A stretch of DNA of 64,000 nucleotides from NCBI GenBank assembly GCA_963843575.1, contig CAWJKZ010000019.1, forward strand, positions 384,001 to 448,000. Reading direction: 5' to 3'. This document shows, piece by piece, positions 1 through 64,000 of this stretch (the stretch's first letter is position 1; every line of letters starts with the position of its first letter). The position numbers were made by a program, and so were the translations under genes. The DNA comes from an uncultured Acidobacteriota bacterium. GTDB taxonomy: Bacteria; Acidobacteriota; UBA6911. Below the pieces are notes generated by a model, which worked only from the letters and a program-made list of their open reading frames with translations, was not told where the DNA came from and made no database searches.

Positions 1-1448
1 CGGCGGAGCACTTTCCCGGCAACAGGCTGTTTCGCAATGACCTGGTCCCATCCGGGCAAACTCACCTTCACGGACGTCACCGACAAGGCCGGTGTGGCCG
101 GAAACGGGGGATACGCGATGGGCGTGGCGGTCGGCGACTACGACAACGACGGCCGCCCCGACTGTACGTCACTAACTACGGCCGGGACATGCTCTTGCAC
201 AACAACGGCGACGGCACTTTCGCCGACGTCAGCAAAGAAGCGCTCTCCCGCAGGACGAGTCGTTCGGCTCCAGCGCGGCATTCGTGGACTACGACCGGGA
301 CGGGTTTCTCGACCTGTTCGTCGTACGCTACAACTCGTTTCGGGTTCAGGCCGGCAAGCAGTGCACGGGTTACGCGGGCGGACGCGAGTACTGCGGCCCG
401 GGGGACTATCGCCCGATCCCCGGCAAGCTTTACCACAACGACGGTCACGGGCACTTTCGTCGACGTCACCAGCAGGGCGGGGATCAGCGCGGCGTACGGG
501 AACGGACTCGGAGTGCATCTGCGCGATTTCAACGACGACGGCTGGATCGACATATTCGTCGCCAACGACAAGACCCCCAATCAACTGTGGATCAACAGGC
601 AGAACGGAACCTTCGAGGATGAGGCGCTCGTGGCAGGCGTCGCCTACGACGAACTGGGCAAAGAGCACGCGGGGATGGGCGTCACCGCCGCCGATTTCGA
701 CGGGGACGGCGACGAGGACATCTTCATCGCCAACATCATGGGCGAGACCCACATGCTGTATCAGAACCAGGGGAAGGGAATGTTCCGCGACGCGACGACC
801 CTTTTCGGACTGGGCGGCACGACGGTGCCCTACACGGGATTCGGCACCCTCTGGTTCGACTATGACAACGACGGGAGGCTGGACATCTTCATCGCCAACG
901 GCGAGGTCAGGATGATCGAGGCGCTCCGCGGCAAGCCGTTCCCGTATGATCAGAAGAGCCAGCTGTTCCACAACGAGGGCAAGGGATTTCGCGACGTGTC
1001 TGCCGAGGCCGGGCCGGCCTTCCAGTATTCCGGCGTGGGCCGCGGCGCCGCATTCGGCGACATCGACAACGACGGAGACATCGACATCGCCGTCAGCAAC
1101 GCCAACGGACCCGCCCGCCTCCTCGTCAACCAGGCCGGCCAACGGAATCACTGGCTGGGAGTGCGGCTCCAGGGAGTGACCGTGAACCGGGATGCCTATG
1201 GCGCGCGCCTCGCCCTGCTGCGCAAGGGCCGCCCGCCGCTGTGGCGCCGCGTCGCCGCCGACGGAAGCTATCTCAGCTCGAACGACCCGAGGGTCCATTT
1301 CGGACTGGGGAGCGACGAAGACCTGCGGTCGGCGCCGCCGGAAAGCCTGCTGGTGATCTGGCCGAACGGCACGAAGGAAACGTGGGCCATCCAGAAAACC
1401 GATACCCTGCTCGACCTGCGCCAGGGCGGCGGTGCTGCAGAACGCTGA
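1..1448 (+). CDS. CRTAC1-family protein (FG-GAP/VCBS repeats + C-terminal ASPIC/UnbV domain), 5'-truncated, frameshifted
   Basis: Repeated D-x-D-N-D-G-x-x-D motifs (GDYDNDGRPD, DFNDDGWID, DFDGDGDED, DIDNDGDID) and C-terminal GSYLSSNDPRVHFGLG...VIWPNG; pieces in ORFs 37..915, 284..622 and 189..1448. Confidence 0.85.
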   Translation, partial: AEHFPGNRLFRNDLVPSGQTHLHGRHRQGRCGRKRGIRDGRGGRRLRQRRPPRLYVTNYGRDMLLHNNGDGTFADVSKEALSRRTSRSAPARHSWTTTGTGFSTCSSYATTRFGFRPASSARVTRADASTAARGTIARSPASFTTTTVTGTFVDVTSRAGISAAYGNGLGVHLRDFNDDGWIDIFVANDKTPNQLWINRQNGTFEDEALVAGVAYDELGKEHAGMGVTAADFDGDGDEDIFIANIMGETHMLYQNQGKGMFRDATTLFGLGGTTVPYTGFGTLWFDYDNDGRLDIFIANGEVRMIEALRGKPFPYDQKSQLFHNEGKGFRDVSAEAGPAFQYSGVGRGAAFGDIDNDGDIDIAVSNANGPARLLVNQAGQRNHWLGVRLQGVTVNRDAYGARLALLRKGRPPLWRRVAADGSYLSSNDPRVHFGLGSDEDLRSAPPESLLVIWPNGTKETWAIQKTDTLLDLRQGGGAAER

Positions 1449-1460
1449 TTCTAAGGGATT

Positions 1461-1492
1461 AAATCCGCGTGCACCAGCGTCGATCCGCGTCC
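1461..1492. repeat. Family C short-unit repeat (ATCCGCGT units)
   Basis: aaatccgcgtgcaccagcgtcgatccgcgtcc resembles copies at ~10826, ~26449, ~27935, ~46110 and ~47405. Confidence 0.6.
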
Positions 1493-1507
1493 TGGAGAGT
1501 ACTTGGG

Positions 1508-1537
1508 TTGACACCTGTCCGACAAAAGACATAGAGT
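1508..1537 (+). promoter_or_regulatory. Candidate sigma70 promoter with a TGTC-N-GACA palindrome in the spacer
   Basis: TTGACA (1508-1513), 18 nt spacer, TAGAGT (1532-1537); lies upstream of RBS GGAGG and ATG 1595. Confidence 0.55.
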
Positions 1538-1594
1538 CTGGTGCCGCTTGCAGGGCCTTCTACCTGCACCCAACCGACCGGAGGATGAAACCAG

Positions 1595-3651
1595 ATGAGG
1601 CAGGTTATCTGTTGGCTGATCTTTTTCGCACCCGCCGTCCATGCCGCCGCCCACAATGCTCTCCTGCCGCATCCGCAATCGGTGCGCTATGGGACCGGGA
1701 CGACGGCGATCAATGGTCTTACCATCCGCTTCGGATCGAACCCCAGCGCCGAGGACCGGTTTGCCGCCCAGCAACTCTCCTCCAGGCTGTCGGCGATCGC
1801 CCAGACGCTCGTACCGATCCAGGAGGTCGCCGCGCACCGGTCCTGCCATCGTGCTGACCCGCACGGGCGATGTCGCGGCGCTGCCCCTCGCGGACGAGCG
1901 TCCCGGGCCGGAATCGCGCGAATCGTATTCACTGAAGATCACGCCGGACGGCGCCGAAATCCGCGCGGTTTCCTCCGCCGGTTTGTTTTACGGAGTTCAG
2001 ACCCTGCTCCAGATGGTCGAGGGCGTGGGGAGCCAGGCGGTTCTCCCGGCCGCCGAGATCCGGGACTGGCCGACGCTGGCCTATCGGGGTTTCATGATGG
2101 ACTTGGGGCACGGCCAGTTGCTCCGCGTATCCGAGATCGAACGCCAGATCGATCACCTGGCGAGGTTCAAGGCGAATCAGTATTACTTCTATTCCGAAGC
2201 CACTATCGAGCTGGACGGGTATTCGCTGGTTAACCCGAAGGGCCGGTACAGTCGCGAGGAGATCAGACACGTCATCGACTACGCCCGCGAGCGCCACGTC
2301 GACGTCGTGCCCTGCCTGGAACTCTACGGCCACCTGCACGACCTGTTCCGGGTCGAGCAGTTTTCCGACCTTTCGCTGCCGCGCTACGGCGGGCGAGTTC
2401 GACCCGCGCAATCCGAAAGTCCTGCAGGTGCTGGATGGATGGGTGGAGCAGACGGCCAAGCTCTTCCCCAGCCCCTGGTACCACGTGGGCTTCGACGAGC
2501 CGTGGGCGCTGGGCAAGATCGGCGCGACCGAGGGGAGCGACCCGTTCAGGGTCTACATCGACGTGCTCCGTCACGTCGCGGGACAGGCGCAGAAGTTCAA
2601 CAAGCGCCTCATGTTCTGGGCGGATATGCTGAGCGGCGCCCGCATTTTCTCCAAACATCCCGAACTGATCGGGGAATTGCCCAAGGGCACGATCGCGGTG
2701 CCGTGGGTCTATGACGACCGGCCCGACTTCGTGCCTTACCTCGAGCCGCTGGCGAAGATGAACATTCCTACGGTATCCGCCCCGGGCGTCTGGAACTGGA
2801 ACGAAGTGTTCCCGGATTACCACAAGACGTTCAAGAACATCAACGGGCTGCTCGGGACCGGGAAGAAGTACAACACGCTCGGCATCCTGAACACGGGCTG
2901 GACCGACAGCGCGCAGACGATCTACCGGATGTCCCTTCCCGGCCTTGCGCTGAGCGGCGTGGCAGGCTGGCAGCCCGAGGCCGTCGACGCCGCCACCTAT
3001 TTCGACGAGTACTGCCGCCAGATGTACCCGGCGGCCGTCGCCGCGGAGGTCGCTCCGGCCCTGGAGGAACTGTCGAGCGCCGAACAGATCTTCACGAAGG
3101 CCCTCGGCGGGCCCACGATTCATCAACTCTGGATGGATCCGCTCGACCCGGCCCGGCTGGAGCGCCTGGAAGCGAACCGGGACGACTTGCGGAAAGCCCG
3201 CCTGCTGGCCGAGAGCGCCTACGTCCGGTTGCAGCGCGCGCTGAAGATGCAGGGCGACCCTGTCTCGCTGCAGAGCCTGCTCCTGGGCGCCCGCATGTTC
3301 GACTACCTCGGCATGAAGAGCCTCTATGCGACGGAATGGGCGGATTACTTCCGCAAACTGAAGGGCAACCCGGAGCCCGAACTGGTGAGCTTTTACCTGA
3401 ACACGCAGATCGCCTCGCAGGATCACGGCATGCTGGCGGACCTCATGGATCTGATCGCGGAACTGCGGGAAGAGTACCGCGAAGCCTGGCTGCAGGAGAG
3501 CACTTCGTATCGGCTGGGTACCGCGCTGGCGCGGTGGGATGCCGAGGCGGAGTACTGGAGGTCGATGCAGGTGCGGGTTCCCCGGGTGTCGCGCGGCTAC
3601 AAGAAAGGCGACCCGTTCCCGTCCATCGATGTGTTGAGACCTGTGCAGTGA
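1595..3651 (+). CDS. GH20-family beta-N-acetylhexosaminidase-like protein (paralog 1), two apparent frameshifts
   Basis: Signal peptide, GH20b-type N-domain (ESYSLKI...GLFYGVQTL), IRDWPTLAYRG, catalytic YHVGFDE; joins ORFs 1595, 1641 and 2428 (shifts near 1840 and 2390). Confidence 0.85.
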
Positions 3652-3679
3652 CAAAGCGCGGTCAGGATGGAGGTGCCCT

Positions 3680-4764
3680 GTGAAAGACGGTAAGTACGGC
3701 GTGCTCGTTCACGGCGCGGGGTGGGTTTCGGGGCAGCACGTTGCCGCCTTCACCCGCAACCCGCACACGGAAGTCGTCGCGATCTCAAGCCGCAAGCGGA
3801 CCAGCGCGCAGGCCCGGGCCGACGAGGCCGGGCTGACGGGAATCGGCATCTACGACGACTTCCAACGGGCCCTGCAGCACGAGGGTGTCGACATCGTCTC
3901 GATCTGCACGCCCCAGCACGTCCACTGCGAGAACGTCCTTGCCGCGGCCGCCGCCGGGAAAACACCTCGTGATCGAAAAGCCGGTCGGCAACTCGCTCGA
4001 CGAGTTGCGGCAGATGCGGGACGCGGTGCGCCGGGCACGGGTCAAAACCATCGTGAGCTTCGTGCTGCGCTGGAACCCGCTCTTCAGGACGATCAAGTCC
4101 ATGATCGCCGACGACGCCCTCGGCAAGGTCTACTTCGTCGAGACCGACTACGAGCACAACGTGGCCGGCTGGTGGAGCGGGTACGAGGACATCCGGAAGG
4201 CGTCGACCGGCGTCAACGCCTTCCTGGTCGGCGGCTGTCACGCCATCGACGCCCTGCGCTGGTTCGCCGGTCAAGGCGAGTTCGAGGCCGCCCGGCCGGT
4301 CGAGGTGTTTGCGTATTCGGGCGGCTGGCGCAAGGGCGTTCCCCGGGAATTCAACTATTTCAAGAACGAGTTCGGCGAGGGCCGGCCCCTGGAGTACGAC
4401 GGGCTGGAAGTCGCGCTGGTCAAGTTCGCCAACGGCGCACTCGGCAAGGTCTCGGTCAACTTCGACTGCGTCATGCCTTACACGTTCCCGATCGAGATCT
4501 TCGGCGACAAGGGGACCGTCCGCGACAACAGGGTGTGGTCACACAAATTTCCCGGCACAGAACGGTTGGGTGCAAATCCCGGCCGTGTTGCCGGATTCCG
4601 CGGAAGTGTCGCACCATCCCTTCCAGGGACAGATGGACCACTTCGTCGAGTGTCTTTTGGCGGACCGGGAATCGCACTGCAACCTGGAGGATGCGATCCT
4701 GACCCACGAGATCGTATTCGCGGCCCAGGAGTGCTACCGGACGCACGCCCCGGTAAGGCTGTAA
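3680..4764 (+). CDS. Gfo/Idh/MocA-family oxidoreductase, frameshifted
   Basis: Rossmann start VHGAGWVS, ICTPQHVH, IEKP, GGCHAID; shifts near 3960 and 4560. Confidence 0.85.
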
Positions 4765-5068
4765 TGGAGTGCGGCGCCTCGGCGCCGCTTGACGTGCGTC
4801 CTACGGCCGAGATACCCGGCGCCTTGGCGCCATTCCGGATTGCGGCATTCGGGCGGCGTCGAGCCGTCGAGCCGCCGCAAACAAAGCGGCGTCGAGCGCA
4901 GCTCGAGCGCGCCGCACTCCAAACGCCGCATGTGGAGTGCGGCGCCTGGGCGCCGCTTGACGTGCGTGCGACGGCCGAGAACACCCGGCGCCTCGGCGCC
5001 ATTCCGGATCGCGGCACTCGGGCGGCGCCGAGGCGCCGCAAACAAAGCGGTCGAGCCGCCGCACTCCA
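4765..5068. repeat. Family B REP-like inverted pairs (TGGAGTGCGGC...GCCGCACTCCA), two tandem units
   Basis: Units 4765-4921 and 4933-5068 are near-duplicates, each bounded by inverted hairpin repeats; between convergent genes. Confidence 0.85.
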
Positions 5069-5071
5069 GAA

Positions 5072-5965
5072 TCACACGAGGCGTTCTACAAAGGCGCGCG
5101 CCTTCTTCGCCTCGGCGAGCAACTGGGGGAGGTCTCCGGGAGCCAGGCACTCGATGATGAGCGGGCCGCCGGTGAAGCCGCCCCGCTTCAGGTGCGACAT
5201 CACCTCGGGAAACCTGACCATCCCGGTGCCGGGCGTCAGTTCGACGTCTTTCGGCATCCGGAAGTCCTTGACCGACATGCCGGCCACGAGCCCGTCGACG
5301 GTCGCCGAATCGTCCGCGGGGTCGAGTTTCCCGTCCGAGTAGTAGAAGATGTTCCCCGGGTCGTACCACAGCCTGAAGTTCTTCTGCCCGACCGATTCGA
5401 TCAGCTTGCGGCACTGGGGGCCTGTGGCGTTCGTCCCCCCGTGCGGTTTTACGCTAACCCCGATCCCCTTCTCGGCCGCATACGGACAGCACTCCTTGAC
5501 GGCCTGGTAATAGGGAGCCTCCAGTTTCGGATTGCTCACCCCGCCCATCATCAGGTTTGAGATGCCGGCGGCCGCGCAGTTGTCGATGAGGCGGCGGAGG
5601 CCCTGGATGCCCGCCTCGAGCGACTTCGCAACGGGAATGTCCCCCCCATACAGCGACGGCACCGTGAGCTTGCGTTTCTTACACTCTTCCCCGACCTTCC
5701 GGGCCTCCTCCACCGTCGTGTCGACGGAGATGACGAGGTTATTCGGCGACTTCGTCGTCATCAGGCCGACATACTTGAATCCAGCTTCGGCGATCGCGTC
5801 GAGCGCGACGGTGTACTCGTGGTTGGCCCAGGGCCGGGTGTAACAGCCGATCTGAAAGCCCCGAGCGGGCGCGGCCAAAGTGGATGCGACCTGCGGGCCG
5901 AAAGCGCCCGCCACAAGCGCCCCCTTCAAGATCTCGCGGCGCGACATTTCACGATTTGACTTCAC
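5072..5965 (-). CDS. Tat-exported sugar phosphate isomerase/epimerase-family (xylose isomerase-like TIM barrel) protein
   Basis: SRREILK Tat motif; VKPHGG, YDPGN, SVKD, PGTGMVRF, LIIE; GTG 5965 follows RBS GAGGAGGAG. Confidence 0.8.
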   Translation of the reverse strand: MKSNREMSRREILKGALVAGAFGPQVASTLAAPARGFQIGCYTRPWANHEYTVALDAIAEAGFKYVGLMTTKSPNNLVISVDTTVEEARKVGEECKKRKLTVPSLYGGDIPVAKSLEAGIQGLRRLIDNCAAAGISNLMMGGVSNPKLEAPYYQAVKECCPYAAEKGIGVSVKPHGGTNATGPQCRKLIESVGQKNFRLWYDPGNIFYYSDGKLDPADDSATVDGLVAGMSVKDFRMPKDVELTPGTGMVRFPEVMSHLKRGGFTGGPLIIECLAPGDLPQLLAEAKKARAFVERLV

Positions 5966-5996
5966 GGATGCTCCTCCTCTGCTTGGGTGGTTGCGC

Positions 5997-7238
5997 CTAC
6001 CCTTCGCGAATCTCACGTGTTTTCGGATCGTACACCTGACGGCGGCCCGTGTCGAAGGCGCGGACGGCCATCAGGCACGCCACCGCGTGCTGGTACCCGG
6101 CGTCTATGGACGCGTTCGGCGTCTTGCGCGACCGCAGGCACTGCAGCCAGTCCAGGAAGTGCTCGGGATGCTCCACCGGTTCCACGTCCTTCTTCAGCTC
6201 CTTCGTGCCCTCCTTGGCCCCCTCGGTCGAAAAGACCGGCTTGTCCCAGTTCAGGAGGTCGAGCGCACCCTGGTCCCCGAAGATCCGGAAGGTGCTGCCG
6301 CTCGCGTTCCCGAAATTGGACGAGTAGGTCACCATGAATCCCTCGGGGTAGATCCACGCGGCCTGCACGTGATCGGGACACGTGAAGTTGTACTTGTCCT
6401 TCCAGGTGTACACGCCGCCCAGGCAGACGGCGCTGACCGGGAACGACGCGCCGGTGATGTAGTGGACGAGGTCCAGGTAATGGCTGCCAAACCCGGTGAC
6501 CGGTCCGTCGGATGTCTCGCGGTAGCCGTACCACCCCGAATAGCGGACCGGATCGAAGGGCATGGCCGGCAGGTCCGTCAGGAATTCTTTCCAGTCCACG
6601 TCCTCTTTGCGCACTTCCTTGATGTAGTGGTACCAATAGGGTGCGTTCGAGTTGCGGCATTGTTCTATCCGCGAGACCTTGCCCAGCGCGCCCGATTGAA
6701 ACAGGGCCCGCGCGCCCGTCATGCTGCTCATGCTGCGCAGCTGCGTCCCCACCTGACAGACGACGTTGCCGGCCTTGACCGCGTCGACGGCGGCCTTGAG
6801 CGGCTTCATGGCCTTGCCGAGCGGCTTTTCGCAGTAGACGTCCTTTTTCGCCCGCGCGGCGGCCTCGAGGTGGGTCGTGTGCTGGTGGTCGCACGACGCG
6901 ATCATGACCGCGTCGACGTCGTTCAGCGCCAGCAGGTCCCGGTAGGACGCAAACTGGCGCACGTCGCGTCCATACCACTGCTTCGCCTTGGCGGCCGCCA
7001 GCTCGCGGCGGACTCGCCACGGATCGCACACCGCCGTGATCTCGATGTTCTGTTCTTTGGCGTACTGGTTCACCCCCGGCATGTGGGCTTCGGCGCCCCT
7101 GTCGCCGCAGCCGATGATGCCTATCGAAATCCGGTCGTTGGCGCCCTTGATGCGCGCATAGCTCGATGCGGCAACCGATAGCGTCGCCGCGCCGGCCGCT
7201 GCCGTCGTCAGGAACTCGCGTCGGGTCGTGTTCGGCAT
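5997..7238 (-). CDS. Tat-exported Gfo/Idh/MocA-family oxidoreductase
   Basis: MPNTTRREFL Tat signal, IGIIGCGDRG, IASCDHQH, YCEKP; RBS GGAGGAG before ATG 7238. Confidence 0.9.
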   Translation of the reverse strand: MPNTTRREFLTTAAAGAATLSVAASSYARIKGANDRISIGIIGCGDRGAEAHMPGVNQYAKEQNIEITAVCDPWRVRRELAAAKAKQWYGRDVRQFASYRDLLALNDVDAVMIASCDHQHTTHLEAAARAKKDVYCEKPLGKAMKPLKAAVDAVKAGNVVCQVGTQLRSMSSMTGARALFQSGALGKVSRIEQCRNSNAPYWYHYIKEVRKEDVDWKEFLTDLPAMPFDPVRYSGWYGYRETSDGPVTGFGSHYLDLVHYITGASFPVSAVCLGGVYTWKDKYNFTCPDHVQAAWIYPEGFMVTYSSNFGNASGSTFRIFGDQGALDLLNWDKPVFSTEGAKEGTKELKKDVEPVEHPEHFLDWLQCLRSRKTPNASIDAGYQHAVACLMAVRAFDTGRRQVYDPKTREIREG

Positions 7239-7497
7239 TAAGCTCCTCCAAGGTACGGTTTGAACGCGAGCATAAGCGCCGCGGCCCCCCCGAGTCAAAC
7301 CCGATTCCCGCAGCGAACCGTTGCCCGGAGGTGTCCCCGAGCGGGCACAGGGCTGCATTCGCGAGGGAGTATTAGTGATGTCTAATCACCGGGTTCTGCC
7401 TGAAAGAACTTGACCGGCCCGGGGTAAGGCGAAGATACTGGCGGGATATTTTAACCAGTCCGCCAAGGCGGAGGCTGAAAGCGAAGAGGGATTGAAA

Positions 7498-10400
7498 ATG
7501 CACACACCAGTCAGGAAAGTCTGCGGCGCGTTTCTCGGGCTCTTGTTTCTGTTGTCGCTCCTCACCGTGCCTGTGTTCTGCCAGGAGGGTCTCTCGACAC
7601 TCCGTGGAACTGCGACCGACACCAGCGGAGCGGTTGTGCCTGGCGTCACCGTGACGGCCCGGGAAGTTCTGACCAACGTCGTGGCTGCGAACCGTGACGA
7701 CGGATGCACAGGGAAATTACGAGATGCCGGCCCTGAAGTCAGGCACCTACCAGGTGACGGCCACCCTGACCGGCTTCAAGAAGGCTGTGGTGGACGGCGT
7801 CCTGCTGCAGAGCAACCAGGTGCGGCGCGTCGATGTCACGCTGGAGGTGGGCGAGGTCACAACGGAAGTGACGGTGGATGCGTCCGCCGCCGCGATCCAG
7901 ACGGAAGAGGGGAAAATCGCATCGGATTTCAAAGCCGCGGAACAGTACGCGACTCTGCCGATCCCCGGCAACGCCTTCTCCGGCACGTATGCGGTTCTGG
8001 CTATTCTTGCCGGACGTCCAGAGGGAACCTGGCGATTGGGGATCCCCGAGATTCGCAGGCCAGGGCGGCGCCCAGGTCCACATGGGCTCGGATGGTGTAA
8101 AAGAAGAGACGATGAACAGCCAGACCGTCAACATGGAGGCTGTGGCCGAAGTCAAGGCGGTCGTGGTGAACAACACCGCCGATTACTGCGCGGGTAGGCT
8201 ACTTCGACACCATCACCAAGAGCGGTACAAACGACTTTCATTTCGACGGTTCCTACTATCACCGGAACTCGGCGTTCGGTGCGCGCAACTTCTTCGAGGA
8301 CAAGAAAGCACCGGTTATCTATCACACGTTCAACCTTGCGGCCTCGGGCCCCATCATCAAGAACAAGACCTTCTTCTACGCCATGTGGAACGGCGAACGT
8401 GTTCCCGCGACACACCTTCCACCTTAACAATGTGCCCACCAACGCGATGCGGGCAGGGGATTTCTCGGCAATCGGAACCATTACCGATCCGACTGACAGG
8501 CTTGCCGTTCACGGGAAACCAGATTCCGGCCTCGAGGATCAGCGGTGTCGCCAAGGCGACTCAGGATCTGTTGCTCCCTGCTCCGAACCGCGGCGACCCG
8601 AACGCTTCCGGTGAACAACTTCGGCTGGTTGTGGCCCTACCCGGACGACCAGTTCTATGCGGACATCTTTTCGGTTCGCATCGACCATCGCCTGTCGGAG
8701 AAGAACTCGCTCTATGGCAGGATACAGACGTACTTGCCGAAGTACGTCTTGTCGAGCAATTACCCTGCGACAGGTTGGACTCGGATGCGGCACAGTTACT
8801 CCTGGGTCATCACCGACACCCACGACATTTTCGCCGACCCTGGTCAATTCTTTCACGTTCGGAGGCAACTGGGATTCGGACGAACTGACGACAGGGATGG
8901 TGAATGGATACCAGCCGATCTCCGGCTCGGACCTGGTGCAGAAGATGGGATTGCAGGGCGTCAACAAGAAGGGTATCAGTTCGCCCGGCGGCTCCCCAGT
9001 ATTCAGCATCAGCGGTTACGAGCGATATATACACCAACGGGGGAGGGTACGACCTATCGAACCGGAATTTCAACGTGGCCGATTCCGTGACCTGGGCCAA
9101 GGGCAGACACGTGATAAAGATCGGAGGAGAGCTCAGAACGTACGGCAACTATAACGAAATAGGTCGACAATGACGAATTTCGGCAGCTTCTCGTTCAACG
9201 GTTCGTTCACTGGAGACGCGTACGCCGACTTTCTGCTGGGGTTGCCCAAGTCCAGCACCCGGCTGGATCCCCTGGTAAATCGGACCCAGTCGTCCAAGGA
9301 GCTGGGTTTGTTCATCACCGACACATTCAAGGTAACGCCCAAGCTGACCCTCGACCTCGGCCTGCGCTGGGACCGCTTCAGCGCGACGACCTATGATGAC
9401 GGACTTGATGGTCAACTGGGATCCCGCGACCGGCAACGTGATCGTACCCCAGGGTGCCATGGACAAGATCAGTCCCCTGTATCCCAGCAACATCAACATC
9501 GTCGCCGGTGACGTGGTGCCGAAGCCGGACAACAAGAACTTCGTGCCGCGCATTGGTTTCGCCTACCGCCTGAGTGACAAGACGGTCCTGCGCGGAGGTT
9601 ACGGGATCTTCAACGAGTTCCTGGGTCAATTCAGCCGCGTCAACGGCGGAGGGCCCTTCGAGATCGCCGAGTACTATACCAACTCGATCACCAACGGTGT
9701 GCCGTTCTTCCAGATGCCGAATCCGTTCCCCTCCACGCCTGGTGTCGGCGGACATCCCGTCGCAGAGCGTTACCGCCTACCCGATGCAGACGAAGAACGG
9801 CCAGATCCACCAGTTCAACCTGAGCCTGGAACGGCAATTCAAGGATATCGGGCTCCGGCTCTCTTACATCGGCTCCCGGAACCGCAACATGAACTACGGC
9901 ATCGGGACCAACAGTCCCGCAACCGAGCCTGATCCCGTTCAGCGATGACCGGCGGCCGTATCCTCAGTTTGTCGGTACCAGCGTGTATCGCACCGACGGC
10001 GCTCAGAACTACGACTCCATGAGCTTCGAGGTCAACCGGCGCGTCGGATGGGTGATGTTCGACGGGCACTGGACATGGGCGCACGCGATGGACAACACGC
10101 TGAACACCCAGAATCCCTACGCCCCGCTGGTCTGGAACCGCGATTTCTTTGCCAAGCACCGGGTGGTGTTGAACACCATGTGGCAGTTGCCGTTCGGGCA
10201 TGGAAAGCGGTATGCCAAGGGCATCCCCCCTGCGGCGGACAAGATCATCGGCGGATGGAGCATCACGTGGGTAGCCTATCTGCAGACCGGTCAGTTCTTC
10301 TCGCCCTCCTTCTCCGATGCGGATCCGTCCAATACAAACAGTTTCGGCGGGTTACCCGACCGGATCTGCAATGGCAACCTGGATCCAGGCCAGCGCACCA

Positions 10401-10717
10401 TCGGCCGCTGGTTTGACACGAGCTGCTTCGTGAATCCACCGGCGGGCAGGTTCGGCAACAGCGGCGCCAATATCCTCGAAGGGCCGGGGATGCAGATCCA
10501 CAACGTGACCTTCACGAAGGGTTTCAAGATCAGCGAAAGGGTAACATTCGACTTCATGACGCTGGTCGGCAACGTCTTCAATCACCCCAACTTCCTGGCG
10601 CCGGAATCCGACATCTCCACGTCGGGCGCCGGCGTCATCGGATCCACGTATGGATTTTTTGCAGCGGAGAGAGCGAACGCCCGCATGATCGAATTCAGAG
10701 CACGCCTCCGCTTCTGA
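7498..10717 (+). CDS. TonB-dependent receptor (Acidobacteria/Oar-like, N-terminal carboxypeptidase regulatory-like domain), heavily frameshifted
   Basis: GTATDTSGAVVPGVTVT, plug region, LTLDLGLRWD, NFVPRIGFAY, NVFNHPNF, C-terminal ARMIEFRARLRF; spread over about 10 ORF fragments. Confidence 0.85.
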
Positions 10718-10754
10718 GCCTGTTGACGAATCGAGGTCTTGACCAAGCGATTAT

Positions 10755-10803
10755 CGCCCTGGACGGGGCGCGGGGACTTTGACCCCGCGCCCTTTCCAGG
10801 GCG
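10755..10803 (+). terminator. Long hairpin after the TBDR gene (terminator or mRNA stabiliser)
   Basis: GGGCGCGGGG (10766-10775) pairs with CCCCGCGCCC (10783-10792); the stem extends via CGCCCTGGA/TCCAGGGCG and is followed by TTTT. Confidence 0.6.
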
Positions 10804-10825
10804 TTTTCGTCGTTGAACGTCGAGT

Positions 10826-10856
10826 ATCCGCGTGTAACCGCGAAGATCCGCGTCCA
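10826..10856. repeat. Family C short-unit repeat
   Basis: atccgcgtgtaaccgcgaagatccgcgtcc. Confidence 0.6.
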
Positions 10857-10909
10857 GGAAGTATTTCTGAACACGAGTCCCAACCCGTCTCCAGCGGAGG
10901 AACAGCTGC

Positions 10910-13027
10910 ATGAGGATATCCGCCCTGACCCTTTCCCTGGCCCTGGCAGCGGTGCCCTGCCTGCACGCCTCGAGCTCGCCGGCCGTCTTTCCCTCTCCGC
11001 GGCAGATCGAGCTGCGCGGCGAAGAGATGCGGTTGGCCGAAACGCTTCGCATCCTGCTCCCGGAAGCCCCGTCGGCCGAAGACCTCCACCTCGCCCGCTT
11101 CCTCACTGCGGAATTGAGCGACCGCTACGGCGTTGCGCTGCGCACCTCCCGGGTGGCCGCGCTGCCGGAGCGGGGCCCGTTCATCCTGATGGGCTCGGCC
11201 CGGAACCCGCTCGTCCGGCAGTGGACGCGGGCTGCCGGCCCGACCGTTTCAGAACCGGAAGGGTATCGGCTGGAAGTCGATCGCGACAGGGTCGTCGTCG
11301 CCGGCGCCGACGACGCCGGGGCCTTCTACGGTCTCCAGTCGCTACGGCAGCTCATAACGGGAACGAGGCGGGGCGCCCGCATCCAGGGCGCCTCCATCCG
11401 GGACTGGCCCTTCAAGCCGTTCCGGGGCATCAAGCTGTATCTGCCCGGGCACGACAACATCCCCTATTTCAAACGCTTTGTCCGGGACGTGATGGCGCTC
11501 TACAAGTACAACACCCTGATCCTGGAACTGAACGCCGCGATGCGTTTCGACAGCCACCCGGAGCTGAACGCCGGCTGGATTGAGCTCGGGAAGAATCTCA
11601 ACTACACGCGGCGCGACCGATCCTGGGGGCCGGGACACCAATACCAGGACTCGGCCAACGCGGACACGGCCGACGGCGGAGTCCTCGAGAAGGAGGAGGT
11701 TGCGGAGCTGATCGCGTTCGTCAGGCGGCACCACATCGAGGTGATCCCCGAGATCCCTTCGCTGACCCACAGCTATTACCTGCTGACACGTCACAGGGAA
11801 CTGGCGGAAATCCAGGACGCGGAGTGGCCCGACACCTACTGCCCCTCGGAACCCAAGGTCTACGACCTGCTCTTCGACGTCATGGACGAGTACGTGGACG
11901 TGATCAAGCCCGCGATGGTGCACATCGGGCACGACGAGTGGCGTATGCCCGTGGGGGTATGCCCTCGCTGCAAGGGGAAGGACCCGACCGAGCTCTTTTC
12001 CGCCGACCTGAATCTCATCTACTCGCACCTGCGCGCGCAAGGGATCGGGACGGCGATCTGGGGCGACCACCTCATCGAGCCGCTCCGCGGCAAGAAGGTC
12101 AAGCACGTTCCCAACCGCCGGGGAACCCCGTACGATATGCCGGGAGCCCTGTCCCCCGAACAGGTGCGGCAGCTCATTCCAAAGGACATCCTCATCTTCA
12201 ACTGGTTTTGGGACTCCCCGAAATCGACCGGCGGCGAAGAGGGGCTCGGCGAGCAGAACGAAATTGCGTTGTCGGAATGGGGATTCAAGCAGGTGTTCGG
12301 GAATTTCTCCCCGCACATCACGGACTTCGACCGGCGGGCCTCCCGCGCCGGCATCCTGGGAGGGGCGCCCTCGAGTTGGGCGGCGACGAACGAGCTGAAC
12401 TTCGGCAAGGATCTGATGTTCGACTTCCTGGGTTGCGCCAACCTGCTCTGGTCCACCGACCACCCGGACATGAACGCGCTGTCCGTGATCGTGCAGGAGC
12501 GCCTCCCGTCGATCCGCGCGAGCTTGAGCGCGACGGCGCTCCCCAGCCGGGACGACGATCCCGTGCCACTCCAGGCTTTGCCCGCCGCCGGGGCCCCAGT
12601 CCGCATAGACAGCGATGTCAGCAGCCTCATCTTCCTCCACGCCTGTCGCAAAGAGGGGAGCAACCGGGCCGCCTATTCAGGGACGTGGAATCCCGCCGAC
12701 ACGGCCGACCTGGTCGGATGGTATGAAGTTGCCTACGAGGATGGCTTCGTCGGAACTGTCCCGCTGCGCTACGGGGTAAACATCCTGGAAGAGGGGTGGC
12801 TCGCCCGCCAGGCGCCCAAAGACCTGGCCTACGAAGCGGCACTGTCAGGGGGGAGGGAAGGGAAGGCGCGGTTCTCGTTCGAGTGGGTGAATCCGCGGTT
12901 CGGCAAGGTGATCCGGGAGGTCCGGCTGCGGTCCGCTTCCGAAGCCAACCCTGTTTCGCTCGAAAAGGTCAGCGTGGTGCCCCGGCGCCCCGCGCCCGAA
13001 CCCAAACCCTTGCGTCTCGCGCCGTAA
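10910..13027 (+). CDS. GH20-family glycoside hydrolase (paralog 2; HxGHDEW subtype with C-terminal extra domain)
   Basis: Signal peptide, EGYRLEV...GAFYGLQSLRQL, IRDWPFKPFRG, EVIPEIPSLTH, VHIGHDEW. Confidence 0.85.
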   Translation: MRISALTLSLALAAVPCLHASSSPAVFPSPRQIELRGEEMRLAETLRILLPEAPSAEDLHLARFLTAELSDRYGVALRTSRVAALPERGPFILMGSARNPLVRQWTRAAGPTVSEPEGYRLEVDRDRVVVAGADDAGAFYGLQSLRQLITGTRRGARIQGASIRDWPFKPFRGIKLYLPGHDNIPYFKRFVRDVMALYKYNTLILELNAAMRFDSHPELNAGWIELGKNLNYTRRDRSWGPGHQYQDSANADTADGGVLEKEEVAELIAFVRRHHIEVIPEIPSLTHSYYLLTRHRELAEIQDAEWPDTYCPSEPKVYDLLFDVMDEYVDVIKPAMVHIGHDEWRMPVGVCPRCKGKDPTELFSADLNLIYSHLRAQGIGTAIWGDHLIEPLRGKKVKHVPNRRGTPYDMPGALSPEQVRQLIPKDILIFNWFWDSPKSTGGEEGLGEQNEIALSEWGFKQVFGNFSPHITDFDRRASRAGILGGAPSSWAATNELNFGKDLMFDFLGCANLLWSTDHPDMNALSVIVQERLPSIRASLSATALPSRDDDPVPLQALPAAGAPVRIDSDVSSLIFLHACRKEGSNRAAYSGTWNPADTADLVGWYEVAYEDGFVGTVPLRYGVNILEEGWLARQAPKDLAYEAALSGGREGKARFSFEWVNPRFGKVIREVRLRSASEANPVSLEKVSVVPRRPAPEPKPLRLAP

Positions 13028-13098
13028 CGGCGCATCCCCAGGCTGTCGCGGGGCGCCCGGCGCGGATTTGGAGTGCGGCGCCTCGACGTTTTTTCCCG

Positions 13099-14433
13099 CT
13101 ACTTGCCTTCCTTCAGTTCCCGCACGGCGGAAATCACGGCCCCCGCCATGTACTCGACCTGTTGCCCGGTCAGGCCGTACAGGGGCAGGTGTGTGTACTT
13201 GTGGCTGAAAACCTGCTCGGTGTTGGGGCAGGTCTCCGAGATGGCGGCCTCGTCGTATCCCAGCTCGCGGACGATTTCGAACTTGTACATCGGGGCGAAG
13301 TGCTGGATTTCAGTCACGCCCCTGCTCTTGAGCTTGGCCTTGAGATCCTGGACGTCTCCGAGGATCGCCGCGGGATTCACCTGCAGCAGGAAGAGGTGGT
13401 GCGTGCTGCGGATCTCGTCGGTGTCGCCGGGCGGGATCACGATCTCGGGGGCCTCAGCGAAGCGCTCGCACAGGTAGCGGAAGGCTTCGCGCCTGCGTTC
13501 GATGATCTGCTCGACGCGCGTCAACTGGTTGAGCAGCACGACCGCCTGGGCCTCGGTGACCGAGAAGTTGCAAGGGGCCACGGCGTTGCCGAACCGGTCG
13601 CGCAAGGCCGTCACGTCGTAGAGCCAGTGCGTGACCTGCTTCGAAAAGTCCAGCCCGCAGAAGCGCGCCTTGGAGAACTGCTCCCCGAGGCTGCTGTTGC
13701 TGACCAGCAGGCCCCCCTCCCCAAGGGACGTGATGTTCTTGACCTCGTGGAAACTGTACCCGCCGAAATCGCCGACGGTGCCGATCTTCTTGCCCTTGTA
13801 CAGGGCGCCGAATGCGTGTGCCGCGTCCTCGATCACGGCGATGCCGTGCTTGCGGGCCACCTCCATGATGGGATCCATGTCCGCGGGATACCCGCCTATG
13901 TGGACGGGCATGATGGCCCGCGTCCTCGGTGTGATTTTGCGGGCTACGTCGGCCGGGTCGATGTTGACCGTCCGCTGATCGATGTCGGCGAAGACGACCT
14001 TGGCGCCGATGGACAGGGGCCACAGCATGGTCGCCACGAAGGTGTTGCTGGGTATGATCACCTCGTCCCCCGGACGCAGCCCGGAAAGCCGAAGCGCGAT
14101 CTCCATGCCGCCGGTCCAGCAGGACAGGAAGCAGGCATGCTTGACGCCCAGCATCGCGGCCGTCTCCGTCTCGAGCTGTTTGACCTTCTGCCCGAGGCTC
14201 AGCTTGCCCGCGTACTGCCCCTCGGCGGCCAGCCCCTCGATCGCCGCCCGCACGGTGGCGAGCTGCTCACGGTAGGATTCAGACTTTCCTTCGGCGGGTT
14301 GAATCAGGAATTCCACGAGCCGGGTGATGTCGTCGCTCGTGACCGGTTCCCCGACGGCGCGCCAGGGTACGGCTGCGTTGCCGGTTTCATAACGGAAATC
14401 CGACTGCTTCTTCTGCTCTGCGGCACCACTCAT
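13099..14433 (-). CDS. DegT/DnrJ/EryC1/StrS-family PLP-dependent aminotransferase
   Basis: PGDEVII, IEDAAHAFGA, SFHEVKNITSLGEGG (PLP Lys); likely start MSGAAEQ at 14433. Confidence 0.9.
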   Translation of the reverse strand: MSGAAEQKKQSDFRYETGNAAVPWRAVGEPVTSDDITRLVEFLIQPAEGKSESYREQLATVRAAIEGLAAEGQYAGKLSLGQKVKQLETETAAMLGVKHACFLSCWTGGMEIALRLSGLRPGDEVIIPSNTFVATMLWPLSIGAKVVFADIDQRTVNIDPADVARKITPRTRAIMPVHIGGYPADMDPIMEVARKHGIAVIEDAAHAFGALYKGKKIGTVGDFGGYSFHEVKNITSLGEGGLLVSNSSLGEQFSKARFCGLDFSKQVTHWLYDVTALRDRFGNAVAPCNFSVTEAQAVVLLNQLTRVEQIIERRREAFRYLCERFAEAPEIVIPPGDTDEIRSTHHLFLLQVNPAAILGDVQDLKAKLKSRGVTEIQHFAPMYKFEIVRELGYDEAAISETCPNTEQVFSHKYTHLPLYGLTGQQVEYMAGAVISAVRELKEGK

Positions 14434-14531
14434 GTTTGGCCCCCTTGCTCCAGTTGCCGGGAATTCTACACACAACCGCAGGACCCGCAAAGCGAAACAA
14501 CAACGGCGCAGGCCCGATCTGCAAAGTGAAC

Positions 14532-14690
14532 CAAGTGGGTCCGGGCTTCAGCGGACGTCCGCGCCCGTGACCCATTGAATCAAGTGGGTCCGGGCTTCAG
14601 CCCGGACGCAGTTTGCAGTCGCTATGCAGGGCAGGTGGAACTCTATGGAACAGATTTAAAGGCGTCCGGGCTGAAGCCCGGACCCACTTG
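14532..14690. repeat. Family A REP/REPIN cluster (GTGG-GTCCGGGC-TTCA-GCCCGGAC)
   Basis: Copies at 14535-14556 (internally deleted), 14584-14607 and inverted 14664-14687; spacer similar to 57957-58010. Confidence 0.9.
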
Positions 14691-14766
14691 ATTCGTCCTG
14701 CCCGGATAGGGCGGTGTTGTGTTACAGTCGGACGCCAAACTGCGAACGTGGAAAAGGAGAGTTCCA

Positions 14767-15810
<1,044 letters not shown>

Positions 15811-15861
15811 AAACGTCGCGCGACAACCCAACGGCGTGTACCAGTAATCTGAGGAGGATTC

Positions 15862-16890
15862 GTGGCCTACGATGGCGTGATTGAAGACATTCGGAAATGC
15901 GTGAATCTGACCCGCCCCGGGCAAGTTCCCGTGTTCGGCATGACCGAGGAATTCGACGTTCGCTGGTACGGTGCCTCGTATGCGGATTATTGTCAGGACG
16001 CCCGCCTCATGGCCAAGTGCCAGATCGCCGCGGTCGAGGCATTCGACTACGACTGGTGCTGGCTGCAGGTGGACGACTGCATCGAGTTCGAACCGCTCGG
16101 CGTCGGCACGAGGTGGGATACCAACATCCTCCGCGCGACGTGCGAGTATCTTCCCCCGACCGCCGAGACGCTTCACAAGCTGCGGATGCCCGACCCTCAG
16201 AAGGACGGGCGTATGCCCGTGCTGCTGGAAGCCATCCACCGCGTCCGGGAGCGGTTCGGGGACACCGTGTGCGTGACCGGCAGGACGGCGGCGCCATTCT
16301 CCTCGGTCGGGCTGCTCTATGGGCTCCAGGAACTCATGCTCATGCCTTACACCAACCCGGAGTTGCTGAAGGATACGCTCGAGTTCTTCGTCGAGCTCCA
16401 GACCCGGTTCGGCAACGCCCAGATCGAGGCGGGCGCCCACGCCATCTGGTTCGGCGACTGCAACGCGTCGTCCCACCTCGTGTCGCCCGAGACCTACAGC
16501 ACCTGGGCGTTCGAGCCGGCGAAACGCGTCACCGAGGCATACCAAAAGGCGGGCGGACTCGTTTTCTATCACGCGAGCGAGGAAGGGAAATCCCTGTCCG
16601 CCATGACCAGGCTTGGGGTGAGCGCCCTCTCCCCCGGTCCCGGCATAAACGTCAAGGACGCCCTCGCGGTGACCCGCGGCCAGGTCTGCATGGTCGGCAA
16701 CCTGGATCCCGTGGGAACCCTCATGAACGGCACGCCGGACGATGTGCGGCGGGAGACCATCCGGATCATGGAAGCCGGGAAAGAGGGGACCGGGTTCATG
16801 TTCGATTCCGGCGAGATGATCCCCCGCGACACGCCGGAAGCGAACATCCGCGCCATGTTCCAGACCGCGCGCGAATACAGCCGCTGGTGA
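15862..16890 (+). CDS. Uroporphyrinogen decarboxylase (URO-D)/MtaA-CmuA fold protein
   Basis: DGRMPVLLEAI, AAPFS, QIEAGAHAIWFGD, VGNLDP, GTPDDVRRE, TPEANIRAM. Confidence 0.8.
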   Translation: MAYDGVIEDIRKCVNLTRPGQVPVFGMTEEFDVRWYGASYADYCQDARLMAKCQIAAVEAFDYDWCWLQVDDCIEFEPLGVGTRWDTNILRATCEYLPPTAETLHKLRMPDPQKDGRMPVLLEAIHRVRERFGDTVCVTGRTAAPFSSVGLLYGLQELMLMPYTNPELLKDTLEFFVELQTRFGNAQIEAGAHAIWFGDCNASSHLVSPETYSTWAFEPAKRVTEAYQKAGGLVFYHASEEGKSLSAMTRLGVSALSPGPGINVKDALAVTRGQVCMVGNLDPVGTLMNGTPDDVRRETIRIMEAGKEGTGFMFDSGEMIPRDTPEANIRAMFQTAREYSRW

Positions 16891-16997
16891 GCATGTCCCG
16901 CAAAGAAATCAGGAGCGGCGCCAATCCGAAGCAGTGAACCAGGTCCTGAAAGGGGCCTGGCCGGTTTCGTGCTGCCGCTCCGCGGCGGACAGGTGAG

Positions 16998-19071
16998 GTG
17001 GATATGACGGTGTCGTGGAGAGGGCTGGCGCTTTGCCTGGTGTGGATTGGGCTCTCATCTTTCGCGGCGCGAGGCGAGATCTCCCGGGAACCCCCGCTGC
17101 CGGCGCCGCAGAAGATCCAGTACGGCGCCCGCAGCGTCCCGGTGCGCGGGTTCCGCGTCTACCTGCCCCCGAACTGCGCGCCGGAAGACCAGTTCGCCGC
17201 CGACGAGCTCGCGTCTTTCCTTTCCACTCGCGCCGCCGCCCGTGTCCCCGTCTCCGGGGACGCCGCCGGCCGCGTGATCGCGTTGAACCGCACCGGGCCC
17301 GTCGACCCGATGCCGGTCCCCGGCGAGAAGCCCGGGCCGGAATCGCGGGAATCGTACAGCCTCGTGATCAAGCCCGACCGCATCGACGTCAAAGCCCGCA
17401 CTTCGGCGGGTCTCTTTTACGCCGTCCAGACGCTTCGCCAACTGGCGGCGGCTACGGGCGATCAGGCCGCTTTCCCCGAGGTCGAGATCCAGGACTGGCC
17501 GTCCCTGCCCTACCGCGGCACCATGGTGGACATCAGCCACGGACCGCTCCCCACGGAAGACGAGATCAAGCGGCAGCTCGACCTCCTGGCCCGCTTCAAG
17601 GGCAACCAGTACTACTTCTACAACGAGGCGAGCATCGAGCTGGAAGGATACCGGCTGATCAATCCCAAGGGGCGCTATACGCAGCCGGAGATCCGGCGGA
17701 TCGTCGCATACGCCCGGGAACGCCACATCGACGTGGTCCCCTGCCTGGAGCTCTACGGCCACCTGCACGACATCTTCCGGCTGGAACGGTTCTCCGATCT
17801 GGCCGTGTTCCCGCACGCCGGGGAGTTCAACCCGGCCAACCCCGAAGGTGAAGGCGCTGCTGGCCGACTGGGTGGAGCAGTTCGCGCGGCTCTTCCCGAG
17901 CCCCTTCGTGCACGTGGGCTTCGACGAGACCTGGCAGATCGCGAACCTCGCCAAGCAGGCCGGGGGCCTGAGCCCCGCGAAACTGTTCGTCGAGCAGCTC
18001 AGGAACGTGGCGACCGGCTTCCAGCGGCACGGCAAGAGCGTCATGGCCTGGTCCGACGTGATGGTTCACTACCCGGAGAGCATGGCCGACATGCCCCCGG
18101 GCATCATCGCGGTCCCCTGGACCTACGACGCCGAGAAAACCTACGACCCGTTCATCGGCCCGCTTGAAAAGAACGCCGTGCCCTACCTCGTCGCCCCCGG
18201 GGTGAGGTGCTGGGGTGAGATCTTCCCGGATTACGACCTCACGTTCGCCAACATCGACGCCTTCCTCAAGGCCGGCCGCCAGGGCAAGGCGATGGGGGTG
18301 ATCAACACCGTCTGGGCGGACGAATCCCAACTGCTGATGCGGCAGTCCTGGCCGGGAATGGCTTACGGGGCCGTCGCAGCCTGGCAGTCTGCGCCCGTCA
18401 GCCACCCTGAATTCCTCGGGGCCTACGCCGGCAAGATGTATGACGCGGCCGCAGCCTCCCACGTGGGACGGGCGCTCGACGGGCTGAACCGCGCCGAGAA
18501 CTTTCTCCAGAAGGTCCTGGGGCAGGAAACGATGCAGGCGCTGTGGCAGGACCCGCTCGCCCCCGCGGTGCTCAAGGGACTTGCTCCCCACCGTGAAAAC
18601 CTCCGGCAGTCGCGCCTGCTGGCCGAAGCCGCGATAGACGACCTGGACGAAGCGATGCTAGCCGGTGCGGATCCCCTGACGGTAAAGAGCCTCCTGGTGG
18701 GTGCGCAGCTCCTCGACTATGCCGGGATGAGGTTCCAGTACGCCCTGGAGTTGCCCGAGCGCTGGGAGAAACTCGGGCCGCGGCCGGACGGCACCGCGTG
18801 GTGGAACGAGTTCGAGGCGGAAGTCATCGAGCAGAACCACGGGCGCATCATCGACCTGATGGAGATCATCGGGGAACTCCGGGACGATTACCGCGCGGCC
18901 TGGCTGTCCGAATACACCCCATACCGGCTCGCCACGGCGCTGGGCCGGTGGGACGGGGAGTTCCAGTACTGGCGCGCCATGCAGGAACGCCTCAGGGCCT
19001 TTTCCCGGACCCGCAAAGACGGGGACCCGCTTCCCCCGTTCCAGCAGGTCATACGAGGAGAAACCCGATGA
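16998..19071 (+). CDS. GH20-family hexosaminidase-like protein (paralog 3), one frameshift near 17840
   Basis: IQDWPSLPYRG, DVVPCLELYGHLHD, VHVGFDE; ORFs 16998..18167 and 17848..19071. Confidence 0.85.
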
Positions 19072-21125
19072 GGAATGCAGCCTTGCTCCCGTTCCTGTTG
19101 CTCGCGTCCTGGCCGGCGGCAACTGCTGCCACCGGCCCCCTCCTGCCACAACCCCGGAGTGTCCGGGTCACCGAAGGCCGTTTGCCGCTGAAGGACGTGG
19201 CCATTCGCTTTGCGATGAGCCCCGCCCCGGAAGACCGCTTCGCTGCCGCGCAGCTGGCCGCCATCCTTTCCGAGCCCCTGGGCCGGCCGGTCCCGGTCGT
19301 GGAGGCTGCGGGCGGAGGGAAGGCGATCGTGCTCAACCGCACCGCCGGGGTCGATCCGCTGCCGGTCCCGGGAGAGCAGACGGGGCCGGAATCCCGGGAG
19401 GCCTACACGGTCACGATCTCCACCGACGGGGCCGAGATCAAGAGCCGATCCTCGGCCGGGCTCTTCTACGCCGTGCAGACGATCCGGCAGCTCGTGGCGG
19501 GAAACGGCGCCGAGGCGTCCCTGCCCGGCATCGAGATCGCCGACTGGCCGTCCCTGGCCTATCGCGGCACCATGATGGACATGAGCCACGGGCCCCTCCT
19601 GACCGTGGAGGAGATCAAGCGGCAACTCGATTTCCTGGCACGCTGGAAGGCCAACCACTACTACTTCTACAGCGAAGCCAGCATCGAACTGGACGGCTAT
19701 CCTCTGCTCAACCCGGAGGGAAGGTTCACAAAAGAGCAGGTGCGTGAAGTCATCGCCTACGCCCGCGAGCGCCACATCGACGTGATCCCGTGCCTCGAGC
19801 TCTACGGGCACCTGCACGACCTGTTCCGGGTCGAAAAGTACGCCCACCTGGCCGCCCTGCCTCACGGGGGAGAGTTCAACCCCCGGAATCCGGAGGTGAT
19901 GAAGCTGCTGGCCGACTGGGCCGGGCAGTTCGTCGCGTTGTTCCCCAGCCCGTTCGTTCACATCGGCTTCGATGAAACGTGGCAGATCGAGATGGCCGCG
20001 AAGAAGGAAGGGAGCGGCGCCACGCCCGCCAAGCTCTTCCGTCAGCAGCTCTCGAACGTCGCCGGGCTGTTCACCGCGCACGGCCGCAAGGTCATGGCGT
20101 GGGCCGACATCATCGTGAAGTACCCCGAGATCGTCGCCGACCTTCCCCCCGGGCTGATCGGCGTCGCGTGGGAGTACAGCCCCCAGGGGGATTACCAGCA
20201 CTGGCTGGATCCGCTGTCCTCCAGGAAGGTGCCTACCGTCATCGCGACCGCGGTCAGCAACTGGCGCGAAGTCTCTCCCGATTTCGAGTACACGTTCGGC
20301 AACATCGACAATTTCCTGGCGGCCGGCCGGCGGGCCGGGGTCATGGGATTCATGAACACGGTCTGGACGGATTCTTCGCAGACCCTGATCCGGGCCGCGT
20401 GGCCTGCCATAGCGTACGGGGCCGTCGCCCCGTGGCAGAACGGGCCCGTCGACCGGACCCGGTTCTTCCGGGACTACAGCGCCCTGATGTATCCCGAAGC
20501 GGTCGCCTCGGAAGTGGGGCTTGCGCTGGCGGACCTGTCCAGCGCGGAACTCGAATTCCAGAAGGCATTCGGGCAGAACACGATGCGCAGCTTCTGGGAG
20601 GACCCCTTCGAACCCCGGATCCAGCAGAGGCTGGACGACCGGCGCCAGAACCTCCGCCAGACGCGGCTGTCGGCCGAGGAGGCGCAGGAGCATCTCTACA
20701 AGGCTCTGAAGCTCAAGGGCGATCCGACCACGCTCAACAGCCTGCTCCTGGAAAGTCGAATGCTGGATTATGCCGGGCTCAAGTTCCTGACCGCCCTCGA
20801 AGGCGCGGACCGGTGGAAAGAAATGGGGCCGAAGGTCAACCGGGACACGTGGTGGAACACCTTCGACTCGGAATGGACCTACCAGTCGCACGGCCGCCCG
20901 ATCGACCTTATGGACCAGATCACCGAGTTGCGGAAGATCTACCGGAACGCCTGGCTGTCGGAATTCACCGATTACCGGCTGGATTCAACCCTCGTCCGCT
21001 GGGACGCCGAGTACGAATACTGGCGCAGGATCGTGGCGCGCCTGCAGGCTTTTTCGGCCACCATGAAGGACGGCGACCCGTTGCCGCCGCTGAATTCCGT
21101 GCTCCAGGGACAGGTCCGGGAGTAA
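19068..21125 (+). CDS. GH20-family hexosaminidase-like protein (paralog 4), intact
   Basis: Start MRNAALLPFLLL overlaps the upstream stop (ATGA); IADWPSLAYRG, DVIPCLELYGHLHD, VHIGFDE. Confidence 0.9.
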   Translation: MRNAALLPFLLLASWPAATAATGPLLPQPRSVRVTEGRLPLKDVAIRFAMSPAPEDRFAAAQLAAILSEPLGRPVPVVEAAGGGKAIVLNRTAGVDPLPVPGEQTGPESREAYTVTISTDGAEIKSRSSAGLFYAVQTIRQLVAGNGAEASLPGIEIADWPSLAYRGTMMDMSHGPLLTVEEIKRQLDFLARWKANHYYFYSEASIELDGYPLLNPEGRFTKEQVREVIAYARERHIDVIPCLELYGHLHDLFRVEKYAHLAALPHGGEFNPRNPEVMKLLADWAGQFVALFPSPFVHIGFDETWQIEMAAKKEGSGATPAKLFRQQLSNVAGLFTAHGRKVMAWADIIVKYPEIVADLPPGLIGVAWEYSPQGDYQHWLDPLSSRKVPTVIATAVSNWREVSPDFEYTFGNIDNFLAAGRRAGVMGFMNTVWTDSSQTLIRAAWPAIAYGAVAPWQNGPVDRTRFFRDYSALMYPEAVASEVGLALADLSSAELEFQKAFGQNTMRSFWEDPFEPRIQQRLDDRRQNLRQTRLSAEEAQEHLYKALKLKGDPTTLNSLLLESRMLDYAGLKFLTALEGADRWKEMGPKVNRDTWWNTFDSEWTYQSHGRPIDLMDQITELRKIYRNAWLSEFTDYRLDSTLVRWDAEYEYWRRIVARLQAFSATMKDGDPLPPLNSVLQGQVRE

Positions 21126-21135
21126 CACACCCACT

Positions 21136-21211
21136 TTCGAGATTCTTAGGGTCTTGGAGGTAAGCTCCGAAAACTCACCCCCAAGACTCGAAGACTCTAA
21201 GAATCTCGAAG
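21136..21211. repeat. Family D CTCGAAG-type 9-10 nt repeats forming an inverted pair
   Basis: ttcgagattcttag pairs with ctaagaatctcgaa; related units at ~38825, ~42580 and ~48708. Confidence 0.7.
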
Positions 21212-21231
21212 ATGAATATGAAGGAGTCATC

Positions 21232-22161
21232 GTGCGATCCTGGCTCTATCTGTTCAGCTGCAACCTGATGTGGGCGCTCCAGTTCACTTGCATAAAGCTG
21301 GTCCAGGACCAGGTGGGCTCGCTGTTTACCGTCTGGGCCCCCATGACCCTGGCCACCGTGATGCTGTATCCCCTGGTCCGCGCCGAGGCCAAGACCTCGC
21401 CGCCGAGAGCGGCACGCGGATGGAAGGACGTGGTCCTGTTTCTGGTCCTCGCCCTCATCGGGGTGTTCCCGGGACAGGTCCTGATCACCTGGGGGACTCG
21501 CCTCTCGCTGGCCAGCAACGCGGCCCTGCTCATGCTGGCGTTCCCGGTCTGCACCGCGGTGCTGGCGTTTCTGCTGCTCGGCGAAAAAATGACCGGTATC
21601 CGGTGGGTCAGCTTCGGCCTGGCCATCCTCGGGGTTCTCTTCTGCTCCAACTTCGACCTGGGGCAACTGGACTTCGGGAAAGGCTTTCTCTTCGGCAACC
21701 TGCTCATCTTTTCGGGCATCGTCGGCAACTCGTTTTACAACTCTTACGGGAAGAAGGTGCTCGAGCGTTATTCGCCCATGCAGATGCTGTACTACACGTA
21801 CCTGGCGATGTTCGTCATCATGACCCCGCTGACCCTGCACGAGGAAATGGATGTCTTCGCCCGGATCCCGCACTTTACCGTTCAGACCTGGATCGGCCTG
21901 GGGCTCCTGACCTTCTTCCACAACTACCTGTCGATGGTTCTCTTCCTCAAGGCCCTGAAACAGCTGGACGCGATCCAGGCGGCGCTGTCCAACTACCTGA
22001 TCACTTTCTTCGGGCTTCCGATTGCCGCCCTCTGGCTGGGTGAGCGGCTCACCGTCATGGCCATCGTCGGAGGGTTCATGGTGCTTGCCAGCACTCTGCT
22101 CATAACGATATGGGACGAGCTCCGCAAGCCGGCCCGTTCTGCGGCGGCAAGCCAGCCGTAG
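21232..22161 (+). CDS. DMT/EamA-family transporter
   Basis: About 10 hydrophobic helices in two EamA-like repeats (LLLGEKM, LWLGERL); GTG 21232 after AAGGAG. Confidence 0.85.
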   Translation: MRSWLYLFSCNLMWALQFTCIKLVQDQVGSLFTVWAPMTLATVMLYPLVRAEAKTSPPRAARGWKDVVLFLVLALIGVFPGQVLITWGTRLSLASNAALLMLAFPVCTAVLAFLLLGEKMTGIRWVSFGLAILGVLFCSNFDLGQLDFGKGFLFGNLLIFSGIVGNSFYNSYGKKVLERYSPMQMLYYTYLAMFVIMTPLTLHEEMDVFARIPHFTVQTWIGLGLLTFFHNYLSMVLFLKALKQLDAIQAALSNYLITFFGLPIAALWLGERLTVMAIVGGFMVLASTLLITIWDELRKPARSAAASQP

Positions 22162-22187
22162 CCTGTCAACCACGAGGAGGCTTCCGC

Positions 22188-24581
22188 ATGTTCAAGAGAT
22201 TCCCGGGCGACGACGTTGCACGACTTGGCCGGAGGGATGTGCTGAAGGGGGCGGGCTTCGCGCTGGCCGCCATGACCGGTTTCCCCGCATCGTTTCACGC
22301 CGCGCCCGGACAGGGCGCGGTCCAGGGCGCACCCGATTCGCCCCTCGTGTTTCCCAGACCGCGGGAAACGAAGATGGGCGAAGGGGAGTTCGTCCTGGAC
22401 GGGCAGACGTCCCTGCTGCTCCCGACCACGCCTTCGCCGGGCGACCTTCAGCTTGCGCGGTGCCTCACCAGCGAGTTGAGCGACTGGTACGACCTCGTGC
22501 CCAGGACGCAACGAGTGCAAGGGGTGCCCGGGGCCGGGAAGTTCATCCTGATCGGCTCCGTCGACAACCCGCTCGTCCGGCAGCGCTGCGCGCGCCTGGG
22601 GCTGCCGCTGGACGCAAAGACTCCGGGGCCGGAGGGTTACCACCTCCGCGTGGACGCCGGCAGCATCCTCGTCGCCGGGAGCGACCCGCGCGGGGCCTTC
22701 TTCGGGCTCCAGTCGCTGCGGCAATTGATCCGGAAGGAAGGCGGGCAGGCACGAGTTCCCGCGGTGTATTTGCGGGACTGGCCCGACAAGACGTTCAGGG
22801 GCGTGAAGCTCTACGTGCCGGGTCGCACCCAGATCCCATTCTTCAAGCGGTTCATCCGGGATTTCATGGCCCTCTACAAGTACAACACCCTGATGATGGA
22901 AATGAACGCCTGCATGCGGCTGGACCGGCACCCGGAACTGAACGCCGGCTGGGTCGAAATGGGGCGCGACACCAACTTCAGCCGGAAGAACTATCCCCCC
23001 GGGGTGCCGCACGACATGGAATCGAACTCGTCGCACCACGACACGGCCGACGGCGGGTTCCTGGAAAAGGACGAGGTCGTCGACCTGGTGCGCTGGGTGG
23101 AGGACAACCACATCGAGGTCGTCCCGGAAGTCCCATCCCTGACCCACGCCTACTACCTGCTCTCCAGGCACCGCGAGCTGTCCCAGGTCCCCGGCGTCAA
23201 ATGGCCCGACACCTATTGCGCGTGCGATCCCAGGAGCTACCAACTGCTGTTCGAGGTCATGGACGAGTACATCGAGGTGATGAAACCCAAAATGGTCCAC
23301 GCGGGCCACGACGAGTGGTTCGCGCCCTTCGGCCTGGGACCGTGCTGCAAGGAGCGGAATTTCGGCGAGGTGTACGGCGAAGACATCGCGAAGGTGCATG
23401 CCTACCTGGCGAAAAAAGGCATCCGGATGGCGATTTGGGGGGACTACCTGCTCGAAAAGGTCCGGGGCAAGGGGATGCAGAAACGCTCCGCGCCCGACGG
23501 GTTCAAGTACGAGGCCCCGGGGGCGATGACGCCGGAGCAGGTCCGGAAGCTCGTACCCAAGGACATCCTCATCTTCAACTGGTTCTGGAACGAGGGGGAA
23601 GGGGGCGAAACCACCGAGGCGCAACTCGACGAATTCGGATTCCGCCAGATCTACGGGAACATGACCCCCTTCATAGAGAGGTACCGGGAACGGAGCAAGA
23701 GGCCCACGATCACGGGCGGCGCCCCTTCGTCGTGGGCGGCGACGACCGAGTACAACATGTGCAAGGACATGCTGCGCGACGTCATCGGGTGCAGCAGCCT
23801 GCTCTGGTCCAAAGAACCGATAGAAAGCACGGAACTGTCCCGGATTACCCAGGCGCGCATGCCGGAAGCCCGGCCCCGGCTGACCGGGCAGGTTCCGCCG
23901 AGCGCTACGGGCGATCCCGTGCTCCCGATCGACATCTCGTCCAGCTTCAACGGGCCGCTGCGCGAACCCGGCCTCGACGTCGACCTCACCGGGCTGCGCA
24001 CCGGGAAAATCACCGCCGGCAACCTGGTGTTCGAACTGGCGCCAGCGCGCGACGGCCGCCAGGCCGTCGTGGTCGGGACCGAGGGGCAGAAACCCAACCC
24101 CCTGCCGCGCGAGGTCGGCGGGATCGGGATCGGCGTGGACGCGACCAGCCTCGTCTTCCTCCATGCCTGCGCCATCCCGGCGACCAACAAGGAAGCGTAC
24201 CGCTTGATCTGGGACTTCCCGGACTCGGCCGACCTCCTCGGGTGGTATGAAGTCGTCTACGAGGACGGGCTCCCCGAGGTGATCCCGATCCGCTACGGGA
24301 TCAATGTCCTGGAGTGGAACTGGGGGACCTCGAAGTCGTCGGGTCACTACTGCTACGGCGCCGATCTCGTCGTCTGCGGGGAACACGAGAACAAACCGAT
24401 CACGTTCTTCGCCATGGAATGGACGAGCCCGCGGCTGGGCAAGGTCATCCGGGAGGTGCGGCTGAAGGGCTCGACCGGGTTCCGCGGCGCCGTCCCCGGT
24501 TTCGAAAACTCCTTCGGCGACGTGATCCCGAACAATGCGGTCATTTTGAAGGCGATCAGCTGCACGCGCGCGAGAACCTGA
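22188..24581 (+). CDS. Tat-exported GH20-family glycoside hydrolase (paralog 5; HxGHDEW subtype)
   Basis: GRRDVLK Tat motif, LRDWPDKTFRG, VHAGHDEW; clear paralog of 10910..13027. Confidence 0.85.
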   Translation: MFKRFPGDDVARLGRRDVLKGAGFALAAMTGFPASFHAAPGQGAVQGAPDSPLVFPRPRETKMGEGEFVLDGQTSLLLPTTPSPGDLQLARCLTSELSDWYDLVPRTQRVQGVPGAGKFILIGSVDNPLVRQRCARLGLPLDAKTPGPEGYHLRVDAGSILVAGSDPRGAFFGLQSLRQLIRKEGGQARVPAVYLRDWPDKTFRGVKLYVPGRTQIPFFKRFIRDFMALYKYNTLMMEMNACMRLDRHPELNAGWVEMGRDTNFSRKNYPPGVPHDMESNSSHHDTADGGFLEKDEVVDLVRWVEDNHIEVVPEVPSLTHAYYLLSRHRELSQVPGVKWPDTYCACDPRSYQLLFEVMDEYIEVMKPKMVHAGHDEWFAPFGLGPCCKERNFGEVYGEDIAKVHAYLAKKGIRMAIWGDYLLEKVRGKGMQKRSAPDGFKYEAPGAMTPEQVRKLVPKDILIFNWFWNEGEGGETTEAQLDEFGFRQIYGNMTPFIERYRERSKRPTITGGAPSSWAATTEYNMCKDMLRDVIGCSSLLWSKEPIESTELSRITQARMPEARPRLTGQVPPSATGDPVLPIDISSSFNGPLREPGLDVDLTGLRTGKITAGNLVFELAPARDGRQAVVVGTEGQKPNPLPREVGGIGIGVDATSLVFLHACAIPATNKEAYRLIWDFPDSADLLGWYEVVYEDGLPEVIPIRYGINVLEWNWGTSKSSGHYCYGADLVVCGEHENKPITFFAMEWTSPRLGKVIREVRLKGSTGFRGAVPGFENSFGDVIPNNAVILKAISCTRART

Positions 24582-24616
24582 GGTTCGAGACTCGAACGTC
24601 CCAGTGGAGGTATGCG

Positions 24617-25762
24617 ATGGAGACCCGTCAAGCAGTCGCCGTGGGCGATGCCCCGGCTAACGCTAAGCCAAAGCCGGCGACGGCCCGGCTGGTTTCACTG
24701 GACGCATTCCGCGGCTTCATCATGTTCTGGATCGTGGGCGGAGGCGCCGTCGCGGTCGGTTTGCAGGCCCTGGGCCACAACCCCGTCAGCGACACCATCG
24801 TCTATCAGCTGAATCACAGCGCGTGGGAAGGGCTGAGGTTTTACGACTGCATCTGGCCCTCCTTCATGCTGATGGTGGGGATCTCGATACCCTTCTCCTA
24901 TGCCAAGCGCTCCCTCACCCAGACTCATAGCCAGATGTTCTGGCACGCCTTTCGGCGCTTCCTGATCCTCATGCTGCTGGGGGGAATCCGCGAGTCGGTC
25001 AGCCTGGGCTCGCCGCGCCTCATCGAACTGAGCAGCGCGCTGCAGCCCATCGCGGTCGCCTCGCTGGCCGCGTTCCTGCTGGTGCGCCGATCGTGGAAAT
25101 TCCAGGCGCTGGTCGGAGCGTCGATACTCGTCGGGTACATGCTGCTCCTGGCCCTCGTCCCGGTCCCCGGAGTCGGGGCGGTTTCCTACCAGCACGGCGC
25201 CAACCTCGTGTACGCGGTCGACAAGGCCCTGCTGCCGCACCGGGTCGTAGAGGCGGTGTTTCAGGAGGGCTGGGGAACCATCATCTGCACGATACCCACC
25301 ATCGCCACCACCATCCTTGGCCTTCTGTTCGGCAGCCTGCTGAGAAGCGGGCTGACGGCCGGGAGGAAAATGGCCGTCATCGCCGGGACCGGGGTCGGCG
25401 GCCTCGTCGTCGGCTACACCTTGTCCTTCTTCGTTCCCATCGTCATGAAGATGTGGACGACCTCCTACGGGGTCTTGTCCGCCAGCTGGTCGGCCCTCAT
25501 GTTCCTGCTGTTCTACTGGGTCGTCGACGTCCTCGGGTACAGGAAATGGGCGTTCGTGTTCGTCGTCATCGGGATGAACGCACTGGCCGTCTACCTGTGC
25601 AACACGGTCACCCGCCTGAACGAAATCGTCGCCATATTCACCCGTGGACCGGCTGCCGCGATGGGCTCCATCGGCCCGCTGTTCGCGGCACTGGCCTTTT
25701 TCGCCGTCGAGTGGGGCATCCTGTACTGGATGTACAAGCGGAGAATCTTCCTCAGCGCCTGA
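24617..25762 (+). CDS. HGSNAT/NagX-like (DUF5009-type) membrane acyltransferase
   Basis: [48 protein letters not shown]. Confidence 0.8.
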
Positions 25763-25784
25763 GAGACGGCCAACGGCGGTGCAC

Positions 25785-26419
25785 ATGTCTGCGAGAAAAA
25801 CGAAGCTCGCGATCGCGGCTGCATTCCTGGTCTGCTCTGCCCTGGGCTCCGGGATGGACGAATCGGGTCCGTCCCGCGCTCAGGATCTGGCCATGACGCC
25901 CCCGATGGGGTGGAACAGCTGGAATCCATTCGGAAAGAACGTCAGCGAGGCGGTCATCAAAGAGACCGCGGACGCGCTGGTGACCTCCGGCCTCAAAGAC
26001 GCCGGTTTCTCCTACGTCGTCATCGACGATCTCTGGCACGGCGGCAGGGATTCCCAGGGGAGGCTCTTCCCCGATCCGTGCGCAAGATGAACGAGGCGAC
26101 CAGGACCATCCTGCTGAACAAGGACATTATCGGGATCGACCAGGACGCGCTGGGGAAACAGGGCTTTCGTGTGATGAGACGCGACGCCGTCGAAGCGTGG
26201 AAGAAACCGCTTTCCGGCGGCCGGGTCGCGATTGCCCTGCTGAACAGGGATTCCGGCGACAGGTCTGCTGCCGCTTCCTGGAAAGAGCTGGAGTTGGTTC
26301 CCGGGACGAGATACACGGTCTACGACGTGTGGGGCCACACATCCCTGGGCCCGTCCTCGGGACCGATTTCGGCGGAACTGAAGCCGCACGAGACCAGGGT
26401 CTTCGTACTCACCCCGTGA
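25785..26419 (+). pseudogene. GH27 alpha-galactosidase/alpha-GalNAcase with large internal deletion
   Basis: N-part [10 protein letters not shown]...YVVIDDLW joined out of frame at ~26077 to the C-part LNKDIIGIDQDALGKQG plus the melibiase C-terminal domain; catalytic core missing. Confidence 0.75.
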
Positions 26420-26448
26420 AGGGGAAAGTAGCAACAGAGAAGCACAGT

Positions 26449-26485
26449 GGGACGCGGATAAACGCTGTTGATCCGCGTCCCATTT
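26449..26485. terminator. Family C hairpin between convergent genes (possible bidirectional terminator)
   Basis: GGGACGCGGAT...ATCCGCGTCCC followed by ATTTT. Confidence 0.55.
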
Positions 26486-26498
26486 TCCTGCCGGTTCG

Positions 26499-27738
26499 TC
26501 AGCCTCGCAGTCTGCCCACGGCATCCGCAATAGCCGCGCAGATGTACTCGTTGTCCGCGTCGGACATCAGCGGGTGCAGCGGCGGGTTGAAGAGGCGCGC
26601 CGCCGAGTTCCTCGGCCTTCGGGCAGGCTTGTCCGAGGGTCATGCGGCGCAGGAACGAATCGGTCTGGTACACCGGCGGGTTGGCGACCACCGTGTCCAC
26701 GCCGTACTCCTTCTTGAGCAGCGCCATGAGCGCATCGCGCTTCGCGCCGGCCCACTCGCGCGGGACGAGCACGTTGTACAGGTAGTAGACGGGCTCGCAC
26801 TCCGGCGTGACACGGGCGAGCGTCAGCTCCGGCACCTGGCTCAGCATTTCGGTGCGCTTGTTCGCGAGGGCGACGCGCGGGGCGATCATCTAGTCCAGCC
26901 GCCGCAACTGCACCAGTCCCACGGCGGCCTGGATCTTGGTCATCTTGTAGTTGGAGCCCCAGCCCATGTCGCCGGTCCCCTTCTTGCCGCGCGCGACCTC
27001 GAGGTCGTCCGAGACGGCGATGCCCCACTGCCGGATCGCCCGCAGCCGCAGCATGAGGTCGGGGTCGTCGGTGGTGATCATCCCGCCCTCGCCGAGGGTG
27101 GTCATCATCTTCATCGTGTGCAGGCTGAAGACGGTCATCCACGCCTGTTTGCCGATCTTGGCGCCCTGGTAGGCGCCGCCCAGCGCTCTGGCGGCGTCGC
27201 CGATGACTCTCAGCGGTCCGTGTTTGGGGTGGGGATGCCGCTGGGCGATCTCCAGGTACTCGTCCATGGGCGCCGAGAGGCCGTTCATGTGCGTCACCAG
27301 GATGGCCCGCGTCCGCGGGGTGATCTTGGCTTCGACGTCGGCCGGGTCGGCGTTGAGGCTCTCGTCCGAGTCGCACAGGACCAGCTTGGCGCCGGCACCG
27401 AGAACGGCGTAGGGAGCCGCCCGGAAGTTCATCGCCGGCACGATCACCTCGTCCTGCGGCTCCAGGTCCAGCGCCCGGACGGCCGCGTCGAGGCCCGTGC
27501 CCGCCGACGTCACGGACAGAGCGTACCGAGCCCCGATGTACTCGGCGAACTTCTGCTCGAGTTCCAGGATTTCGTCGCAGAAGAAACCGAAACCGACGTC
27601 CGGGTCCATGCAGGCGCGGATTGCCTTGACCGCGGCCTCGATCTCCTCCTCGGTGTACCAGCCGCCCAGCATGGGCTCCGCCTGCCACTCACGGCTCAAT
27701 CGGCGCGCCAGCACTTTCTGTTGTTTTGCCTGATCCAT
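26499..27738 (-). CDS. DegT/DnrJ/EryC1/StrS-family aminotransferase; in-frame TAG at 26890-26892 and frameshift near 26600
   Basis: DEVIVPAMNF, IGDAARALG, SLHTMKMMTTLGEGG; homology continues past the TAG (MIAPRVAL...YYLY) to ...NPPLHPLMSDADNEY. Confidence 0.8.
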
Positions 27739-28067
27739 GCAATGACCTCCCCAAAATTCGTCAAGAGCCGTATAAGTACACCGGAGGCGCAGTGCGGCAC
27801 ACCACGAAGCCTCCGCCTAGGTTTCTTGCCCGGAACCGGACACACCCTATAGCACGGCGGCATCCCAATTGCCAACAGGCAAAGTGAAGGGTACGGCAAC
27901 CGGCCCCGACCTGTCGCGAATGCCTCTGATTTTACCCCGCGTGGACCTGCGTCAATCCGCGTCCGAAAGGGGCTTCTCATGTTAGAGTCTGACTTCCGCC
28001 GAGTCGCCGCAACAGGAGTTGCGCCGCGCGGGCGCGGAGCTTCGTTCACCACCCTGGAGGATGCGGC

Positions 28068-29067
28068 ATGCGGATCCGCAACGTCGTTCTCACAATCGCC
28101 CTGTTGGCCGGCGCGGCCCCGGTGCAGACGGCCCAGCGCGAAGCTCCGAAACAACCCGGGCTGCACAGCCTGTATGGCATCGACGTTATTCCCGAGCCGC
28201 AGGTCGTGCGCACTGGCGATGGGGAGTTCGTGATCGACAGCGCGACGCTCGTCTACGCAGATCCGCAGCTTCGGGATCCCTCCCCCGCGGACAGCCTCCA
28301 GGAAGGCCTCGCCCAGGCCCTGCAGCTCCGGGTGCCGAAGACCGGCTCCCTGCGCCCGGCCAATGTCGTCGCGCTGAAGCTCGTCCCCGAATCGGATTTG
28401 AGGGAAGTTCCCGATGGAAGCGTGAGGAAGGAAGCCTACTCCCTCGAAGTCACCCGGTCCCAGATCACCATCGGGGCCACGGATGCGGCCGGGCTCCTCT
28501 ACGGCGTCCAGACCCTGGTGCAGCTGGCCGAGCAGGGGCGGGGCCGCGTCCGCGGGCTGAAGATCGTCGATTGGCCCGACATGAGCTTCCGCGCCGTCCA
28601 CGTCGACTTGTGGTTTCACCTCGACCGGGAACAGGTATAACCTCGAGGTGCTCCTCCTCTGCGCCCGGACGATGCTCCACTTCACGGATCTGGTTCTGCG
28701 CGTCGGCGAGATCAACGACAACCTGCTGGCCGCCGACGCCGACCACCGGAAGGGAGACGACCAGGCCGCCATCACCCGCTACCAGCGGATCGGCCGGATT
28801 GTAGACGACCTCCGGTACGAAAAGTCCCTGGTGTTCGACGAGACGGTCCGGGTCTGGGAAAAATCGACCTTCCCGAAGGACTTCCGCCATGTCCCGGGGG
28901 GCAGGGAGAAATTCGTGCACCAGATCGATCGCGATTTCTATTGCGGCAACAAGACGATGGACCTGAGCTACATCTTCGAGGTCGAGGAACAGCTCGGCCT
29001 CTTCTCCTTCCAGCAGAAACTCTATCGCGTCACCGTAAACATCCTGCGCGGCCGCACGCCATGGTAG
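28068..29067 (+). pseudogene. GH20-like protein (paralog 6) with most of the catalytic barrel deleted
   Basis: Signal peptide + GH20b-type domain + IVDWPDMSFRAVHVD, then an out-of-frame jump at ~28628 to a C-terminal helical segment. Confidence 0.65.
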
Positions 29068-29093
29068 GGGACGGACCAGGAGAAGTAATTACC

Positions 29094-29180
29094 CCTCAAT
29101 GAGATGGCGCCAAAACAAGGACGAAAATGCCCCTTATTTCGCGTTTTTGGGGCCATTTTCTGCGATTAAGACCGGTTTGA
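29094..29180 (+). repeat. Family F element (copy 1): degenerate IHF-like site + phased A/T tracts
   Basis: Core CCTTATTTCGCGTTTTTGGGGCCATTTT...GATTAAGACCG shared with 35489, 35601 (reverse), 42531 and 45938. Confidence 0.75.
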
Positions 29181-29189
29181 GTTGAAGGC

Positions 29190-30533
29190 TCAAACCCCGT
29201 TGTCGAGGGCGAAGTAGGGTTTTCGTGTGCTCCACCGGCCCTTGGTGAAGTCGGGGCACTTGACCGGCATGCTCCCCTTGGCGAGCGATTCCTCGGACAG
29301 GGGGATCACGACGCTCATCGTCACCGAGTCGTAGATGTCGATGGGGGTGGGGGTCTTGTGCCGGACCGCTCTGAAGAACTCCTGCAACTCGATGAAGTCC
29401 GGCTCTCCGTGGCCGAACACGCCGCGCGCCTTCCTCTGCTCCGGGTCTCCCAGGCCCTTGTACAGCCTGTGCTCGTACTTCTTCTCGTAAGGCTGCAGAG
29501 GCTCCCAGGTGTGCGCGTCGTTCCCTTTGGGCACGACGCCGTCCATGAAGACCGACCAGCGTTGCTCGTTGTAGAGTCCGCGGGTCCCCTCGATTTCCCA
29601 GCGGTTGTCGTAGGGGCGCGGGGTCTGCATGTCGTTGTTGATGACGATCGTGTTCCCCTTTTTCGTCTTGACGAGCGAGGTGACGATGTCCGACTGCATC
29701 ACCTTTCTCTTGGCCATCGGGTGGTCGGGGCCGAACTTGCGCCGGAAATGGTCGTTGATGCTGACGGAGCGATTGGCCATCGACACCAGGGTGTCGAACG
29801 CATCCCCGCAGTTGATGTCCATCCAGCTCAGCACCGGGCCCAGGCTGTGGGTGGGGTACTGGTCCGCGTTGCGCTTGAGCAGGTAGGCGCCGGTCCAGCG
29901 CGGCTCCCCGTCCTTGTCGAACCACCAGATGTCGGTGCAGTCGTGGGAGTGGGCGCAGTGGCAGTGGATGATTTCGCCGAAGAGCCCGGCGCGGATCATG
30001 TTGAGCACCACCAGGTTCTCCCCGCGGAAGCTCCAGTTCTCGAGCATCATGCAGGGCACCCCAGTCTGCTCCTGGGTGTCGACGAGCTGCCACAGGTCAT
30101 CCATCGTGATGCCGATGGGGACCTCGACCCCGGCGTACTTCCCGGTTTTCATGGCGTGGACCGCCATCGGTGTGTGCCATTCCCAGTAGGTCGCGATGAC
30201 TATCGCGTCCAGATCCTCGCGGTCGATCAGGCGCTTGTAGTCGTGCTCGTCCTTTCCGTAACTCTCCGGCCGCTTCTGGCCGGCCTTCTCCACCATCTCG
30301 ACGGCGTGCTCGAGGTTCGGCTTCTGGATGTCGCAGACGGCGGGAACCTCGATCCCGGGCATGTGGAGCGCGATGTCCAGCAACCCGGATCCCCGATTCC
30401 CCACCCCGACAAAACCGACCCGTATTTTCCGCTCGTTTTGGCCTAAGAGGCCTGTTGGAGCGCCGAATGCGGAAACCATCGCCATTGCGCCACCGGCTTT
30501 CAAAAGGTCACGACGTGTTGTCCCAGGAGCCAT
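29190..30533 (-). CDS. Tat-exported GH109-like NAD+-dependent N-acetylhexosaminidase (Gfo/Idh/MocA fold)
   Basis: TRRDLLK Tat motif, VGVGNRG, IATYWEWH, VEVP, MMLEN, YPTHSLGP, C-terminal PDFTKGRW. Confidence 0.8.
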   Translation of the reverse strand: MAPGTTRRDLLKAGGAMAMVSAFGAPTGLLGQNERKIRVGFVGVGNRGSGLLDIALHMPGIEVPAVCDIQKPNLEHAVEMVEKAGQKRPESYGKDEHDYKRLIDREDLDAIVIATYWEWHTPMAVHAMKTGKYAGVEVPIGITMDDLWQLVDTQEQTGVPCMMLENWSFRGENLVVLNMIRAGLFGEIIHCHCAHSHDCTDIWWFDKDGEPRWTGAYLLKRNADQYPTHSLGPVLSWMDINCGDAFDTLVSMANRSVSINDHFRRKFGPDHPMAKRKVMQSDIVTSLVKTKKGNTIVINNDMQTPRPYDNRWEIEGTRGLYNEQRWSVFMDGVVPKGNDAHTWEPLQPYEKKYEHRLYKGLGDPEQRKARGVFGHGEPDFIELQEFFRAVRHKTPTPIDIYDSVTMSVVIPLSEESLAKGSMPVKCPDFTKGRWSTRKPYFALDNGV

Positions 30534-30648
30534 TCTATCCCTCCGATCTCTGCTGGGAATATACAAATCCCGCCTGACACACGCAACGTCTAGTTATAGA
30601 CTGCCCGGCATGGTTTCCCTGTGCCAAACCCCGAAAGGACGATGCCGC

Positions 30649-32496
30649 ATGCGGACCGCGAAGGTCGGATTCCTTGCATGGTTGACGATGTTGACAATTA
30701 TGGCCGTCGTACCGGCTGCTCCTCTCCCCGCAATGGCGACGGGCGAACGTGCGCTGCCCTATCGCTTCCTGCTGGTGATTTCCGACCAGTGGAACGACCC
30801 GGCCAGCTACCTGGTCGACGGCGGCGGCGAGTTCCAGGTGCTCGTTTCGCTGCTGAAGGCGTGGGGATTGCCGTTCGAGATTCTTCGGCTCGACCAGCAG
30901 AAGTTCGACCGCTATCACCTGCTGGACCGCGAGGGCCAGCCGCGCTACGGCACCATCATCTGGGACGCGGGGCCCGTCGGGTTGGAAGGCAAGGATCTGA
31001 GCCTCCTCCCCGTCCTGGTGAAGGAATTCGGCACCAGCCTCGTCGCCATCGGAGATTCGGTTTCGCTGCCGGAAATATCGGGTCTCGCCGGACTCGGCTA
31101 TGTCAGCGAGTATCGGTTGGGCGACCCGGTGACGTTCGCCGGCGACCACTTCATCACCCGGGGGCTCGCCGGGCGGGAAAAGGACTTCCTGGCCGGCACT
31201 GCGTGGGAAGTCCCCGGGAGCAAGGTGACGGTGGCGGGCGGCTCGGTGTGGGTGCGGCGCGCCCACCTTCCGTTCCTCGCCACGAAGGAGTATCCAGGGG
31301 CCGGGCGTGTCGTCTGGCTGGGAGCTCACCGCGCCACGGCCCAGATCGCAAACCAGCTGGTGCGCGATCTGCTCAAACGGAGCCTGGTGTGGGCGCAGGG
31401 GTACGCCCTTTACCAGGAGCACCAGAAGAGCGCGATGCTCTTCATGGACGACTTCGGCACCTCCGACCGGACCTACCTCCCCTACTGGCACTACCGGACG
31501 CTCAACGAGGGCGACATCCGCAAAGGGCTCATCGATCCCCTGAAGAAGCACAACGCCGTCCTGATGGAGGATGTGCTGACCGGCTACATCGACCGCAAGG
31601 GGAGGCGAATCGCAAACCCGTGGAAGCAGCAGGTGATCGACGAGATCGACGGCAAGACCCTTCACGACTACGTCTCCGCGAAGAGAGGCCTGGACGCGGG
31701 GCTGAAGGAGGGGGTGCTGGAAATCCAGTGCCACGGCTACACGCACATGCTCCCCGACCTGGATTCCCCTCCGGGGCCGTTCTGGACGGCGCCAATGGAC
31801 GGCACCGGGACGCTGGGCTTCGACGAGGAGTTCAGCGACCGCCTGCGCAACAGGGAAGTGCCGGCCATCACACAGCGGTACCTGCTGGAGCGAGGGCTGG
31901 AGTACATCGCGAAGGACTTCGGCGTCACACCGCTGTTTGTCATCAACGGCGGCAGCGGATGGTCCCGCTCCTACCCGAACAACAGCCCCCGGATCTCGGC
32001 GGAGATGGGATTCGGCCTGTCGCATTTCGGGACCCCGGGATATCTCGGCAGGGACATCGTCATTAACGACATGGGTCCCGTCGTCCCCCAGGGCACCTGG
32101 CAGCACGACCGCAAGCCCCCGACGCCGGAGGAGGTCCCGTGGAGCACCGACGGGCCGTACTGGATCATTTTCCACGACCGCGACATCTCTATGGACATCA
32201 CGGCGGCGGAGCGCCTGCTCAGCAGCCTGGGCGCCGGGGTGCGTTACCTCTCCGCCAACGAGTACGCCGCGTATCTCCACACCCGCATCGAAAGCGGGGA
32301 GCAGCCCCTGTCGCTCTCCGTCTATTACGACGAGCACTACTGCCGGTACTTCGGGTCCCACGAGTCGAAGTGGGTCCTGCACGTCTCGGATGAGACGCGC
32401 CGCGACCTGAAGAGTGCCTCACCCGAGAAGCAGACGATCACGATTCCCGCGGGAGTGGGACGGCACATCGTGCGGCTGGGGCCGCCCACGCCGTAG
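30649..32496 (+). CDS. Secreted protein with polysaccharide deacetylase (NodB/CE4-like) motifs
   Basis: Signal peptide; LFMDDFG and EIQCHGYTH metal-binding motifs, IIFHD; N-terminal half not recognised. Confidence 0.55.
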   Translation: MRTAKVGFLAWLTMLTIMAVVPAAPLPAMATGERALPYRFLLVISDQWNDPASYLVDGGGEFQVLVSLLKAWGLPFEILRLDQQKFDRYHLLDREGQPRYGTIIWDAGPVGLEGKDLSLLPVLVKEFGTSLVAIGDSVSLPEISGLAGLGYVSEYRLGDPVTFAGDHFITRGLAGREKDFLAGTAWEVPGSKVTVAGGSVWVRRAHLPFLATKEYPGAGRVVWLGAHRATAQIANQLVRDLLKRSLVWAQGYALYQEHQKSAMLFMDDFGTSDRTYLPYWHYRTLNEGDIRKGLIDPLKKHNAVLMEDVLTGYIDRKGRRIANPWKQQVIDEIDGKTLHDYVSAKRGLDAGLKEGVLEIQCHGYTHMLPDLDSPPGPFWTAPMDGTGTLGFDEEFSDRLRNREVPAITQRYLLERGLEYIAKDFGVTPLFVINGGSGWSRSYPNNSPRISAEMGFGLSHFGTPGYLGRDIVINDMGPVVPQGTWQHDRKPPTPEEVPWSTDGPYWIIFHDRDISMDITAAERLLSSLGAGVRYLSANEYAAYLHTRIESGEQPLSLSVYYDEHYCRYFGSHESKWVLHVSDETRRDLKSASPEKQTITIPAGVGRHIVRLGPPTP

Positions 32497-32508
32497 CCTC
32501 AATCACCC

Positions 32509-32591
32509 CAGGTGGGTCCGGGCTTCAGCCCGGACGTCTTTGCTATGTAGCGACCGCAAACAGCGTCCGGGCTGCAGCCCGGACCCACTTG
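32509..32591. repeat. Family A REPIN
   Basis: Copy 32512-32535 and inverted copy 32565-32588. Confidence 0.9.
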
Positions 32592-32674
32592 GGGTCCCGG
32601 ACGGAATGACTGCAGGGGTGGGAGCGGATCGTTGTCAGCGGGCGGGGGCGGGCCGCCGCGGCCTACTGGCTCAG

Positions 32675-33265
32675 CTACGGCACGATGCCGCGCAGCCGGG
32701 AGGCGACGTCCACATCGGCGCGCTCCTCGGGCGAGGCTTCGAACAGAGGACGTCGGTGCAGCCCGGCCATCGGGACCAGCAACTGGTCGGGAAACTGCTC
32801 CATCCGGACGTTGTTGATGTTGACGGCGTCGTTGTAGAACTCCCGGCGGTGGGCGATCTGTTCCTCCAGCCCGGTGATGCGCTGCTGCAGCTGGAGGAAT
32901 TGGGTGCTGGACTTGAGATCGGGATAGTTCTCGGCTATCGCGAGCAGGCGGCCCATGCCGGCGCCGAGCTCGCGCTCCGCCTGGAGGCGGGCTTCGTCCG
33001 AAGCCCCGCGGGCAACCTGCGACCGCAGCGAGGTCAGACGCGTCAGGAGATCCCGCTCATAGCCGAGGTATGCCTTTACCGCGTCCAGGAGCTTGCCAAG
33101 CTCGTCGGCCCGCTGCTTGAGCAGAACGTCGACGTTTGACCAGGCCTGGTCGACGTTGTTTTTCACCTGCACGAGGCTGTTGTAAAGAGTTACGGCGTAG
33201 GCGAATATCCCCACCACGACGAGCAGGACGACAAACGCGAAAACGATCGCGATGACACCGAGCAT
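32675..33265 (-). CDS. lemA: LemA family protein
   Basis: N-terminal TM, YNSLV...AWSNVDVLLKQRAD, AENYPDLKS, RREFYNDAV, EQFP. Confidence 0.92.
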   Translation of the reverse strand: MLGVIAIVFAFVVLLVVVGIFAYAVTLYNSLVQVKNNVDQAWSNVDVLLKQRADELGKLLDAVKAYLGYERDLLTRLTSLRSQVARGASDEARLQAERELGAGMGRLLAIAENYPDLKSSTQFLQLQQRITGLEEQIAHRREFYNDAVNINNVRMEQFPDQLLVPMAGLHRRPLFEASPEERADVDVASRLRGIVP

Positions 33266-33295
33266 AACCGTTCACCTCTCCGGGGCTTCGTTCGT

Positions 33296-34684
33296 TCAGT
33301 TGAGAATCGCGTCCAGGGCATAGTAGAGGGCTCCGGCCATGAGCCCCGCGCCCACCATGAGGAAAATCCACATTCGGCGGTGGAGAGACTTGATCGTGTC
33401 GTGCTCCGTCCGGTCGGCGATGATGAACGGACGCCCCTGATCGCCCTTCCACACCAGGACGCGCTGGGGATCGAGGGCGGGCGGCGACGAGGCGCGGCCA
33501 CGGACTTCCTTACGGACCTGCCGCTTGAGCATGGCCCAGGCGAGCGCCGGGACGGCCGAGAGAGAGCCCGGCCGCGACATCGGGACGGGACGCTCGGTAG
33601 GCGAGGCCGGTCCCCCCGAGGGCACTCCGGCGGCAGCCTGGACGCGCCAGCTCTCCGCCAGCGTCCCCATCACGTACAGGGGCCCGCCCTCCTCCAACCG
33701 CCTTTCCGTCAAGTGCATGTGGTTTGAGTCGGACCTGGGCGGCCACCCTTTCCCGACCGACGCGAGCAGCGCCTGGGCCTGCGCGGGGACCTCCGCCTCG
33801 TGGTTGCTGCGCCAGCGCTGCGTTTGCAGGATCACCTCGGCCCCTTGACACCAGACCAGAACGCGTCCCGTCTCGTCCTCGAGTTCCACCGTGTCGAGCG
33901 GGGCGGATTCCCGCTTGAAGTGCGTCTGCCAGTGCCCCTTCCCGTCGCCCCCCTTAACCCACTGCCTGATCTCCGCCTGCCAGTAGACGCACGGCGTTCC
34001 CGAAATCGGGGACAACGACGGGTGCGCTCCCCGGGCCCGGCCCGAGAGCTCCGACAATCCGATCGCGGCGGAGTTCGCCTTGGCCGTCGGCGTGCCCGAC
34101 ACGGCGAGACGATTCCGGTATTCCATGAACCCACGGCGGAACAGCCAGGCGCCGCCGGCGAAGGCGTACAGGCAAACCATGTACTCGTTCAACAACAGGG
34201 CCATCAGGAACGCGCCCGCCAGCAGGGCGAGCAACAGGCAGACCAATACCCCCGCGATCAAAGCGAACACGAGCAGGGTGCGGCGGGCGCCGCCGGTGCC
34301 AAGCCGCCCGGGAACCTTGGCGTACGGCATCGCCTCACCCGCCCACCGCGGCCCGAGGAATGAGCGGACGTCCGCGACCAGGGCGTCGCGGGGAATACCG
34401 ACGGGAAGCGGGATGCTTACTTCCTTGTTCGGCCCGCCATTTTCGCGGTAGGCCATGACCAGCATCTCGCGCCGGCGCATCTGCGCGGCTATCTTCCCCG
34501 GGAAGGCTGCGCTGGCAGCGGACAGGTCGAGGACGGCGGTGCCGGCCCTGGTGACCGATGACCACGGGATCTGCAACGCCTGGTTCACGGGAGGGCCGGC
34601 TTCGTAGTCCATGCCGCCATGTTCGACCGCCAGGGTAATCCTGGTGGAACCCAACGGTGTGCTCTCTTCGTACTGTAGCCTCAT
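33296..34684 (-). CDS. Membrane protein with GIDE (E3 ubiquitin ligase-associated)-like domain, LemA-associated
   Basis: TM segments then TPTAK..SAAIGLSELSG, SPISGTPCVYW, LEDETGRVLV, ERRLEEGGPLYVMG, PFII, C-terminal TM. Confidence 0.65.
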   Translation of the reverse strand: MRLQYEESTPLGSTRITLAVEHGGMDYEAGPPVNQALQIPWSSVTRAGTAVLDLSAASAAFPGKIAAQMRRREMLVMAYRENGGPNKEVSIPLPVGIPRDALVADVRSFLGPRWAGEAMPYAKVPGRLGTGGARRTLLVFALIAGVLVCLLLALLAGAFLMALLLNEYMVCLYAFAGGAWLFRRGFMEYRNRLAVSGTPTAKANSAAIGLSELSGRARGAHPSLSPISGTPCVYWQAEIRQWVKGGDGKGHWQTHFKRESAPLDTVELEDETGRVLVWCQGAEVILQTQRWRSNHEAEVPAQAQALLASVGKGWPPRSDSNHMHLTERRLEEGGPLYVMGTLAESWRVQAAAGVPSGGPASPTERPVPMSRPGSLSAVPALAWAMLKRQVRKEVRGRASSPPALDPQRVLVWKGDQGRPFIIADRTEHDTIKSLHRRMWIFLMVGAGLMAGALYYALDAILN

Positions 34685-34741
34685 CGATTCAGCCGCAGGA
34701 AAGGCTCTGGTTGTCCAGAGGATGGATGTGCCGTTTCTTCG

Positions 34742-35344
34742 CTACTGTCGCTTCGCCGTGATCTCCATCATCTTCACTTCCCGCCCGGATGGGTCCTTGA
34801 CGAACATCTCGTTCCTGAAGCTGTTCTCGTCCAGCCAGCTGATGACCGATCGCATGCCGATTTTCTGTCCGCTCACGGGATCCCAGACGTCCCCGGTGAA
34901 AGTGCAGGTCTTCTGGCCGGCGTCGCAGGTTCCCGTCTGGTGCATGATGCCGGTGCCCATGTTGTCCACCCAGGAGCTGACGTACTGCTTCGCGACATTG
35001 TCGTAGCCGTCGGTGCCTCGCCCCTCGAAGGGCATCCCCATCATGTCTCCCTTCCAGGTGTGCTCGACATAGCGCCCTCCCATGAGGAGTTCTGCGTGCA
35101 TGGTGCCCGAGGACTCCGCCGGGGGCTGTGCGGGATCCATCCACGCCTTGTTGACGAAGGTCCAATTGCCAACCATGCGCGCGAGCGCCTTGTGCTGCTC
35201 GCCTGGGCTCATCGCTTTCATCATGGCTTCCATCTGTTCGGGCGGCATGGCCGGAGCCGCCTTCTCCTTGGTCTTGTCTTGTGCAACTAAAGTTATCCCG
35301 AACAGAAGCAGACACAGAACCACCATACGTTTTTGGATTTTCAT
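34742..35344 (-). CDS. DUF1579-family exported protein
   Basis: PGEQHKALARMVGNW, PFEGRGTDGYDNVAKQYVSSWVDNMGT. Confidence 0.8.
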   Translation of the reverse strand: MKIQKRMVVLCLLLFGITLVAQDKTKEKAAPAMPPEQMEAMMKAMSPGEQHKALARMVGNWTFVNKAWMDPAQPPAESSGTMHAELLMGGRYVEHTWKGDMMGMPFEGRGTDGYDNVAKQYVSSWVDNMGTGIMHQTGTCDAGQKTCTFTGDVWDPVSGQKIGMRSVISWLDENSFRNEMFVKDPSGREVKMMEITAKRQ

Positions 35345-35450
35345 TTTTTCCCCCTCCGTCGAAATGCGGGACACCCGAGCAACAATGGCAAAACCGTAGC
35401 ACCCCCCCGCCCACTCGTCAAGTGGGGACGGACCCGGGTAAATTTTTTAA

Positions 35451-35650
35451 ATGGAGGATGATGCGGCCAAAACACCGTCGAAAGGGCGCCTTATTTGCGT
35501 TTTTGGGACCGGTTTTTTGAAAATAAGCCGATGCCGGATGACCGGATTTCCGGCCCTCATCCGCTATTTGGCAAAAACGGGGCGAAAAATCTCAAATAAG
35601 GGCTATTTTTAAGGTAAAATTCGGCATAACCTGCTGATTCGTAATAGTTA
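35451..35650. repeat. Family F elements (copies 2 and 3) in inverted orientation
   Basis: Core at 35489 (+) and 35601 (-); IHF-consensus AATCAGCAGGTTA on the minus strand at 35639-35627. Confidence 0.75.
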
Positions 35651-35652
35651 AT

Positions 35653-35865
35653 CTAGGTCCGTCCCTGATTGCGGTTTTTCCAGGATCCGAGCAGCAGCGT
35701 GAGGAGCGCGAGTCCGATTTCATCGGCGAAGGGGATGAAGTCCGGGACCACCAAGTCGACCAGCGTGACGACCGCCAGCAGGATGAACAACCCTGGGAAT
35801 CTCAGATTGAGCCGCCCGAGGAGCCGGCCGGCGAGGGAGGTGCGCTGCACCTGATCAAGAGGCAT
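35653..35865 (-). CDS. Small membrane protein (DUF6116-like)
   Basis: LRFPGLF...DLVVPDFIPFADEIGLALLTLLLGSWK. Confidence 0.65.
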   Translation of the reverse strand: MPLDQVQRTSLAGRLLGRLNLRFPGLFILLAVVTLVDLVVPDFIPFADEIGLALLTLLLGSWKNRNQGRT

Positions 35866-35973
35866 GCCCAACTCCCGCAAGGTGGAATCCCCCGAGGAGA
35901 GGGGCCTGTCGAAGGTCGTTTCGTGCGCGGCTCCCAGCAGGCTCCCCCGATCGGGTTTGCAGCGATCGCCGCT

Positions 35974-36570
35974 TCACTGCTTGGCGGCCGCCGGCGCCTG
36001 CATTCCGAGCGCCTCCATAATCCCGACTGCCTTTTCCTTAACCGACTGTGCCTTGGCGACGGCGTCGGTGAGGTTTCCCGCACCGTATGCCGTGGTGGCG
36101 TCAGTCCAGCTTTGGGTGAGCGTCGCGAGGCTGGCTTTCGCCTCCTCAAACTTCGCCTTGTCGATGTTGGCGGGGAGCCTCCTGGATTTCGAGAGGATCC
36201 CCATTCGGCTCTGGATGGCTTCGACCATGCCGGGCAACCCGCCGCTGAGGTCGCCCCAGCTCTTCATGAGCTCGTCCTTCTTGGCTGTCGCCGCGGCGGC
36301 CAGATCCTTGATTGCGGCCGGCAATCCCTGCGCGGCGGTGAGAGCCGCCTGGTAATCGCCCTTCTTGAAATTGTCCCTGGCGTTCTGGAGCGAAGTTTCA
36401 ATGGAAGCGAGTTGATCCGGCACGAACTTGGCCGCCTCGGGGCGAGCCGCGTTCAGCGCGTCTTCCGCCGCCTTGATGGCCGCTTCCGCCGGTGCTTTGG
36501 CTGTGTTGCAGCCGACGACGGCCAGCGACAGGGCAAGTACCAGCCCTGTTACAAGCGCGAATCTTGACAT
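35974..36570 (-). CDS. Alanine-rich helical lipoprotein, function unknown
   Basis: Signal peptide with lipobox LAVVG-C; RBS GGAG. Confidence 0.75.
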   Translation of the reverse strand: MSRFALVTGLVLALSLAVVGCNTAKAPAEAAIKAAEDALNAARPEAAKFVPDQLASIETSLQNARDNFKKGDYQAALTAAQGLPAAIKDLAAAATAKKDELMKSWGDLSGGLPGMVEAIQSRMGILSKSRRLPANIDKAKFEEAKASLATLTQSWTDATTAYGAGNLTDAVAKAQSVKEKAVGIMEALGMQAPAAAKQ

Positions 36571-36683
36571 GACTTTTCTCCCGTTCGGTGCCTCCAGCTA
36601 AATCCGCAATCCGCTGCCGGTCGGAAGCACGGCCTTCAGGCCTGGATTTTCCGGCCGCGATCCAACTACCGCTGCCCGGATCC

Positions 36684-36875
36684 CTACGGGATCCGGAGTT
36701 TCTGTCCGACACGGATGAGGTTCGGGTCCTTGAGCACGTCCTTGTTGGCCTCGAAGATCTGCGTGTACAAGGCGGGGTCCCCATAATAGCGTTCGGAGAT
36801 CTTGGAGAGCGTCTCACCCTCCTGCACCTCGTGCCACTGGGTGGCGTCCCACGCCTTCCCTTTTTCGTCCGCCAT
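36684..36875 (-). CDS. Stand-alone LysM-domain protein (63 aa, Kbp/YgaU-like LysM)
   Basis: HEVQEGETLSKISERYYGD...IFEANKDVLKDPNLIRVGQKLRIP; RBS AAAGGAG before ATG 36875. Confidence 0.85.
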   Translation of the reverse strand: MADEKGKAWDATQWHEVQEGETLSKISERYYGDPALYTQIFEANKDVLKDPNLIRVGQKLRIP

Positions 36876-36961
36876 GATCGCTCCTTTGTGGTGTCGGTAT
36901 GCGCGAGTATAGACACAATCCGATCGGGTGGGGTCACATTTTCTCGATCGGAAGTCCCCAA

Positions 36962-37064
36962 GGAGATTGCATCGAGGCGCCGCCTGCAGCAATCTTGGCG
37001 CCGAGGCGCCGGACATTCCGGCCTTTGGACGTCGGTCAAAGCGGCGCCGAGGCGCCGCACTCCA
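36962..37064. repeat. Family B REP-like element
   Basis: Ends in aaagcggcgccgaggcgccgcactcca. Confidence 0.75.
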
Positions 37065-37070
37065 CAATTC

Positions 37071-38757
37071 TCACCGGGCGGGGGCGGGCCGCCCCCGCCC
37101 ACTGGCCGCCTCGAGCAGGCGACGGTGCGCGGCTTCGAAACCGGTCACGGTGGCGTCGTAGTCCGTGAACCCGCGGACGACCAGGGTGCAGATCTCGTCC
37201 GCGAGCTTCGGGTCGCGCGCGGCGACCAGGCGCAACAGCTCGTAGTCCTCGATACCCGCTCCCATGGCTTCGAAGCGGACGCTGGACCAGGGGCCGTCCT
37301 TGCCGGGGTACAGGATGTGCGAGTCGCCCGGCGGAAGATGGAAGTCGTGATAGGGCCCGTGCGGGGGGCAGGTGTTCTCGAACGGGTCCTGTTCGGGAAT
37401 GACCTGGTTGAGCCCCCAGTGCAGGTAACCGTCGAGCCGGTAGCGCCAGTTGGCCCAGTGCAGCAGCCGCGTGCGCAGGAGCTCCGTGTCGATGAAGCGG
37501 TTCAGGTGGCGGCCGCTGGGGGCGCAGCAGGTGTAGAACCAGACCGAGTCGCCGCGGCGGCGGTGGGCTTCGAACGCTTCCTGCTGTTTCTCGTAGCTCT
37601 CGCTCAACGGCACCCAGATGTCGACCGCGCCGTCCAGTTCGGGGTTGCCGAGCGCGTCGATCAGCGGGACGCCCGGCAGGAACTTGCGCACGGTCCCGGC
37701 CATGATGCGATAGTCGTCGAAGTCCTTGGGCGAGGGTTCGTCCACGACGTGCTGGGTCGCGAGCCCGTACCAGCCGTTGCGCCGGAGCAGGTCGGCCCAG
37801 GCACGCAGGTATTGCGCGAGGTACTCGTACGCCTCGTGCGACGTCCCGGGTACCGGTTTTCCGTCGACGTTCACGACGAATCGGGCCACCGCGTCCTTCC
37901 GCCGGTCGTGGCTGGCGATGTGCGGGAGTTCGATGTGGGTGAAGCCCTCGCCGAGGAACATCCGGATCATCCGCTCGCTTCTCGAGAAATCGAATTCCCA
38001 CGACCCCGGCCCGGTCTTCTTCACCTCGGGCCCTGCGGGAATGAAGTCGGTCTGGCGGCCGCGCCGCATCATGCGCGCGTACTGCAGGAGCATGTCCCAA
38101 TGCTGCTGCGACCAGGGAGCCACCCCGTGCACCCGTGCCATGTGACTGGTGCTGAACCAGTTGGTTACCCGCAGGTGCCCCTGCTCGGGAACGCGGGCGG
38201 CATAGACCTTCAGTGCGACGGCGATGTCGGCCGTCCCGCTGCCGGTCTGCACCCGGAGCCGTCCCCGCAGCTGACCCGGGGCTGCGTCCGGCGGGATCCT
38301 GAACGACACGTACAGCGCCCCGGTCTCGCCGCGGGCGGGGTCGCCGTTGCGCAGCGGGCGGAGAGCTTCGAACACCCGGTATGGCGCCTTGCGGGTCACG
38401 TAATCCGGGGTCGGCTTGTCCGGCGGGATCGAGCTGCAGGGCGGGCCGGAGTTCTCCGGCACCTTCACGTCGACGAGCTGATACAGCTCCGGGGCGAGTC
38501 CGCCCTCGACGCTGCAGGAGAGACGGCTCGCCCGGCTTCAGCCCGCGCAGCAGCACCTGGAAGCCCGCGCGCCCGCCGCGCGCCGCGTGCAGCTCCACCG
38601 AGCGAACCGGCGCTGCCGGGATCGGAGTGTCCGGATACAGCCACTCGTTGGCGCTCGCGGCGTGGTACTGGAGCGATTGGGTGAAGGCGAAAGTGCCCGA
38701 ACACAACAGCGCGAGCGGCAGCAACGCGCAGAGGGGCAACCAGCGGCGACAGGTCAT
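37071..38757 (-). CDS. DUF4091 (GH123-like) secreted glycoside hydrolase-like protein, frameshifted near 38470-38520
   Basis: Signal MTCRRWLPL..., HVVDEP, VWFYTCCAP, GYLHWGLN, PPGDSHILYPG, SSVRFEAMGAGIEDYELL. Confidence 0.75.
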
Positions 38758-38824
38758 GGCGTCCTCCCTTGTCTCGTGCGTGATCGTAATCCGAGGGGGC
38801 CCGCAGCGCAAGCCGTCAGAACCC

Positions 38825-38866
38825 ACCTCGAAGTCTCGAACGACTCGAAGAGTCTCGAAGGTCTCA
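38825..38866. repeat. Family D tandem CTCGAAG-type repeats
   Basis: cacctcgaagtctcgaacgactcgaagagtctcgaaggtctca. Confidence 0.7.
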
Positions 38867-39127
38867 GTGCAGGAGGGCGATCGAGCTGGTGAAGGCCACG
38901 GCCAGATAGAATGTGCCGAGGCCCAGGGCGAGGGCCGTCTCCAGCCACTCGGGCCAGAGTGTCAAGGGAGGGCGCCGGGGCTGCTGTTCGCGCCGTTGCG
39001 CGGCGAGGGCGGCCAGGCAGCGGGCGCGGGTGCGCTCGACCCTTCGCGGATCGGCGTCGTGCGTGCGCAACACGCCAAGAACTTCCTCCAACCTATCCCA
39101 AGGTTCCCGCATGGTCATCCCCCTCAT
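38864..39127 (-). CDS. Small membrane protein, putative anti-sigma factor
   Basis: Start overlaps the sigma stop (ATGA); basic helical N-part and a C-terminal TM (WLETALALGLGTFYLAVAF). Confidence 0.55.
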   Translation of the reverse strand: MRGMTMREPWDRLEEVLGVLRTHDADPRRVERTRARCLAALAAQRREQQPRRPPLTLWPEWLETALALGLGTFYLAVAFTSSIALLH

Positions 39128-39696
39128 CCCGCTTTCGCCTGCATCGTCGCCGCCTCCGCGTCCATTTCGAGCGCCAGCCTGCGGCGCGCCCGCTCGAGCC
39201 GCTTGCGCACGGCCTCGGGTTCCAGGCCGAGCGAGGCGGCTGCCTCGGAGGGCGTCAACCCCGCGGTCCCGACCAGCAACAGCACTTCGCGGTCGTGCAG
39301 CGACAGGCGGGCGAGCGCGGCTTCCAGGCGCCGCTCGGTCTCGGTGCGCGCGGCTGCTTCGAACGGGGATTCGCCGGGGGCCGCGGGCCAGGCGGGCGTC
39401 AGTTCCGAGAGCCGCTCGGCATCGACGGCCCGGTGGCGGCACCAGCTCGCGTGCAGGTTGCGGGCCACGGTAAAAAGCCACGCCCCCAAAGACGTGTCGT
39501 CGGAGAGGTTCTTCGCGCAAGCCACCAGCCGCAGCCACGTCTCCTCGAGCAGGTCCTCGGCAACGTCGCGGCGGCGGCTGAGGCGCACGAGAAAACTGAA
39601 CAGGCGCGGACGGAACGCGGCGTACGCCGCCTCAAACGCGGCGTCGTCGCCGGCCTTGAGGCCGGCCACAACCCGCAGCTCGATTTCCCGTTCCAT
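39124..39696 (-). CDS. ECF RNA polymerase sigma factor
   Basis: Region 2 (GDDAAFEAAY...AEDLLEETWLR...AWLFTVARN) and region 4 (DREVLLL...EAAASLGL...VRKRLERAR). Confidence 0.9.
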   Translation of the reverse strand: MEREIELRVVAGLKAGDDAAFEAAYAAFRPRLFSFLVRLSRRRDVAEDLLEETWLRLVACAKNLSDDTSLGAWLFTVARNLHASWCRHRAVDAERLSELTPAWPAAPGESPFEAAARTETERRLEAALARLSLHDREVLLLVGTAGLTPSEAAASLGLEPEAVRKRLERARRRLALEMDAEAATMQAKAG

Positions 39697-39705
39697 AACC
39701 TTTAC

Positions 39706-39760
39706 AACGCGCGAGTCCGGCGAGCGTGACCCCCGGTCACGCTGCGGCGCGGCGCGCGTT
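39706..39760. promoter_or_regulatory. Back-to-back divergent ECF-type promoters GGTCAC-N16-CGTT
   Basis: Plus strand: GGTCAC 39735-39740, CGTT 39757-39760. Minus strand: GGTCAC 39731-39726, CGTT 39709-39706. Both read GGTCACGCT-N10-GCGCGTT. Confidence 0.75.
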
Positions 39761-39793
39761 TCCATTGTCGACAATAATACAAAGGAGGCTCAC

Positions 39794-40138
39794 ATGCCCG
39801 GACCATTCTTCTGGTTTGTCGTGTTGGTCGGCCTCGCCACCCTGGCGGCGGCCGTCTATTTCGCATTCCGTCCCTCGGAGCGAACACTGGCGGTGCTCCG
39901 GCCGCTGGGCGCCGCCACGACCTATTCGTCGCTGGCGGCCTTCCTGCTCGGGGTGGCCAACGGCCTGACCGGTCTCAACCGCAGCCTCGAGCGCGCCGCC
40001 GACCCCGCGGCCTCGGCCCAGGCCTGGCGCACGTTCATTTCCGGACTGGCCGAGTCGCCGGCGCCCCTTGTCCTGGCCTTTGCGATCCTGGCCGTCACGT
40101 GGCTGCTCGTCGCCGTGGGATTGCGCCGGCAGGCTTGA
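39794..40138 (+). CDS. Small 3-TM membrane protein (114 aa), weakly MotA/TolQ/ExbB-like
   Basis: RBS AAAGGAGG, MPGPFFWFVVLVG..., three hydrophobic segments. Confidence 0.7.
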   Translation: MPGPFFWFVVLVGLATLAAAVYFAFRPSERTLAVLRPLGAATTYSSLAAFLLGVANGLTGLNRSLERAADPAASAQAWRTFISGLAESPAPLVLAFAILAVTWLLVAVGLRRQA

Positions 40139-40143
40139 GCACG

Positions 40144-40230
40144 CATGTGGGCCGCGGCGGCTCGACGCGGCCCACATGCTTCCGTCGTTGTTGGTCATTC
40201 GCAGGGCGGGGGCGGGCCGCCCCCGCCCAC
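40144..40230. repeat. Family E REP-like inverted pair (GTGG + GC-rich hairpin)
   Basis: gtgggccgcggcggctcgacgcggcccac and gggcgggggcgggccgcccccgcccac; the latter recurs at 37076-37101 and as a variant at 32638-32667. Confidence 0.7.
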
Positions 40231-40234
40231 GCTC

Positions 40235-40262
40235 TTGACAGCTTCGACGCCGGGGCTAGAAT
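40235..40262 (+). promoter_or_regulatory. sigma70 promoter for the SPFH/Zn-ribbon operon
   Basis: TTGACA-N16-TAGAAT. Confidence 0.7.
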
Positions 40263-40300
40263 GAGCAGGCATCCACCTGCGACCCAGAGAGGAGAAGGGC

Positions 40301-41377
40301 ATGGGAATCTTCGACTTCATCAAAGGCGAACTGATCGACATCATCGAGTGGACCGACGACTCGCGCGACACCCTCTCGTACCGCTTCCCGGACGAAGACA
40401 AGGCCATCAAGAACGGCGCTCAGCTGATCGTGCGCGAATCCCAGATCGTGCAGTTCCTGTACCTGGGAGAGTTCGGCGACACCTTCGGGCCCGGCAAACA
40501 CACGCTGACGACCGACAACATCCCGGTCCTCACCCGCCTGAAGTCGTGGAAGTACGGTTTCGAGTCCCCCTTCAAGGCGGATGTCTACTACATCAGCACC
40601 CGCCTGTTCACGGGCAACAAGTGGGGGACGGCGAATCCGATCATGATGCGAGACGAAGACTTCGGCATCGTGCGCGCCCGCGCCTTCGGGACCTTCGATT
40701 TCAAAATCGTCGACCCGAAGCTGTTCCTCAAAGAGGTGGCCGGGTCGGACCAGAATTTCCGCCTCGACGAGTTCGCCGACACAATGAGGTCGCGCATCGT
40801 CAGCGTGTTCAGCGACGCGCTGGCCTCCGCGCGGATCCCGGTGCTCGATGTGGCCAGCCGGTACACCGAGCTGGGGGAGGCGCTCCTGCCGCTCATCAAC
40901 CCGGTCGTGAACGCGAAGTACGGCCTCCACATCAGCAGCTTCATCGTCGAGAACGTCTCGGTGCCGCCCGAAGTCGAGCAGGCGATCGACAAGCGTTCGA
41001 GCATGGCCGCCGTCGGCAACCTGAACGACTTCGTGAAATACCAGATGGGCAAAGGGATGGAGACCGGAGGAGGCGGCGGTGCGGCCGGGACGGCCAGCGA
41101 GCTGGCCGTCGGCTTTGCCATAGCCCAGCAGCTCATGCAGCAGACGCCTATCCTCGGGACGCCTCAGCCTGCGGGCGCGGGCGCGGCCGCCGCGGCGCCG
41201 GCGGCGCCGGCTGCCCCGGCGGTCGAACTGCTCGCCCCCGCCGACGTGGCGAAGATCCTGAACGTGCCCGAGGGCGACGTGATGGCCCTGATCCAATCCG
41301 GCGAGCTCAAGGCCAAGAAGATCGGCTCCAGCTTCCGCATCGCGCGCGCCGCGCTGGACGCCTATCTTGCCTCCTGA
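40301..41377 (+). CDS. SPFH/band-7 (YdjI-like) protein with C-terminal excisionase-like HTH
   Basis: IDIIEWTD, IKNGAQLIVRESQ, FESPFKADVYY, KWGTANPI; C-terminus LLAPADVAKILNV...IQSGELKAKKIGSSFRI. Confidence 0.85.
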   Translation: MGIFDFIKGELIDIIEWTDDSRDTLSYRFPDEDKAIKNGAQLIVRESQIVQFLYLGEFGDTFGPGKHTLTTDNIPVLTRLKSWKYGFESPFKADVYYISTRLFTGNKWGTANPIMMRDEDFGIVRARAFGTFDFKIVDPKLFLKEVAGSDQNFRLDEFADTMRSRIVSVFSDALASARIPVLDVASRYTELGEALLPLINPVVNAKYGLHISSFIVENVSVPPEVEQAIDKRSSMAAVGNLNDFVKYQMGKGMETGGGGGAAGTASELAVGFAIAQQLMQQTPILGTPQPAGAGAAAAAPAAPAAPAVELLAPADVAKILNVPEGDVMALIQSGELKAKKIGSSFRIARAALDAYLAS

Positions 41378-41393
41378 AGCCCCGAAACCGCAC

Positions 41394-42488
41394 ATGGGCG
41401 AAATCTCCGCACTGGAAAAACACCCGTGCCCCGCCTGCGGCGCCCAGGCGGAGTGGAGCGCCGGTAAGCAGCGGCTCGTGTGCTCGTTCTGCGGCACCGA
41501 AAGCCCGTTCGAGGTCGACCGCAGCACCGGCGTGATCCAGGAAATCGACCTCGTCAAGACCCTGCGCGAGCTCCCCGAGGAGCTGCGCGGCTGGCAGGAG
41601 GAGCGTCGCAGCGTCCAGTGCCGGAGCTGCAAGGCCGTCATGGTGTTCGACCCGAAGCGGGTCGGGCAGAACTGCGAGTTCTGCGGCGCGCCCGCCCTGG
41701 TCGACTACAACGAGGTGAAGGCGCCCATCCGCCCGCAGAGCCTCCTCCCGTTCCGGGTGAGCCAGGCCCAGGTGCGCGAGAGCATCCGGAGCTGGTATGC
41801 GGGGAAGTGGTTCGCCCCCGGCGCACTCAAGCGGCGGGCGCTCGTCGACACCGTCCACGGCGTCTACGTGCCCTACTGGACATTCGACGCGAAGGTCCGC
41901 TGCCCCTGGGAAGCCGAGGCCGGCCACTATTACTACGTGACCGAGGAATTCCGCGATCAGCAGGGACGGACCCAGCTGCGGCAGGTCCAGCGCGTCCGCT
42001 GGGAGGCCGCGGCCGGCGAGATCGAGCACTTTTTCGACGACGAGCCGGTCCCCGGAACCCAGGGAATCGACGCCGGGCTCCTGAAGTCCATCGAGCCGTT
42101 CCCGACCGCGGAACTCGTCCCCTACGACACGGCCTACCTGTCGGGGTTCGTGGTGGAACACTACCAGGTCGTTCTGCTCGACGCGGCCAAGAGGTCGCAG
42201 GATTCCATGCACGGGCAGCTGATGGAGTTGTGCGCGGCACAGGTTCCCGGCGACACCCACCGCAACCTGCGGATCCGCCCGCAGTATTCCGGCCAGACCT
42301 TCAAGCACATCCTGGTCCCCGTGTGGCTCCTGACCTACACCTTCGGGTCGAAGGTCTACCAGGTGCTCGTCAACGGCTACACCGGGAAAATGGCCGGCGC
42401 CTACCCCAAGAGCGTCTGGAAAATCCTTGCGGCCGTCGCCGTGATCCTGATCGCCCTGGCCCTCTTCCTCTTCTGGGGACGGACCTAA
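41394..42488 (+). CDS. Zinc-ribbon membrane protein (YdjG-like)
   Basis: Four CxxC motifs (CPAC, CSFC, CRSC, CEFC), GVYVPYWTFD, LVPVW...VNGYTGKMAG, C-terminal TM. Confidence 0.8.
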   Translation: MGEISALEKHPCPACGAQAEWSAGKQRLVCSFCGTESPFEVDRSTGVIQEIDLVKTLRELPEELRGWQEERRSVQCRSCKAVMVFDPKRVGQNCEFCGAPALVDYNEVKAPIRPQSLLPFRVSQAQVRESIRSWYAGKWFAPGALKRRALVDTVHGVYVPYWTFDAKVRCPWEAEAGHYYYVTEEFRDQQGRTQLRQVQRVRWEAAAGEIEHFFDDEPVPGTQGIDAGLLKSIEPFPTAELVPYDTAYLSGFVVEHYQVVLLDAAKRSQDSMHGQLMELCAAQVPGDTHRNLRIRPQYSGQTFKHILVPVWLLTYTFGSKVYQVLVNGYTGKMAGAYPKSVWKILAAVAVILIALALFLFWGRT

Positions 42489-42492
42489 TTCC

Positions 42493-42618
42493 TATTAGTA
42501 ATTTGCGGGAGTTTTCGCCTCAAAATGGCGCCTTATTTTGCGTTTTGAGGGCCGTTTTTTGAGATTAAGGCCGATTACCACCTCACCTCGAAGCCTCGAA
42601 GGACTCGAAGGGTCTCAA
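42493..42618 (+). repeat. Family F element (copy 4) followed by family D tandem repeats
   Basis: TATTAGTAATTTG 38 bp before CCTTATTTTGCGTTTTGAGGGCCGTTTTTTGAGATTAAGGCCGAT; then cctcgaagcctcgaaggactcgaagggtctcaaag. Confidence 0.75.
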
Positions 42619-45600
42619 AGATTTAAAATGCTCAGCAGGGCGGCGGGGGTGTCGTTGTCGAGGACTGCCTCTACCGAGAGGGCGACCCCGAAATCGCGTT
42701 CGATGCGCGTGATCAATCGGATGGCGGAGACGGAATCCCCACCCAACTCAAAGAAGCTCTCGTCCATGCCGACGCCGGGGGCCTCGAGCACCTCCTGGAA
42801 CAGCGCCGTTATGCGCGTTTCCAGGGGAGTGCGGGGGGCCCTTGCCTGGCGCCGCTCTTGCCGGACCGGGTAGGCGGCCAGCGCCGGACGATCGATCTTG
42901 CCGTTGGGGTTAAGTGGCAACGACGCGAGCCGAACGACGCTCCCGGGGATCATGTAGTCGGGTAGGGTCCTGCGCAGCGCGGGTTTGGGATCAGCGTCCT
43001 CGTGCCCGGGTTGGGGCACCCAGAACGCGACAACATCCCTGCCGCGCCCGCCGCTTTGCAGCACGACGGCGCCGTGCCTGACCCCCGGAACGGACAGTAA
43101 CGCCGCTTCTATCTCGCCCAGTTCGACGCGGTAGCCGTGGATCGTCACCTGGCTGTCGGCCCGCCCGAGGCAGACGAGGTTGCCGTTCGGCAGAAAAAAG
43201 CCGCGATCGCCGGTGCGGTACAGGCGGGCGCCGGACTGGCCGAACGGGTCGGGCACAAATCTATCGGCGGTCAGTTCGGTGCGGTTGACGTAGCCGTCGG
43301 CTAGGCACGGGCCGCCGACCACGATCTCGCCGGTCATCCCGATCGGGACCAGGCGCAGGCTGTCGTCCACGATATAGATGACCGCGTTGCTGGCCGGCCG
43401 TCCGATAGGAACGTGCGGCGTGGGCGCCAGGCCGGCCGGGATGTCGTAGAAGCTGACTATCGAAGACGTCTCGGTGCAGCCGTAAACATTGATCAGCCGT
43501 TCGGGTTTGCCCCGCTGCAGCACGCGGGATACCGCATCGGGGTCGGCCTTCTCGCCCCCGAAGCACACGCAACGGACGCCGCCGAACATGTCGGGGCACT
43601 CCTGCGCGGCCAGGTTGAACAGCGAGGTGGTCAGAAACGCGAGGCTCACCCCGTACCTTTCGTACGCCCTCCTGCACTCGAGCGGTCGCACGGCGGTCTC
43701 CTGGGGCAGGATGGCGAGGGTGGCGCCGGAGGCGAGCGCGATCCACACTTCGAAGATGGCGATGGCGAACCCGATGTTGGAAAAGTGGGAGACAACGTCC
43801 TCCGCGGAAGGTGCCAGGAAGTTGGCGTTGGAGGCCAGCCGCAGGATGCTGCGGTGGGGCAGAAGCACGCCTTTCGGCTTGCCGCTCGACCCCGACGTGT
43901 AGAGGATCAGCGCCGGGTCGTCCAGCGAGACCTCGCGGGCAGGGTTCTTCTCCTGTGTGCCGGCCGATGCCGTCCAATCGCCCACCAGGAGGGTCGACGA
44001 GCGTGTCCGCGGCAGTTTGTCCAGCCACTCCCTTTCGGTGAGGACAAACTCGGCGCCACTGTCCTCGAGCATGAACGCGATCCGCTCGGCCGGATAATCG
44101 GCCGGGATCGGGACATAGACGCCTCCGGTCTTGAGCACGCCCAGGACCGCCCGGAGATAAGCCGGGGAGTGTTTCAAGAGGAGCGCAATGCGGCTTCCGC
44201 GGCCGGCGCCGGCCGACCCGAGGCGACGGGCCAGCCCGTTGGCCTGCTCGTTCAGCGCCGAGTAGCTGATGCGCTCATTTGCCCAGAGTATGGCGGGGTG
44301 CTCGGGCTGCCTCGCGGCATGCCGTTCGAAAAGGAGATCGACGGAGGCGGCGGGGAGCGGGGCACCCGTGTCGTTCCACCGGTTGAGGATGAGATCGGCT
44401 TCGGCGGCCGTTATCGAGCGTTGCCGTTCTTCCACGGGCCGACGGCTTCCCGCCGCGCCTTGGGAGAGCGCCCTGCGGTCCACCTTGTTGCTGGGGGTGA
44501 GCGGGAACGAAGGCAATTCCTCGTACCACGAAGGGATTGCGTGCGTCGGCAGCCTGGCGGCGAGAAAACCACGGAGTTCCGAAGCGGAAAGGGGCTGATC
44601 CCCGGCAACGAGACAGGCGGTCAGGGTGGGCGATCCGCCGGCCCCTGGCCGGGCCACGACGACTGCGTCGCGCACCCCGGGGTGCTGTTTTAACGCCGCC
44701 TCGACTTCCCCCGGCTCGATGCGGAAGCCGCGTATCTTCAGCTGCAGATCGGCCCTCCCGAGGAACTCCACCTGCCCATCGGCCCGGCAGCGCCCCAGGT
44801 CTCCCGACCGATACATCCGCTGCCCAGGGTTGAAAGGGTCCGCATAAAAGCGTTCGGCAGTCAGCTGCGGCTCGTTGAGGTAGCCGCGGGCTACGCCGAC
44901 GCCCGATAGGCATATTTCGCCGATCGCGCCGGGTGCGACGGCGGCGCCGTCCTCGTCGAGGATGTAGGAGCGGGTGTTATCAACGGGCCGGCCAATTGGG
45001 ATGGGTCCGTCCGTATCCTCAACCAGGCACCCGTGCGAATAGATGCTTGCTTCGGTGGGGCCATACCAGTTCCAGAGGCGGCGGCAGCGCCGCTGCAGTG
45101 CCGAAGCCAGCGCGGGCGACAACACGTCGCCGCCGCTGATGATCTGGAGCTCAGCGTCGCCCTGCCAGCCGGCGTCCACCAGCATGCTCCAGGTTGCGGG
45201 AGTTGCCTGAATGACGGTAGGCCGGGCGGCTGCGAAAGTATCGCCCAGCCGCCGGGGATCGCGGGCGCTCCTCGAGTCGACGATCACGACCCGCCCGCCG
45301 TAACACAGGGGGAGCAGGAGTTCCAGGGTAGCGATGTCGAACGACAGCGTGGAGAGGGCCGGCATCACGTCCCGGCTGGAAAACCCGAGCGTTCGGCCGG
45401 CCCAGGCCAGGACGTTGGAGACCCCTGCGCGCGTGACCTCCACCCCCTTCGGGTTGCCCGTGGAGCCGGACGTGTAGAGTAGGTACATCAGGGAATCCGG
45501 GTCCGCCGCGGACCCGCAAGGCTCGGCGCTTTGTTCTTCCAGCGCCAGAGACTCGAACGTGAACACCCGCGCGTTTCCGGCCGGTATCGCTTCGACGAGC

Positions 45601-45950
45601 GACTCCTGGGTCAGGAGGAATTGCGCCGCGGAATCGCGCAGCATGAACCGCAGCCGCTCGGCCGGATAGCCGGTGTTGAGCGGCAGGTACGCACCCCCGG
45701 CCTTGAGGATGCCTATCATGCTGATCAACATGGGCAACCCGCGCTCCATGCAGATCGCGACGAACCGATCGGGCCCCACCCCCTGCTTTTGCAGAAACCG
45801 CGCCAGCCGGTTCGAACAAGCCTCCAGCTCCCCATAGCTGATGGACTCCCCCCCGCACACCGCCGCAACACTGGGGACGGACCAGGGCAACTGGTGATCA
45901 ATCAGCAAGTTATGGAATTTATTGCCCGAAAAAGGGGCCTTATTTCGCAT
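42615..45950 (-). CDS. NRPS-like protein: two tandem adenylation domains + one carrier (A-A-T), no C or TE domain; true start uncertain (possibly ~45908)
   Basis: A1: YTSGSTGNPKG, YGPTE, YRSGD, NKVDR. A2: YTSGSSGKPKG, YRTGD, GKIDR. PCP: FFELGGDS. Confidence 0.9.
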   Translation of the reverse strand: MRNKAPFSGNKFHNLLIDHQLPWSVPSVAAVCGGESISYGELEACSNRLARFLQKQGVGPDRFVAICMERGLPMLISMIGILKAGGAYLPLNTGYPAERLRFMLRDSAAQFLLTQESLVEAIPAGNARVFTFESLALEEQSAEPCGSAADPDSLMYLLYTSGSTGNPKGVEVTRAGVSNVLAWAGRTLGFSSRDVMPALSTLSFDIATLELLLPLCYGGRVVIVDSRSARDPRRLGDTFAAARPTVIQATPATWSMLVDAGWQGDAELQIISGGDVLSPALASALQRRCRRLWNWYGPTEASIYSHGCLVEDTDGPIPIGRPVDNTRSYILDEDGAAVAPGAIGEICLSGVGVARGYLNEPQLTAERFYADPFNPGQRMYRSGDLGRCRADGQVEFLGRADLQLKIRGFRIEPGEVEAALKQHPGVRDAVVVARPGAGGSPTLTACLVAGDQPLSASELRGFLAARLPTHAIPSWYEELPSFPLTPSNKVDRRALSQGAAGSRRPVEERQRSITAAEADLILNRWNDTGAPLPAASVDLLFERHAARQPEHPAILWANERISYSALNEQANGLARRLGSAGAGRGSRIALLLKHSPAYLRAVLGVLKTGGVYVPIPADYPAERIAFMLEDSGAEFVLTEREWLDKLPRTRSSTLLVGDWTASAGTQEKNPAREVSLDDPALILYTSGSSGKPKGVLLPHRSILRLASNANFLAPSAEDVVSHFSNIGFAIAIFEVWIALASGATLAILPQETAVRPLECRRAYERYGVSLAFLTTSLFNLAAQECPDMFGGVRCVCFGGEKADPDAVSRVLQRGKPERLINVYGCTETSSIVSFYDIPAGLAPTPHVPIGRPASNAVIYIVDDSLRLVPIGMTGEIVVGGPCLADGYVNRTELTADRFVPDPFGQSGARLYRTGDRGFFLPNGNLVCLGRADSQVTIHGYRVELGEIEAALLSVPGVRHGAVVLQSGGRGRDVVAFWVPQPGHEDADPKPALRRTLPDYMIPGSVVRLASLPLNPNGKIDRPALAAYPVRQERRQARAPRTPLETRITALFQEVLEAPGVGMDESFFELGGDSVSAIRLITRIERDFGVALSVEAVLDNDTPAALLSILNL

Positions 45951-45990
45951 TTTTGCTGCCGTTTTTCTCGACTAAGCACCGATTTGCCGG
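45900..45990 (+). repeat. Family F element (copy 5)
   Basis: IHF consensus AATCAGCAAGTTA at 45900-45912; core CCTTATTT at 45938. Confidence 0.75.
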
Positions 45991-46109
45991 GAATGGCTTG
46001 CCCGACCGGCTGGAGTTGGCAAGTTGCCCGCATATTGCTTCCGCAGGGTTCTTATCGCAGGCCACCCGCGCGCGCTTCAGGCTTTTGTGACAACCCGCGC
46101 AGCACCGTA

Positions 46110-46218
46110 CAAGAACAAGGGCAGAACGCGGATTTCCGCGGATTTGACGGGTTCACGAGGCCTGTCACCAATGCCTTTGTTCTTGATCTGCGTGTATCTG
46201 CGTCAATCAGCGTCCGAA
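46110..46218. repeat. Family C element (direct repeat with 47405-47552)
   Basis: caagaacaa...gaacgcggatttccgcggatttgacgg...ttgttcttgatctgcgtgtatctgcgtcaatcagcgtccgaa. Confidence 0.8.
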
Positions 46219-47274
46219 GGATCTCGAAGTGCCCCGTGGGAGCGGGTGTGCGCGTGACGAGCGAGCTCGAGATCCCCGGGCAGGGCGGCGAGCTTGCGGC
46301 CGGTCAACTCGAGATACACTTTTTCCACCTGGCCGCCGAGCGTATCCCACCCGGCGCCGCGCTCGCCCACGAAACGCGCAATCTGCGCGTTGCCCTTCAG
46401 GTTCGCCCGGATCGCCTCGACCTGCCCGCGGGCTTCGGCCGGCGCTTTCTTCGCCATCAGCGAGCCCACCTGTTCGCGAAGCGCCTTGAAGAACGCCTGC
46501 TGATCGTCGATGACGCCGCTGGCCGCCCTCGCCCCGTGTCCCGGGCAGACGATCTTCGCCCGAAGTTTCTTCGCCTCGTCGAGCGTCCCGATCCACTGTC
46601 CGACGTCGCCGTCGCCCACGTAGTTGAACGGCCCGTTGACGCAGACGTCGCCGGCGAAGAGGATCCCCTCGTTCGGCAGCCACGCAACCGCGTCCCCGTG
46701 GGTGTGCGCCACCCCGAGGTGAATCAGCTCGACCCGGTGCTTCCCGTCGTCGAAGTAGAGTTCCTTCGGAAACAGTACGGACGGCGGTTTGAGCCTGGTC
46801 CCGCTGAGGTCCTTGCGTTGCTTCGCGGCCGACTCCCAGGATCCGGGCTGCTTGCCGTAATAGCCGGTCTCATACTTCTTCATCTCGGCGATCACGCCGG
46901 TGTGGGCCACGGGAACGGCCCCGTTTTCGACGAACACCTGGTTGCCGTACGCGTGATCGCCGTGGTGATGGGTGTCGAACGCGAAGCGGACCGGCTTGGG
47001 CGTTATCGCCCGTATCTTGCCGATGATCTCCCTGGCCCCCGCCGGGAAATTGGCGTCGATCACAAGGACGTAGTCCTCCATCACCACCCACCCGTTGTTG
47101 CACACCGCGTCGGCCGTGTCCGACAGGTCGCCCTGATGGAAGTAGACGTCCGCCGCGACCGGGTCGGGTTTGCGGCTGGACGCCTGCGGCGCTCGCCAGC
47201 AACTCCGCCTCCGCCGCCGCGCTGAGAACCCCGGCGCTGCCGATCAGAAACCCCCTCCTGCTCACGTCGCACAT
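46203..47274 (-). CDS. Tat-exported MBL-fold metallo-hydrolase (cyclase-like), frameshift near 47170
   Basis: SRRGFL Tat motif; THHHGDH, AHTHGD, FAGD, CPGHG. Confidence 0.85.
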
Positions 47275-47404
47275 GGTTAGTCCCTCCCTGGGTAAGTATA
47301 CGCTGTGGAGATGCGGCGGCTCGATGCCGCCAGCGTTCGATATTGGGCGGTATGCAGGGCGATGTGGCGCCGCACTTCCATATCGCTTGACCGGCCAGGA
47401 GAGA

Positions 47405-47552
47405 CAAGAACAAAAGCGGAACACGGATCTTCGCGGATTTGACGGATTGACGCGGATCGGACGCGGCCAGTCACCAAGTGTGATTCCGTGATCTTCCGTG
47501 GGCATCCGAGGCCAATGCCGTTGTTCTTGATCTGCGTCAATCCGCGTCCGAA
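47405..47552. repeat. Family C element (direct repeat with 46110-46218)
   Basis: caagaacaa...gaacacggatcttcgcggatttgacggattgacgcggat...ttgttcttgatctgcgtcaatccgcgtccgaa. Confidence 0.8.
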
Positions 47553-47651
47553 AAAACACGTCAACATATTTATGAAACTGGCCACTAAGTTGGTTTCCGT
47601 GGCGGACAGGCAACGTGAGATGGCACAATGGCAGGCTGAGGAGGTTGCGCG

Positions 47652-48197
47652 ATGACCGACGTGGGGTTGCTCTTGCGGGCGTTGAAATTCTCTGCCGAGA
47701 AACACAGGGACCAACGCAGGAAGGGCGGGGACGCTTCCCCCTACATCAATCACCTGATTGAGGTGGCGCACCTGGTGGCCAACGTCGGCGGCGACACCGA
47801 TCCGCCGGTGCTGGTCGCCGCAGTTCTACACGACACGGTCGAAGATACCCAGACCCTCCCTGCCGACATCGAGCAGGAGTTCGGCCCGCAGGTGCGCCGC
47901 TTCGTGGAGGAGTTGACCGACAACAAGAGCCTCCCCAAAGCGGAACGCAAACGGATCCAGGTCGAACACGCCCCCTCGCTGTCGCCCCAGGCCAAAAAGA
48001 TTAAGATCGCCGACAAGATCTCCAACATCCGCGACGCCACCGACCACCCTCCGGAGAAATGGACGCTCGTGCGGAGGCGGGAGTATCTCGAGTGGGCGAA
48101 CGAAGTCGTCGCGGGATGTCGCGGGAGCAGTCCGGCCCTCGAGGCCCACTTCGATCAGGTCCTCCGGGAGTGCCGCGCGAAGCTGGGGAGCGACTGA
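47652..48197 (+). CDS. HD-domain small alarmone hydrolase (Mesh1/SpoT-HD-like)
   Basis: HRDQRRK...PYINH, AAVLHDTVEDT, ELTD, IKIADKISN; no synthetase domain. Confidence 0.88.
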   Translation: MTDVGLLLRALKFSAEKHRDQRRKGGDASPYINHLIEVAHLVANVGGDTDPPVLVAAVLHDTVEDTQTLPADIEQEFGPQVRRFVEELTDNKSLPKAERKRIQVEHAPSLSPQAKKIKIADKISNIRDATDHPPEKWTLVRRREYLEWANEVVAGCRGSSPALEAHFDQVLRECRAKLGSD

Positions 48198-48224
48198 CGC
48201 CTCGTCCGTTCGGAGCCGTCGGCG

Positions 48225-48670
48225 CTAGAGACGGGAGACGATCAGTTTGCCCAGGTCGGTGAGCTGGCCGATGGTCAGGTACACCTTGTTCTTGACGAAG
48301 TCCGCGAACGAAGTGAGGACGACGCAGTGCGCCCCTTTCCTGACCGCGAGCAGGTTGGCGGGCATGCCGGGCATCACCGCACCCTGGACCGCCTCGTCGC
48401 CGACGCCGCCGACGGCACGGCATACTTGCTCTTGAAGCCGGCGTAGGTCTTCGCGTCCGTGAACTGGATCATCAGGATCAGTTCGCCCGAGGCATCGGCG
48501 AAATTGAGATCGCCGCCGGCCCCGGCAACGGACCCGGCGGGAATAAGTTTGACCCCCTTCATCCCGGTGACCTTTTCGATGTCGGCTCCCGTGAGGTATT
48601 TTTCGCGGGAACCCTGCGCAAACGCACCAAGAGCCAGCCCGAGACTCAAACACAACGCAATTCTCTTCAT
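48225..48670 (-). CDS. Small secreted hypothetical protein, frameshift near 48410
   Basis: Signal MKRIALCLSLGLALGAFA; continuation in ORF 48225..48653 (AVGGVGDEA...). Confidence 0.6.
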
Positions 48671-48749
48671 TGCCGAGACCTCTCTGAAATGTCCTCGCCC
48701 CAAACTCACTTCGAGATTCTTAGAGAAGCCTTAGAGGTGCGTTCCACCT

Positions 48750-50705
48750 CTAAGCGGAAATATCCGTCTTCAGGCGCAGCGGCGGCTTGCCCGAACCGGC
48801 CAGCTTCACGTTCGGCTCGCGTTCGATCACGGCGAGCAGCTCGCGCGTCACGCGGTCGTCGATCTCGGACGAGTGCATCAGGTCCACCGGGTAGCGGATG
48901 AGCGACCTCGAGGCCGGCGGGATCCAGCTGCAGACGGCTCGTCGGCCGCAACGCCCCGGGGGGTGCGGTCGACAGGGTCCTTTCCATGTGGCGGTACTGT
49001 TTTTCCATCTCGTCCCGGTAGCCCGAAAAAATTTCTTCCACGACGCCGCGCAGCCGCTCCTCCGCAGCCCGGTAGTCGCTGTCCGGGGACACCGTCAGGG
49101 AAACCTCGTGCCACACGAAGCTCGTGCCGGGGATCTGTTTGAAAAAGCCCGCATTGGATTGGAACACGATGGAATTCGAGAAACCGACGACTCGTGCCGC
49201 TCGCCGTTTTCTCCCCGCCCCTGACCAGTTCCAGCAGGTGAAACCGCACCAGCCCGATCTCCACCACTTCGCCGGTGATTCCCGCCACCTGCACCCGGTC
49301 GCCCACCCGGATGCCGTACTTGCCGATCAGGAAGAAGTACGCCACGATCGAAACGATGACATTCTGCAGCGCCACGGCGACACCCGCCGTGATGAGCCCG
49401 GCAAACGTGGCGATCGAACTGAGCTCGGTGGCGAACGAAACGACGAGCAGGACGGCGATGACGCACCAGAAGACGATCTTCCGCAGCAGCAGGTACTGAT
49501 ACCTGCGCCGGGCGTCGCGCACGTAACGGAATATCGTGCGCCGCCACAGCTCCGCCCCGCCGATTATGACGGCCAGCAGCAGCCCGAGCACCACCACCCT
49601 GACGACGAGAGTCCTCAATTCCGACGTGTACCGGGTTCTGAGCGTGCCTGCCAGTTCGCGATGTTCCGCTTGTACAGCTCGAGCAGGAGCCCCTGCTTGC
49701 TCAGCGGCAATACGGACGCCGAGGTGCGCTTGAACTGCGAGGTCAGGGCGTCCAGCATCGCCTTCTGCTGGACGAGCACGACCTGGTCCGTGGTGTCGGC
49801 CTGGCCGGCCAGCTCGTCGCCGCGTTTCGACAGCTCTCTCAGGGTGCTGACGAGCGGGGAGCGCAGCTCCCTGGACTGCTGGCTGACGGAGTCGGTCAAC
49901 TGCAACGCGGCGTCGAGCGTGCCGATGCGCCCGGACAGGGCGACGACGTCCCAGGTCAGTGACCAGAGGCCGGAGGGCGCGCCCTTCGGCCCGCCCGAGG
50001 CCAAGCCCGCATACGCCTGTTCGTTGGCGGCGGCGCCCTCCTGCTTGGCCGCCGGCTGTCCCGTGGCCGCGGGGACCGACCTCGCCAGGGCCTCGATCTT
50101 CTCGCGGATCCCGGTGGCGCCCAGCCCGTTGGCGCTCGAACCGCCGACGAAACTCGGTCATGCTGCGGAGCGAGTCCCGTGCGCACCTGCGCGAGCTCGA
50201 GCTGGCTGCGCGTTTCGGCCATCCGGGTCTGGAGCGATTCGCGCTCCCGGCCCGCCGCGCCCGAGAGCTGCTGCCGGAGCGCTTCCAGTTCCGCCTGGTT
50301 TGACCGCACCTGCTGGTCCAGGCGGGCCAGCATCTGGCGCAGCGCCTGGTAGCGCGACGAGCCGGCCTCGCCCCGGGCCGCGGCCTCTTCTTTTTCGATC
50401 GTCTCCGCCTGCGCCCTGGCAAACTCGAAGGCGAGCGACACGGCCTGGTTCGCAATCTGCTGGTTGTCGGCGACGACCATGCCCTCGTCGGCATCGGTTA
50501 CCAGCTGCCGCTGCAGGTCCAGGTGCCGGTACCAGCCGATCGTTGCACTGAGGTACCTGAGCAGGACGGCCGGGTCCAGCTCGGTGCTCGAGGCGGCCTG
50601 CGGCAGTGAAACCCGCGCCCCGGACGCCACCAACGTCAACACCAGTGCCAATGCGCCGCCCAAACGAATCGATCTCATCCGCGAACCCCGGTTCGATTGC
50701 TCCAT
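48750..50705 (-). CDS. MscS-family mechanosensitive channel with N-terminal coiled-coil region, several frameshifts
   Basis: TFAGLITAGVAVALQ...IRVGDRVQVAGITGEVVEIGL; C-terminal IRYPV...; pieces in ORFs 49956, 49615, 48878 and 48706. Confidence 0.8.
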
Positions 50706-50832
50706 GCCTGCAATCTAGACGATACACCGGCGCGAGCATAAGTGGATAGGCATCGTGTGACTGTTTCTCATCCCGGCGGATTTGTGCAACACTGGACGGC
50801 GGGTCTGTACCCGGGGATGAAGGAGGAACGCG

Positions 50833-52695
50833 GTGGATGAGCGACAGCCTGGGATCGCGGCGAGCCGCCGCGGCCCACTTATGCTCTTGGGTGTTCTGCT
50901 GCTTTGTCTCGTTTCTGCGGCCTCGCCCGCGCCTCCGGCAACGGCGGGCGGATCGGTCGAGGCCGAGATGCGCACCCGCGCCGCTCGTTGCCTGGCCGAG
51001 CGGCACCTGGTGGTCGACTACTACCGGATCGGCAGACGGCTTGCCTTTCCGCTCCTCCTCGACCGCATCCCGAGCCCGCGGGCCCCGGTGACGGGAATCC
51101 CCGATTACCCGTGGGAGATCTGGCTCGCGTGGCGGCTCGAAGACCGGCTGAACACCCTTGGTTGGGCCGCCTCGTGGTTCAAAGATGCCGCGGCCGCGGC
51201 CCAGGCCGGACGCGAGCTCGAGGCGATGGCCCGCTGGCCGGCCTTCACCCCCAACGCCAGGCTGGACCTCTGCCTGGGCCACGTGTCGCGCACGATGTGC
51301 GAAGCCTACCGCAAGTGGGACTGGCTCACCCCCGCCACCAGGGACGCGCTCGGCCGTGCGCTCGACCGTCTCGTCGCCGATGCGGCACCCTGGGTCAAGG
51401 AGAGGTTCGGCGCGGGGTTGACGGCACGCGACATTCTCGATTCGGCGGATCCGCACACGCGGGTCCACAACATCCCCTTCATCGGTCTCATCGGCGCCGC
51501 CATGGCCGCCAACACCAGGGGGGCCGCGCCTGCGGCGTCCCTCAACGGGCAGCTGACCGCGCTCATCGAGGTCCTGACGACGCTCCGGCAGAGCGGCTAT
51601 AGTGAAGCGGTGGGTTACGACGGCTACCTGCTGGATTTCGTGACGAGCTGGCTCGCAACCCTCCCGCCGGCCTCCCGGGAATCCGTGCTGCGGAGGTTCG
51701 ACCTCGAAGGGTTTTTCCCTGAATCCTGCATGCTGGGTGCCCCGGGCGACGCGACCCGGGTCGCCGAACTCTCCGACGTGGAACCGCACCAGATGCCCTT
51801 CCACATCTCGGCGCAGGCGCGGCTGCAGTCGTTTCGGCCGCAGCCGCTGCGGGCCTGGTACCTGCGCCAGTGCAGGCTGGACGTGCTCCGGTCCGACACG
51901 CTCGCCCTCCTCCGCACGCTGGCGGCGGGCGCGCCGCAGGGGGCCCCGCCCCCGGCCGTGCGCGTCCTCGACGCGCACTACGCCAAAGTCCTGCGCTCGG
52001 GTTGGGCCGCGAGCGACCTCGCCGTGGCCGTCGCCGCCGGCAATTCGCCCGCAGGGCACATCCACTTCGACTTCGGCTCGATCACGATCGGAACCGCCGG
52101 CCGGTGGCTGATCGCGGATCCGGGCTACCAGCAGTACATGCCCGGCGAGGAACGCGAGTTCACGATCGGGCCGCGGGCTCACAACGCGCCCGTCCTCGAC
52201 GGCAGGGCCCAGGAGAAGAAGGCCGGCAGGGTTCTCTCGGAAGACACCGACCAGGTTGGGACCCTCAGGCTCGCGCTCGACCTGACCGCCTGCTATCCGG
52301 CGGAACTCGGCGTCGGGCGCGCCATGAGGACGGTCTGGTTGGCCGGGAAGAGCCTCGTGGTCGTTGCCGACGAGCTCGACGCCGGAAACGCCGGCACCCA
52401 GGCCTATCACTGGCACGGTGCACCCGACGCCGCGTGGCAGGTGCGGGACAACTGGGCGATGCTCTACGCCGGCAAGGGGGCCACGATCTGGTTCTCGAGC
52501 CCGGGATTTGCCGTCTCGGACGCCGATCTCGTGAGGCTCCCCGGATCGCGCGGCCAGGTGAGCCTGGTGTGCAGCCGCAAACCGGTCCCGGTGACGTGGT
52601 GGGTGTTCGCCACGGGCGATGCCCCTCCCGCCGTGGCGTCGGACGCCGCCGCGCGCTCGCTGCGGATCGGCGGCCTGCGGTTCAGCCTCGACTGA
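50833..52695 (+). CDS. Heparinase II/III-family (polysaccharide lyase-like) protein
   Basis: VHN, YSEAVGY, GHIHFDFGS, LIADPGY, RAHNAPVLDG; RBS AAGGAGG. Confidence 0.7.
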   Translation: MDERQPGIAASRRGPLMLLGVLLLCLVSAASPAPPATAGGSVEAEMRTRAARCLAERHLVVDYYRIGRRLAFPLLLDRIPSPRAPVTGIPDYPWEIWLAWRLEDRLNTLGWAASWFKDAAAAAQAGRELEAMARWPAFTPNARLDLCLGHVSRTMCEAYRKWDWLTPATRDALGRALDRLVADAAPWVKERFGAGLTARDILDSADPHTRVHNIPFIGLIGAAMAANTRGAAPAASLNGQLTALIEVLTTLRQSGYSEAVGYDGYLLDFVTSWLATLPPASRESVLRRFDLEGFFPESCMLGAPGDATRVAELSDVEPHQMPFHISAQARLQSFRPQPLRAWYLRQCRLDVLRSDTLALLRTLAAGAPQGAPPPAVRVLDAHYAKVLRSGWAASDLAVAVAAGNSPAGHIHFDFGSITIGTAGRWLIADPGYQQYMPGEEREFTIGPRAHNAPVLDGRAQEKKAGRVLSEDTDQVGTLRLALDLTACYPAELGVGRAMRTVWLAGKSLVVVADELDAGNAGTQAYHWHGAPDAAWQVRDNWAMLYAGKGATIWFSSPGFAVSDADLVRLPGSRGQVSLVCSRKPVPVTWWVFATGDAPPAVASDAAARSLRIGGLRFSLD

Positions 52696-52701
52696 CGCTC
52701 T

Positions 52702-52813
52702 TGGAGTGCGGCGGCTCGACGCCGCATATCGTGGCGGTTCGGCCTGGCGCCAAGGCGCCGGGTGTTTCGGCTTTGGCGAGAGCAGGAAAGCGGCGCCGAG
52801 GCGCCGCACTCCA
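52702..52813. repeat. Family B REPIN
   Basis: tggagtgcggcggctcgacgccgc...gcggcgccgaggcgccgcactcca between convergent genes. Confidence 0.85.
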
Positions 52814-52815
52814 AA

Positions 52816-53746
52816 TCAGCGCTTTGGTATCGAGACGGTGATGTTCCGGAACTTCAGGCCGCCCGTGTGGTCCCCCTGGATGTAGAAAGGCCCCGGCTGC
52901 GCCCTCGTTGGCATCCAGCGCGCCGCCGGTGATTCCCTCTATCTCCTGCCGGTCGATGGTCGTGACCCCGTTGCGGACGATGGTTACGGTGCGGCCCACG
53001 AGCGTGACGTCGAACGTGTCCCACTGTCCCGGGGTGCGCGGCAGTTCCTTCGGCGTGAGCCGGCCGTAGATGGACCCTATCCGGCGCTCCGGCGGGTTGT
53101 CGGCGAGAGGCTCGTATTCCAGCTGAACCTCGTAGCGCCCCCTCAGGTAGAAGCCGCTGTTGGCATGCTCGGGGCAATTGACCTCGAAGTGAAGCTTGAA
53201 GTCGTCAAACTGGCGGGTGGACTTCAGGTTGGCTCCGCGTTCCTCGTTGACCAGCTGCCCGTCCTTGACGACCCAGTGGCTGTTGGCCGGGTTGCCCATC
53301 GGTTCCCAGCCGCCGAGGTCGCGGCCGTTGAACAGCGGCTCCGGAGCCGTCCATGCGGCCGGGGCGGCGCGCTTCAGCTCCGGCGCCCGGACTCCCGCCA
53401 GCGCGAGCGTCGTGTCCCCGCGCTTCTGAACGCCGCTGATCTTGTCGCCCGCGGCATCGAGTTCCAGCACCTCGGCCGGCCTGTCGGCCGTTGCCGGGGA
53501 AACGGTCGCGGTCAGGTGTGACCCCTCGATCTTGAAGTCCGTCACTTGATAGACGTGCCCACCGGTCGGCTGGTACCACACTTCCAGCTTGCCGCCCTTC
53601 TCGGTCACGCCCAGCCAGACCGCCCGCGTCGCGTTTCCCCTGGTGATGTTGAAATCCCATCGTCCCGCCAGATTGCCCGCCTTCTGCGAGAACGCCGCCG
53701 GCGTCATCAGGGCGACGGCCAGAAGTACGATCAGATTCCGTTTCAT
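52816..53746 (-). CDS. DUF1080 (3-keto-glycoside hydrolase/hydratase-like) protein, frameshift near 52895
   Basis: LFNGRDLGGW, FDDFKLHFE, NSGFYLRGRYEVQL, GSIYG, IQGDH...FRNI. Confidence 0.85.
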
Positions 53747-53868
53747 ATGATTCCTCCGTAGATGGCGCAGTTTAAGCCCGCGGCGGCGCGGGGACAAGCG
53801 TCGCGCAGTTTTTGGGCTCGCCGCCCTCTGCCGGCGGACGCCGACCCCCGAGTTTCCCGCGTCGGACG

Positions 53869-55647
53869 CTATCTCGCCGCTGCCGGGTAAAGGGGCCAAA
53901 GCACCGGCAGGATCAGCAGGATGATGCTCAAGAGGATGAGGGTAAGGAGCAAGCCGGCCTTGACGAAGTCCCTGAAGCGGTATTTTCCCGGCCCGTAAAC
54001 CAGGATGCACGAAGGTTCGAACGGCGTGATCAGCGACACCGACGCCGCCAGCATGATGGCGATGGCGAATGTGCGCGGGTTGGCGCCGAGGCGCTGAGCC
54101 GAGTTCAGGGCGACGGGGAGCACGACCAGGGCGGCGGCCGCGTTCGACATCGGCTGGGTGAGGATCACGGTCAGGAGGCAGAAACCCGCAAGGACCGTCA
54201 TCACGCCGAACGGTTCGAGGATGCGGGTGATGTGGCCGGCGAGGAAGGCGGCCGTGCCCGTCTTCTCCATCGCGGTCCCGAACGCGGTCATGCCTCCGAT
54301 CAGGATCAGGAGTCTCCAGTCGATGAATTCGTAGGCCTCCTCCACGGTGATGCTGCGCACCAGCATCGTCAGCACGGCCGCCGCGAGGATGGCTACCGAG
54401 AGCGGGACCCAGCCGAGCCCGCCGGCGAGGATCGCGCAACCGAAAAAGACCAGGGCGTAGGTTCCCTTCTTCTGACGCGCCTCCGGCGGGATCAGCTCAT
54501 CGAGGATGGTCAGATCCGGGTTTCGTCTCAGGTTCCGGATCCTTTCCGCCTGCCCGTGCAGCAGGAGCACATCCCCGACGCGAAGCCTTATGCGGGCGAT
54601 CTTGTCGGCGAGCGAGTGACCGTGGCGGTAGATCGCCAGCGCCGTGAGGCCGTAGCGCCGCCTGAAATCCAGCTCCTTCAGCGTCCGGTCGATCAGGTTG
54701 GATTGAGGCATGAGGAGCGCTTCGGCGATCCTGTTGTCTTCCGATTGCAGGTCAGCGTCCTGCAGATTCAGGAGAGCCTTGATCTCGACGCCCTCCGTGT
54801 TCTTGATCTTCATCAGGTCTTCGACCTTGCCCTCCACGAGCAGGACGTCCCCGTGCCGGATGAGAGAACCCGAATCAGGCAGGATCTTCTGGTTCCCCCG
54901 CAACACCTGCACGATCTGAAAACCCAGCCGGGAGAGCTCGGATTCGAAGATCCGTTGGCCCCCGAGGCGCGAGTCCGGGAGCACGGCGATTTCGCTCAGG
55001 TACTTGCGCATGCCGTAGTCATCCGTCTGGCTTTCACCCTTGTGAGACGGCAGCAGCCGGCGCCCGACCATGACCATGTAGAGCACGCCGACCAGCAGCA
55101 GCACCAGCCCGACGGGCGTTATCTCGAAGAGCGAGATCGGTGCCATTCCCACCCTCGCGATGTATCCGCTGACCGCCACGTTCGTGGACGTGCCGATCAG
55201 GGTGCACGTCCCGCCCAGGATCGAGGCGAACGCCATTGGCATGAGGAGCTTTGACGGGCTGATCTGCGCCCTGCGCGAGAGTCCCATGACCGGGGGAAGG
55301 AAGACCGCGGTGGCGGTGGTGTTGTTCATGAACGCCGAAACACACCCCACCGTGGCCATGACGGCCAACGTCAGGCGCTTCGGCCCCTTGCCCGCGACCC
55401 GGTACAGGTGGGCCCCGATGGCGTCCACCACGCCGGTCTTCTGCAGCGCGCCGCTGAGTGCGAAGATGGAGGCCAGGATGATGATGATCTCGTTGCTGAA
55501 GCCGGCGAAGGACTCGGCAGGGGTCAGGATGCCGGTCAGCACGAGCACGACAAGCAGCATCATCGTGATGAGGTCGACGGATGTCACCTCCATGGCGAAC
55601 AGGATCAGGGCAGCGATCAACAGGCCGAGGACGAGGGCGATCTGCAT
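53869..55647 (-). CDS. SLC13/CitT-like permease with two TrkA-C domains
   Basis: SAFMNNT, ASILGGTCTLIGTSTN, TrkA-C repeats (GDVLL), MSNAAA, GPGKYRFRDF. Confidence 0.9.
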   Translation of the reverse strand: MQIALVLGLLIAALILFAMEVTSVDLITMMLLVVLVLTGILTPAESFAGFSNEIIIILASIFALSGALQKTGVVDAIGAHLYRVAGKGPKRLTLAVMATVGCVSAFMNNTTATAVFLPPVMGLSRRAQISPSKLLMPMAFASILGGTCTLIGTSTNVAVSGYIARVGMAPISLFEITPVGLVLLLVGVLYMVMVGRRLLPSHKGESQTDDYGMRKYLSEIAVLPDSRLGGQRIFESELSRLGFQIVQVLRGNQKILPDSGSLIRHGDVLLVEGKVEDLMKIKNTEGVEIKALLNLQDADLQSEDNRIAEALLMPQSNLIDRTLKELDFRRRYGLTALAIYRHGHSLADKIARIRLRVGDVLLLHGQAERIRNLRRNPDLTILDELIPPEARQKKGTYALVFFGCAILAGGLGWVPLSVAILAAAVLTMLVRSITVEEAYEFIDWRLLILIGGMTAFGTAMEKTGTAAFLAGHITRILEPFGVMTVLAGFCLLTVILTQPMSNAAAALVVLPVALNSAQRLGANPRTFAIAIMLAASVSLITPFEPSCILVYGPGKYRFRDFVKAGLLLTLILLSIILLILPVLWPLYPAAAR

Positions 55648-55784
55648 GGTCACATCCTAAACGAAGACGCTCGAATCGGTTCGGCGGATTGAACCCGGCC
55701 CCGCGGCCGTTCGTCCGGCATGCACTGAAATAGTATCAGGCGCGCCGGCACCTTACCTGCTTCAATAACGCGTCCCCTCTGAAT

Positions 55785-55905
55785 CAAGTGGGTCCGGGCT
55801 TTAGCCCGGACGTCTTTTGACTTTCGCTAAGCAGCAACCGCAAATAACGTCCGGGCTGAAGCCCGGACCCACTTGGCTGAAGCCCGGACCCACTTGACCC
55901 ACTTG
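55785..55905. repeat. Family A REPIN with partial end duplications
   Basis: 55788-55811, inverted 55849-55872, truncated duplicates 55875-55905. Confidence 0.9.
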
Positions 55906-55940
55906 GCGGTTTTTCGGTTCTTGGGCTTTTGGGAGGCGTT

Positions 55941-57791
55941 CTACAGCTGCGGGAGGCGGACGGTGGTGTCGGGAGCGGCGACGGGCTCGGGGTTCGGAGG
56001 TTCGGGGGTGAAGTCCTCGCCCGGGTTGATGAACGTGTCGGTTTCCAGGTCGTACTGCCGGTCGTGGAGCTGGCGGTAGCGGCCCCCGGCCGCCAGCAAT
56101 TCCTGGTGGGTGCCGCGCTCGATGATTTCGCCGTTTTCCAGCACGAGGATCTGGTCGGCGCTGCGGATGGTGGAGAGCCTGTGGGCGATCACGAACGTGG
56201 TGCGGCCATGGCGCAGGCGTCTCAGGCCGTCCTGGATCATCGCCTCGCTTTCGCTGTCCAGGCTCGAGGTGGCCTCGTCGAGGATCAGGATGCGCGGATC
56301 CGCCAGGATGGCGCGTGCGATCCCGATGCGCTGCCTCTGGCCGCCGGACAACCTGATGCCGCGTTCCCCGACGACCGTGTCGTAGCCGTTTTCGAAGCCC
56401 TCGACGAATTCCTCGCAGTGGGCGATGCGGCCGGCTTCGCGGACCTGGTCGCGCGTGGCGCCCGGGCGGGAGAATCGTATGTTGTCGGCGACGGTGCCGT
56501 CGAAGAGGAAGTTCTCCTGCATGACGGCCCCGAGCTGCGCGCGATAGTCGCGCAACCGGACGTGCGGCAGGTCGATCCCGTCGATCGTGATCCGTCCGGA
56601 CTTGGGGCGATCGAAGGCCATGACGAGGCCGATGAGGGTGCTTTTGCCGGACCCGCTCGAGCCGACCAGCGCCGTGGTGGAGCCCGCCGGGGCGTCGAAC
56701 GACACGTTGCGCAGCACGGGGATGCCGTTGGTGTACTCGAAGGTGACGTCCTCGAAGGCGATGTCGCCCCGCACCGAGGAGAGCGGCTGCCGGGACTTCT
56801 CGTCCGCGTCCTCGGTCGCCATCTGCCGGATCTCGTTGATGCGGTCGAGTCCAGCGAAGGCCTCGGTGATCTGGGTGCCGATCGACGCCAGCTGCACCAG
56901 CGGCATGGCCATCAGGCCCGTGAAGAAGGTGTACATCACCAGCTCGCCCAGGGTCATCTGCCCGGCAATGATGGCGCGCCCCCCCACGAGCAGCACGATG
57001 ACGCCGATCGCGCCGACGATGACGGTCGAGGCGGAGGCGGTGGCCGACACGCCGGTGATCGATTTCGCGACGTTGCGGAACAACCTGTGGACGCCGCGCG
57101 TGAAGACGAGCTGCTCGCGCTTCTCGGCCGTGTAGGATTTGACGATGCGGATGCCGCCCAGCGATTCCGTCAGGCGGCCGGTCACCTCGGCCTGGATCTT
57201 GCCGCGCTCGCGGAACATCGGCCGCAGCCTCCTGAACGCGGTCGCCAGGACCGCGCCGAAGCAGGACAGCACGGTCAGGGTCACCAGCGTCAGGGCCCAG
57301 TTCAGGTAGAAGAGCACTCCCAGGGCCAGCAGGCCCGTGACGATCGACCCCGTCAGCTGGACGAGGCCGGTGCCGACCAGGTTGCGGATTCCCTCCGCGT
57401 CGGTCATGATCCGCGAGATGAGGACGCCGGTCTGGGTGGAATCGAAGTAACGCACCGGGAGCCGCACGACGTGCGCCTCGACGCTCCGTCGCATGTCCGT
57501 GATGGCGCGCTGGGCGGCCACGCCCAGGACCTGGGAGAGCGCGAACGAGGTCGCGGCGTCGACCAGGGTGGCGGCGCCGGCCGCCAGCGCCAGCCACGGC
57601 AGGAGGTCGTGTTGCTGCTTGCCGATGACGTCGTCGATCAGGTACTTCGAGGTCGCAGGAAGCACGAGGCCGGCGATGCGGCTGATCAGCATCAGGGCCA
57701 GGCCAAGCGCAAGGCGTGCGCGATGCTCGGCGATCAGCCGGCGCGCCTCGCCCCACGCCTGGGACCACCGGATCTGTTTTCTGTCCGCCAC
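55941..57791 (-). CDS. ABC exporter, fused TMD-NBD (MsbA/ABCB-like)
   Basis: Six-TM domain; Walker A GSSGSGKS, LSGGQ, ILDEATSSLD, AHRLST. Confidence 0.93.
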   Translation of the reverse strand: MADRKQIRWSQAWGEARRLIAEHRARLALGLALMLISRIAGLVLPATSKYLIDDVIGKQQHDLLPWLALAAGAATLVDAATSFALSQVLGVAAQRAITDMRRSVEAHVVRLPVRYFDSTQTGVLISRIMTDAEGIRNLVGTGLVQLTGSIVTGLLALGVLFYLNWALTLVTLTVLSCFGAVLATAFRRLRPMFRERGKIQAEVTGRLTESLGGIRIVKSYTAEKREQLVFTRGVHRLFRNVAKSITGVSATASASTVIVGAIGVIVLLVGGRAIIAGQMTLGELVMYTFFTGLMAMPLVQLASIGTQITEAFAGLDRINEIRQMATEDADEKSRQPLSSVRGDIAFEDVTFEYTNGIPVLRNVSFDAPAGSTTALVGSSGSGKSTLIGLVMAFDRPKSGRITIDGIDLPHVRLRDYRAQLGAVMQENFLFDGTVADNIRFSRPGATRDQVREAGRIAHCEEFVEGFENGYDTVVGERGIRLSGGQRQRIGIARAILADPRILILDEATSSLDSESEAMIQDGLRRLRHGRTTFVIAHRLSTIRSADQILVLENGEIIERGTHQELLAAGGRYRQLHDRQYDLETDTFINPGEDFTPEPPNPEPVAAPDTTVRLPQL

Positions 57792-57843
57792 ACCAGACTA
57801 TATAGCACAGATCAACAGCCAGGTAAGGTTACGTAGATAAGGT

Positions 57844-58038
57844 CAAGTGGGTCCGGGCTTCAGCCCGGACGTTTTTAGAACCGTCTCCTACCGCTACACA
57901 TGTACTGCATAGCGACTGCAAAAGGCGTCAAGTGGGTCCGGGCTTCAGCCCGGACGCCGTTTGCAGTCGCTGTGCAGGGCAGTTGGAACCATATGGAACG
58001 GATTTGAATACGTCCGGGCTGAAGCCCGGACCCACTTG
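57844..58038. repeat. Family A REP cluster
   Basis: 57847-57870, 57932-57955 and inverted 58012-58035. Confidence 0.9.
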
Positions 58039-58118
58039 GCTGTGTGCGAGTAAGGTACGGCGCAGCTTGGCGCGGCGGCCTCGTGGTAGCATGTGTTCCG
58101 ACCCCGGGGAGGCTGACG

Positions 58119-58874
58119 ATGCTGAAGGCAATCGGCTGGATCGGCGACTTGTCGAGTTTCGGCGTGCGCGCCCTGCGCGCGTCCATCCGCCCGCCCTTTG
58201 AATTCGAGCAGATTATCCGGCAGATGTACGAGTTCGGCGCCCGCTCGCTGCCGCTGATCGGCGCCGCCGGCTTCGCCGTGGGGGCGGTGATGTCGATGCA
58301 CACCCGCGCCTCGCTGGAGCGTTTCGGGGCCGAGGCGATGATCCCGGCCGGCCTCGGCGTGGCGCTCATCAAGGAAACCGGTCCGCTGGTGACGGCCCTG
58401 CTCTTCTCCGGTCGTGTCGGGGCGGGCATCGGCGCCGAGCTCGGCGCGATGCGCGTCAGCGAGCAGATCGACGCGCTCGAGACGCTGGCGGTCGATTCGT
58501 TCAAGTACCTGGTGGTCACCCGGATCCTCGCCTGCATCGCCGTGATGCCGCTGCTGGTCACGGTGGCCAACTTCGCTGGCATCGTCGGCGGGTACGTGTC
58601 CGAGACCGTCATCAGCGGGATGTCGTTCGGCCTTTACTGGGAGCGCGCCTTCTCCCTGATCTCCTTCTCGGACTATGTCCCGGCCACCCTGAAGACGTGC
58701 GTGTTTGGTTTCATCATCGGCACTACCTCGGCATACCTCGGGTACAACACGGAGGGCGGCACGGCGGGCGTGGGGCAGGCGGCGACGCGCAGCGTCGTGT
58801 CTTCCTCGATACTGGTCATTCTGTCCAACGTGGTGATGGTCAAGGCGATCTTTGTTCTCTTTCCGAAAGGTTGA
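58119..58874 (+). CDS. mlaE: MlaE-family ABC permease
   Basis: KETGPLVTALLFSGRVGAGIGAELGAMRVSEQIDALE, GVGQAATRSVV. Confidence 0.9.
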   Translation: MLKAIGWIGDLSSFGVRALRASIRPPFEFEQIIRQMYEFGARSLPLIGAAGFAVGAVMSMHTRASLERFGAEAMIPAGLGVALIKETGPLVTALLFSGRVGAGIGAELGAMRVSEQIDALETLAVDSFKYLVVTRILACIAVMPLLVTVANFAGIVGGYVSETVISGMSFGLYWERAFSLISFSDYVPATLKTCVFGFIIGTTSAYLGYNTEGGTAGVGQAATRSVVSSSILVILSNVVMVKAIFVLFPKG

Positions 58875-58886
58875 GGCGCTCGAGCC

Positions 58887-59654
58887 ATGCAAGAGGAGAC
58901 GGCGGCCGGATCGAATGGGGTGGCCATACGCTTCGAGAGGGTCTCGAAGTCCTTCGGCGGCCTGCGGGTGCTCGACGACGTGTCGTTCCAGGTGCGGCGG
59001 GGCGAGGCCTTCTGCATCCTGGGCCGGAGCGGCTCGGGCAAGAGCGTCACGCTGCGGCAGCTGGTGGGCCTGATCAAGCCCGACCGCGGCCGCATCTTCG
59101 TGGAAGACGACGAGATCACCGCGCTGGACGCGCAGGGGCTCGCGCGCGTGCGCAAGCGGATCGGCTTCCTGTTTCAGTACTCGGCGCTGTTTGATTCCAT
59201 CTCGGTGGGGGAGAACGTCGCCTTTCCCCTGCGCCGGCACACCCGCGGGACGGACCGCGAGATCCGCGACCGCGCGCAGCAGCTGCTGGAGAGCGTCGGG
59301 CTCGCCGAAGTCTACGGCAAGATGCCCGCGCAGATTTCCGGCGGGATGCAGAAGCGGGCCGCGCTGGCGCGCGCCCTCGCCCTGCACCCGCCCGTGCTGC
59401 TGGTGGACGAGCCCAGCAGCGGCCTGGATCCCGTGACGGCATCGGAAATCGACGACCTGCTGCTGCGTCTGAAGAAGCGCGAAAAGACCACCATGGTCGT
59501 GGTCACCCACAACATACCCAGCGCGCGGATCCTGGGCGACGAGCTGGCCGTGCTCCACCAGGGCCGTATCCTGGACAGCGGGACGCCCGCCCATCTCGAG
59601 GTGAGTGAGCACGGGCTGGTGAGGTCGTTGTTGAACTCTCAAGGGGGTAACTGA
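58887..59654 (+). CDS. mlaF: MlaF-family ABC ATP-binding protein
   Basis: GRSGSGKS, FQYSALFDS, ISGGMQKR, DEPSSGLDP. Confidence 0.88.
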   Translation: MQEETAAGSNGVAIRFERVSKSFGGLRVLDDVSFQVRRGEAFCILGRSGSGKSVTLRQLVGLIKPDRGRIFVEDDEITALDAQGLARVRKRIGFLFQYSALFDSISVGENVAFPLRRHTRGTDREIRDRAQQLLESVGLAEVYGKMPAQISGGMQKRAALARALALHPPVLLVDEPSSGLDPVTASEIDDLLLRLKKREKTTMVVVTHNIPSARILGDELAVLHQGRILDSGTPAHLEVSEHGLVRSLLNSQGGN

Positions 59655-59657
59655 GCC

Positions 59658-61094
59658 ATGCATTCCTCCCAGAAGATCGCCATCGGTGCGTTCGTGCTCG
59701 GCGGCCTCGTCCTGTTCACCCTGGGGTTGTACTGGATCGGGGAGCGGCGCTTCCTCTTCTCCGACAACATCGAGCTGTACGCGGAATTCGCGAACGTGAG
59801 CGGCCTGAAAACCGGGTCGCGGGTCGCGGTGTCGGGGATGGACGGCGGGGAAGTGCTGTACATCGGCGTCCCGGCGTCCCCGGGAGCGAAATTCCGGGTG
59901 AAGTTCCGCCTGCTCGAGAAGTTTCGCCCGATCCTGCGTCTCGATTCGGTGGCCACGATTCAGACCGACGGGCTCGTGGGCAACAAGCTCCTGCAGGTGG
60001 ACCCCGGCACCGCGCAGTCGCGGCGAGCCGAGCGCGGCGACACCATCTCCAGCCGCGAGCCGGTGGAGTTCAACGACGTGGTCCGGGAAACGGTCGAGAC
60101 CGTCCGGTACGCGCGGTCGGCCGTGGACGAGGTCAGGGGCCGGGTCGACGAGGCCGTCGACAACCTCGTCGGCATCAACCAGGCGGCCACCGGGTTGATT
60201 CAGGACGTCGGCACCCAGGTCGCGAGGATAACCGCCGCCACTCAGAACGTGGTCGCCGGAGTCGACGAAATCGTCGAGGGGGTGCAGCAGGGACGCGGCT
60301 CGGCAGGGAAACTGTTCACCGACGACCGCCTTTATGAAGACGTGCGCGGCACCGTCCGGGAACTGCAGCAGACCTCGGGTAACCTCGTGCGGATCACCTC
60401 GGACGTGAACGAGATCGTCGGCGACATCAAGCGGCGACAGCTCGGGAAGAACCTGGAACAGACCATGCAGAACATCGAGGAGATCTCCGTCAAGGGCAAG
60501 CAGGCGCTCGGCTCACTCCTGCCCGGAAGCCCTGGGGAGGAGGGCCTCGCCTCCAGCCTGCGCCGAACCCTGGTCAACACCAACGAAGCCATGTCCGACA
60601 TGGCCGAGAACGCGGAGGCGCTCAAACGAAACTGGTTTTTCCGGGGCTTTTTCAATGCGCGCGGCTTCTACGACCTGGATGCCATCTCGCTGGCCGACTA
60701 CCGGAGCGGAAAGTTCGCCCCCAAGCTCAAGCCGCGGCGCCATTGGCTGGCCGCCGGAGAGCTCTTCGCGAAAGGGCCAGACGCGCAGGAAGTGCTGACC
60801 GAGGAGGGGATGCACAGGCTGGATCTCGCCATGGCCGAATTCCTGCAGGAGTCCCAGAACTCCCCGCTGATGATCGAAGGGTACGCCGCCGCCGGAACCT
60901 CCCACGAGCAGTTCCTGCTCTCGCGCGAGCGCGCCGTCCGCGTCCGCAACTACCTCATCCCCCGCTTCTCGCTGCGTACCAACTACGTCGGGTTCGTCCC
61001 GCTCGGGGCCGAAGGGTCGCCCGACGGCCAATTCAAGGCCTCCGACGGCGTGTCGCTGGTGCTGTTTACCAATCCCAAGGCCACCCGGAAGTAG
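59658..61094 (+). CDS. mlaD: MlaD/MCE protein with helical region and C-terminal OmpA-like domain
   Basis: N-terminal TM, VSGLKTGSRV...GGEV, IQTDGLVGNK; C-terminal IEGY...LSRERAVRVRNYL. Confidence 0.85.
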   Translation: MHSSQKIAIGAFVLGGLVLFTLGLYWIGERRFLFSDNIELYAEFANVSGLKTGSRVAVSGMDGGEVLYIGVPASPGAKFRVKFRLLEKFRPILRLDSVATIQTDGLVGNKLLQVDPGTAQSRRAERGDTISSREPVEFNDVVRETVETVRYARSAVDEVRGRVDEAVDNLVGINQAATGLIQDVGTQVARITAATQNVVAGVDEIVEGVQQGRGSAGKLFTDDRLYEDVRGTVRELQQTSGNLVRITSDVNEIVGDIKRRQLGKNLEQTMQNIEEISVKGKQALGSLLPGSPGEEGLASSLRRTLVNTNEAMSDMAENAEALKRNWFFRGFFNARGFYDLDAISLADYRSGKFAPKLKPRRHWLAAGELFAKGPDAQEVLTEEGMHRLDLAMAEFLQESQNSPLMIEGYAAAGTSHEQFLLSRERAVRVRNYLIPRFSLRTNYVGFVPLGAEGSPDGQFKASDGVSLVLFTNPKATRK

Positions 61095-61097
61095 CCG

Positions 61098-63473
61098 ATG
61101 AGAATGTTCCCTGCAACGATGTGCGGCTGGCTGCTTGCGGCCGGGGCTGGCCTTGCCGCACGGCCGGCCGCGCCGGGGCCCGCGAGCGGACTGGCGCTGT
61201 GGTATCGCCGGCCCGCCGCGGAGTGGCTGGAAGCCCTTCCCGTGGGCAATGGGCGCCTCGGCGCCATGGTGTTTGGCCGCGTGGCCGACGAGCAGATCCA
61301 GCTGAACGAAAAGACCGTCTGGTCGGGCGGCCGCGACAGCCAGCCGCCGCCGGCTGGAGCCTACAGGCGGCTCGCGGAGATCCGCCGGCTGCTCTTCGGC
61401 GGCAATTACGCCGACGGCGAGGCCGCGGCGCGCTCTGCCTTCCTCTCCGGCCGCCGCGGAGACCGCAACAGCTACCAGACGCTCGGCGACTTGTCGCTGG
61501 CCGCCGACCTTCCCGGCGAGCCCGCGGACTACCGCCGGTGGCTCGACCTGGATTCGGGCGTCGCCGTCACGACGTTCACGCTGGATGGCGTCGCCTACCG
61601 CAGGGAAGTCTTCTGCAGCGCCCCCGACCAGGTCCTGGTTGTGCGGCTCGCCGCGGATCGCCCCGGCGGCATTGGAGTCAGCGCCACCCTGCGGCGCGGC
61701 GGCGCCCGCCTCGAGGAGGCCGGCACCGACACGCTGCTGATGAACGGCCAGGCGGGTCTGAAAGAGGAAGCCCGCGGGGTGAAGTTCGCGGCCGCGCTGA
61801 AGGTGCTCGCCGAGGGCGGACAAGTCCGCGCAGAGGGCGGCCGGGTGACGGTGTCGGGCGCTGCCGCCGTCACCCTGATCCTGGCGGCTGCCACCGACTA
61901 CAACCTTGGGAATCCCTCGGTGCCGCTCGCGCACGACCTGGCACGGATGTCGCTCGGGACCGCCGCCGCGGCCTCCGCGCGCCCTTACGCCGAACTGAAG
62001 GAGCGGAGCGTGGCCGACCACCGGCGCCTGTTCCGCCGCGTGGAGCTGAGGCTGTCGCCCGCCGCGGCGCCGGATCTGCCGACCGACGAGCGGCTCAAGG
62101 CCGTGCAGGCGGGCGCCGAAGACCCGCGACTGGTGGAGCTCTATTTCCAGTACGGCCGCTACCTCCTGATCTCCTCGTCGCGCCCCGGCAGCCTGCCGGC
62201 CAACCTGCAGGGCGTCTGGAACCAGGAACTGTCGGCGCCCTGGGGGGCCGACTACCACATCAACATCAACATCCAGATGAACTACTGGCCGGCCGAAGTG
62301 GCGAACCTGTCCGAGTGCCACGAGCCGTTTTTCGATTTCGTCGAGGCGCTCGCACGCCACTCGGGACGCCGGGCCGCTCGCGACGTTTACGGCGCCCGCG
62401 GTTTTGTCGGGCACTACACCACCGACCCGTGGTTCTACACGCCCGCCGCGGGCGAGCCGCAGTGGGCCCTCTGGCAAATGGGCGGCGCCTGGGCGACGCG
62501 CCACTTCATCGAGCACTACCGGTTCACCGGCGACCGGGCCTTCCTGCGGGGACGCGCCTACCCGATGCTGCGCGAGGCCGCGCTCTTCCTGCTCGACTGG
62601 CTCGTGGAGGACCCGAAGACCGGCAAACTGGTCTCGGGCCCCAGCGCGTCCCCCGAAAACACGTTCACCGCCGCCGACGGGAAGAACTACAGCGTGTCGA
62701 TGGGCTGCTCGATGGACCAGGAAATCATCTGGGACACGCTCACCAACTTCCTCGCCGCGGCACGCGAGCTGGGCATCGCAGACGAGCAGACCCGTAAAGC
62801 CCGCGCCGCGCTCGGCCGGCTGGCCTGGCCGGGAATCGGCTCCGACGGACGGCTGATGGAGTGGACGCACGAGTTCGGCGAGCCCGAGCCTGGACACCGG
62901 CACATCTCCCACCTGTACGGCCTGCACCCCGCCGCGCAGTTCACCCGGAGCGCGACGCCGGAATACCTGGCCGCGGCGCGCCGGACGATCGATCACCGGC
63001 TCGCCCACGGCGGCGGCCACACCGGCTGGAGCCGCGCCTGGATCGTCAACTTTTTCGCGCGCTTCCAGGACGGCGAACGCGCGTACGAGAACGTCCGGCT
63101 GCTGCTGCAGAAGTCGACGCTGAGCAACCTGTTCGACAACCACCCGCCGTTTCAGATCGACGGGAACTTCGGCGGCGCCGCCGGGATCGCCGAGATGCTC
63201 CTGCAGAGCCACGACGACGGCATTACGCTGCTACCGGCACTGCCGAAAGCCTGGGCCGAGGGCCATTTCACAGGACTGCGCGCGCGCGGCGGCTTCGAGG
63301 TGAGCGCCTCCTGGCGGGGCGGGGAACTCGAGCGCGCCGAGATCAAGTCGCTCAACGGCAAAAGGTGCCGCGTTCGTCTCGGCGGCGTGGTGCGGGAGTT
63401 CGCGACCACGCCGGGGCGGATCTACGAGTTGCACAACAACAACTTGTCACGGAGGACACAGAAAAAAACCTGA
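61098..63473 (+). CDS. GH95 alpha-L-fucosidase
   Basis: [60 protein letters not shown]. Confidence 0.95.
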
Positions 63474-63551
63474 GGGCACGGAATGTCAGAATCGTTTTAT
63501 TCCGTGTTCTTCCGTCTTTTTTCCGTGTCTTCCGTGACAAGTTGTTGTTGT
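63433..63551. repeat. Long imperfect inverted repeat overlapping the GH95 stop (family C-like units; possible terminator)
   Basis: acaacaacaacttgtcacgga...aaaaaa pairs with tttttt...tccgtgacaagttgttgttgt. Confidence 0.75.
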
Positions 63552-63561
63552 CCGTCCGCTG

Positions 63562-64000
63562 TCAGGCTCCCAGGTCCCAGCGGCGGAAGTAGAGCGCCTG
63601 TCGCACGATCGGCAGGGTTTTGAACTCGATCTCGCGCATCTGTTGGTCCGACAGCGGACTGAACTCGGACGCCGTCTTCACATTCTCTTCGAGCTGCGCC
63701 ACGTTGTCGACGCCGACGATGCTTGTGCTCACCGGCAGGGACATGTTGTAGGAAAGGGCCTCCTTCATCGTCAGCGTTCCCCGGAGCTTCGTGCGCAGTC
63801 GCTCCGGCTGCTGTTCGAGCGGCGGAGGATTCCAGGTGGACAAGACCCTGCCGCGGGTCGTGATCTTCATGCCGATGATGGCGATGCCCCGCTTCTGCGC
63901 CTCGGGGAGCAGGTGACGGATGAAGCTCAGGTAATGGACGTCGGCCGCATTGAGCGCCATGAGAATCGAGTCGAATGGATAGCGCTTGATCGCCTCGAGC
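63562..64000 (-). CDS. Aldo/keto reductase, C-terminal part (extends beyond the window)
   Basis: YPFDSILMALNAAD, IIGMK, LSYNMSLPVSTSIVGVDNVAQLEEN. Confidence 0.85.
   Translation of the reverse strand, partial: LEAIKRYPFDSILMALNAADVHYLSFIRHLLPEAQKRGIAIIGMKITTRGRVLSTWNPPPLEQQPERLRTKLRGTLTMKEALSYNMSLPVSTSIVGVDNVAQLEENVKTASEFSPLSDQQMREIEFKTLPIVRQALYFRRWDLGA

Follow-up and report, generated by a model that had tools for sequence, protein, structure and literature searches.

The window, that is, the whole 64-kb stretch of DNA analysed here (from an uncultured Acidobacteriota bacterium), carries five copies of a non-coding repeat, family F, of ~110 bp per full unit, all among ordinary genes (Table 1). 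A preliminary description had placed these copies at 29094, 35451, 35540-35650 (inverted), 42493, and 45900. All five are found there, but the outer boundaries have to be moved, each copy running ~27 bp further out to a terminal 10-mer, GGGACGGACC. Copies B and C form the inverted pair of that description, and copies D and E do flank, as direct repeats, the NRPS-like gene with its AMP-binding and PP-binding domains.

Table 1. Family F copies in the window and associated features
Feature	Position	Strand	Remarks
Copy A	29067-29178	+	nhmmer E 2.6e-23
Copy B	35424-35530	+	left arm of tail-to-tail pair; nhmmer E 9.5e-23
B/C spacer	35531-35553	none	GC-rich, non-conserved
Copy C	35554-35665	-	right arm of tail-to-tail pair; nhmmer E 1.3e-21
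Copy D	42475-42574	+	9-bp deletion in outer half; nhmmer E 4.4e-19
NRPS-like gene	42615-45950	-	carries two AMP-binding domains plus a PP-binding domain; lies outside the repeat, as a neighbour
Copy E	45873-45982	+	nhmmer E 3.9e-24

The outer ends lie very close to genes. In copy A, the first G of the terminal GGGGACGGACC (29067-29077) is shared with the TAG stop of the upstream gene on the + strand, and the unit occupies a convergent intergenic gap up to the stop of a GH109-like gene at 29190. The outer end of copy B is 10 nt from the GTG of a DUF1579 gene (34742-35414, - strand). In copy C, GGGACGGACC (35665-35656) is followed directly by the TAG stop (35655-35653) of a DUF6116 gene on the - strand; in copy D, it is followed directly by TAA (42486-42488), where the upstream gene on the + strand stops, with the convergent AMP-binding gene ending at 42615. 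The outer end of copy E faces the start of the AMP-binding/PP-binding gene (- strand; ATG at 45835 or at 45950). By eye, the spacer between B and C belongs to a local palindrome, CGGATGA..CCGG..TCATCCG.

An nhmmer profile of the family, a search proposed in the preliminary description, detects no sixth copy in the 64-kb window (the next-best matches there have E > 6) but does find copies elsewhere. Beyond the window, one genome per species was searched and pattern matches were then scored with nhmmer, which gives 10 more copies at seven loci, all within a single Acidobacteriota MAG (CAVZBT01). At the other four of the 11 scan loci (in Pelotomaculum, Treponema, Sedimentibacter, and an uncultured bacterium), the pattern matched by chance, nhmmer E being at least 1 (~8 expected). 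The family statistics cover 15 copies (five in the window and 10 in the MAG) at 11 loci in two genomes.

The outer terminus GGGACGGACC is asymmetric and identical in 15/15 copies. It occurs exactly eight times in the window, at the five element termini and three times within coding sequence, there without any other feature of the family. Inward from the terminus, AA is conserved across the family at positions 18-19, and the other base-specific block, CCTTATTT-N4-TTTT, is reached after 65±1 bp. The distance from terminus to CTTAT is 65 bp in nine copies, 64 in three, 66 in two, and 56 in one (copy D). The core CCTTATTT-N0-3-GC-N1-3-TTTT, given in the preliminary description as common to the copies, is present in four of those in the window (copy C has GAGA instead of GC) and in none of 100 dinucleotide shuffles.

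Between the two blocks, ~30-42 bp in from the terminus, is a candidate IHF-like site, CAR-N4-TTR, which in the 15-copy alignment is intact in eight copies, has one mismatch in four, and is poor in three. The longer IHF-like 13-mer WATCARNNNNTTR is exact at 45900-45912 (+) in copy E and at 35627-35639 (-) in copy C; the window contains four exact occurrences, against 0.55 expected, a number reached by 0/100 shuffles. The match reported previously stands at 45900 and 35639, both exact and at an offset of 38 bp from the core, and at 42493 with one mismatch, but the full consensus is exact in only two of the five copies (by eye, there are three mismatches at 29094 and four at 35451).

Outside the terminal block, pairwise identity among the 15 copies is 37-65%. 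Since no pair exceeds 65%, there is no sign of recent copying. In several alignment columns, only the W or S class is conserved and not the identity of the base, and the fourth T-tract is replaced by an A-tract (TTTT to AAAA) in 3/15 copies.

In 15/15 copies, the strongest A/T period in the 6-16 bp range is found at 10.25-11.25 bp, and the helical phasing of A/T tracts noted in the preliminary description proves highly significant. Summed over the 15 copies, the A/T periodic power reaches 152.6; shuffles average 42.2 and attain 66.5 at most (0/1000 get to 152.6). Among all 98-bp stretches of the 64 kb, the five window copies take ranks 1-5 for A/T periodicity, and again ranks 1-5 for the phased AA/TT vector sum, a parameter-free stand-in for a wedge-model curvature calculation. 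Each unit alternates between A/T-rich and G/C-rich DNA in ~9 patches, repeating every ~10.6 bp in one coherent phase. Periodicity is present in the outer half and in the inner half taken separately (observed sum reached by 0/500 shuffles), and the phases of the two halves agree within 52 degrees in 14/15 copies; copy D has lost 9 bp, nearly one helical turn, and its phase moves by just ~60 degrees. Predicted from sequence, the unit is intrinsically curved or wrapped DNA, with A/T tracts ~10.5 bp apart over several turns. The invariant 10-base end, together with the helically phased A/T patches, suggests a docking site for a DNA-bending or DNA-wrapping protein. A spacing kept within ±1 bp at ~50% divergence, the conservation of base class, and the phasing fit selection on DNA geometry; the preliminary description had already proposed selection on DNA shape, from bases that vary while the phase is constant, and the W/S columns, the exchange of a T-tract for an A-tract, and the ±1-bp spacing agree with it. 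The resident copies appear to be under purifying selection, in which case the site would still be in use.

Tail-to-tail inverted pairs of 231-253 bp occur at four of the 11 loci (B/C and three in the MAG), and the remaining loci have solo copies. In the three MAG pairs, the spacer sequences are unrelated. At most loci, the copies are in convergent or tandem intergenic gaps, at gene 3' ends, and in 8/15 units the outer end touches or runs into the stop codon of a gene in the same orientation. By eye, five units are 10-50 nt from a divergent gene start, and one MAG unit (L002a) is within a divergent promoter region. Orientation relative to the neighbouring genes is mixed (in the window, only C is on the - strand), and the neighbours at the 11 loci are unrelated ordinary genes. 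Neither the window nor the 2-kb flanks at the seven MAG loci encode a transposase, integrase, or recombinase, and no Y1 gene, whether of the RAYT or of the TIRYT type, is present there. The terminal GGGACGGACC, the block CCTTATTT-N4-TTTT, the recurrent tail-to-tail pairing, and the outer end flush with stop codons are absent from the preliminary description.

The position of 8/15 units directly after stop codons, and of five units 10-50 nt from divergent starts, so that the promoters of those genes would fall in or beyond the element, could point to a cis-regulatory or RNA-level module (a terminator, a promoter with UP-like curved DNA, a small RNA, or a leader peptide). By eye, short ORFs with a FAFLGP-like stretch can also be read in A and B. 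Such a module is nevertheless very improbable, given the mixed orientation relative to neighbouring genes and the lack of conserved structure. Rfam 15 gives no match in the window at the gathering score, and E-value scans of 35300-35800 and 28900-46300 return only unrelated sub-threshold matches (the mir-1889 match overlapping copy C, at 15.6 bits against a gathering score of 80 and with E 1.6, is spurious); family F is absent from Rfam, in agreement with its proposal as an undescribed element. RNAalifold on the 15 copies finds only two invariant pairs, both trivial, and no conserved fold, and single-sequence folds of both strands give no z-score below -1.22. A structured RNA was rejected on these scans and folds, and a sequence-specific RNA would not tolerate the replacement of TTTT by AAAA in 3/15 copies. 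A consensus scan of 28500-46500 gives no sigma-70-like promoter in any copy, and sigma-54 and ECF motifs, checked by eye, are inconsistent. The sole terminator-like match touching a copy (35545-35528, - strand) is weak, with five pairs (three G-C), and its hairpin has no counterpart in the other copies. As for a small peptide, 1-nt indels interrupt the FAFLGP-like stretch of A and B, which the other copies lack or have out of frame, and an aligned start codon exists in only 8/15 copies. There are 1-nt indels between CCTTATTT and the T-tract across copies, and by eye the upstream genes read the 10-mer in two or more frames, with ..GRT* for C and D and ..GDGP.. for the MAG units L010a and L011b; judged by these indels and frames, family F is non-coding.

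We give a probability of about 45% to family F being a dispersed DNA-level site on which a sequence-specific protein assembles, with an arm that is bent or wrapped and the architecture of a transposon end or an att arm. We infer the mechanism (recognition by protein, bend, and fold-back) from the layout. The cognate protein would recognise the 10-mer GGGACGGACC; a bend of the IHF/HU type, together with the intrinsically curved DNA, would fold the arm back and bring the subterminal T-tract repeats into contact with the same complex. A terminal site, an IHF-like bend, and phased subterminal sites would be arranged as in a transposon end or att arm. An enzyme using this site, possibly a domesticated one, would account for the dispersal to unrelated intergenic loci in both orientations, for the tail-to-tail pairs with outward termini, and for the outer end flush against genes. 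In its favour are the constraint on geometry, the dispersal, the flush outer ends, the negative results for RNA and for coding, and a published lead, the terminal repeats of TIRYT transposases treated below. Against it stand the lack of a transposase, integrase, or recombinase gene in the window and MAG flanks, of a target-site duplication, of recent copying, and of a conserved hairpin, as well as the mostly inexact IHF consensus and the imperfect agreement with the TIRYT motif. It is doubtful that one can go further, to a previously undescribed lineage-specific DNA-protein particle in which a dedicated recombinase or domesticated transposase, with IHF/HU, wraps ~110 bp at gene boundaries and uses the 10-mer as crossover or anchor. 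If it were so, the blocks between copies (for instance the AMP-binding gene between D and E, or the 6.6 kb from A to C) could be swapped or inverted as cassettes, or would form topological units insulated from one another, and the system would be a large-cassette counterpart of integron attC or REP/RAYT, based on DNA shape and not on hairpins.

Two other explanations remain at the level of DNA. The site could be purely architectural or topological, the W/S phasing positioning a DNA-wrapping protein (gyrase or a nucleoid-associated protein) between genes and the 10-mer anchoring a host factor, with no recombination; this is possible, if rather unlikely. BIME-2 and the strong gyrase site of Mu are gyrase sites of this kind. 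The top ranks of the five copies for phasing, a conservation that is partly one of base class, and the placement of most loci in convergent or tandem gaps at gene 3' ends are in its favour. The E. coli gyrase motif (excerpts of PMC6379681) is also ~130 bp, with arms of 47 bp periodic in G/C and A/T, and BIME-2 repeats are transcription-independent gyrase sites; as in family F, an alternation of A/T and G/C every ~10.5 bp over ~100-130 bp is read as DNA on a protein surface. That motif is, however, degenerate, without an invariant block, and symmetric around a central cleavage site, whereas family F is polar, with two base-specific blocks, an invariant 10-mer at one end, and a one-sided periodic arm. 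The architectural explanation also leaves unexplained the dispersal to non-orthologous loci, the exclusively tail-to-tail pairing, and the position of L002a in a divergent promoter region. A selfish element in decay, functionless today and surviving as fossil MITEs or as the solo terminal repeats of a transposon that is extinct or absent, would agree with several features: the copies are intergenic, few, and without recent duplicates, they occur in both orientations and in inverted pairs whose termini point outward, and they supply stop codons to genes. Such decay is nonetheless improbable: neutral decay to ~50% identity should touch the 10-mer, yet 150/150 terminal positions are intact, and indels are expected, yet the spacing is kept within ±1 in 14/15 copies. 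The sole larger deletion removes nearly one helical turn, with little effect on phase, and the poorly conserved outer half is still periodic.

Interspersed repeats of bacteria are mostly REP hairpins or MITEs with short TIRs. Family F is an asymmetric, shape-encoded unit in which base identity drifts to ~50% while the end motif, the 65-bp spacing, and the 10.6-bp phase are fixed; such constancy amid drift is, at the level of sequence, the signature of a protein-DNA machine. With the 10-mer, the second block, and the predicted bend site, there is something concrete to use in looking for the partner protein, in a phylum that has been little studied. If the copies are recombination or topological boundaries, they would bear on genome shuffling or gene insulation in Acidobacteriota; if they are relics, they would still be a clean natural case of selection on DNA geometry.

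Among mobile elements, family F does not conform to a MITE: the 15-copy alignment shows no terminal inverted repeat within single units, the four inverted pairs have no target-site duplication at any boundary offset tried by eye, the pair centres are unrelated, and identity is only 37-65%. Correia elements combine TIRs of 26 bp with a TA duplication, an IHF site at the centre, and copies that are highly similar. Like these and the NEMIS MITEs of Neisseria, family F is a small intergenic repeat with an IHF site (functional in Correia, predicted here), often abutting genes and able to supply gene ends, but it has none of those four features. A composite transposon from A to C is excluded, as the cargo consists of ordinary genes and the flanks do not match. 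Integron attC sites are imperfect palindromes with complementary R''/R' core sites (RYYYAAC/GTTRRRY) in co-oriented arrays; in family F, there is no conserved pairing between unit ends and orientations are mixed. Comparable layouts are those of the IS10/Tn10 outside end, with its IHF site at bp 30-42, and of lambda attL (core, H', P'1-3) or attR. There, a terminal or core site at the junction with unique DNA is followed by an IHF site ~30-42 bp in and by phased protein contacts past the bend, an order that family F would share through its 10-mer, candidate IHF site, and putative subterminal contacts; its inverted pairs with outward termini are transposon-like. Family F differs in that no cognate transposase or integrase, target duplication, or terminal sequence similarity is seen, and in that its copies have diverged much further from one another than the two ends of an active element do. 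In distant mode, blastn gives no match among plasmids (copy E as query) or phages (B/C pair as query), BLAST being blind to relatives at ~50% identity.

Y1 enzymes normally act on hairpins, and family F differs from such systems in having no conserved hairpin. The TIRYT transposases (Y1/HUH, HTH-bearing, and RAYT-like) are well represented in Acidobacteria, and the inverted repeats that flank them share GGGG[AT][CG]A[CG] and form small to moderately abundant dispersed families of singles, dimers, and clusters (excerpts of PMC3733652 and PMC6006769). Family F resembles them in phylum and in its dispersed singles and dimers, and its terminal GGGGACGG matches their motif at 7/8 positions; position 7 differs, the first G is present in only 9/15 copies, and the families are compared here by terminal motif and published description only. 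The papers in which GGGACGGACC occurs do not, judged from their titles and abstract openings, deal with microbial repeats.

REPs and REPINs have an imperfect palindrome of 20-40 bp with a 5' GT[AG]G or CGTC foot. Family F is not of this type, with no conserved palindrome, no fold z-score below -1.22, and no GTAG-type foot at the terminus. The REP/BIME repeats of enterobacteria, including the IHF-containing RIB/RIP (BIME-1), are likewise extragenic and dispersed, mostly at gene 3' ends or between co-oriented genes; they occur as long-lived families of singles or inverted dimers with variable linkers and are linked to IHF and DNA topology (in part from excerpts of PMC3733652). The differences are the lack in family F of the 20-40-bp palindrome and of a GT[AG]G or CGTC foot, and a unit that is ~110 bp long, asymmetric, helically phased, and of low copy number. 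The window also holds a separate, classical family of REP-like hairpins.

The dispersed intergenic repeat Family F is a genuine, statistically robust family. The five stretches assigned to it in the preliminary description are all found and align with one another; their positions stand, but the units, read outward, are longer than was stated there. The core thought common to the five is present in four, and copy C departs from it at GC. As CCTTATTT-N0-3-GC-N1-3-TTTT, this core occurs four times in the window vs. zero times in 100 dinucleotide shuffles. All five copies open with GGGACGGACC, mostly as GGGGACGGACC, 54 nt ahead of CCTTATTT (45 nt in D). There are eight exact occurrences of this 10-mer in the window, five at Family F termini and three within coding sequence with no other Family F feature. 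With the family profile (nhmmer), from which the unit coordinates are taken, no sixth copy is found in the window (next matches at E > 6).

Window coordinates of the Family F copies and of the GH20-like pseudogene ending at copy A
Feature	Coordinates	Strand	Remark
Copy A	29067-29178	+	family profile
Copy B	35424-35530	+	family profile
Copy C	35665-35554	-	family profile
Copy D	42475-42574	+	family profile
Copy E	45873-45982	+	family profile
GH20-like pseudogene	27993-29067		
GH20b N-terminal piece	27993-28640		
C-terminal piece	28585-29067		other frame than the N-terminal piece

The pattern GGGACGGACC-N35-65-CCTTATTT-N2-5-TTTT matches 11 loci in the species-representative genome collection scanned, none of them in the window's source genome. 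Seven belong to one Acidobacteriota MAG and are true members (nhmmer E 3e-24 to 4e-19); they also carry features outside the query, namely AA at 18-19, CAR-N4-TT near 31-41, AAAA near 61-64, and a fourth A/T tract. At three MAG loci there is a second, inverted copy, overlooked by the exact pattern; the further copies for which a profile search had been proposed thus number 10 in this MAG, and the family totals 15. The other four loci (Pelotomaculum, Treponema, Sedimentibacter, and one uncultured bacterium) match the pattern alone and are not members by nhmmer, consistent with an estimate of ~8 chance matches. Two unrelated, AT-rich genomes repeat the 11-mer GGGGACGGACC locally: a Treponema MAG has it in tandem hairpin-like units (scan locus L005, 1825-2046), and a Sedimentibacter MAG forms a perfect 11-bp inverted repeat with it (L008, 2031-2077). 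This recurrence is probably due to chance among GC-rich hairpins of AT-rich DNA.

Outside the terminal block, pairwise identity among the 15 copies is 37-65%, and the window copies are as distant from one another as from those of the MAG. GGGACGGACC is invariant in 15/15 copies, CC-TTAT-T plus the next TTTT is almost invariant, and CTTAT is 65 bp away from the terminus in nine copies, 64 in three, 66 in two, and 56 in one. Many other alignment columns keep only the class (A/T or G/C), and AAAA replaces one T-tract in three copies. The bases between tracts vary, as had been proposed, yet the A/T tracts recur every ~10-11 bp in all 15 copies, with the strongest period of the A/T indicator at 10.25-11.25 bp. 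The observed power is reached, per copy, by 0-53 of 1000 shuffles and, summed over copies, is 152.6 vs. a shuffle maximum of 66.5. In an unbiased sliding scan of the 64 kb in 98-bp windows, the top five places go to the five copies, both for A/T periodicity and for the phased AA/TT vector sum. (Rank 6 among AA/TT-phased stretches is an inverted repeat at 63433-63551, whose 35-nt arms are 94% complementary and separated by 49 nt; it lies between a GH95 gene and an aldo/keto-reductase gene.) The outer half of the element, poorly conserved, is still periodic (0/500 shuffles), and in 14/15 copies its phase differs from that of the inner half by at most 52 degrees; the 9-bp deletion in D moves the phase by ~60 degrees only. 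The IHF-like site holds in part: the full consensus has four exact matches in the window (0.55 expected), two of them within copies, but the CAR-N4-TTR core, read by eye in the alignment, is whole in only 8/15 copies.

The flanking genes are ordinary and unrelated to one another, in the window (GH109-like oxidoreductase, DUF1579, DUF6116, AMP-binding/PP-binding gene) as in the MAG (amidase, OPT transporter, GH20, radical-SAM/SPASM protein, 2-hydroxyacid dehydrogenase). Pfam finds no domain of a transposase, integrase, or recombinase in 68 distinct ORF translations (78 scanned, of which 10 repeat an ORF or overlap one already covered; 50 ORFs come from the window and 15 from MAG flanks). The block between C and D contains an ECF-type sigma factor gene (39124-39789, -) and a gene (40265-41377, +) whose product joins SPFH/Band-7 to an HTH_17 (excisionase-like) domain. 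The gaps holding copies are convergent, tandem, or divergent, and often filled by the copy. The setting of the outer end is assigned in 13/15 units: in eight (A, C, D, and the MAG units L004a, L007a, L010a, L011a, and L011b) it adjoins or overlaps a co-oriented gene's stop codon, and in five it faces a close divergent gene start. Pairs occur at 4/11 Family F loci, all tail-to-tail with termini outward, over 231-253 bp, with unrelated spacers and no target duplication at any of the four.

The gene ending at copy A is a GH20-like pseudogene without its catalytic domain. Its C-terminal piece has 30% identity to the MAG GH20 whose 3′ neighbor is copy L011a, and in both the homology ends 0-3 codons from the element; these may reflect an ancient common junction or just the family habit of a gene-flush position. 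At least five other GH20 paralogues are present in the window, part in tandem (16950-21125). A motif that contains a direct repeat, ATCCGCGTG..GCGTC.ATCCGCGTCC, occurs at 1463-1496, 10826-10859, 27935-27968, and 46186-46219, shortly upstream of GH20-family genes in three of the four cases, which makes it a candidate operator of a hexosaminidase regulon; two such stretches (27910-27967 and 46161-46218, 79% alike) enclose the entire Family F cluster.

A regulatory or RNA module is very improbable, all tests being negative. No Rfam family matches the window at gathering, and the one sub-threshold match touching any copy, mir-1889 over C (15.6 bits vs. 80 for gathering), is spurious. Single-sequence folds on both strands do not exceed shuffles (z-scores +0.8 to -1.2), and folding the 15 copies together yields two invariant pairs without covariation. 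Short ORFs in A and B are broken in frame by 1-nt indels between copies; the 10-mer is translated in differing frames in upstream genes, or follows their stop codon, so its conservation is not coding. Across 28500-46500 there is no promoter-like match within any copy, and the only terminator-like hairpin touching one (weak, with five pairs, 35545-35528) is absent elsewhere in the family.

The data fit a putative site of protein assembly at the DNA level: the two base-specific blocks lie about six helical turns from each other, a presumed bend site sits in the interval, and the DNA would be curved, or easy to wrap, in a single phase. Such a build of specific blocks, bend, and phased arm is shared by transposon ends and att arms. 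That a recombination enzyme put the copies where they are is suggested by their dispersal, by inverted pairs that face outward, and by junctions flush with genes; an unaltered 10-mer, constant spacing, and a phase kept at ~50% identity suggest that resident copies are still under selection. A dead MITE family is unlikely, being poorly compatible with 150/150 terminal bases intact. A site that serves topology or NAP wrapping alone is a somewhat better, still doubtful, alternative: a parallel exists in the gyrase motif (PMC6379681), but that motif is symmetric and degenerate. For an assembly site used in recombination, PMC3733652 and PMC6006769 offer a possible lead in TIRYT, HTH-bearing Y1 transposases flanked by inverted repeats and well represented in Acidobacteria, whose repeats form small dispersed families with dimers and a common GGGG[AT][CG]A[CG]. 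Family F GGGGACGG agrees with it at 7/8 positions.

Family F is apparently new to description and best filed among bacterial interspersed intergenic repeats, as a variant not seen before. By blastn, copy E has no relative among plasmids and the B/C pair none among phages, and of the five papers printing the 10-mer none is, by title and abstract opening, on a microbial repeat. A separate, classical REP-like family is present at 14522-14691, 32499-32595, 55775-55876, and 57825-58039, with the hairpin GTCCGGGC-TTCA-GCCCGGAC and a GTGG foot ahead. It occurs mainly in inverted, REPIN-like doublets (e.g., 14577-14609/14662-14694, 100% complementary), and the genome may therefore hold a RAYT. A third, small family, with the GC hairpin GCGGCGCC-N3-GGCGCCGC (TGGAGTGCGGCGCC...), is present at 4758-5068 and 52702-52827, two loci far apart, in direct as well as inverted copies.

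Follow-up and report, generated by a model that had tools for sequence, protein, structure and literature searches.

An orphan NRPS-like protein with two consecutive adenylation domains and a single carrier: an unusual variant of a rare arrangement

Described tandem adenylation domains and the A-A-T protein

For two consecutive adenylation (A) domains, a 2016 paper used the words "a very rare feature"; its tandem-A proteins are PyrG and AulA, in which a dead first A domain precedes one that activates a branched 2-oxo acid (PMC5238615). According to the accessible part of a later report, tandem A domains have lately been recognised as a recurrent solution to keto-acid incorporation, and in Dol15D, too, the second A domain activates a branched 2-oxo acid while the first is inactive (PMC13643306). 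The same part reports 125 homologues of the five-domain modules of the Dol15D-M2 type (C-Ax-KAL-KR-T), and proposes for their Ax domain a structural role and a continuum of reduction. A single A domain that stands alone, streptothricin ORF19, forms amide bonds (Maruyama et al. 2012, cited in the accessible part of PMC11546977).

The protein analysed here, P0001, is encoded in a 64-kb window, by which we mean the whole stretch of DNA under analysis. As judged from sequence, it is an unusual variant of the rare known arrangement, with an origin by T-C deletion and two complete-looking A domains. Its parts are as follows.

42615..45950 (−), whole A1-A2-T NRPS-like ORF (P0001), intact, ATG to TGA, 1111 aa
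44760..45869 (−), A1 large (core) subdomain, residues 28-397 (Pfam, TIGR01733)
44463..44759 (−), A1 small C-terminal subdomain, residues 398-496
44376..44462 (−), deletion junction between A1 and A2, residues 497-525
42846..44375 (−), A2, residues 526-1035 (Pfam, TIGR01733)
42633..42815 (−), carrier (T/PCP), residues 1046-1106 (PP-binding, E 7e-15)

The in-frame GC3 is unbroken along the ORF (0.77-0.91). Pfam matches AMP-binding twice, AMP-binding_C twice and PP-binding at 1046-1106, and each A domain singly passes the TIGR01733 (NCBIfam) cut-off of 317.4 bits, A1 with 426.1 and A2 with 389.7 bits. The A3 P-loop, A5 Thr-Glu, A7 Asp and A10 Lys are kept in both; the P-loops and lysines to which the original prediction had pointed are YTSGSTGNPKG and K489 in A1, and YTSGSSGKPKG and K1018 in A2. 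The phosphopantetheine serine of the carrier is S1073 (codon 42732-42734), in FFELGGDSV. No Condensation domain (PF00668) was detected in P0001 by Pfam at E<=0.01, and the sole match of a purpose-built C-domain HMM was spurious (E=0.067, at an unrelated place). Nor did any ketoreductase (KR) family of Pfam match between A2, which ends at about residue 1035, and T, which starts at 1046. The layout predicted earlier, two A domains and one carrier without a condensation domain, was thereby reproduced by Pfam and TIGR01733. Pocket positions, mapped from the motifs, are given in what we take to be GrsA numbering (e.g., Asp235 of GrsA-PheA).

PyrG, AulA and Dol15D, absent from the original prediction, are the closer precedent. 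Just as in P0001, one carrier comes after two A domains in a row in AulA and PyrG (A1-A2-KR-PCP; auriculamide of Herpetosiphon aurantiacus and pyridomycin, respectively), and AulA likewise has no C domain. The pocket codes of AulA-A2 (GIFWLGASGK) and P0001 A2 (AIFFCGVSIK) are identical at 5/10 positions, both lacking Asp235 and both having a branched-aliphatic pocket (PMC5238615 Table 1). In contrast to P0001, AulA and PyrG possess a ketoreductase between A2 and T; P0001 also differs from them in lying outside any biosynthetic cluster. Furthermore, AulA-A1 and PyrG-A1 have lost the A3, A7-Asp and A10-Lys motifs (PMC5238615 and the accessible part of PMC10510592), whereas the A1 of P0001 keeps them. 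The loss of A3, Asp413 or the A10 Lys that marks the first domain of tandem-A keto-acid modules is not seen here: by these motifs A1 is not degenerate, and its YTSGSTGNPKG, YRSGD and K489 are conserved in the relative described below. The mark of the second domain, a small or hydrophobic residue in place of Asp235, is present as Ala729.

In the accessible text on Dol15D-M2, a canonical-looking A domain directly precedes a second adenylate-forming domain without Asp235, as in P0001, and the arrangement is read as a product of domain rearrangement, as we read that of P0001 (PMC13643306). The origins differ, however, being an insertion in Dol15D-M2 and in P0001 a T-C deletion, to which the C-domain remnant testifies; moreover, Dol15D-M2 has C and KR, and P0001 has neither. 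According to the same text, the second domains of the Dol15D-M2 type form a separate keto-acid ligase (KAL) clade and appear as CoA ligase in antiSMASH annotation (PMC13643306), whereas P0001 A2 reaches its 389.7 bits with TIGR01733, the model of canonical A domains, and has Asp-containing Ile/Val domains as nearest relatives; both observations speak, if only indirectly, against a place of A2 in the KAL clade.

The best-scoring non-trivial homologues of P0001 are dimodular A-T-C-A-T NRPSs of ~1650-1750 aa (e.g., P0004 and P0128), which also have A first and T last, and combine Gly-type with Ile/Val-type A domains. They differ in keeping T1 and C, ~530 residues that are missing from P0001; collinearity with it is lacking in the best one examined, whose Gly domain is in module 2, and the identity of these proteins to P0001 is at most 49%. 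ORF19, as far as the accessible part of the citing paper goes, provides a precedent for an A domain that couples its adenylate to an amine on a carrier with no C domain involved. This enzyme is a free-standing protein of one domain with beta-lysine as its substrate, and its likeness to P0001 is a mechanistic analogy only.

The A1-A2 junction and the one relative

The sequence between A1 and A2 retains pieces of two domains. RRPVEE (503-508) matches the beginning of T domains, so that ~6 residues of the lost T remain, ITAAEADLILNR (513-524, 12 residues) aligns to the last residues of C domains, i.e., to their last helix, and W525 opens the WNDT C-A linker motif. The linker ITAAEADLILNRWNDT, whose likeness to a post-C-domain segment had been noticed earlier, is indeed placed by the alignments at C-domain ends; in 241/275 HSPs, a C domain ends ahead of the aligned W525, the median distance being 3 residues. 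Since remnants of T and C are both found at the junction, the alignments show the ancestor to have been a two-module NRPS, A(Gly)-T-C-A(X)-T, from which one in-frame deletion took the first carrier and the condensation domain; T1-C loss, which the original prediction had offered as the alternative, is thus strongly supported as the origin. Probably, this two-module ancestor itself once had a C domain in front of A1: the N-terminus of the relative, LVCNDLSRPDP, aligns to the WNDT C-A linker, which indicates that A1 too formerly followed a C domain.

The sole relative with the same junction comes from another assembly and is 82-83% identical (P0237 for the A1 part, P0002 for A1sub-A2-T); the junction is therefore no assembly artefact. 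P0002 matches the junction region 430-620 with 74% identity and 100% coverage, the only non-self case among the 120 matches listed, and the window copy and this relative are the only two members of the A-A-T type found among the matches listed. Of two observations that the original prediction had named as speaking against it, one was made, in that homologues apart from the relative contain C domains (118/118 among the matches listed), but the other was not, as the junction is not unique and is common to the 82%-identical relative. Its presence in both copies shows, at the sequence level, that the deletion is older than their split.

The gene of the relative has one frameshift in A1, at the A8 hinge, and its A1 small subdomain and A2-T form a separate ORF of 707 aa. 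Homology of P0001 to P0237 begins at residue 28, and the first 27 residues on the A1 side of the window copy are a repeat-derived replacement:

45870..45950 (−), codons 1-27 (MRNKAPFSGNKFHNLLIDHQLPWSVPS), repeat-encoded, not homologous to the N-terminus of the relative

The A1 core is identical to P0237 at 307/370 positions (83%) with 0 gaps, and A1sub-A2-T to P0002 at 572/694 with 1 gap; taken singly, A2 is 86% identical with the same pocket code, and the A1 small subdomain 72% identical. Over 1064 aligned residues, the two copies show 17-18% divergence, one 1-residue indel and one frameshift, and both pocket codes, the catalytic motifs and the carrier serine are conserved.

Constraint was assessed on protein sequences only, by comparing the two copies. 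The differences in the A1 core fall on 2/76 columns with at least 80% family conservation vs. 38/163 columns below 50% (Mann-Whitney p 5e-6), and those in A2 on 2/110 vs. 39/198 columns (p 1e-6). Within the A1 motifs A3-A7, 2/47 residues differ, where ~8 would be expected (binomial p about 0.01). The A1 small subdomain, with differences at 3/20 conserved columns, shows no significant depletion (p 0.18). That the differences stay clear of conserved positions in either A domain speaks for purifying selection since the deletion, with both A domains and the T domain under constraint since the split from the relative. A lesion of some kind is found in A1 of both known copies, namely the repeat-derived first 27 residues in the window copy and the frameshift in the relative, and none in A2-T.

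The two adenylation domains and how they may work

The A1 core carries the motifs A3 YTSGSTGNPKG, A4 FDIA, A5 YGPTE and A7 YRSGD, and the small subdomain A8 GRADLQLKIRGFRIEPGEVE and A10 SNKVDR with K489; this A10 is not followed by the usual LPxP prolines. Asp235 is present (FDIA). The pocket code DILQIGWIYK, earlier read by eye as near the glycine code, was obtained again, and the 45 best-matching A domains nearly all have DILQxGxIWK. By its code, A1 is glycine-type.

In A2, the motifs are A3 YTSGSSGKPKG, A4 FAIA, A5 YGCTE, A8 GRADSQVTIHGYRVELGEIE and A10 NGKIDR with K1018. The FAIA, the YGCTE in place of YGPTE and the Ala codon of the original prediction were all read again:

43764..43766 (−), codon of Ala729, at the site of the amine-binding Asp (Asp235 of GrsA-PheA)

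At this position, Asp is found in 384/422 aligned A domains and Ala in 3 (the column is 92% Asp). The A5 Pro is present in 327/384 Asp domains of the comparison set vs. 5/37 non-Asp domains, and the lack of both of these co-occurring features in A2 fits a substrate without an alpha-amino group, as had been suggested. The domains nearest to A2 (40-43% identity) carry the Asp-containing Ile/Val-type codes DAFFLGVTFK and DAFWLGGTFK; this affinity, combined with Ala at 235, supports a branched acid without an amine as the substrate class. Published 2-oxo-acid codes have V or G at position 235, with G301, S330 and K517 (PMC5238615 Table 1), and a hydrophobic residue replaces Asp235 in the keto-acid-activating domains covered by the accessible part of PMC13643306. 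Furthermore, A2 departs from the family at 11/80 columns of at least 90% conservation, a count reached by only 2.9% of 414 reference domains. The departures include A8 K→T (in a column with 99% K), which is found in 1/422 aligned domains, that of the relative, and A8 R→H, with the Gly and Arg of GxR kept; unusual changes also occur in the A-T linker. By these counts, A2 lies at the divergent margin of the A-domain family.

Taken together, the results lead us to a tentative reading, which may well be wrong: P0001 would be a genuine A(Gly)-A(non-amino acid)-T protein, T-C-deleted and still under selection, working as a dual-loading starter unit. A2 and the adjoining T would make an ordinary loading didomain, in which A2 would adenylate a branched aliphatic acid without an alpha-amino group, most likely the 2-oxo or 2-hydroxy analogue of Ile/Val, and thioesterify it onto Ser1073. 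A1, having a complete glycine-type active site, would still make glycyl-AMP, and the only carrier it could serve would be the same T domain, hence the dual loading; the acyl- or glycyl-thioester would then be taken over or freed by a partner whose gene is located at another place in the genome. Loading of a single carrier by two A domains is not known elsewhere. Several observations count against dual loading. As had been stated for the adjacent TE, PPTase and tailoring genes, no partner was found, the condensation, thioesterase, PPTase, MbtH and ketoreductase families matching 0/63 ORF translations scanned in the 64-kb window. A1 has its lesion in both copies and a small subdomain of 72% identity, undepleted and without the LPxP prolines, and A2 is divergent, with 11 departures including A8 K→T and R→H. 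The ketoreductase present in all characterised 2-oxo-acid modules is absent, and broken genes are frequent in the window.

P0001 can be regarded as a natural experiment, a clean in-frame T-C deletion with two catalytically complete-looking A domains and one carrier, and the A-A-T arrangement appears to be kept under constraint in two lineages. If both A domains are active, either the carrier is served by a non-adjacent A domain or an A domain replaces the C domain, and NRPS engineering could profit from either outcome. Should A1 be no more than a passenger, P0001 would stand near the beginning of the "Ax" degeneration pathway that has been suggested for keto-acid modules.

We hold it unlikely that A1 has stayed on only as a non-catalytic scaffold, as the Ax of PyrG, AulA and Dol15D has, and that A2-T does all the work, loading a non-amino acid as an independent didomain. 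In the described tandem-A modules, the first A domain is dispensable or inactive (PMC5238615 and the accessible parts of PMC10510592 and PMC13643306), but what the known Ax domains have lost, i.e., the A3 P-loop, A7 Asp and A10 Lys (PMC5238615 and the accessible part of PMC13643306), is intact in this A1. The lesions in A1 but not in A2-T of both known copies, the relaxed small subdomain, the lost LPxP motif and the relative's own 707-aa ORF for A2-T plus the A1 small subdomain all agree with a scaffold, whereas the 426-bit TIGR01733 score, the unchanged glycine pocket and the mere 2/47 residues by which A3-A7 differ between the copies do not. The origin differs as well: T-C deletion here, and there, in the accessible text, a keto-acid ligase that was inserted behind C-Ax and ahead of KR-T (PMC13643306).

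It seems similarly improbable that the gene is a decaying relic, a non-functional fragment of a lost assembly line, 5'-truncated, internally deleted and orphaned between repeats, because its 3.3-kb frame is open and 1064 aligned residues at 17-18% divergence contain only one 1-residue indel and one frameshift. The T-C deletion inside the protein, the lost C domain before A1 that is implied by the relative's LVCNDLSRPDP, the start codon taken from a repeat and the frameshift in the relative are what a relic might display, yet substitutions strongly avoid the conserved columns of both A domains, and the two copies agree in keeping the carrier serine, the catalytic motifs and the two pocket codes. 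Decay is further suggested by the absence of an NRPS partner within 64 kb, by the finding of two members only among the matches listed, and by the disruption of several genes in the window, which indicates that gene decay is common there.

Quite unlikely, in our opinion, is the C-domain-independent amide synthesis of the original prediction. In such a scheme, A1 would load Gly on T, the amine of glycyl-S-pantetheine would attack the acyl-adenylate of A2, the cis-tethered arm entering A2 as a free thiol normally would, and the resulting N-acyl-glycyl-S-T or 2-oxoacyl-glycyl-S-T would be set free by a hydrolase. This is the only scheme that would use every part and explain selection on both active sites, but A1 would have to load a carrier tethered beyond A2, its small subdomain and the linker look relaxed, and the ancestral order of Gly as donor and X as acceptor would need reversal. 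With Asp235→Ala in A2, competition by a second amine would be prevented, no extension of the pantetheine arm could be smaller than glycine, and the unusual changes of A2 sit in A8 (K→T) and the A-T linker, regions that presumably line the pantetheine channel. Amide formation by an A domain has its precedent in streptothricin ORF19 (cited in the accessible part of PMC11546977), and a possible hydrolase is encoded directly upstream on the same strand:

46203..47105 (−), metallo-beta-lactamase (MBL)-fold protein of 300 aa, upstream neighbour and only candidate partner (Lactamase_B, E 6.5e-21)

However, this protein matched no thioesterase family, every named family remaining below its cut-off, and a terminator-like hairpin (46139-46121) separates its gene from the NRPS gene. 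Very doubtful, finally, is the fuller scenario drawn by analogy, that after C-domain loss the enzyme evolved into a minimal A-A-T peptide-bond machine, in which A1-loaded glycine would capture the branched 2-oxoacyl- or acyl-adenylate in A2 to give an N-acylglycyl thioester, with Asp235→Ala and the A8 and linker changes as adaptations to an A-domain-only amide bond.

The repeats that bracket the gene

The A-A-T gene is an orphan flanked by repeats. The direct repeats that had been said to bracket it were found at 42520-42569 and 45927-45976 (family D9), and the bipartite intergenic copies are the following.

45873..45976 (−), upstream copy, with block 1 at 45927-45976 and block 2 (GGTCCGTCCCC) at 45873-45883, overlapping the ORF start
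42475..42569 (−), downstream copy, in the same orientation, beginning 46 nt past the stop codon

The upstream copy supplies the ATG of the ORF and its first 27 codons, a point missed in the original prediction, and an in-frame TAG is located 21 nt upstream of this ATG. Block 2 of the downstream copy overlaps the last codons of a convergent gene, 41367-42488(+).

Architecture and deletion origin of the A-A-T protein

The gene at 42615-45950 on the minus strand is an intact ORF running from ATG to TGA and encoding 1111 aa. Pfam assigned to its translation two AMP-binding, two AMP-binding_C and a single PP-binding domain (residues 1046-1106), with the Condensation domain absent at E<=0.01. Scored singly against the NCBIfam amino-acid adenylation model TIGR01733, the adenylation domains A1 and A2 gave 426.1 and 389.7 bits, both exceeding the cut-off of 317.4 bits. 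The original prediction of two A domains and one carrier (T) without a condensation domain (C) was thereby borne out, and the motifs it had quoted (P-loops, FDIA/FAIA, YGPTE/YGCTE and A10 Lys) were all found in the translated ORF.

Core motifs of the A-A-T protein
A3 P-loop: A1, YTSGSTGNPKG; A2, YTSGSSGKPKG
A4: A1, FDIA; A2, FAIA (Ala729, codon 43764-43766)
A5: A1, YGPTE; A2, YGCTE
A10 lysine: A1, K489; A2, K1018
Carrier serine: S1073

The in-frame GC3 stayed within 0.77-0.91 for every 100-codon block of the ORF, thus indicating that the coding signal is unbroken through the A1-A2 junction. After the A10 motif of A1, the sequence reads ...NKVDRRALSQGAAGSRRPVEERQRS up to the junction and ITAAEADLILNRWNDT... 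beyond it. The stretch RRPVEE aligns to the residues immediately N-terminal of the PP-binding domain in an ordinary module (the NRPS homologue P0146). To place C domains, we used an HMM built from four Pfam-delimited C domains, which detected one or more in 231 of 234 matching proteins. When these were aligned at W525, a complete C domain was found to end a median of 3 residues earlier (IQR 3-3) in 241 of the 275 HSPs covering W525, and homology started most often exactly at I513 (139/275 HSPs). Both observations identify residues 513-524 as the final helix of a C domain, and some 530 residues (T1 and nearly the whole C) have thus been lost in frame. Loss of T1-C by deletion had been put forward originally as the alternative, and it is this alternative that the remnant and the RRPVEE alignment strongly favour. 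As for the parent, the A-T-C-A-T homologue P0004 was ruled out, not being collinear with the A-A-T protein.

In a collection of 5.8 billion proteins, one close relative was found, P0002 (707 aa; 572/694 identities, 82%, 1 gap), which begins at query residue 416 and spans the same junction from the A1 small subdomain through the linker to A2-T. Among the 120 matches listed in a search with query residues 430-620, contiguous cover of the junction was seen only in the query and P0002. The apparent 95% cover by P0146 was rejected as a second A-A junction, since at only 29% identity the alignment extends across the C domain of that protein. The A1 core of the relative was found among shorter proteins as P0237 (426 aa; 307/370 identities, 0 gaps, query residues 28-397), reported on a contig equal in size to that of P0002; its final ~30 residues represent the A8 region in a different frame. 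Together, the P0237 and P0002 data indicate that the relative carries the same A-A-T gene with one frameshift, at the hinge of the A1 core and small subdomain, which may be genuine or a sequencing error. As to homologs of the same architecture, P0002 does share the junction, while the other 118 full-length matches listed all hold a Condensation domain, at no more than 49% identity and 56% query cover. The family as known has two members, one of them frameshifted. The WNDT linker also matches the N-terminus of the relative (MLVCNDLSRPDP...), so that A1, too, was probably once preceded by a C domain.

A scan for related loci in genome contigs, in a collection without the genomes of the window and the relative, yielded 48 loci with identities of at most 45%. 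A search of the ESM Atlas, where small clusters cannot match, gave only ordinary A-T clusters of ~600 aa and no large A-A-T cluster.

Constraint on both A domains and their substrate pockets

The window copy and the relative, which split later than the deletion, were compared at the protein level, and their differences were sorted by column conservation. Under neutral drift, differences are expected to spread evenly over conserved and variable positions.

Differences between the window copy and the relative
A1 core: 2/76 in columns at least 80% conserved, 38/163 in columns <50% conserved; Mann-Whitney p 5e-6
A2: 2/110 in columns at least 80% conserved, 39/198 in columns <50% conserved; Mann-Whitney p 1e-6

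The differences clearly avoid the conserved columns, which argues against neutral drift of the two copies and indicates, at the protein level, that both A domains have been under constraint since that split. Within motifs A3-A7 of A1, 2 of the 47 residues differ, both at variable A6 positions, against an expectation of ~8 (binomial p about 0.01). The pocket codes of A1 and A2 are the same in both copies, and the 1064 aligned residues contain one single-residue indel and one frameshift. Other findings speak against constraint. The A1 small subdomain is only 72% identical, its depletion at conserved columns being not significant (3/20 differ, p 0.18), and A1 is without the two prolines usual after A10. 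Both A1 and A2 also lie at the divergent end of the A-domain family: at 80 columns at least 90% conserved, they show 8 and 11 departures, and counts this high or higher occur in 7.2% and 2.9% of reference domains, respectively. In addition, the A8 motif of A2 bears the K to T and R to H replacements.

Ten pocket positions were located from the motifs, and the GrsA-PheA numbering was assumed to apply to them; at position 235, Asp makes up 92% of the column when 414 reference A domains are aligned. The A1 code is DILQIGWIYK. Nearly all of its best-matching A domains (43-49% identity) carry DILQxGxIWK, in agreement with the near-glycine code initially read for A1, and the commonest code in the top 80 A1 matches is DILQLGLIWK, which we take to be the standard glycine code. 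The A2 code is AIFFCGVSIK, and the nearest A domains (40-43% identity) carry DAFFLGVTFK or DAFWLGGTFK. Because these are Ile/Val-type codes, A2 is best described as a branched-aliphatic pocket that no longer has the Asp for amine binding. Of the 422 A-domain segments in the alignment, 384 have Asp at position 235 and 3 have Ala; the A5 Pro is present in 327/384 Asp domains vs. 5/37 non-Asp domains, so that the two losses are linked (Fisher p 3e-19, a value that overstates independence since the domains are mutually related).

The 2-oxo-acid codes tabulated in the auriculamide paper are VGMWNGASVK, VGMWNGTSIK, VGMWNGVSVK and VGMTIGASGK, together with GIFWLGASGK for AulA-A2 (PMC5238615), and A2 resembles them in having a small non-polar residue at 235 along with G301, S330 and K517. 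In keto-acid-activating domains a hydrophobic residue replaces Asp235 (PMC13643306). These published codes lend support to the non-alpha-amino substrate class originally suggested for A2.

Possible functions and comparison with known tandem-A systems

With the architecture, the deletion origin and the common junction established, along with constraint acting on A1 and A2 alike, the following scheme may be considered. A2-T would load a branched aliphatic acid without an amine, 2-oxo and 2-hydroxy acids being the likeliest candidates; A1 would still form glycyl-AMP, and the only carrier open to it would be the same T domain. That A1 and A2 both serve the single T is the favoured reading, although a tentative one and short of probable.

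Known systems bear on the role of A1. PyrG and AulA are A1-A2-KR-PCP proteins (KR, ketoreductase), in which 3-methyl-2-oxovalerate is the substrate of A2, whereas A1 is inactive or can be dispensed with (PMC5238615; PMC10510592). The dolastatin 15 module is C-Ax-KAL-KR-T, with 125 homologues, for which keto-acid ligase insertion and later Ax decay were proposed (PMC13643306), and an uncharacterised fungal A-A-T-Te appears in a table (PMC12368960). The window protein is like PyrG, AulA and Dol15D in the A-A-carrier order and in a branched-aliphatic second pocket without Asp235. Unlike them, it lacks a KR and has a non-degenerate A1, and its A2 seems closer to canonical A domains than to the separate ligase clade, as judged from the TIGR01733 score and nearest-domain codes. 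Its origin by T-C deletion also differs from the ligase insertion proposed in PMC13643306. The lack of KR, the intact A1, the canonical-looking A2 and the deletion origin led us to file the protein, on its sequence features, as a tandem-A variant outside the PyrG/AulA/Dol15D family. Our searches of the literature on tandem adenylation domains, NRPS-like A-A-T proteins, PyrG and auriculamide turned up no bacterial A-A-T protein without KR and C, although the 125+337 homologues of PMC13643306 might include KR-less forms. A role of A1 as a scaffold we consider unlikely.

An equally doubtful reading is that the gene is a decaying relic: several disrupted genes in the window, such as a DegT aminotransferase with an in-frame stop, raise the prior of gene decay, and the distribution of differences between the two copies speaks against neutral drift. 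The C-independent synthesis of N-acylglycine, as originally proposed, is the most interesting of the readings and an improbable one, and the MBL-fold gene upstream lends it no real support.

Other NRPS forms encountered in the searches may also be built around non-amino-acid A domains. P0206 is A-T-A-T without a C domain, both A domains lacking Asp235, and a recurrent ~1690-aa family (e.g., P0118, P0053, P0068) is A(non-Asp code SSRFxxMGIK, A5 YGQTE)-T-C-A(Gly)-T.

Repeats and genomic neighbourhood

The repeats said to bracket the gene are real: copies of family D9 lie at 42520-42569 and 45927-45976, and the four copies in the window all have the same orientation. When aligned, they revealed another conserved block, GGTCCGTCCCC, some 45 nt past the first. 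Its exact matches in the window number four, one per copy (0.14 expected by chance); a degenerate block 1 pattern gave no match. The bipartite element of ~100 nt has an A/T-rich first part, in which CCTCAAAA...TTTTGAGG form a hairpin, and GGTCCGTCCCC ~45 nt away.

Copies of the bipartite element, all in one orientation
29067-29170
35424-35527
42475-42569
45873-45976

Three of the four copies overlap an ORF end or start. The first 27 codons of the A-A-T gene, with the ATG at 45950, fall within the upstream copy; an in-frame TAG is found 21 nt 5′ of that ATG. Homology to the relative starts at residue 28, directly past the element, and the present N-terminus is therefore repeat-derived. Two copies flanking one gene are unremarkable by themselves, given four copies over several dozen intergenic regions. 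An Rfam search of 41000-49000, two bipartite copies included, gave nothing above threshold and one miRNA match at E=0.73; the repeats do not belong to any known RNA family.

The MBL gene is bracketed by a second, different repeat family, whose copies share 23-52-nt blocks at 83-96% identity; a terminator-like hairpin (46139-46121) lies within one copy. A palindromic REP-like family, GGGTCCGGGCTTCAGCCCGGAC, is present at least 8 times, often as inverted intergenic pairs.

Other repeats
46109-46218 and 47404-47552, second family, bracketing the MBL gene
27910-27967 and 1438-1495, second family
14522-14691, 32499-32592, 55775-55876 and 57825-58039, REP-like GGGTCCGGGCTTCAGCCCGGAC

None of the 63 ORF translations scanned, which were spread across the 64-kb window of the 528,906-bp contig, matched condensation, thioesterase, PPTase, MbtH or ketoreductase families, in line with the lack of adjacent TE and PPTase genes noticed at the outset. 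Genes nearby encode glycoside hydrolases, transporters, an SPFH protein and a small HD hydrolase. The MBL-fold gene (46203-47105, minus strand) lies directly upstream of the A-A-T gene on the same strand; it was rejected as a releasing thioesterase, matching only generic MBL, SoxH-related and B1-lactamase profiles, all below cut-off. A promoter/terminator scan gave 0 promoters and 2 terminator-like sites vs. 4.8 expected. The setting is a polysaccharide-utilisation landscape, not a secondary-metabolite cluster. Glycan-degrading genes are dense, with five GH20 paralogues showing internal DNA similarity, GH109, GH123, heparinase II/III-like and GH95.

Glycan-degrading set
10910-13027
16998-21125
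22110-24581
28068-28640
29190-30566
37071-38468
50833-52695
61098-63473

The DegT/DnrJ/EryC1-type aminotransferase gene (26320-27738, minus strand) has an in-frame stop (…RRLD*MIAPR…) and seems to have shifted frame over the final ~100 codons, which makes it a probable pseudogene. One GH20 gene is split over two overlapping ORFs, and a separate fragment has the GH20b domain only. An outer-membrane barrel covers only profile positions 597-831 of 838 and adjoins a low-GC stretch (0.58 at 8001-10000), and a GFO/IDH/MocA gene retains the C-terminal domain only. The broken genes reflect either a pseudogene-rich genome or assembly errors.

Split or truncated-looking genes
16998-19071
28068-29067
9983-10717
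3885-5342

On the plus strand, 40301-41377 encodes an SPFH/Band-7 domain fused to an excisionase-type HTH_17, and 47652-48197 encodes a 181-aa stand-alone HD domain like the hydrolase part of RelA/SpoT, a candidate small alarmone hydrolase.
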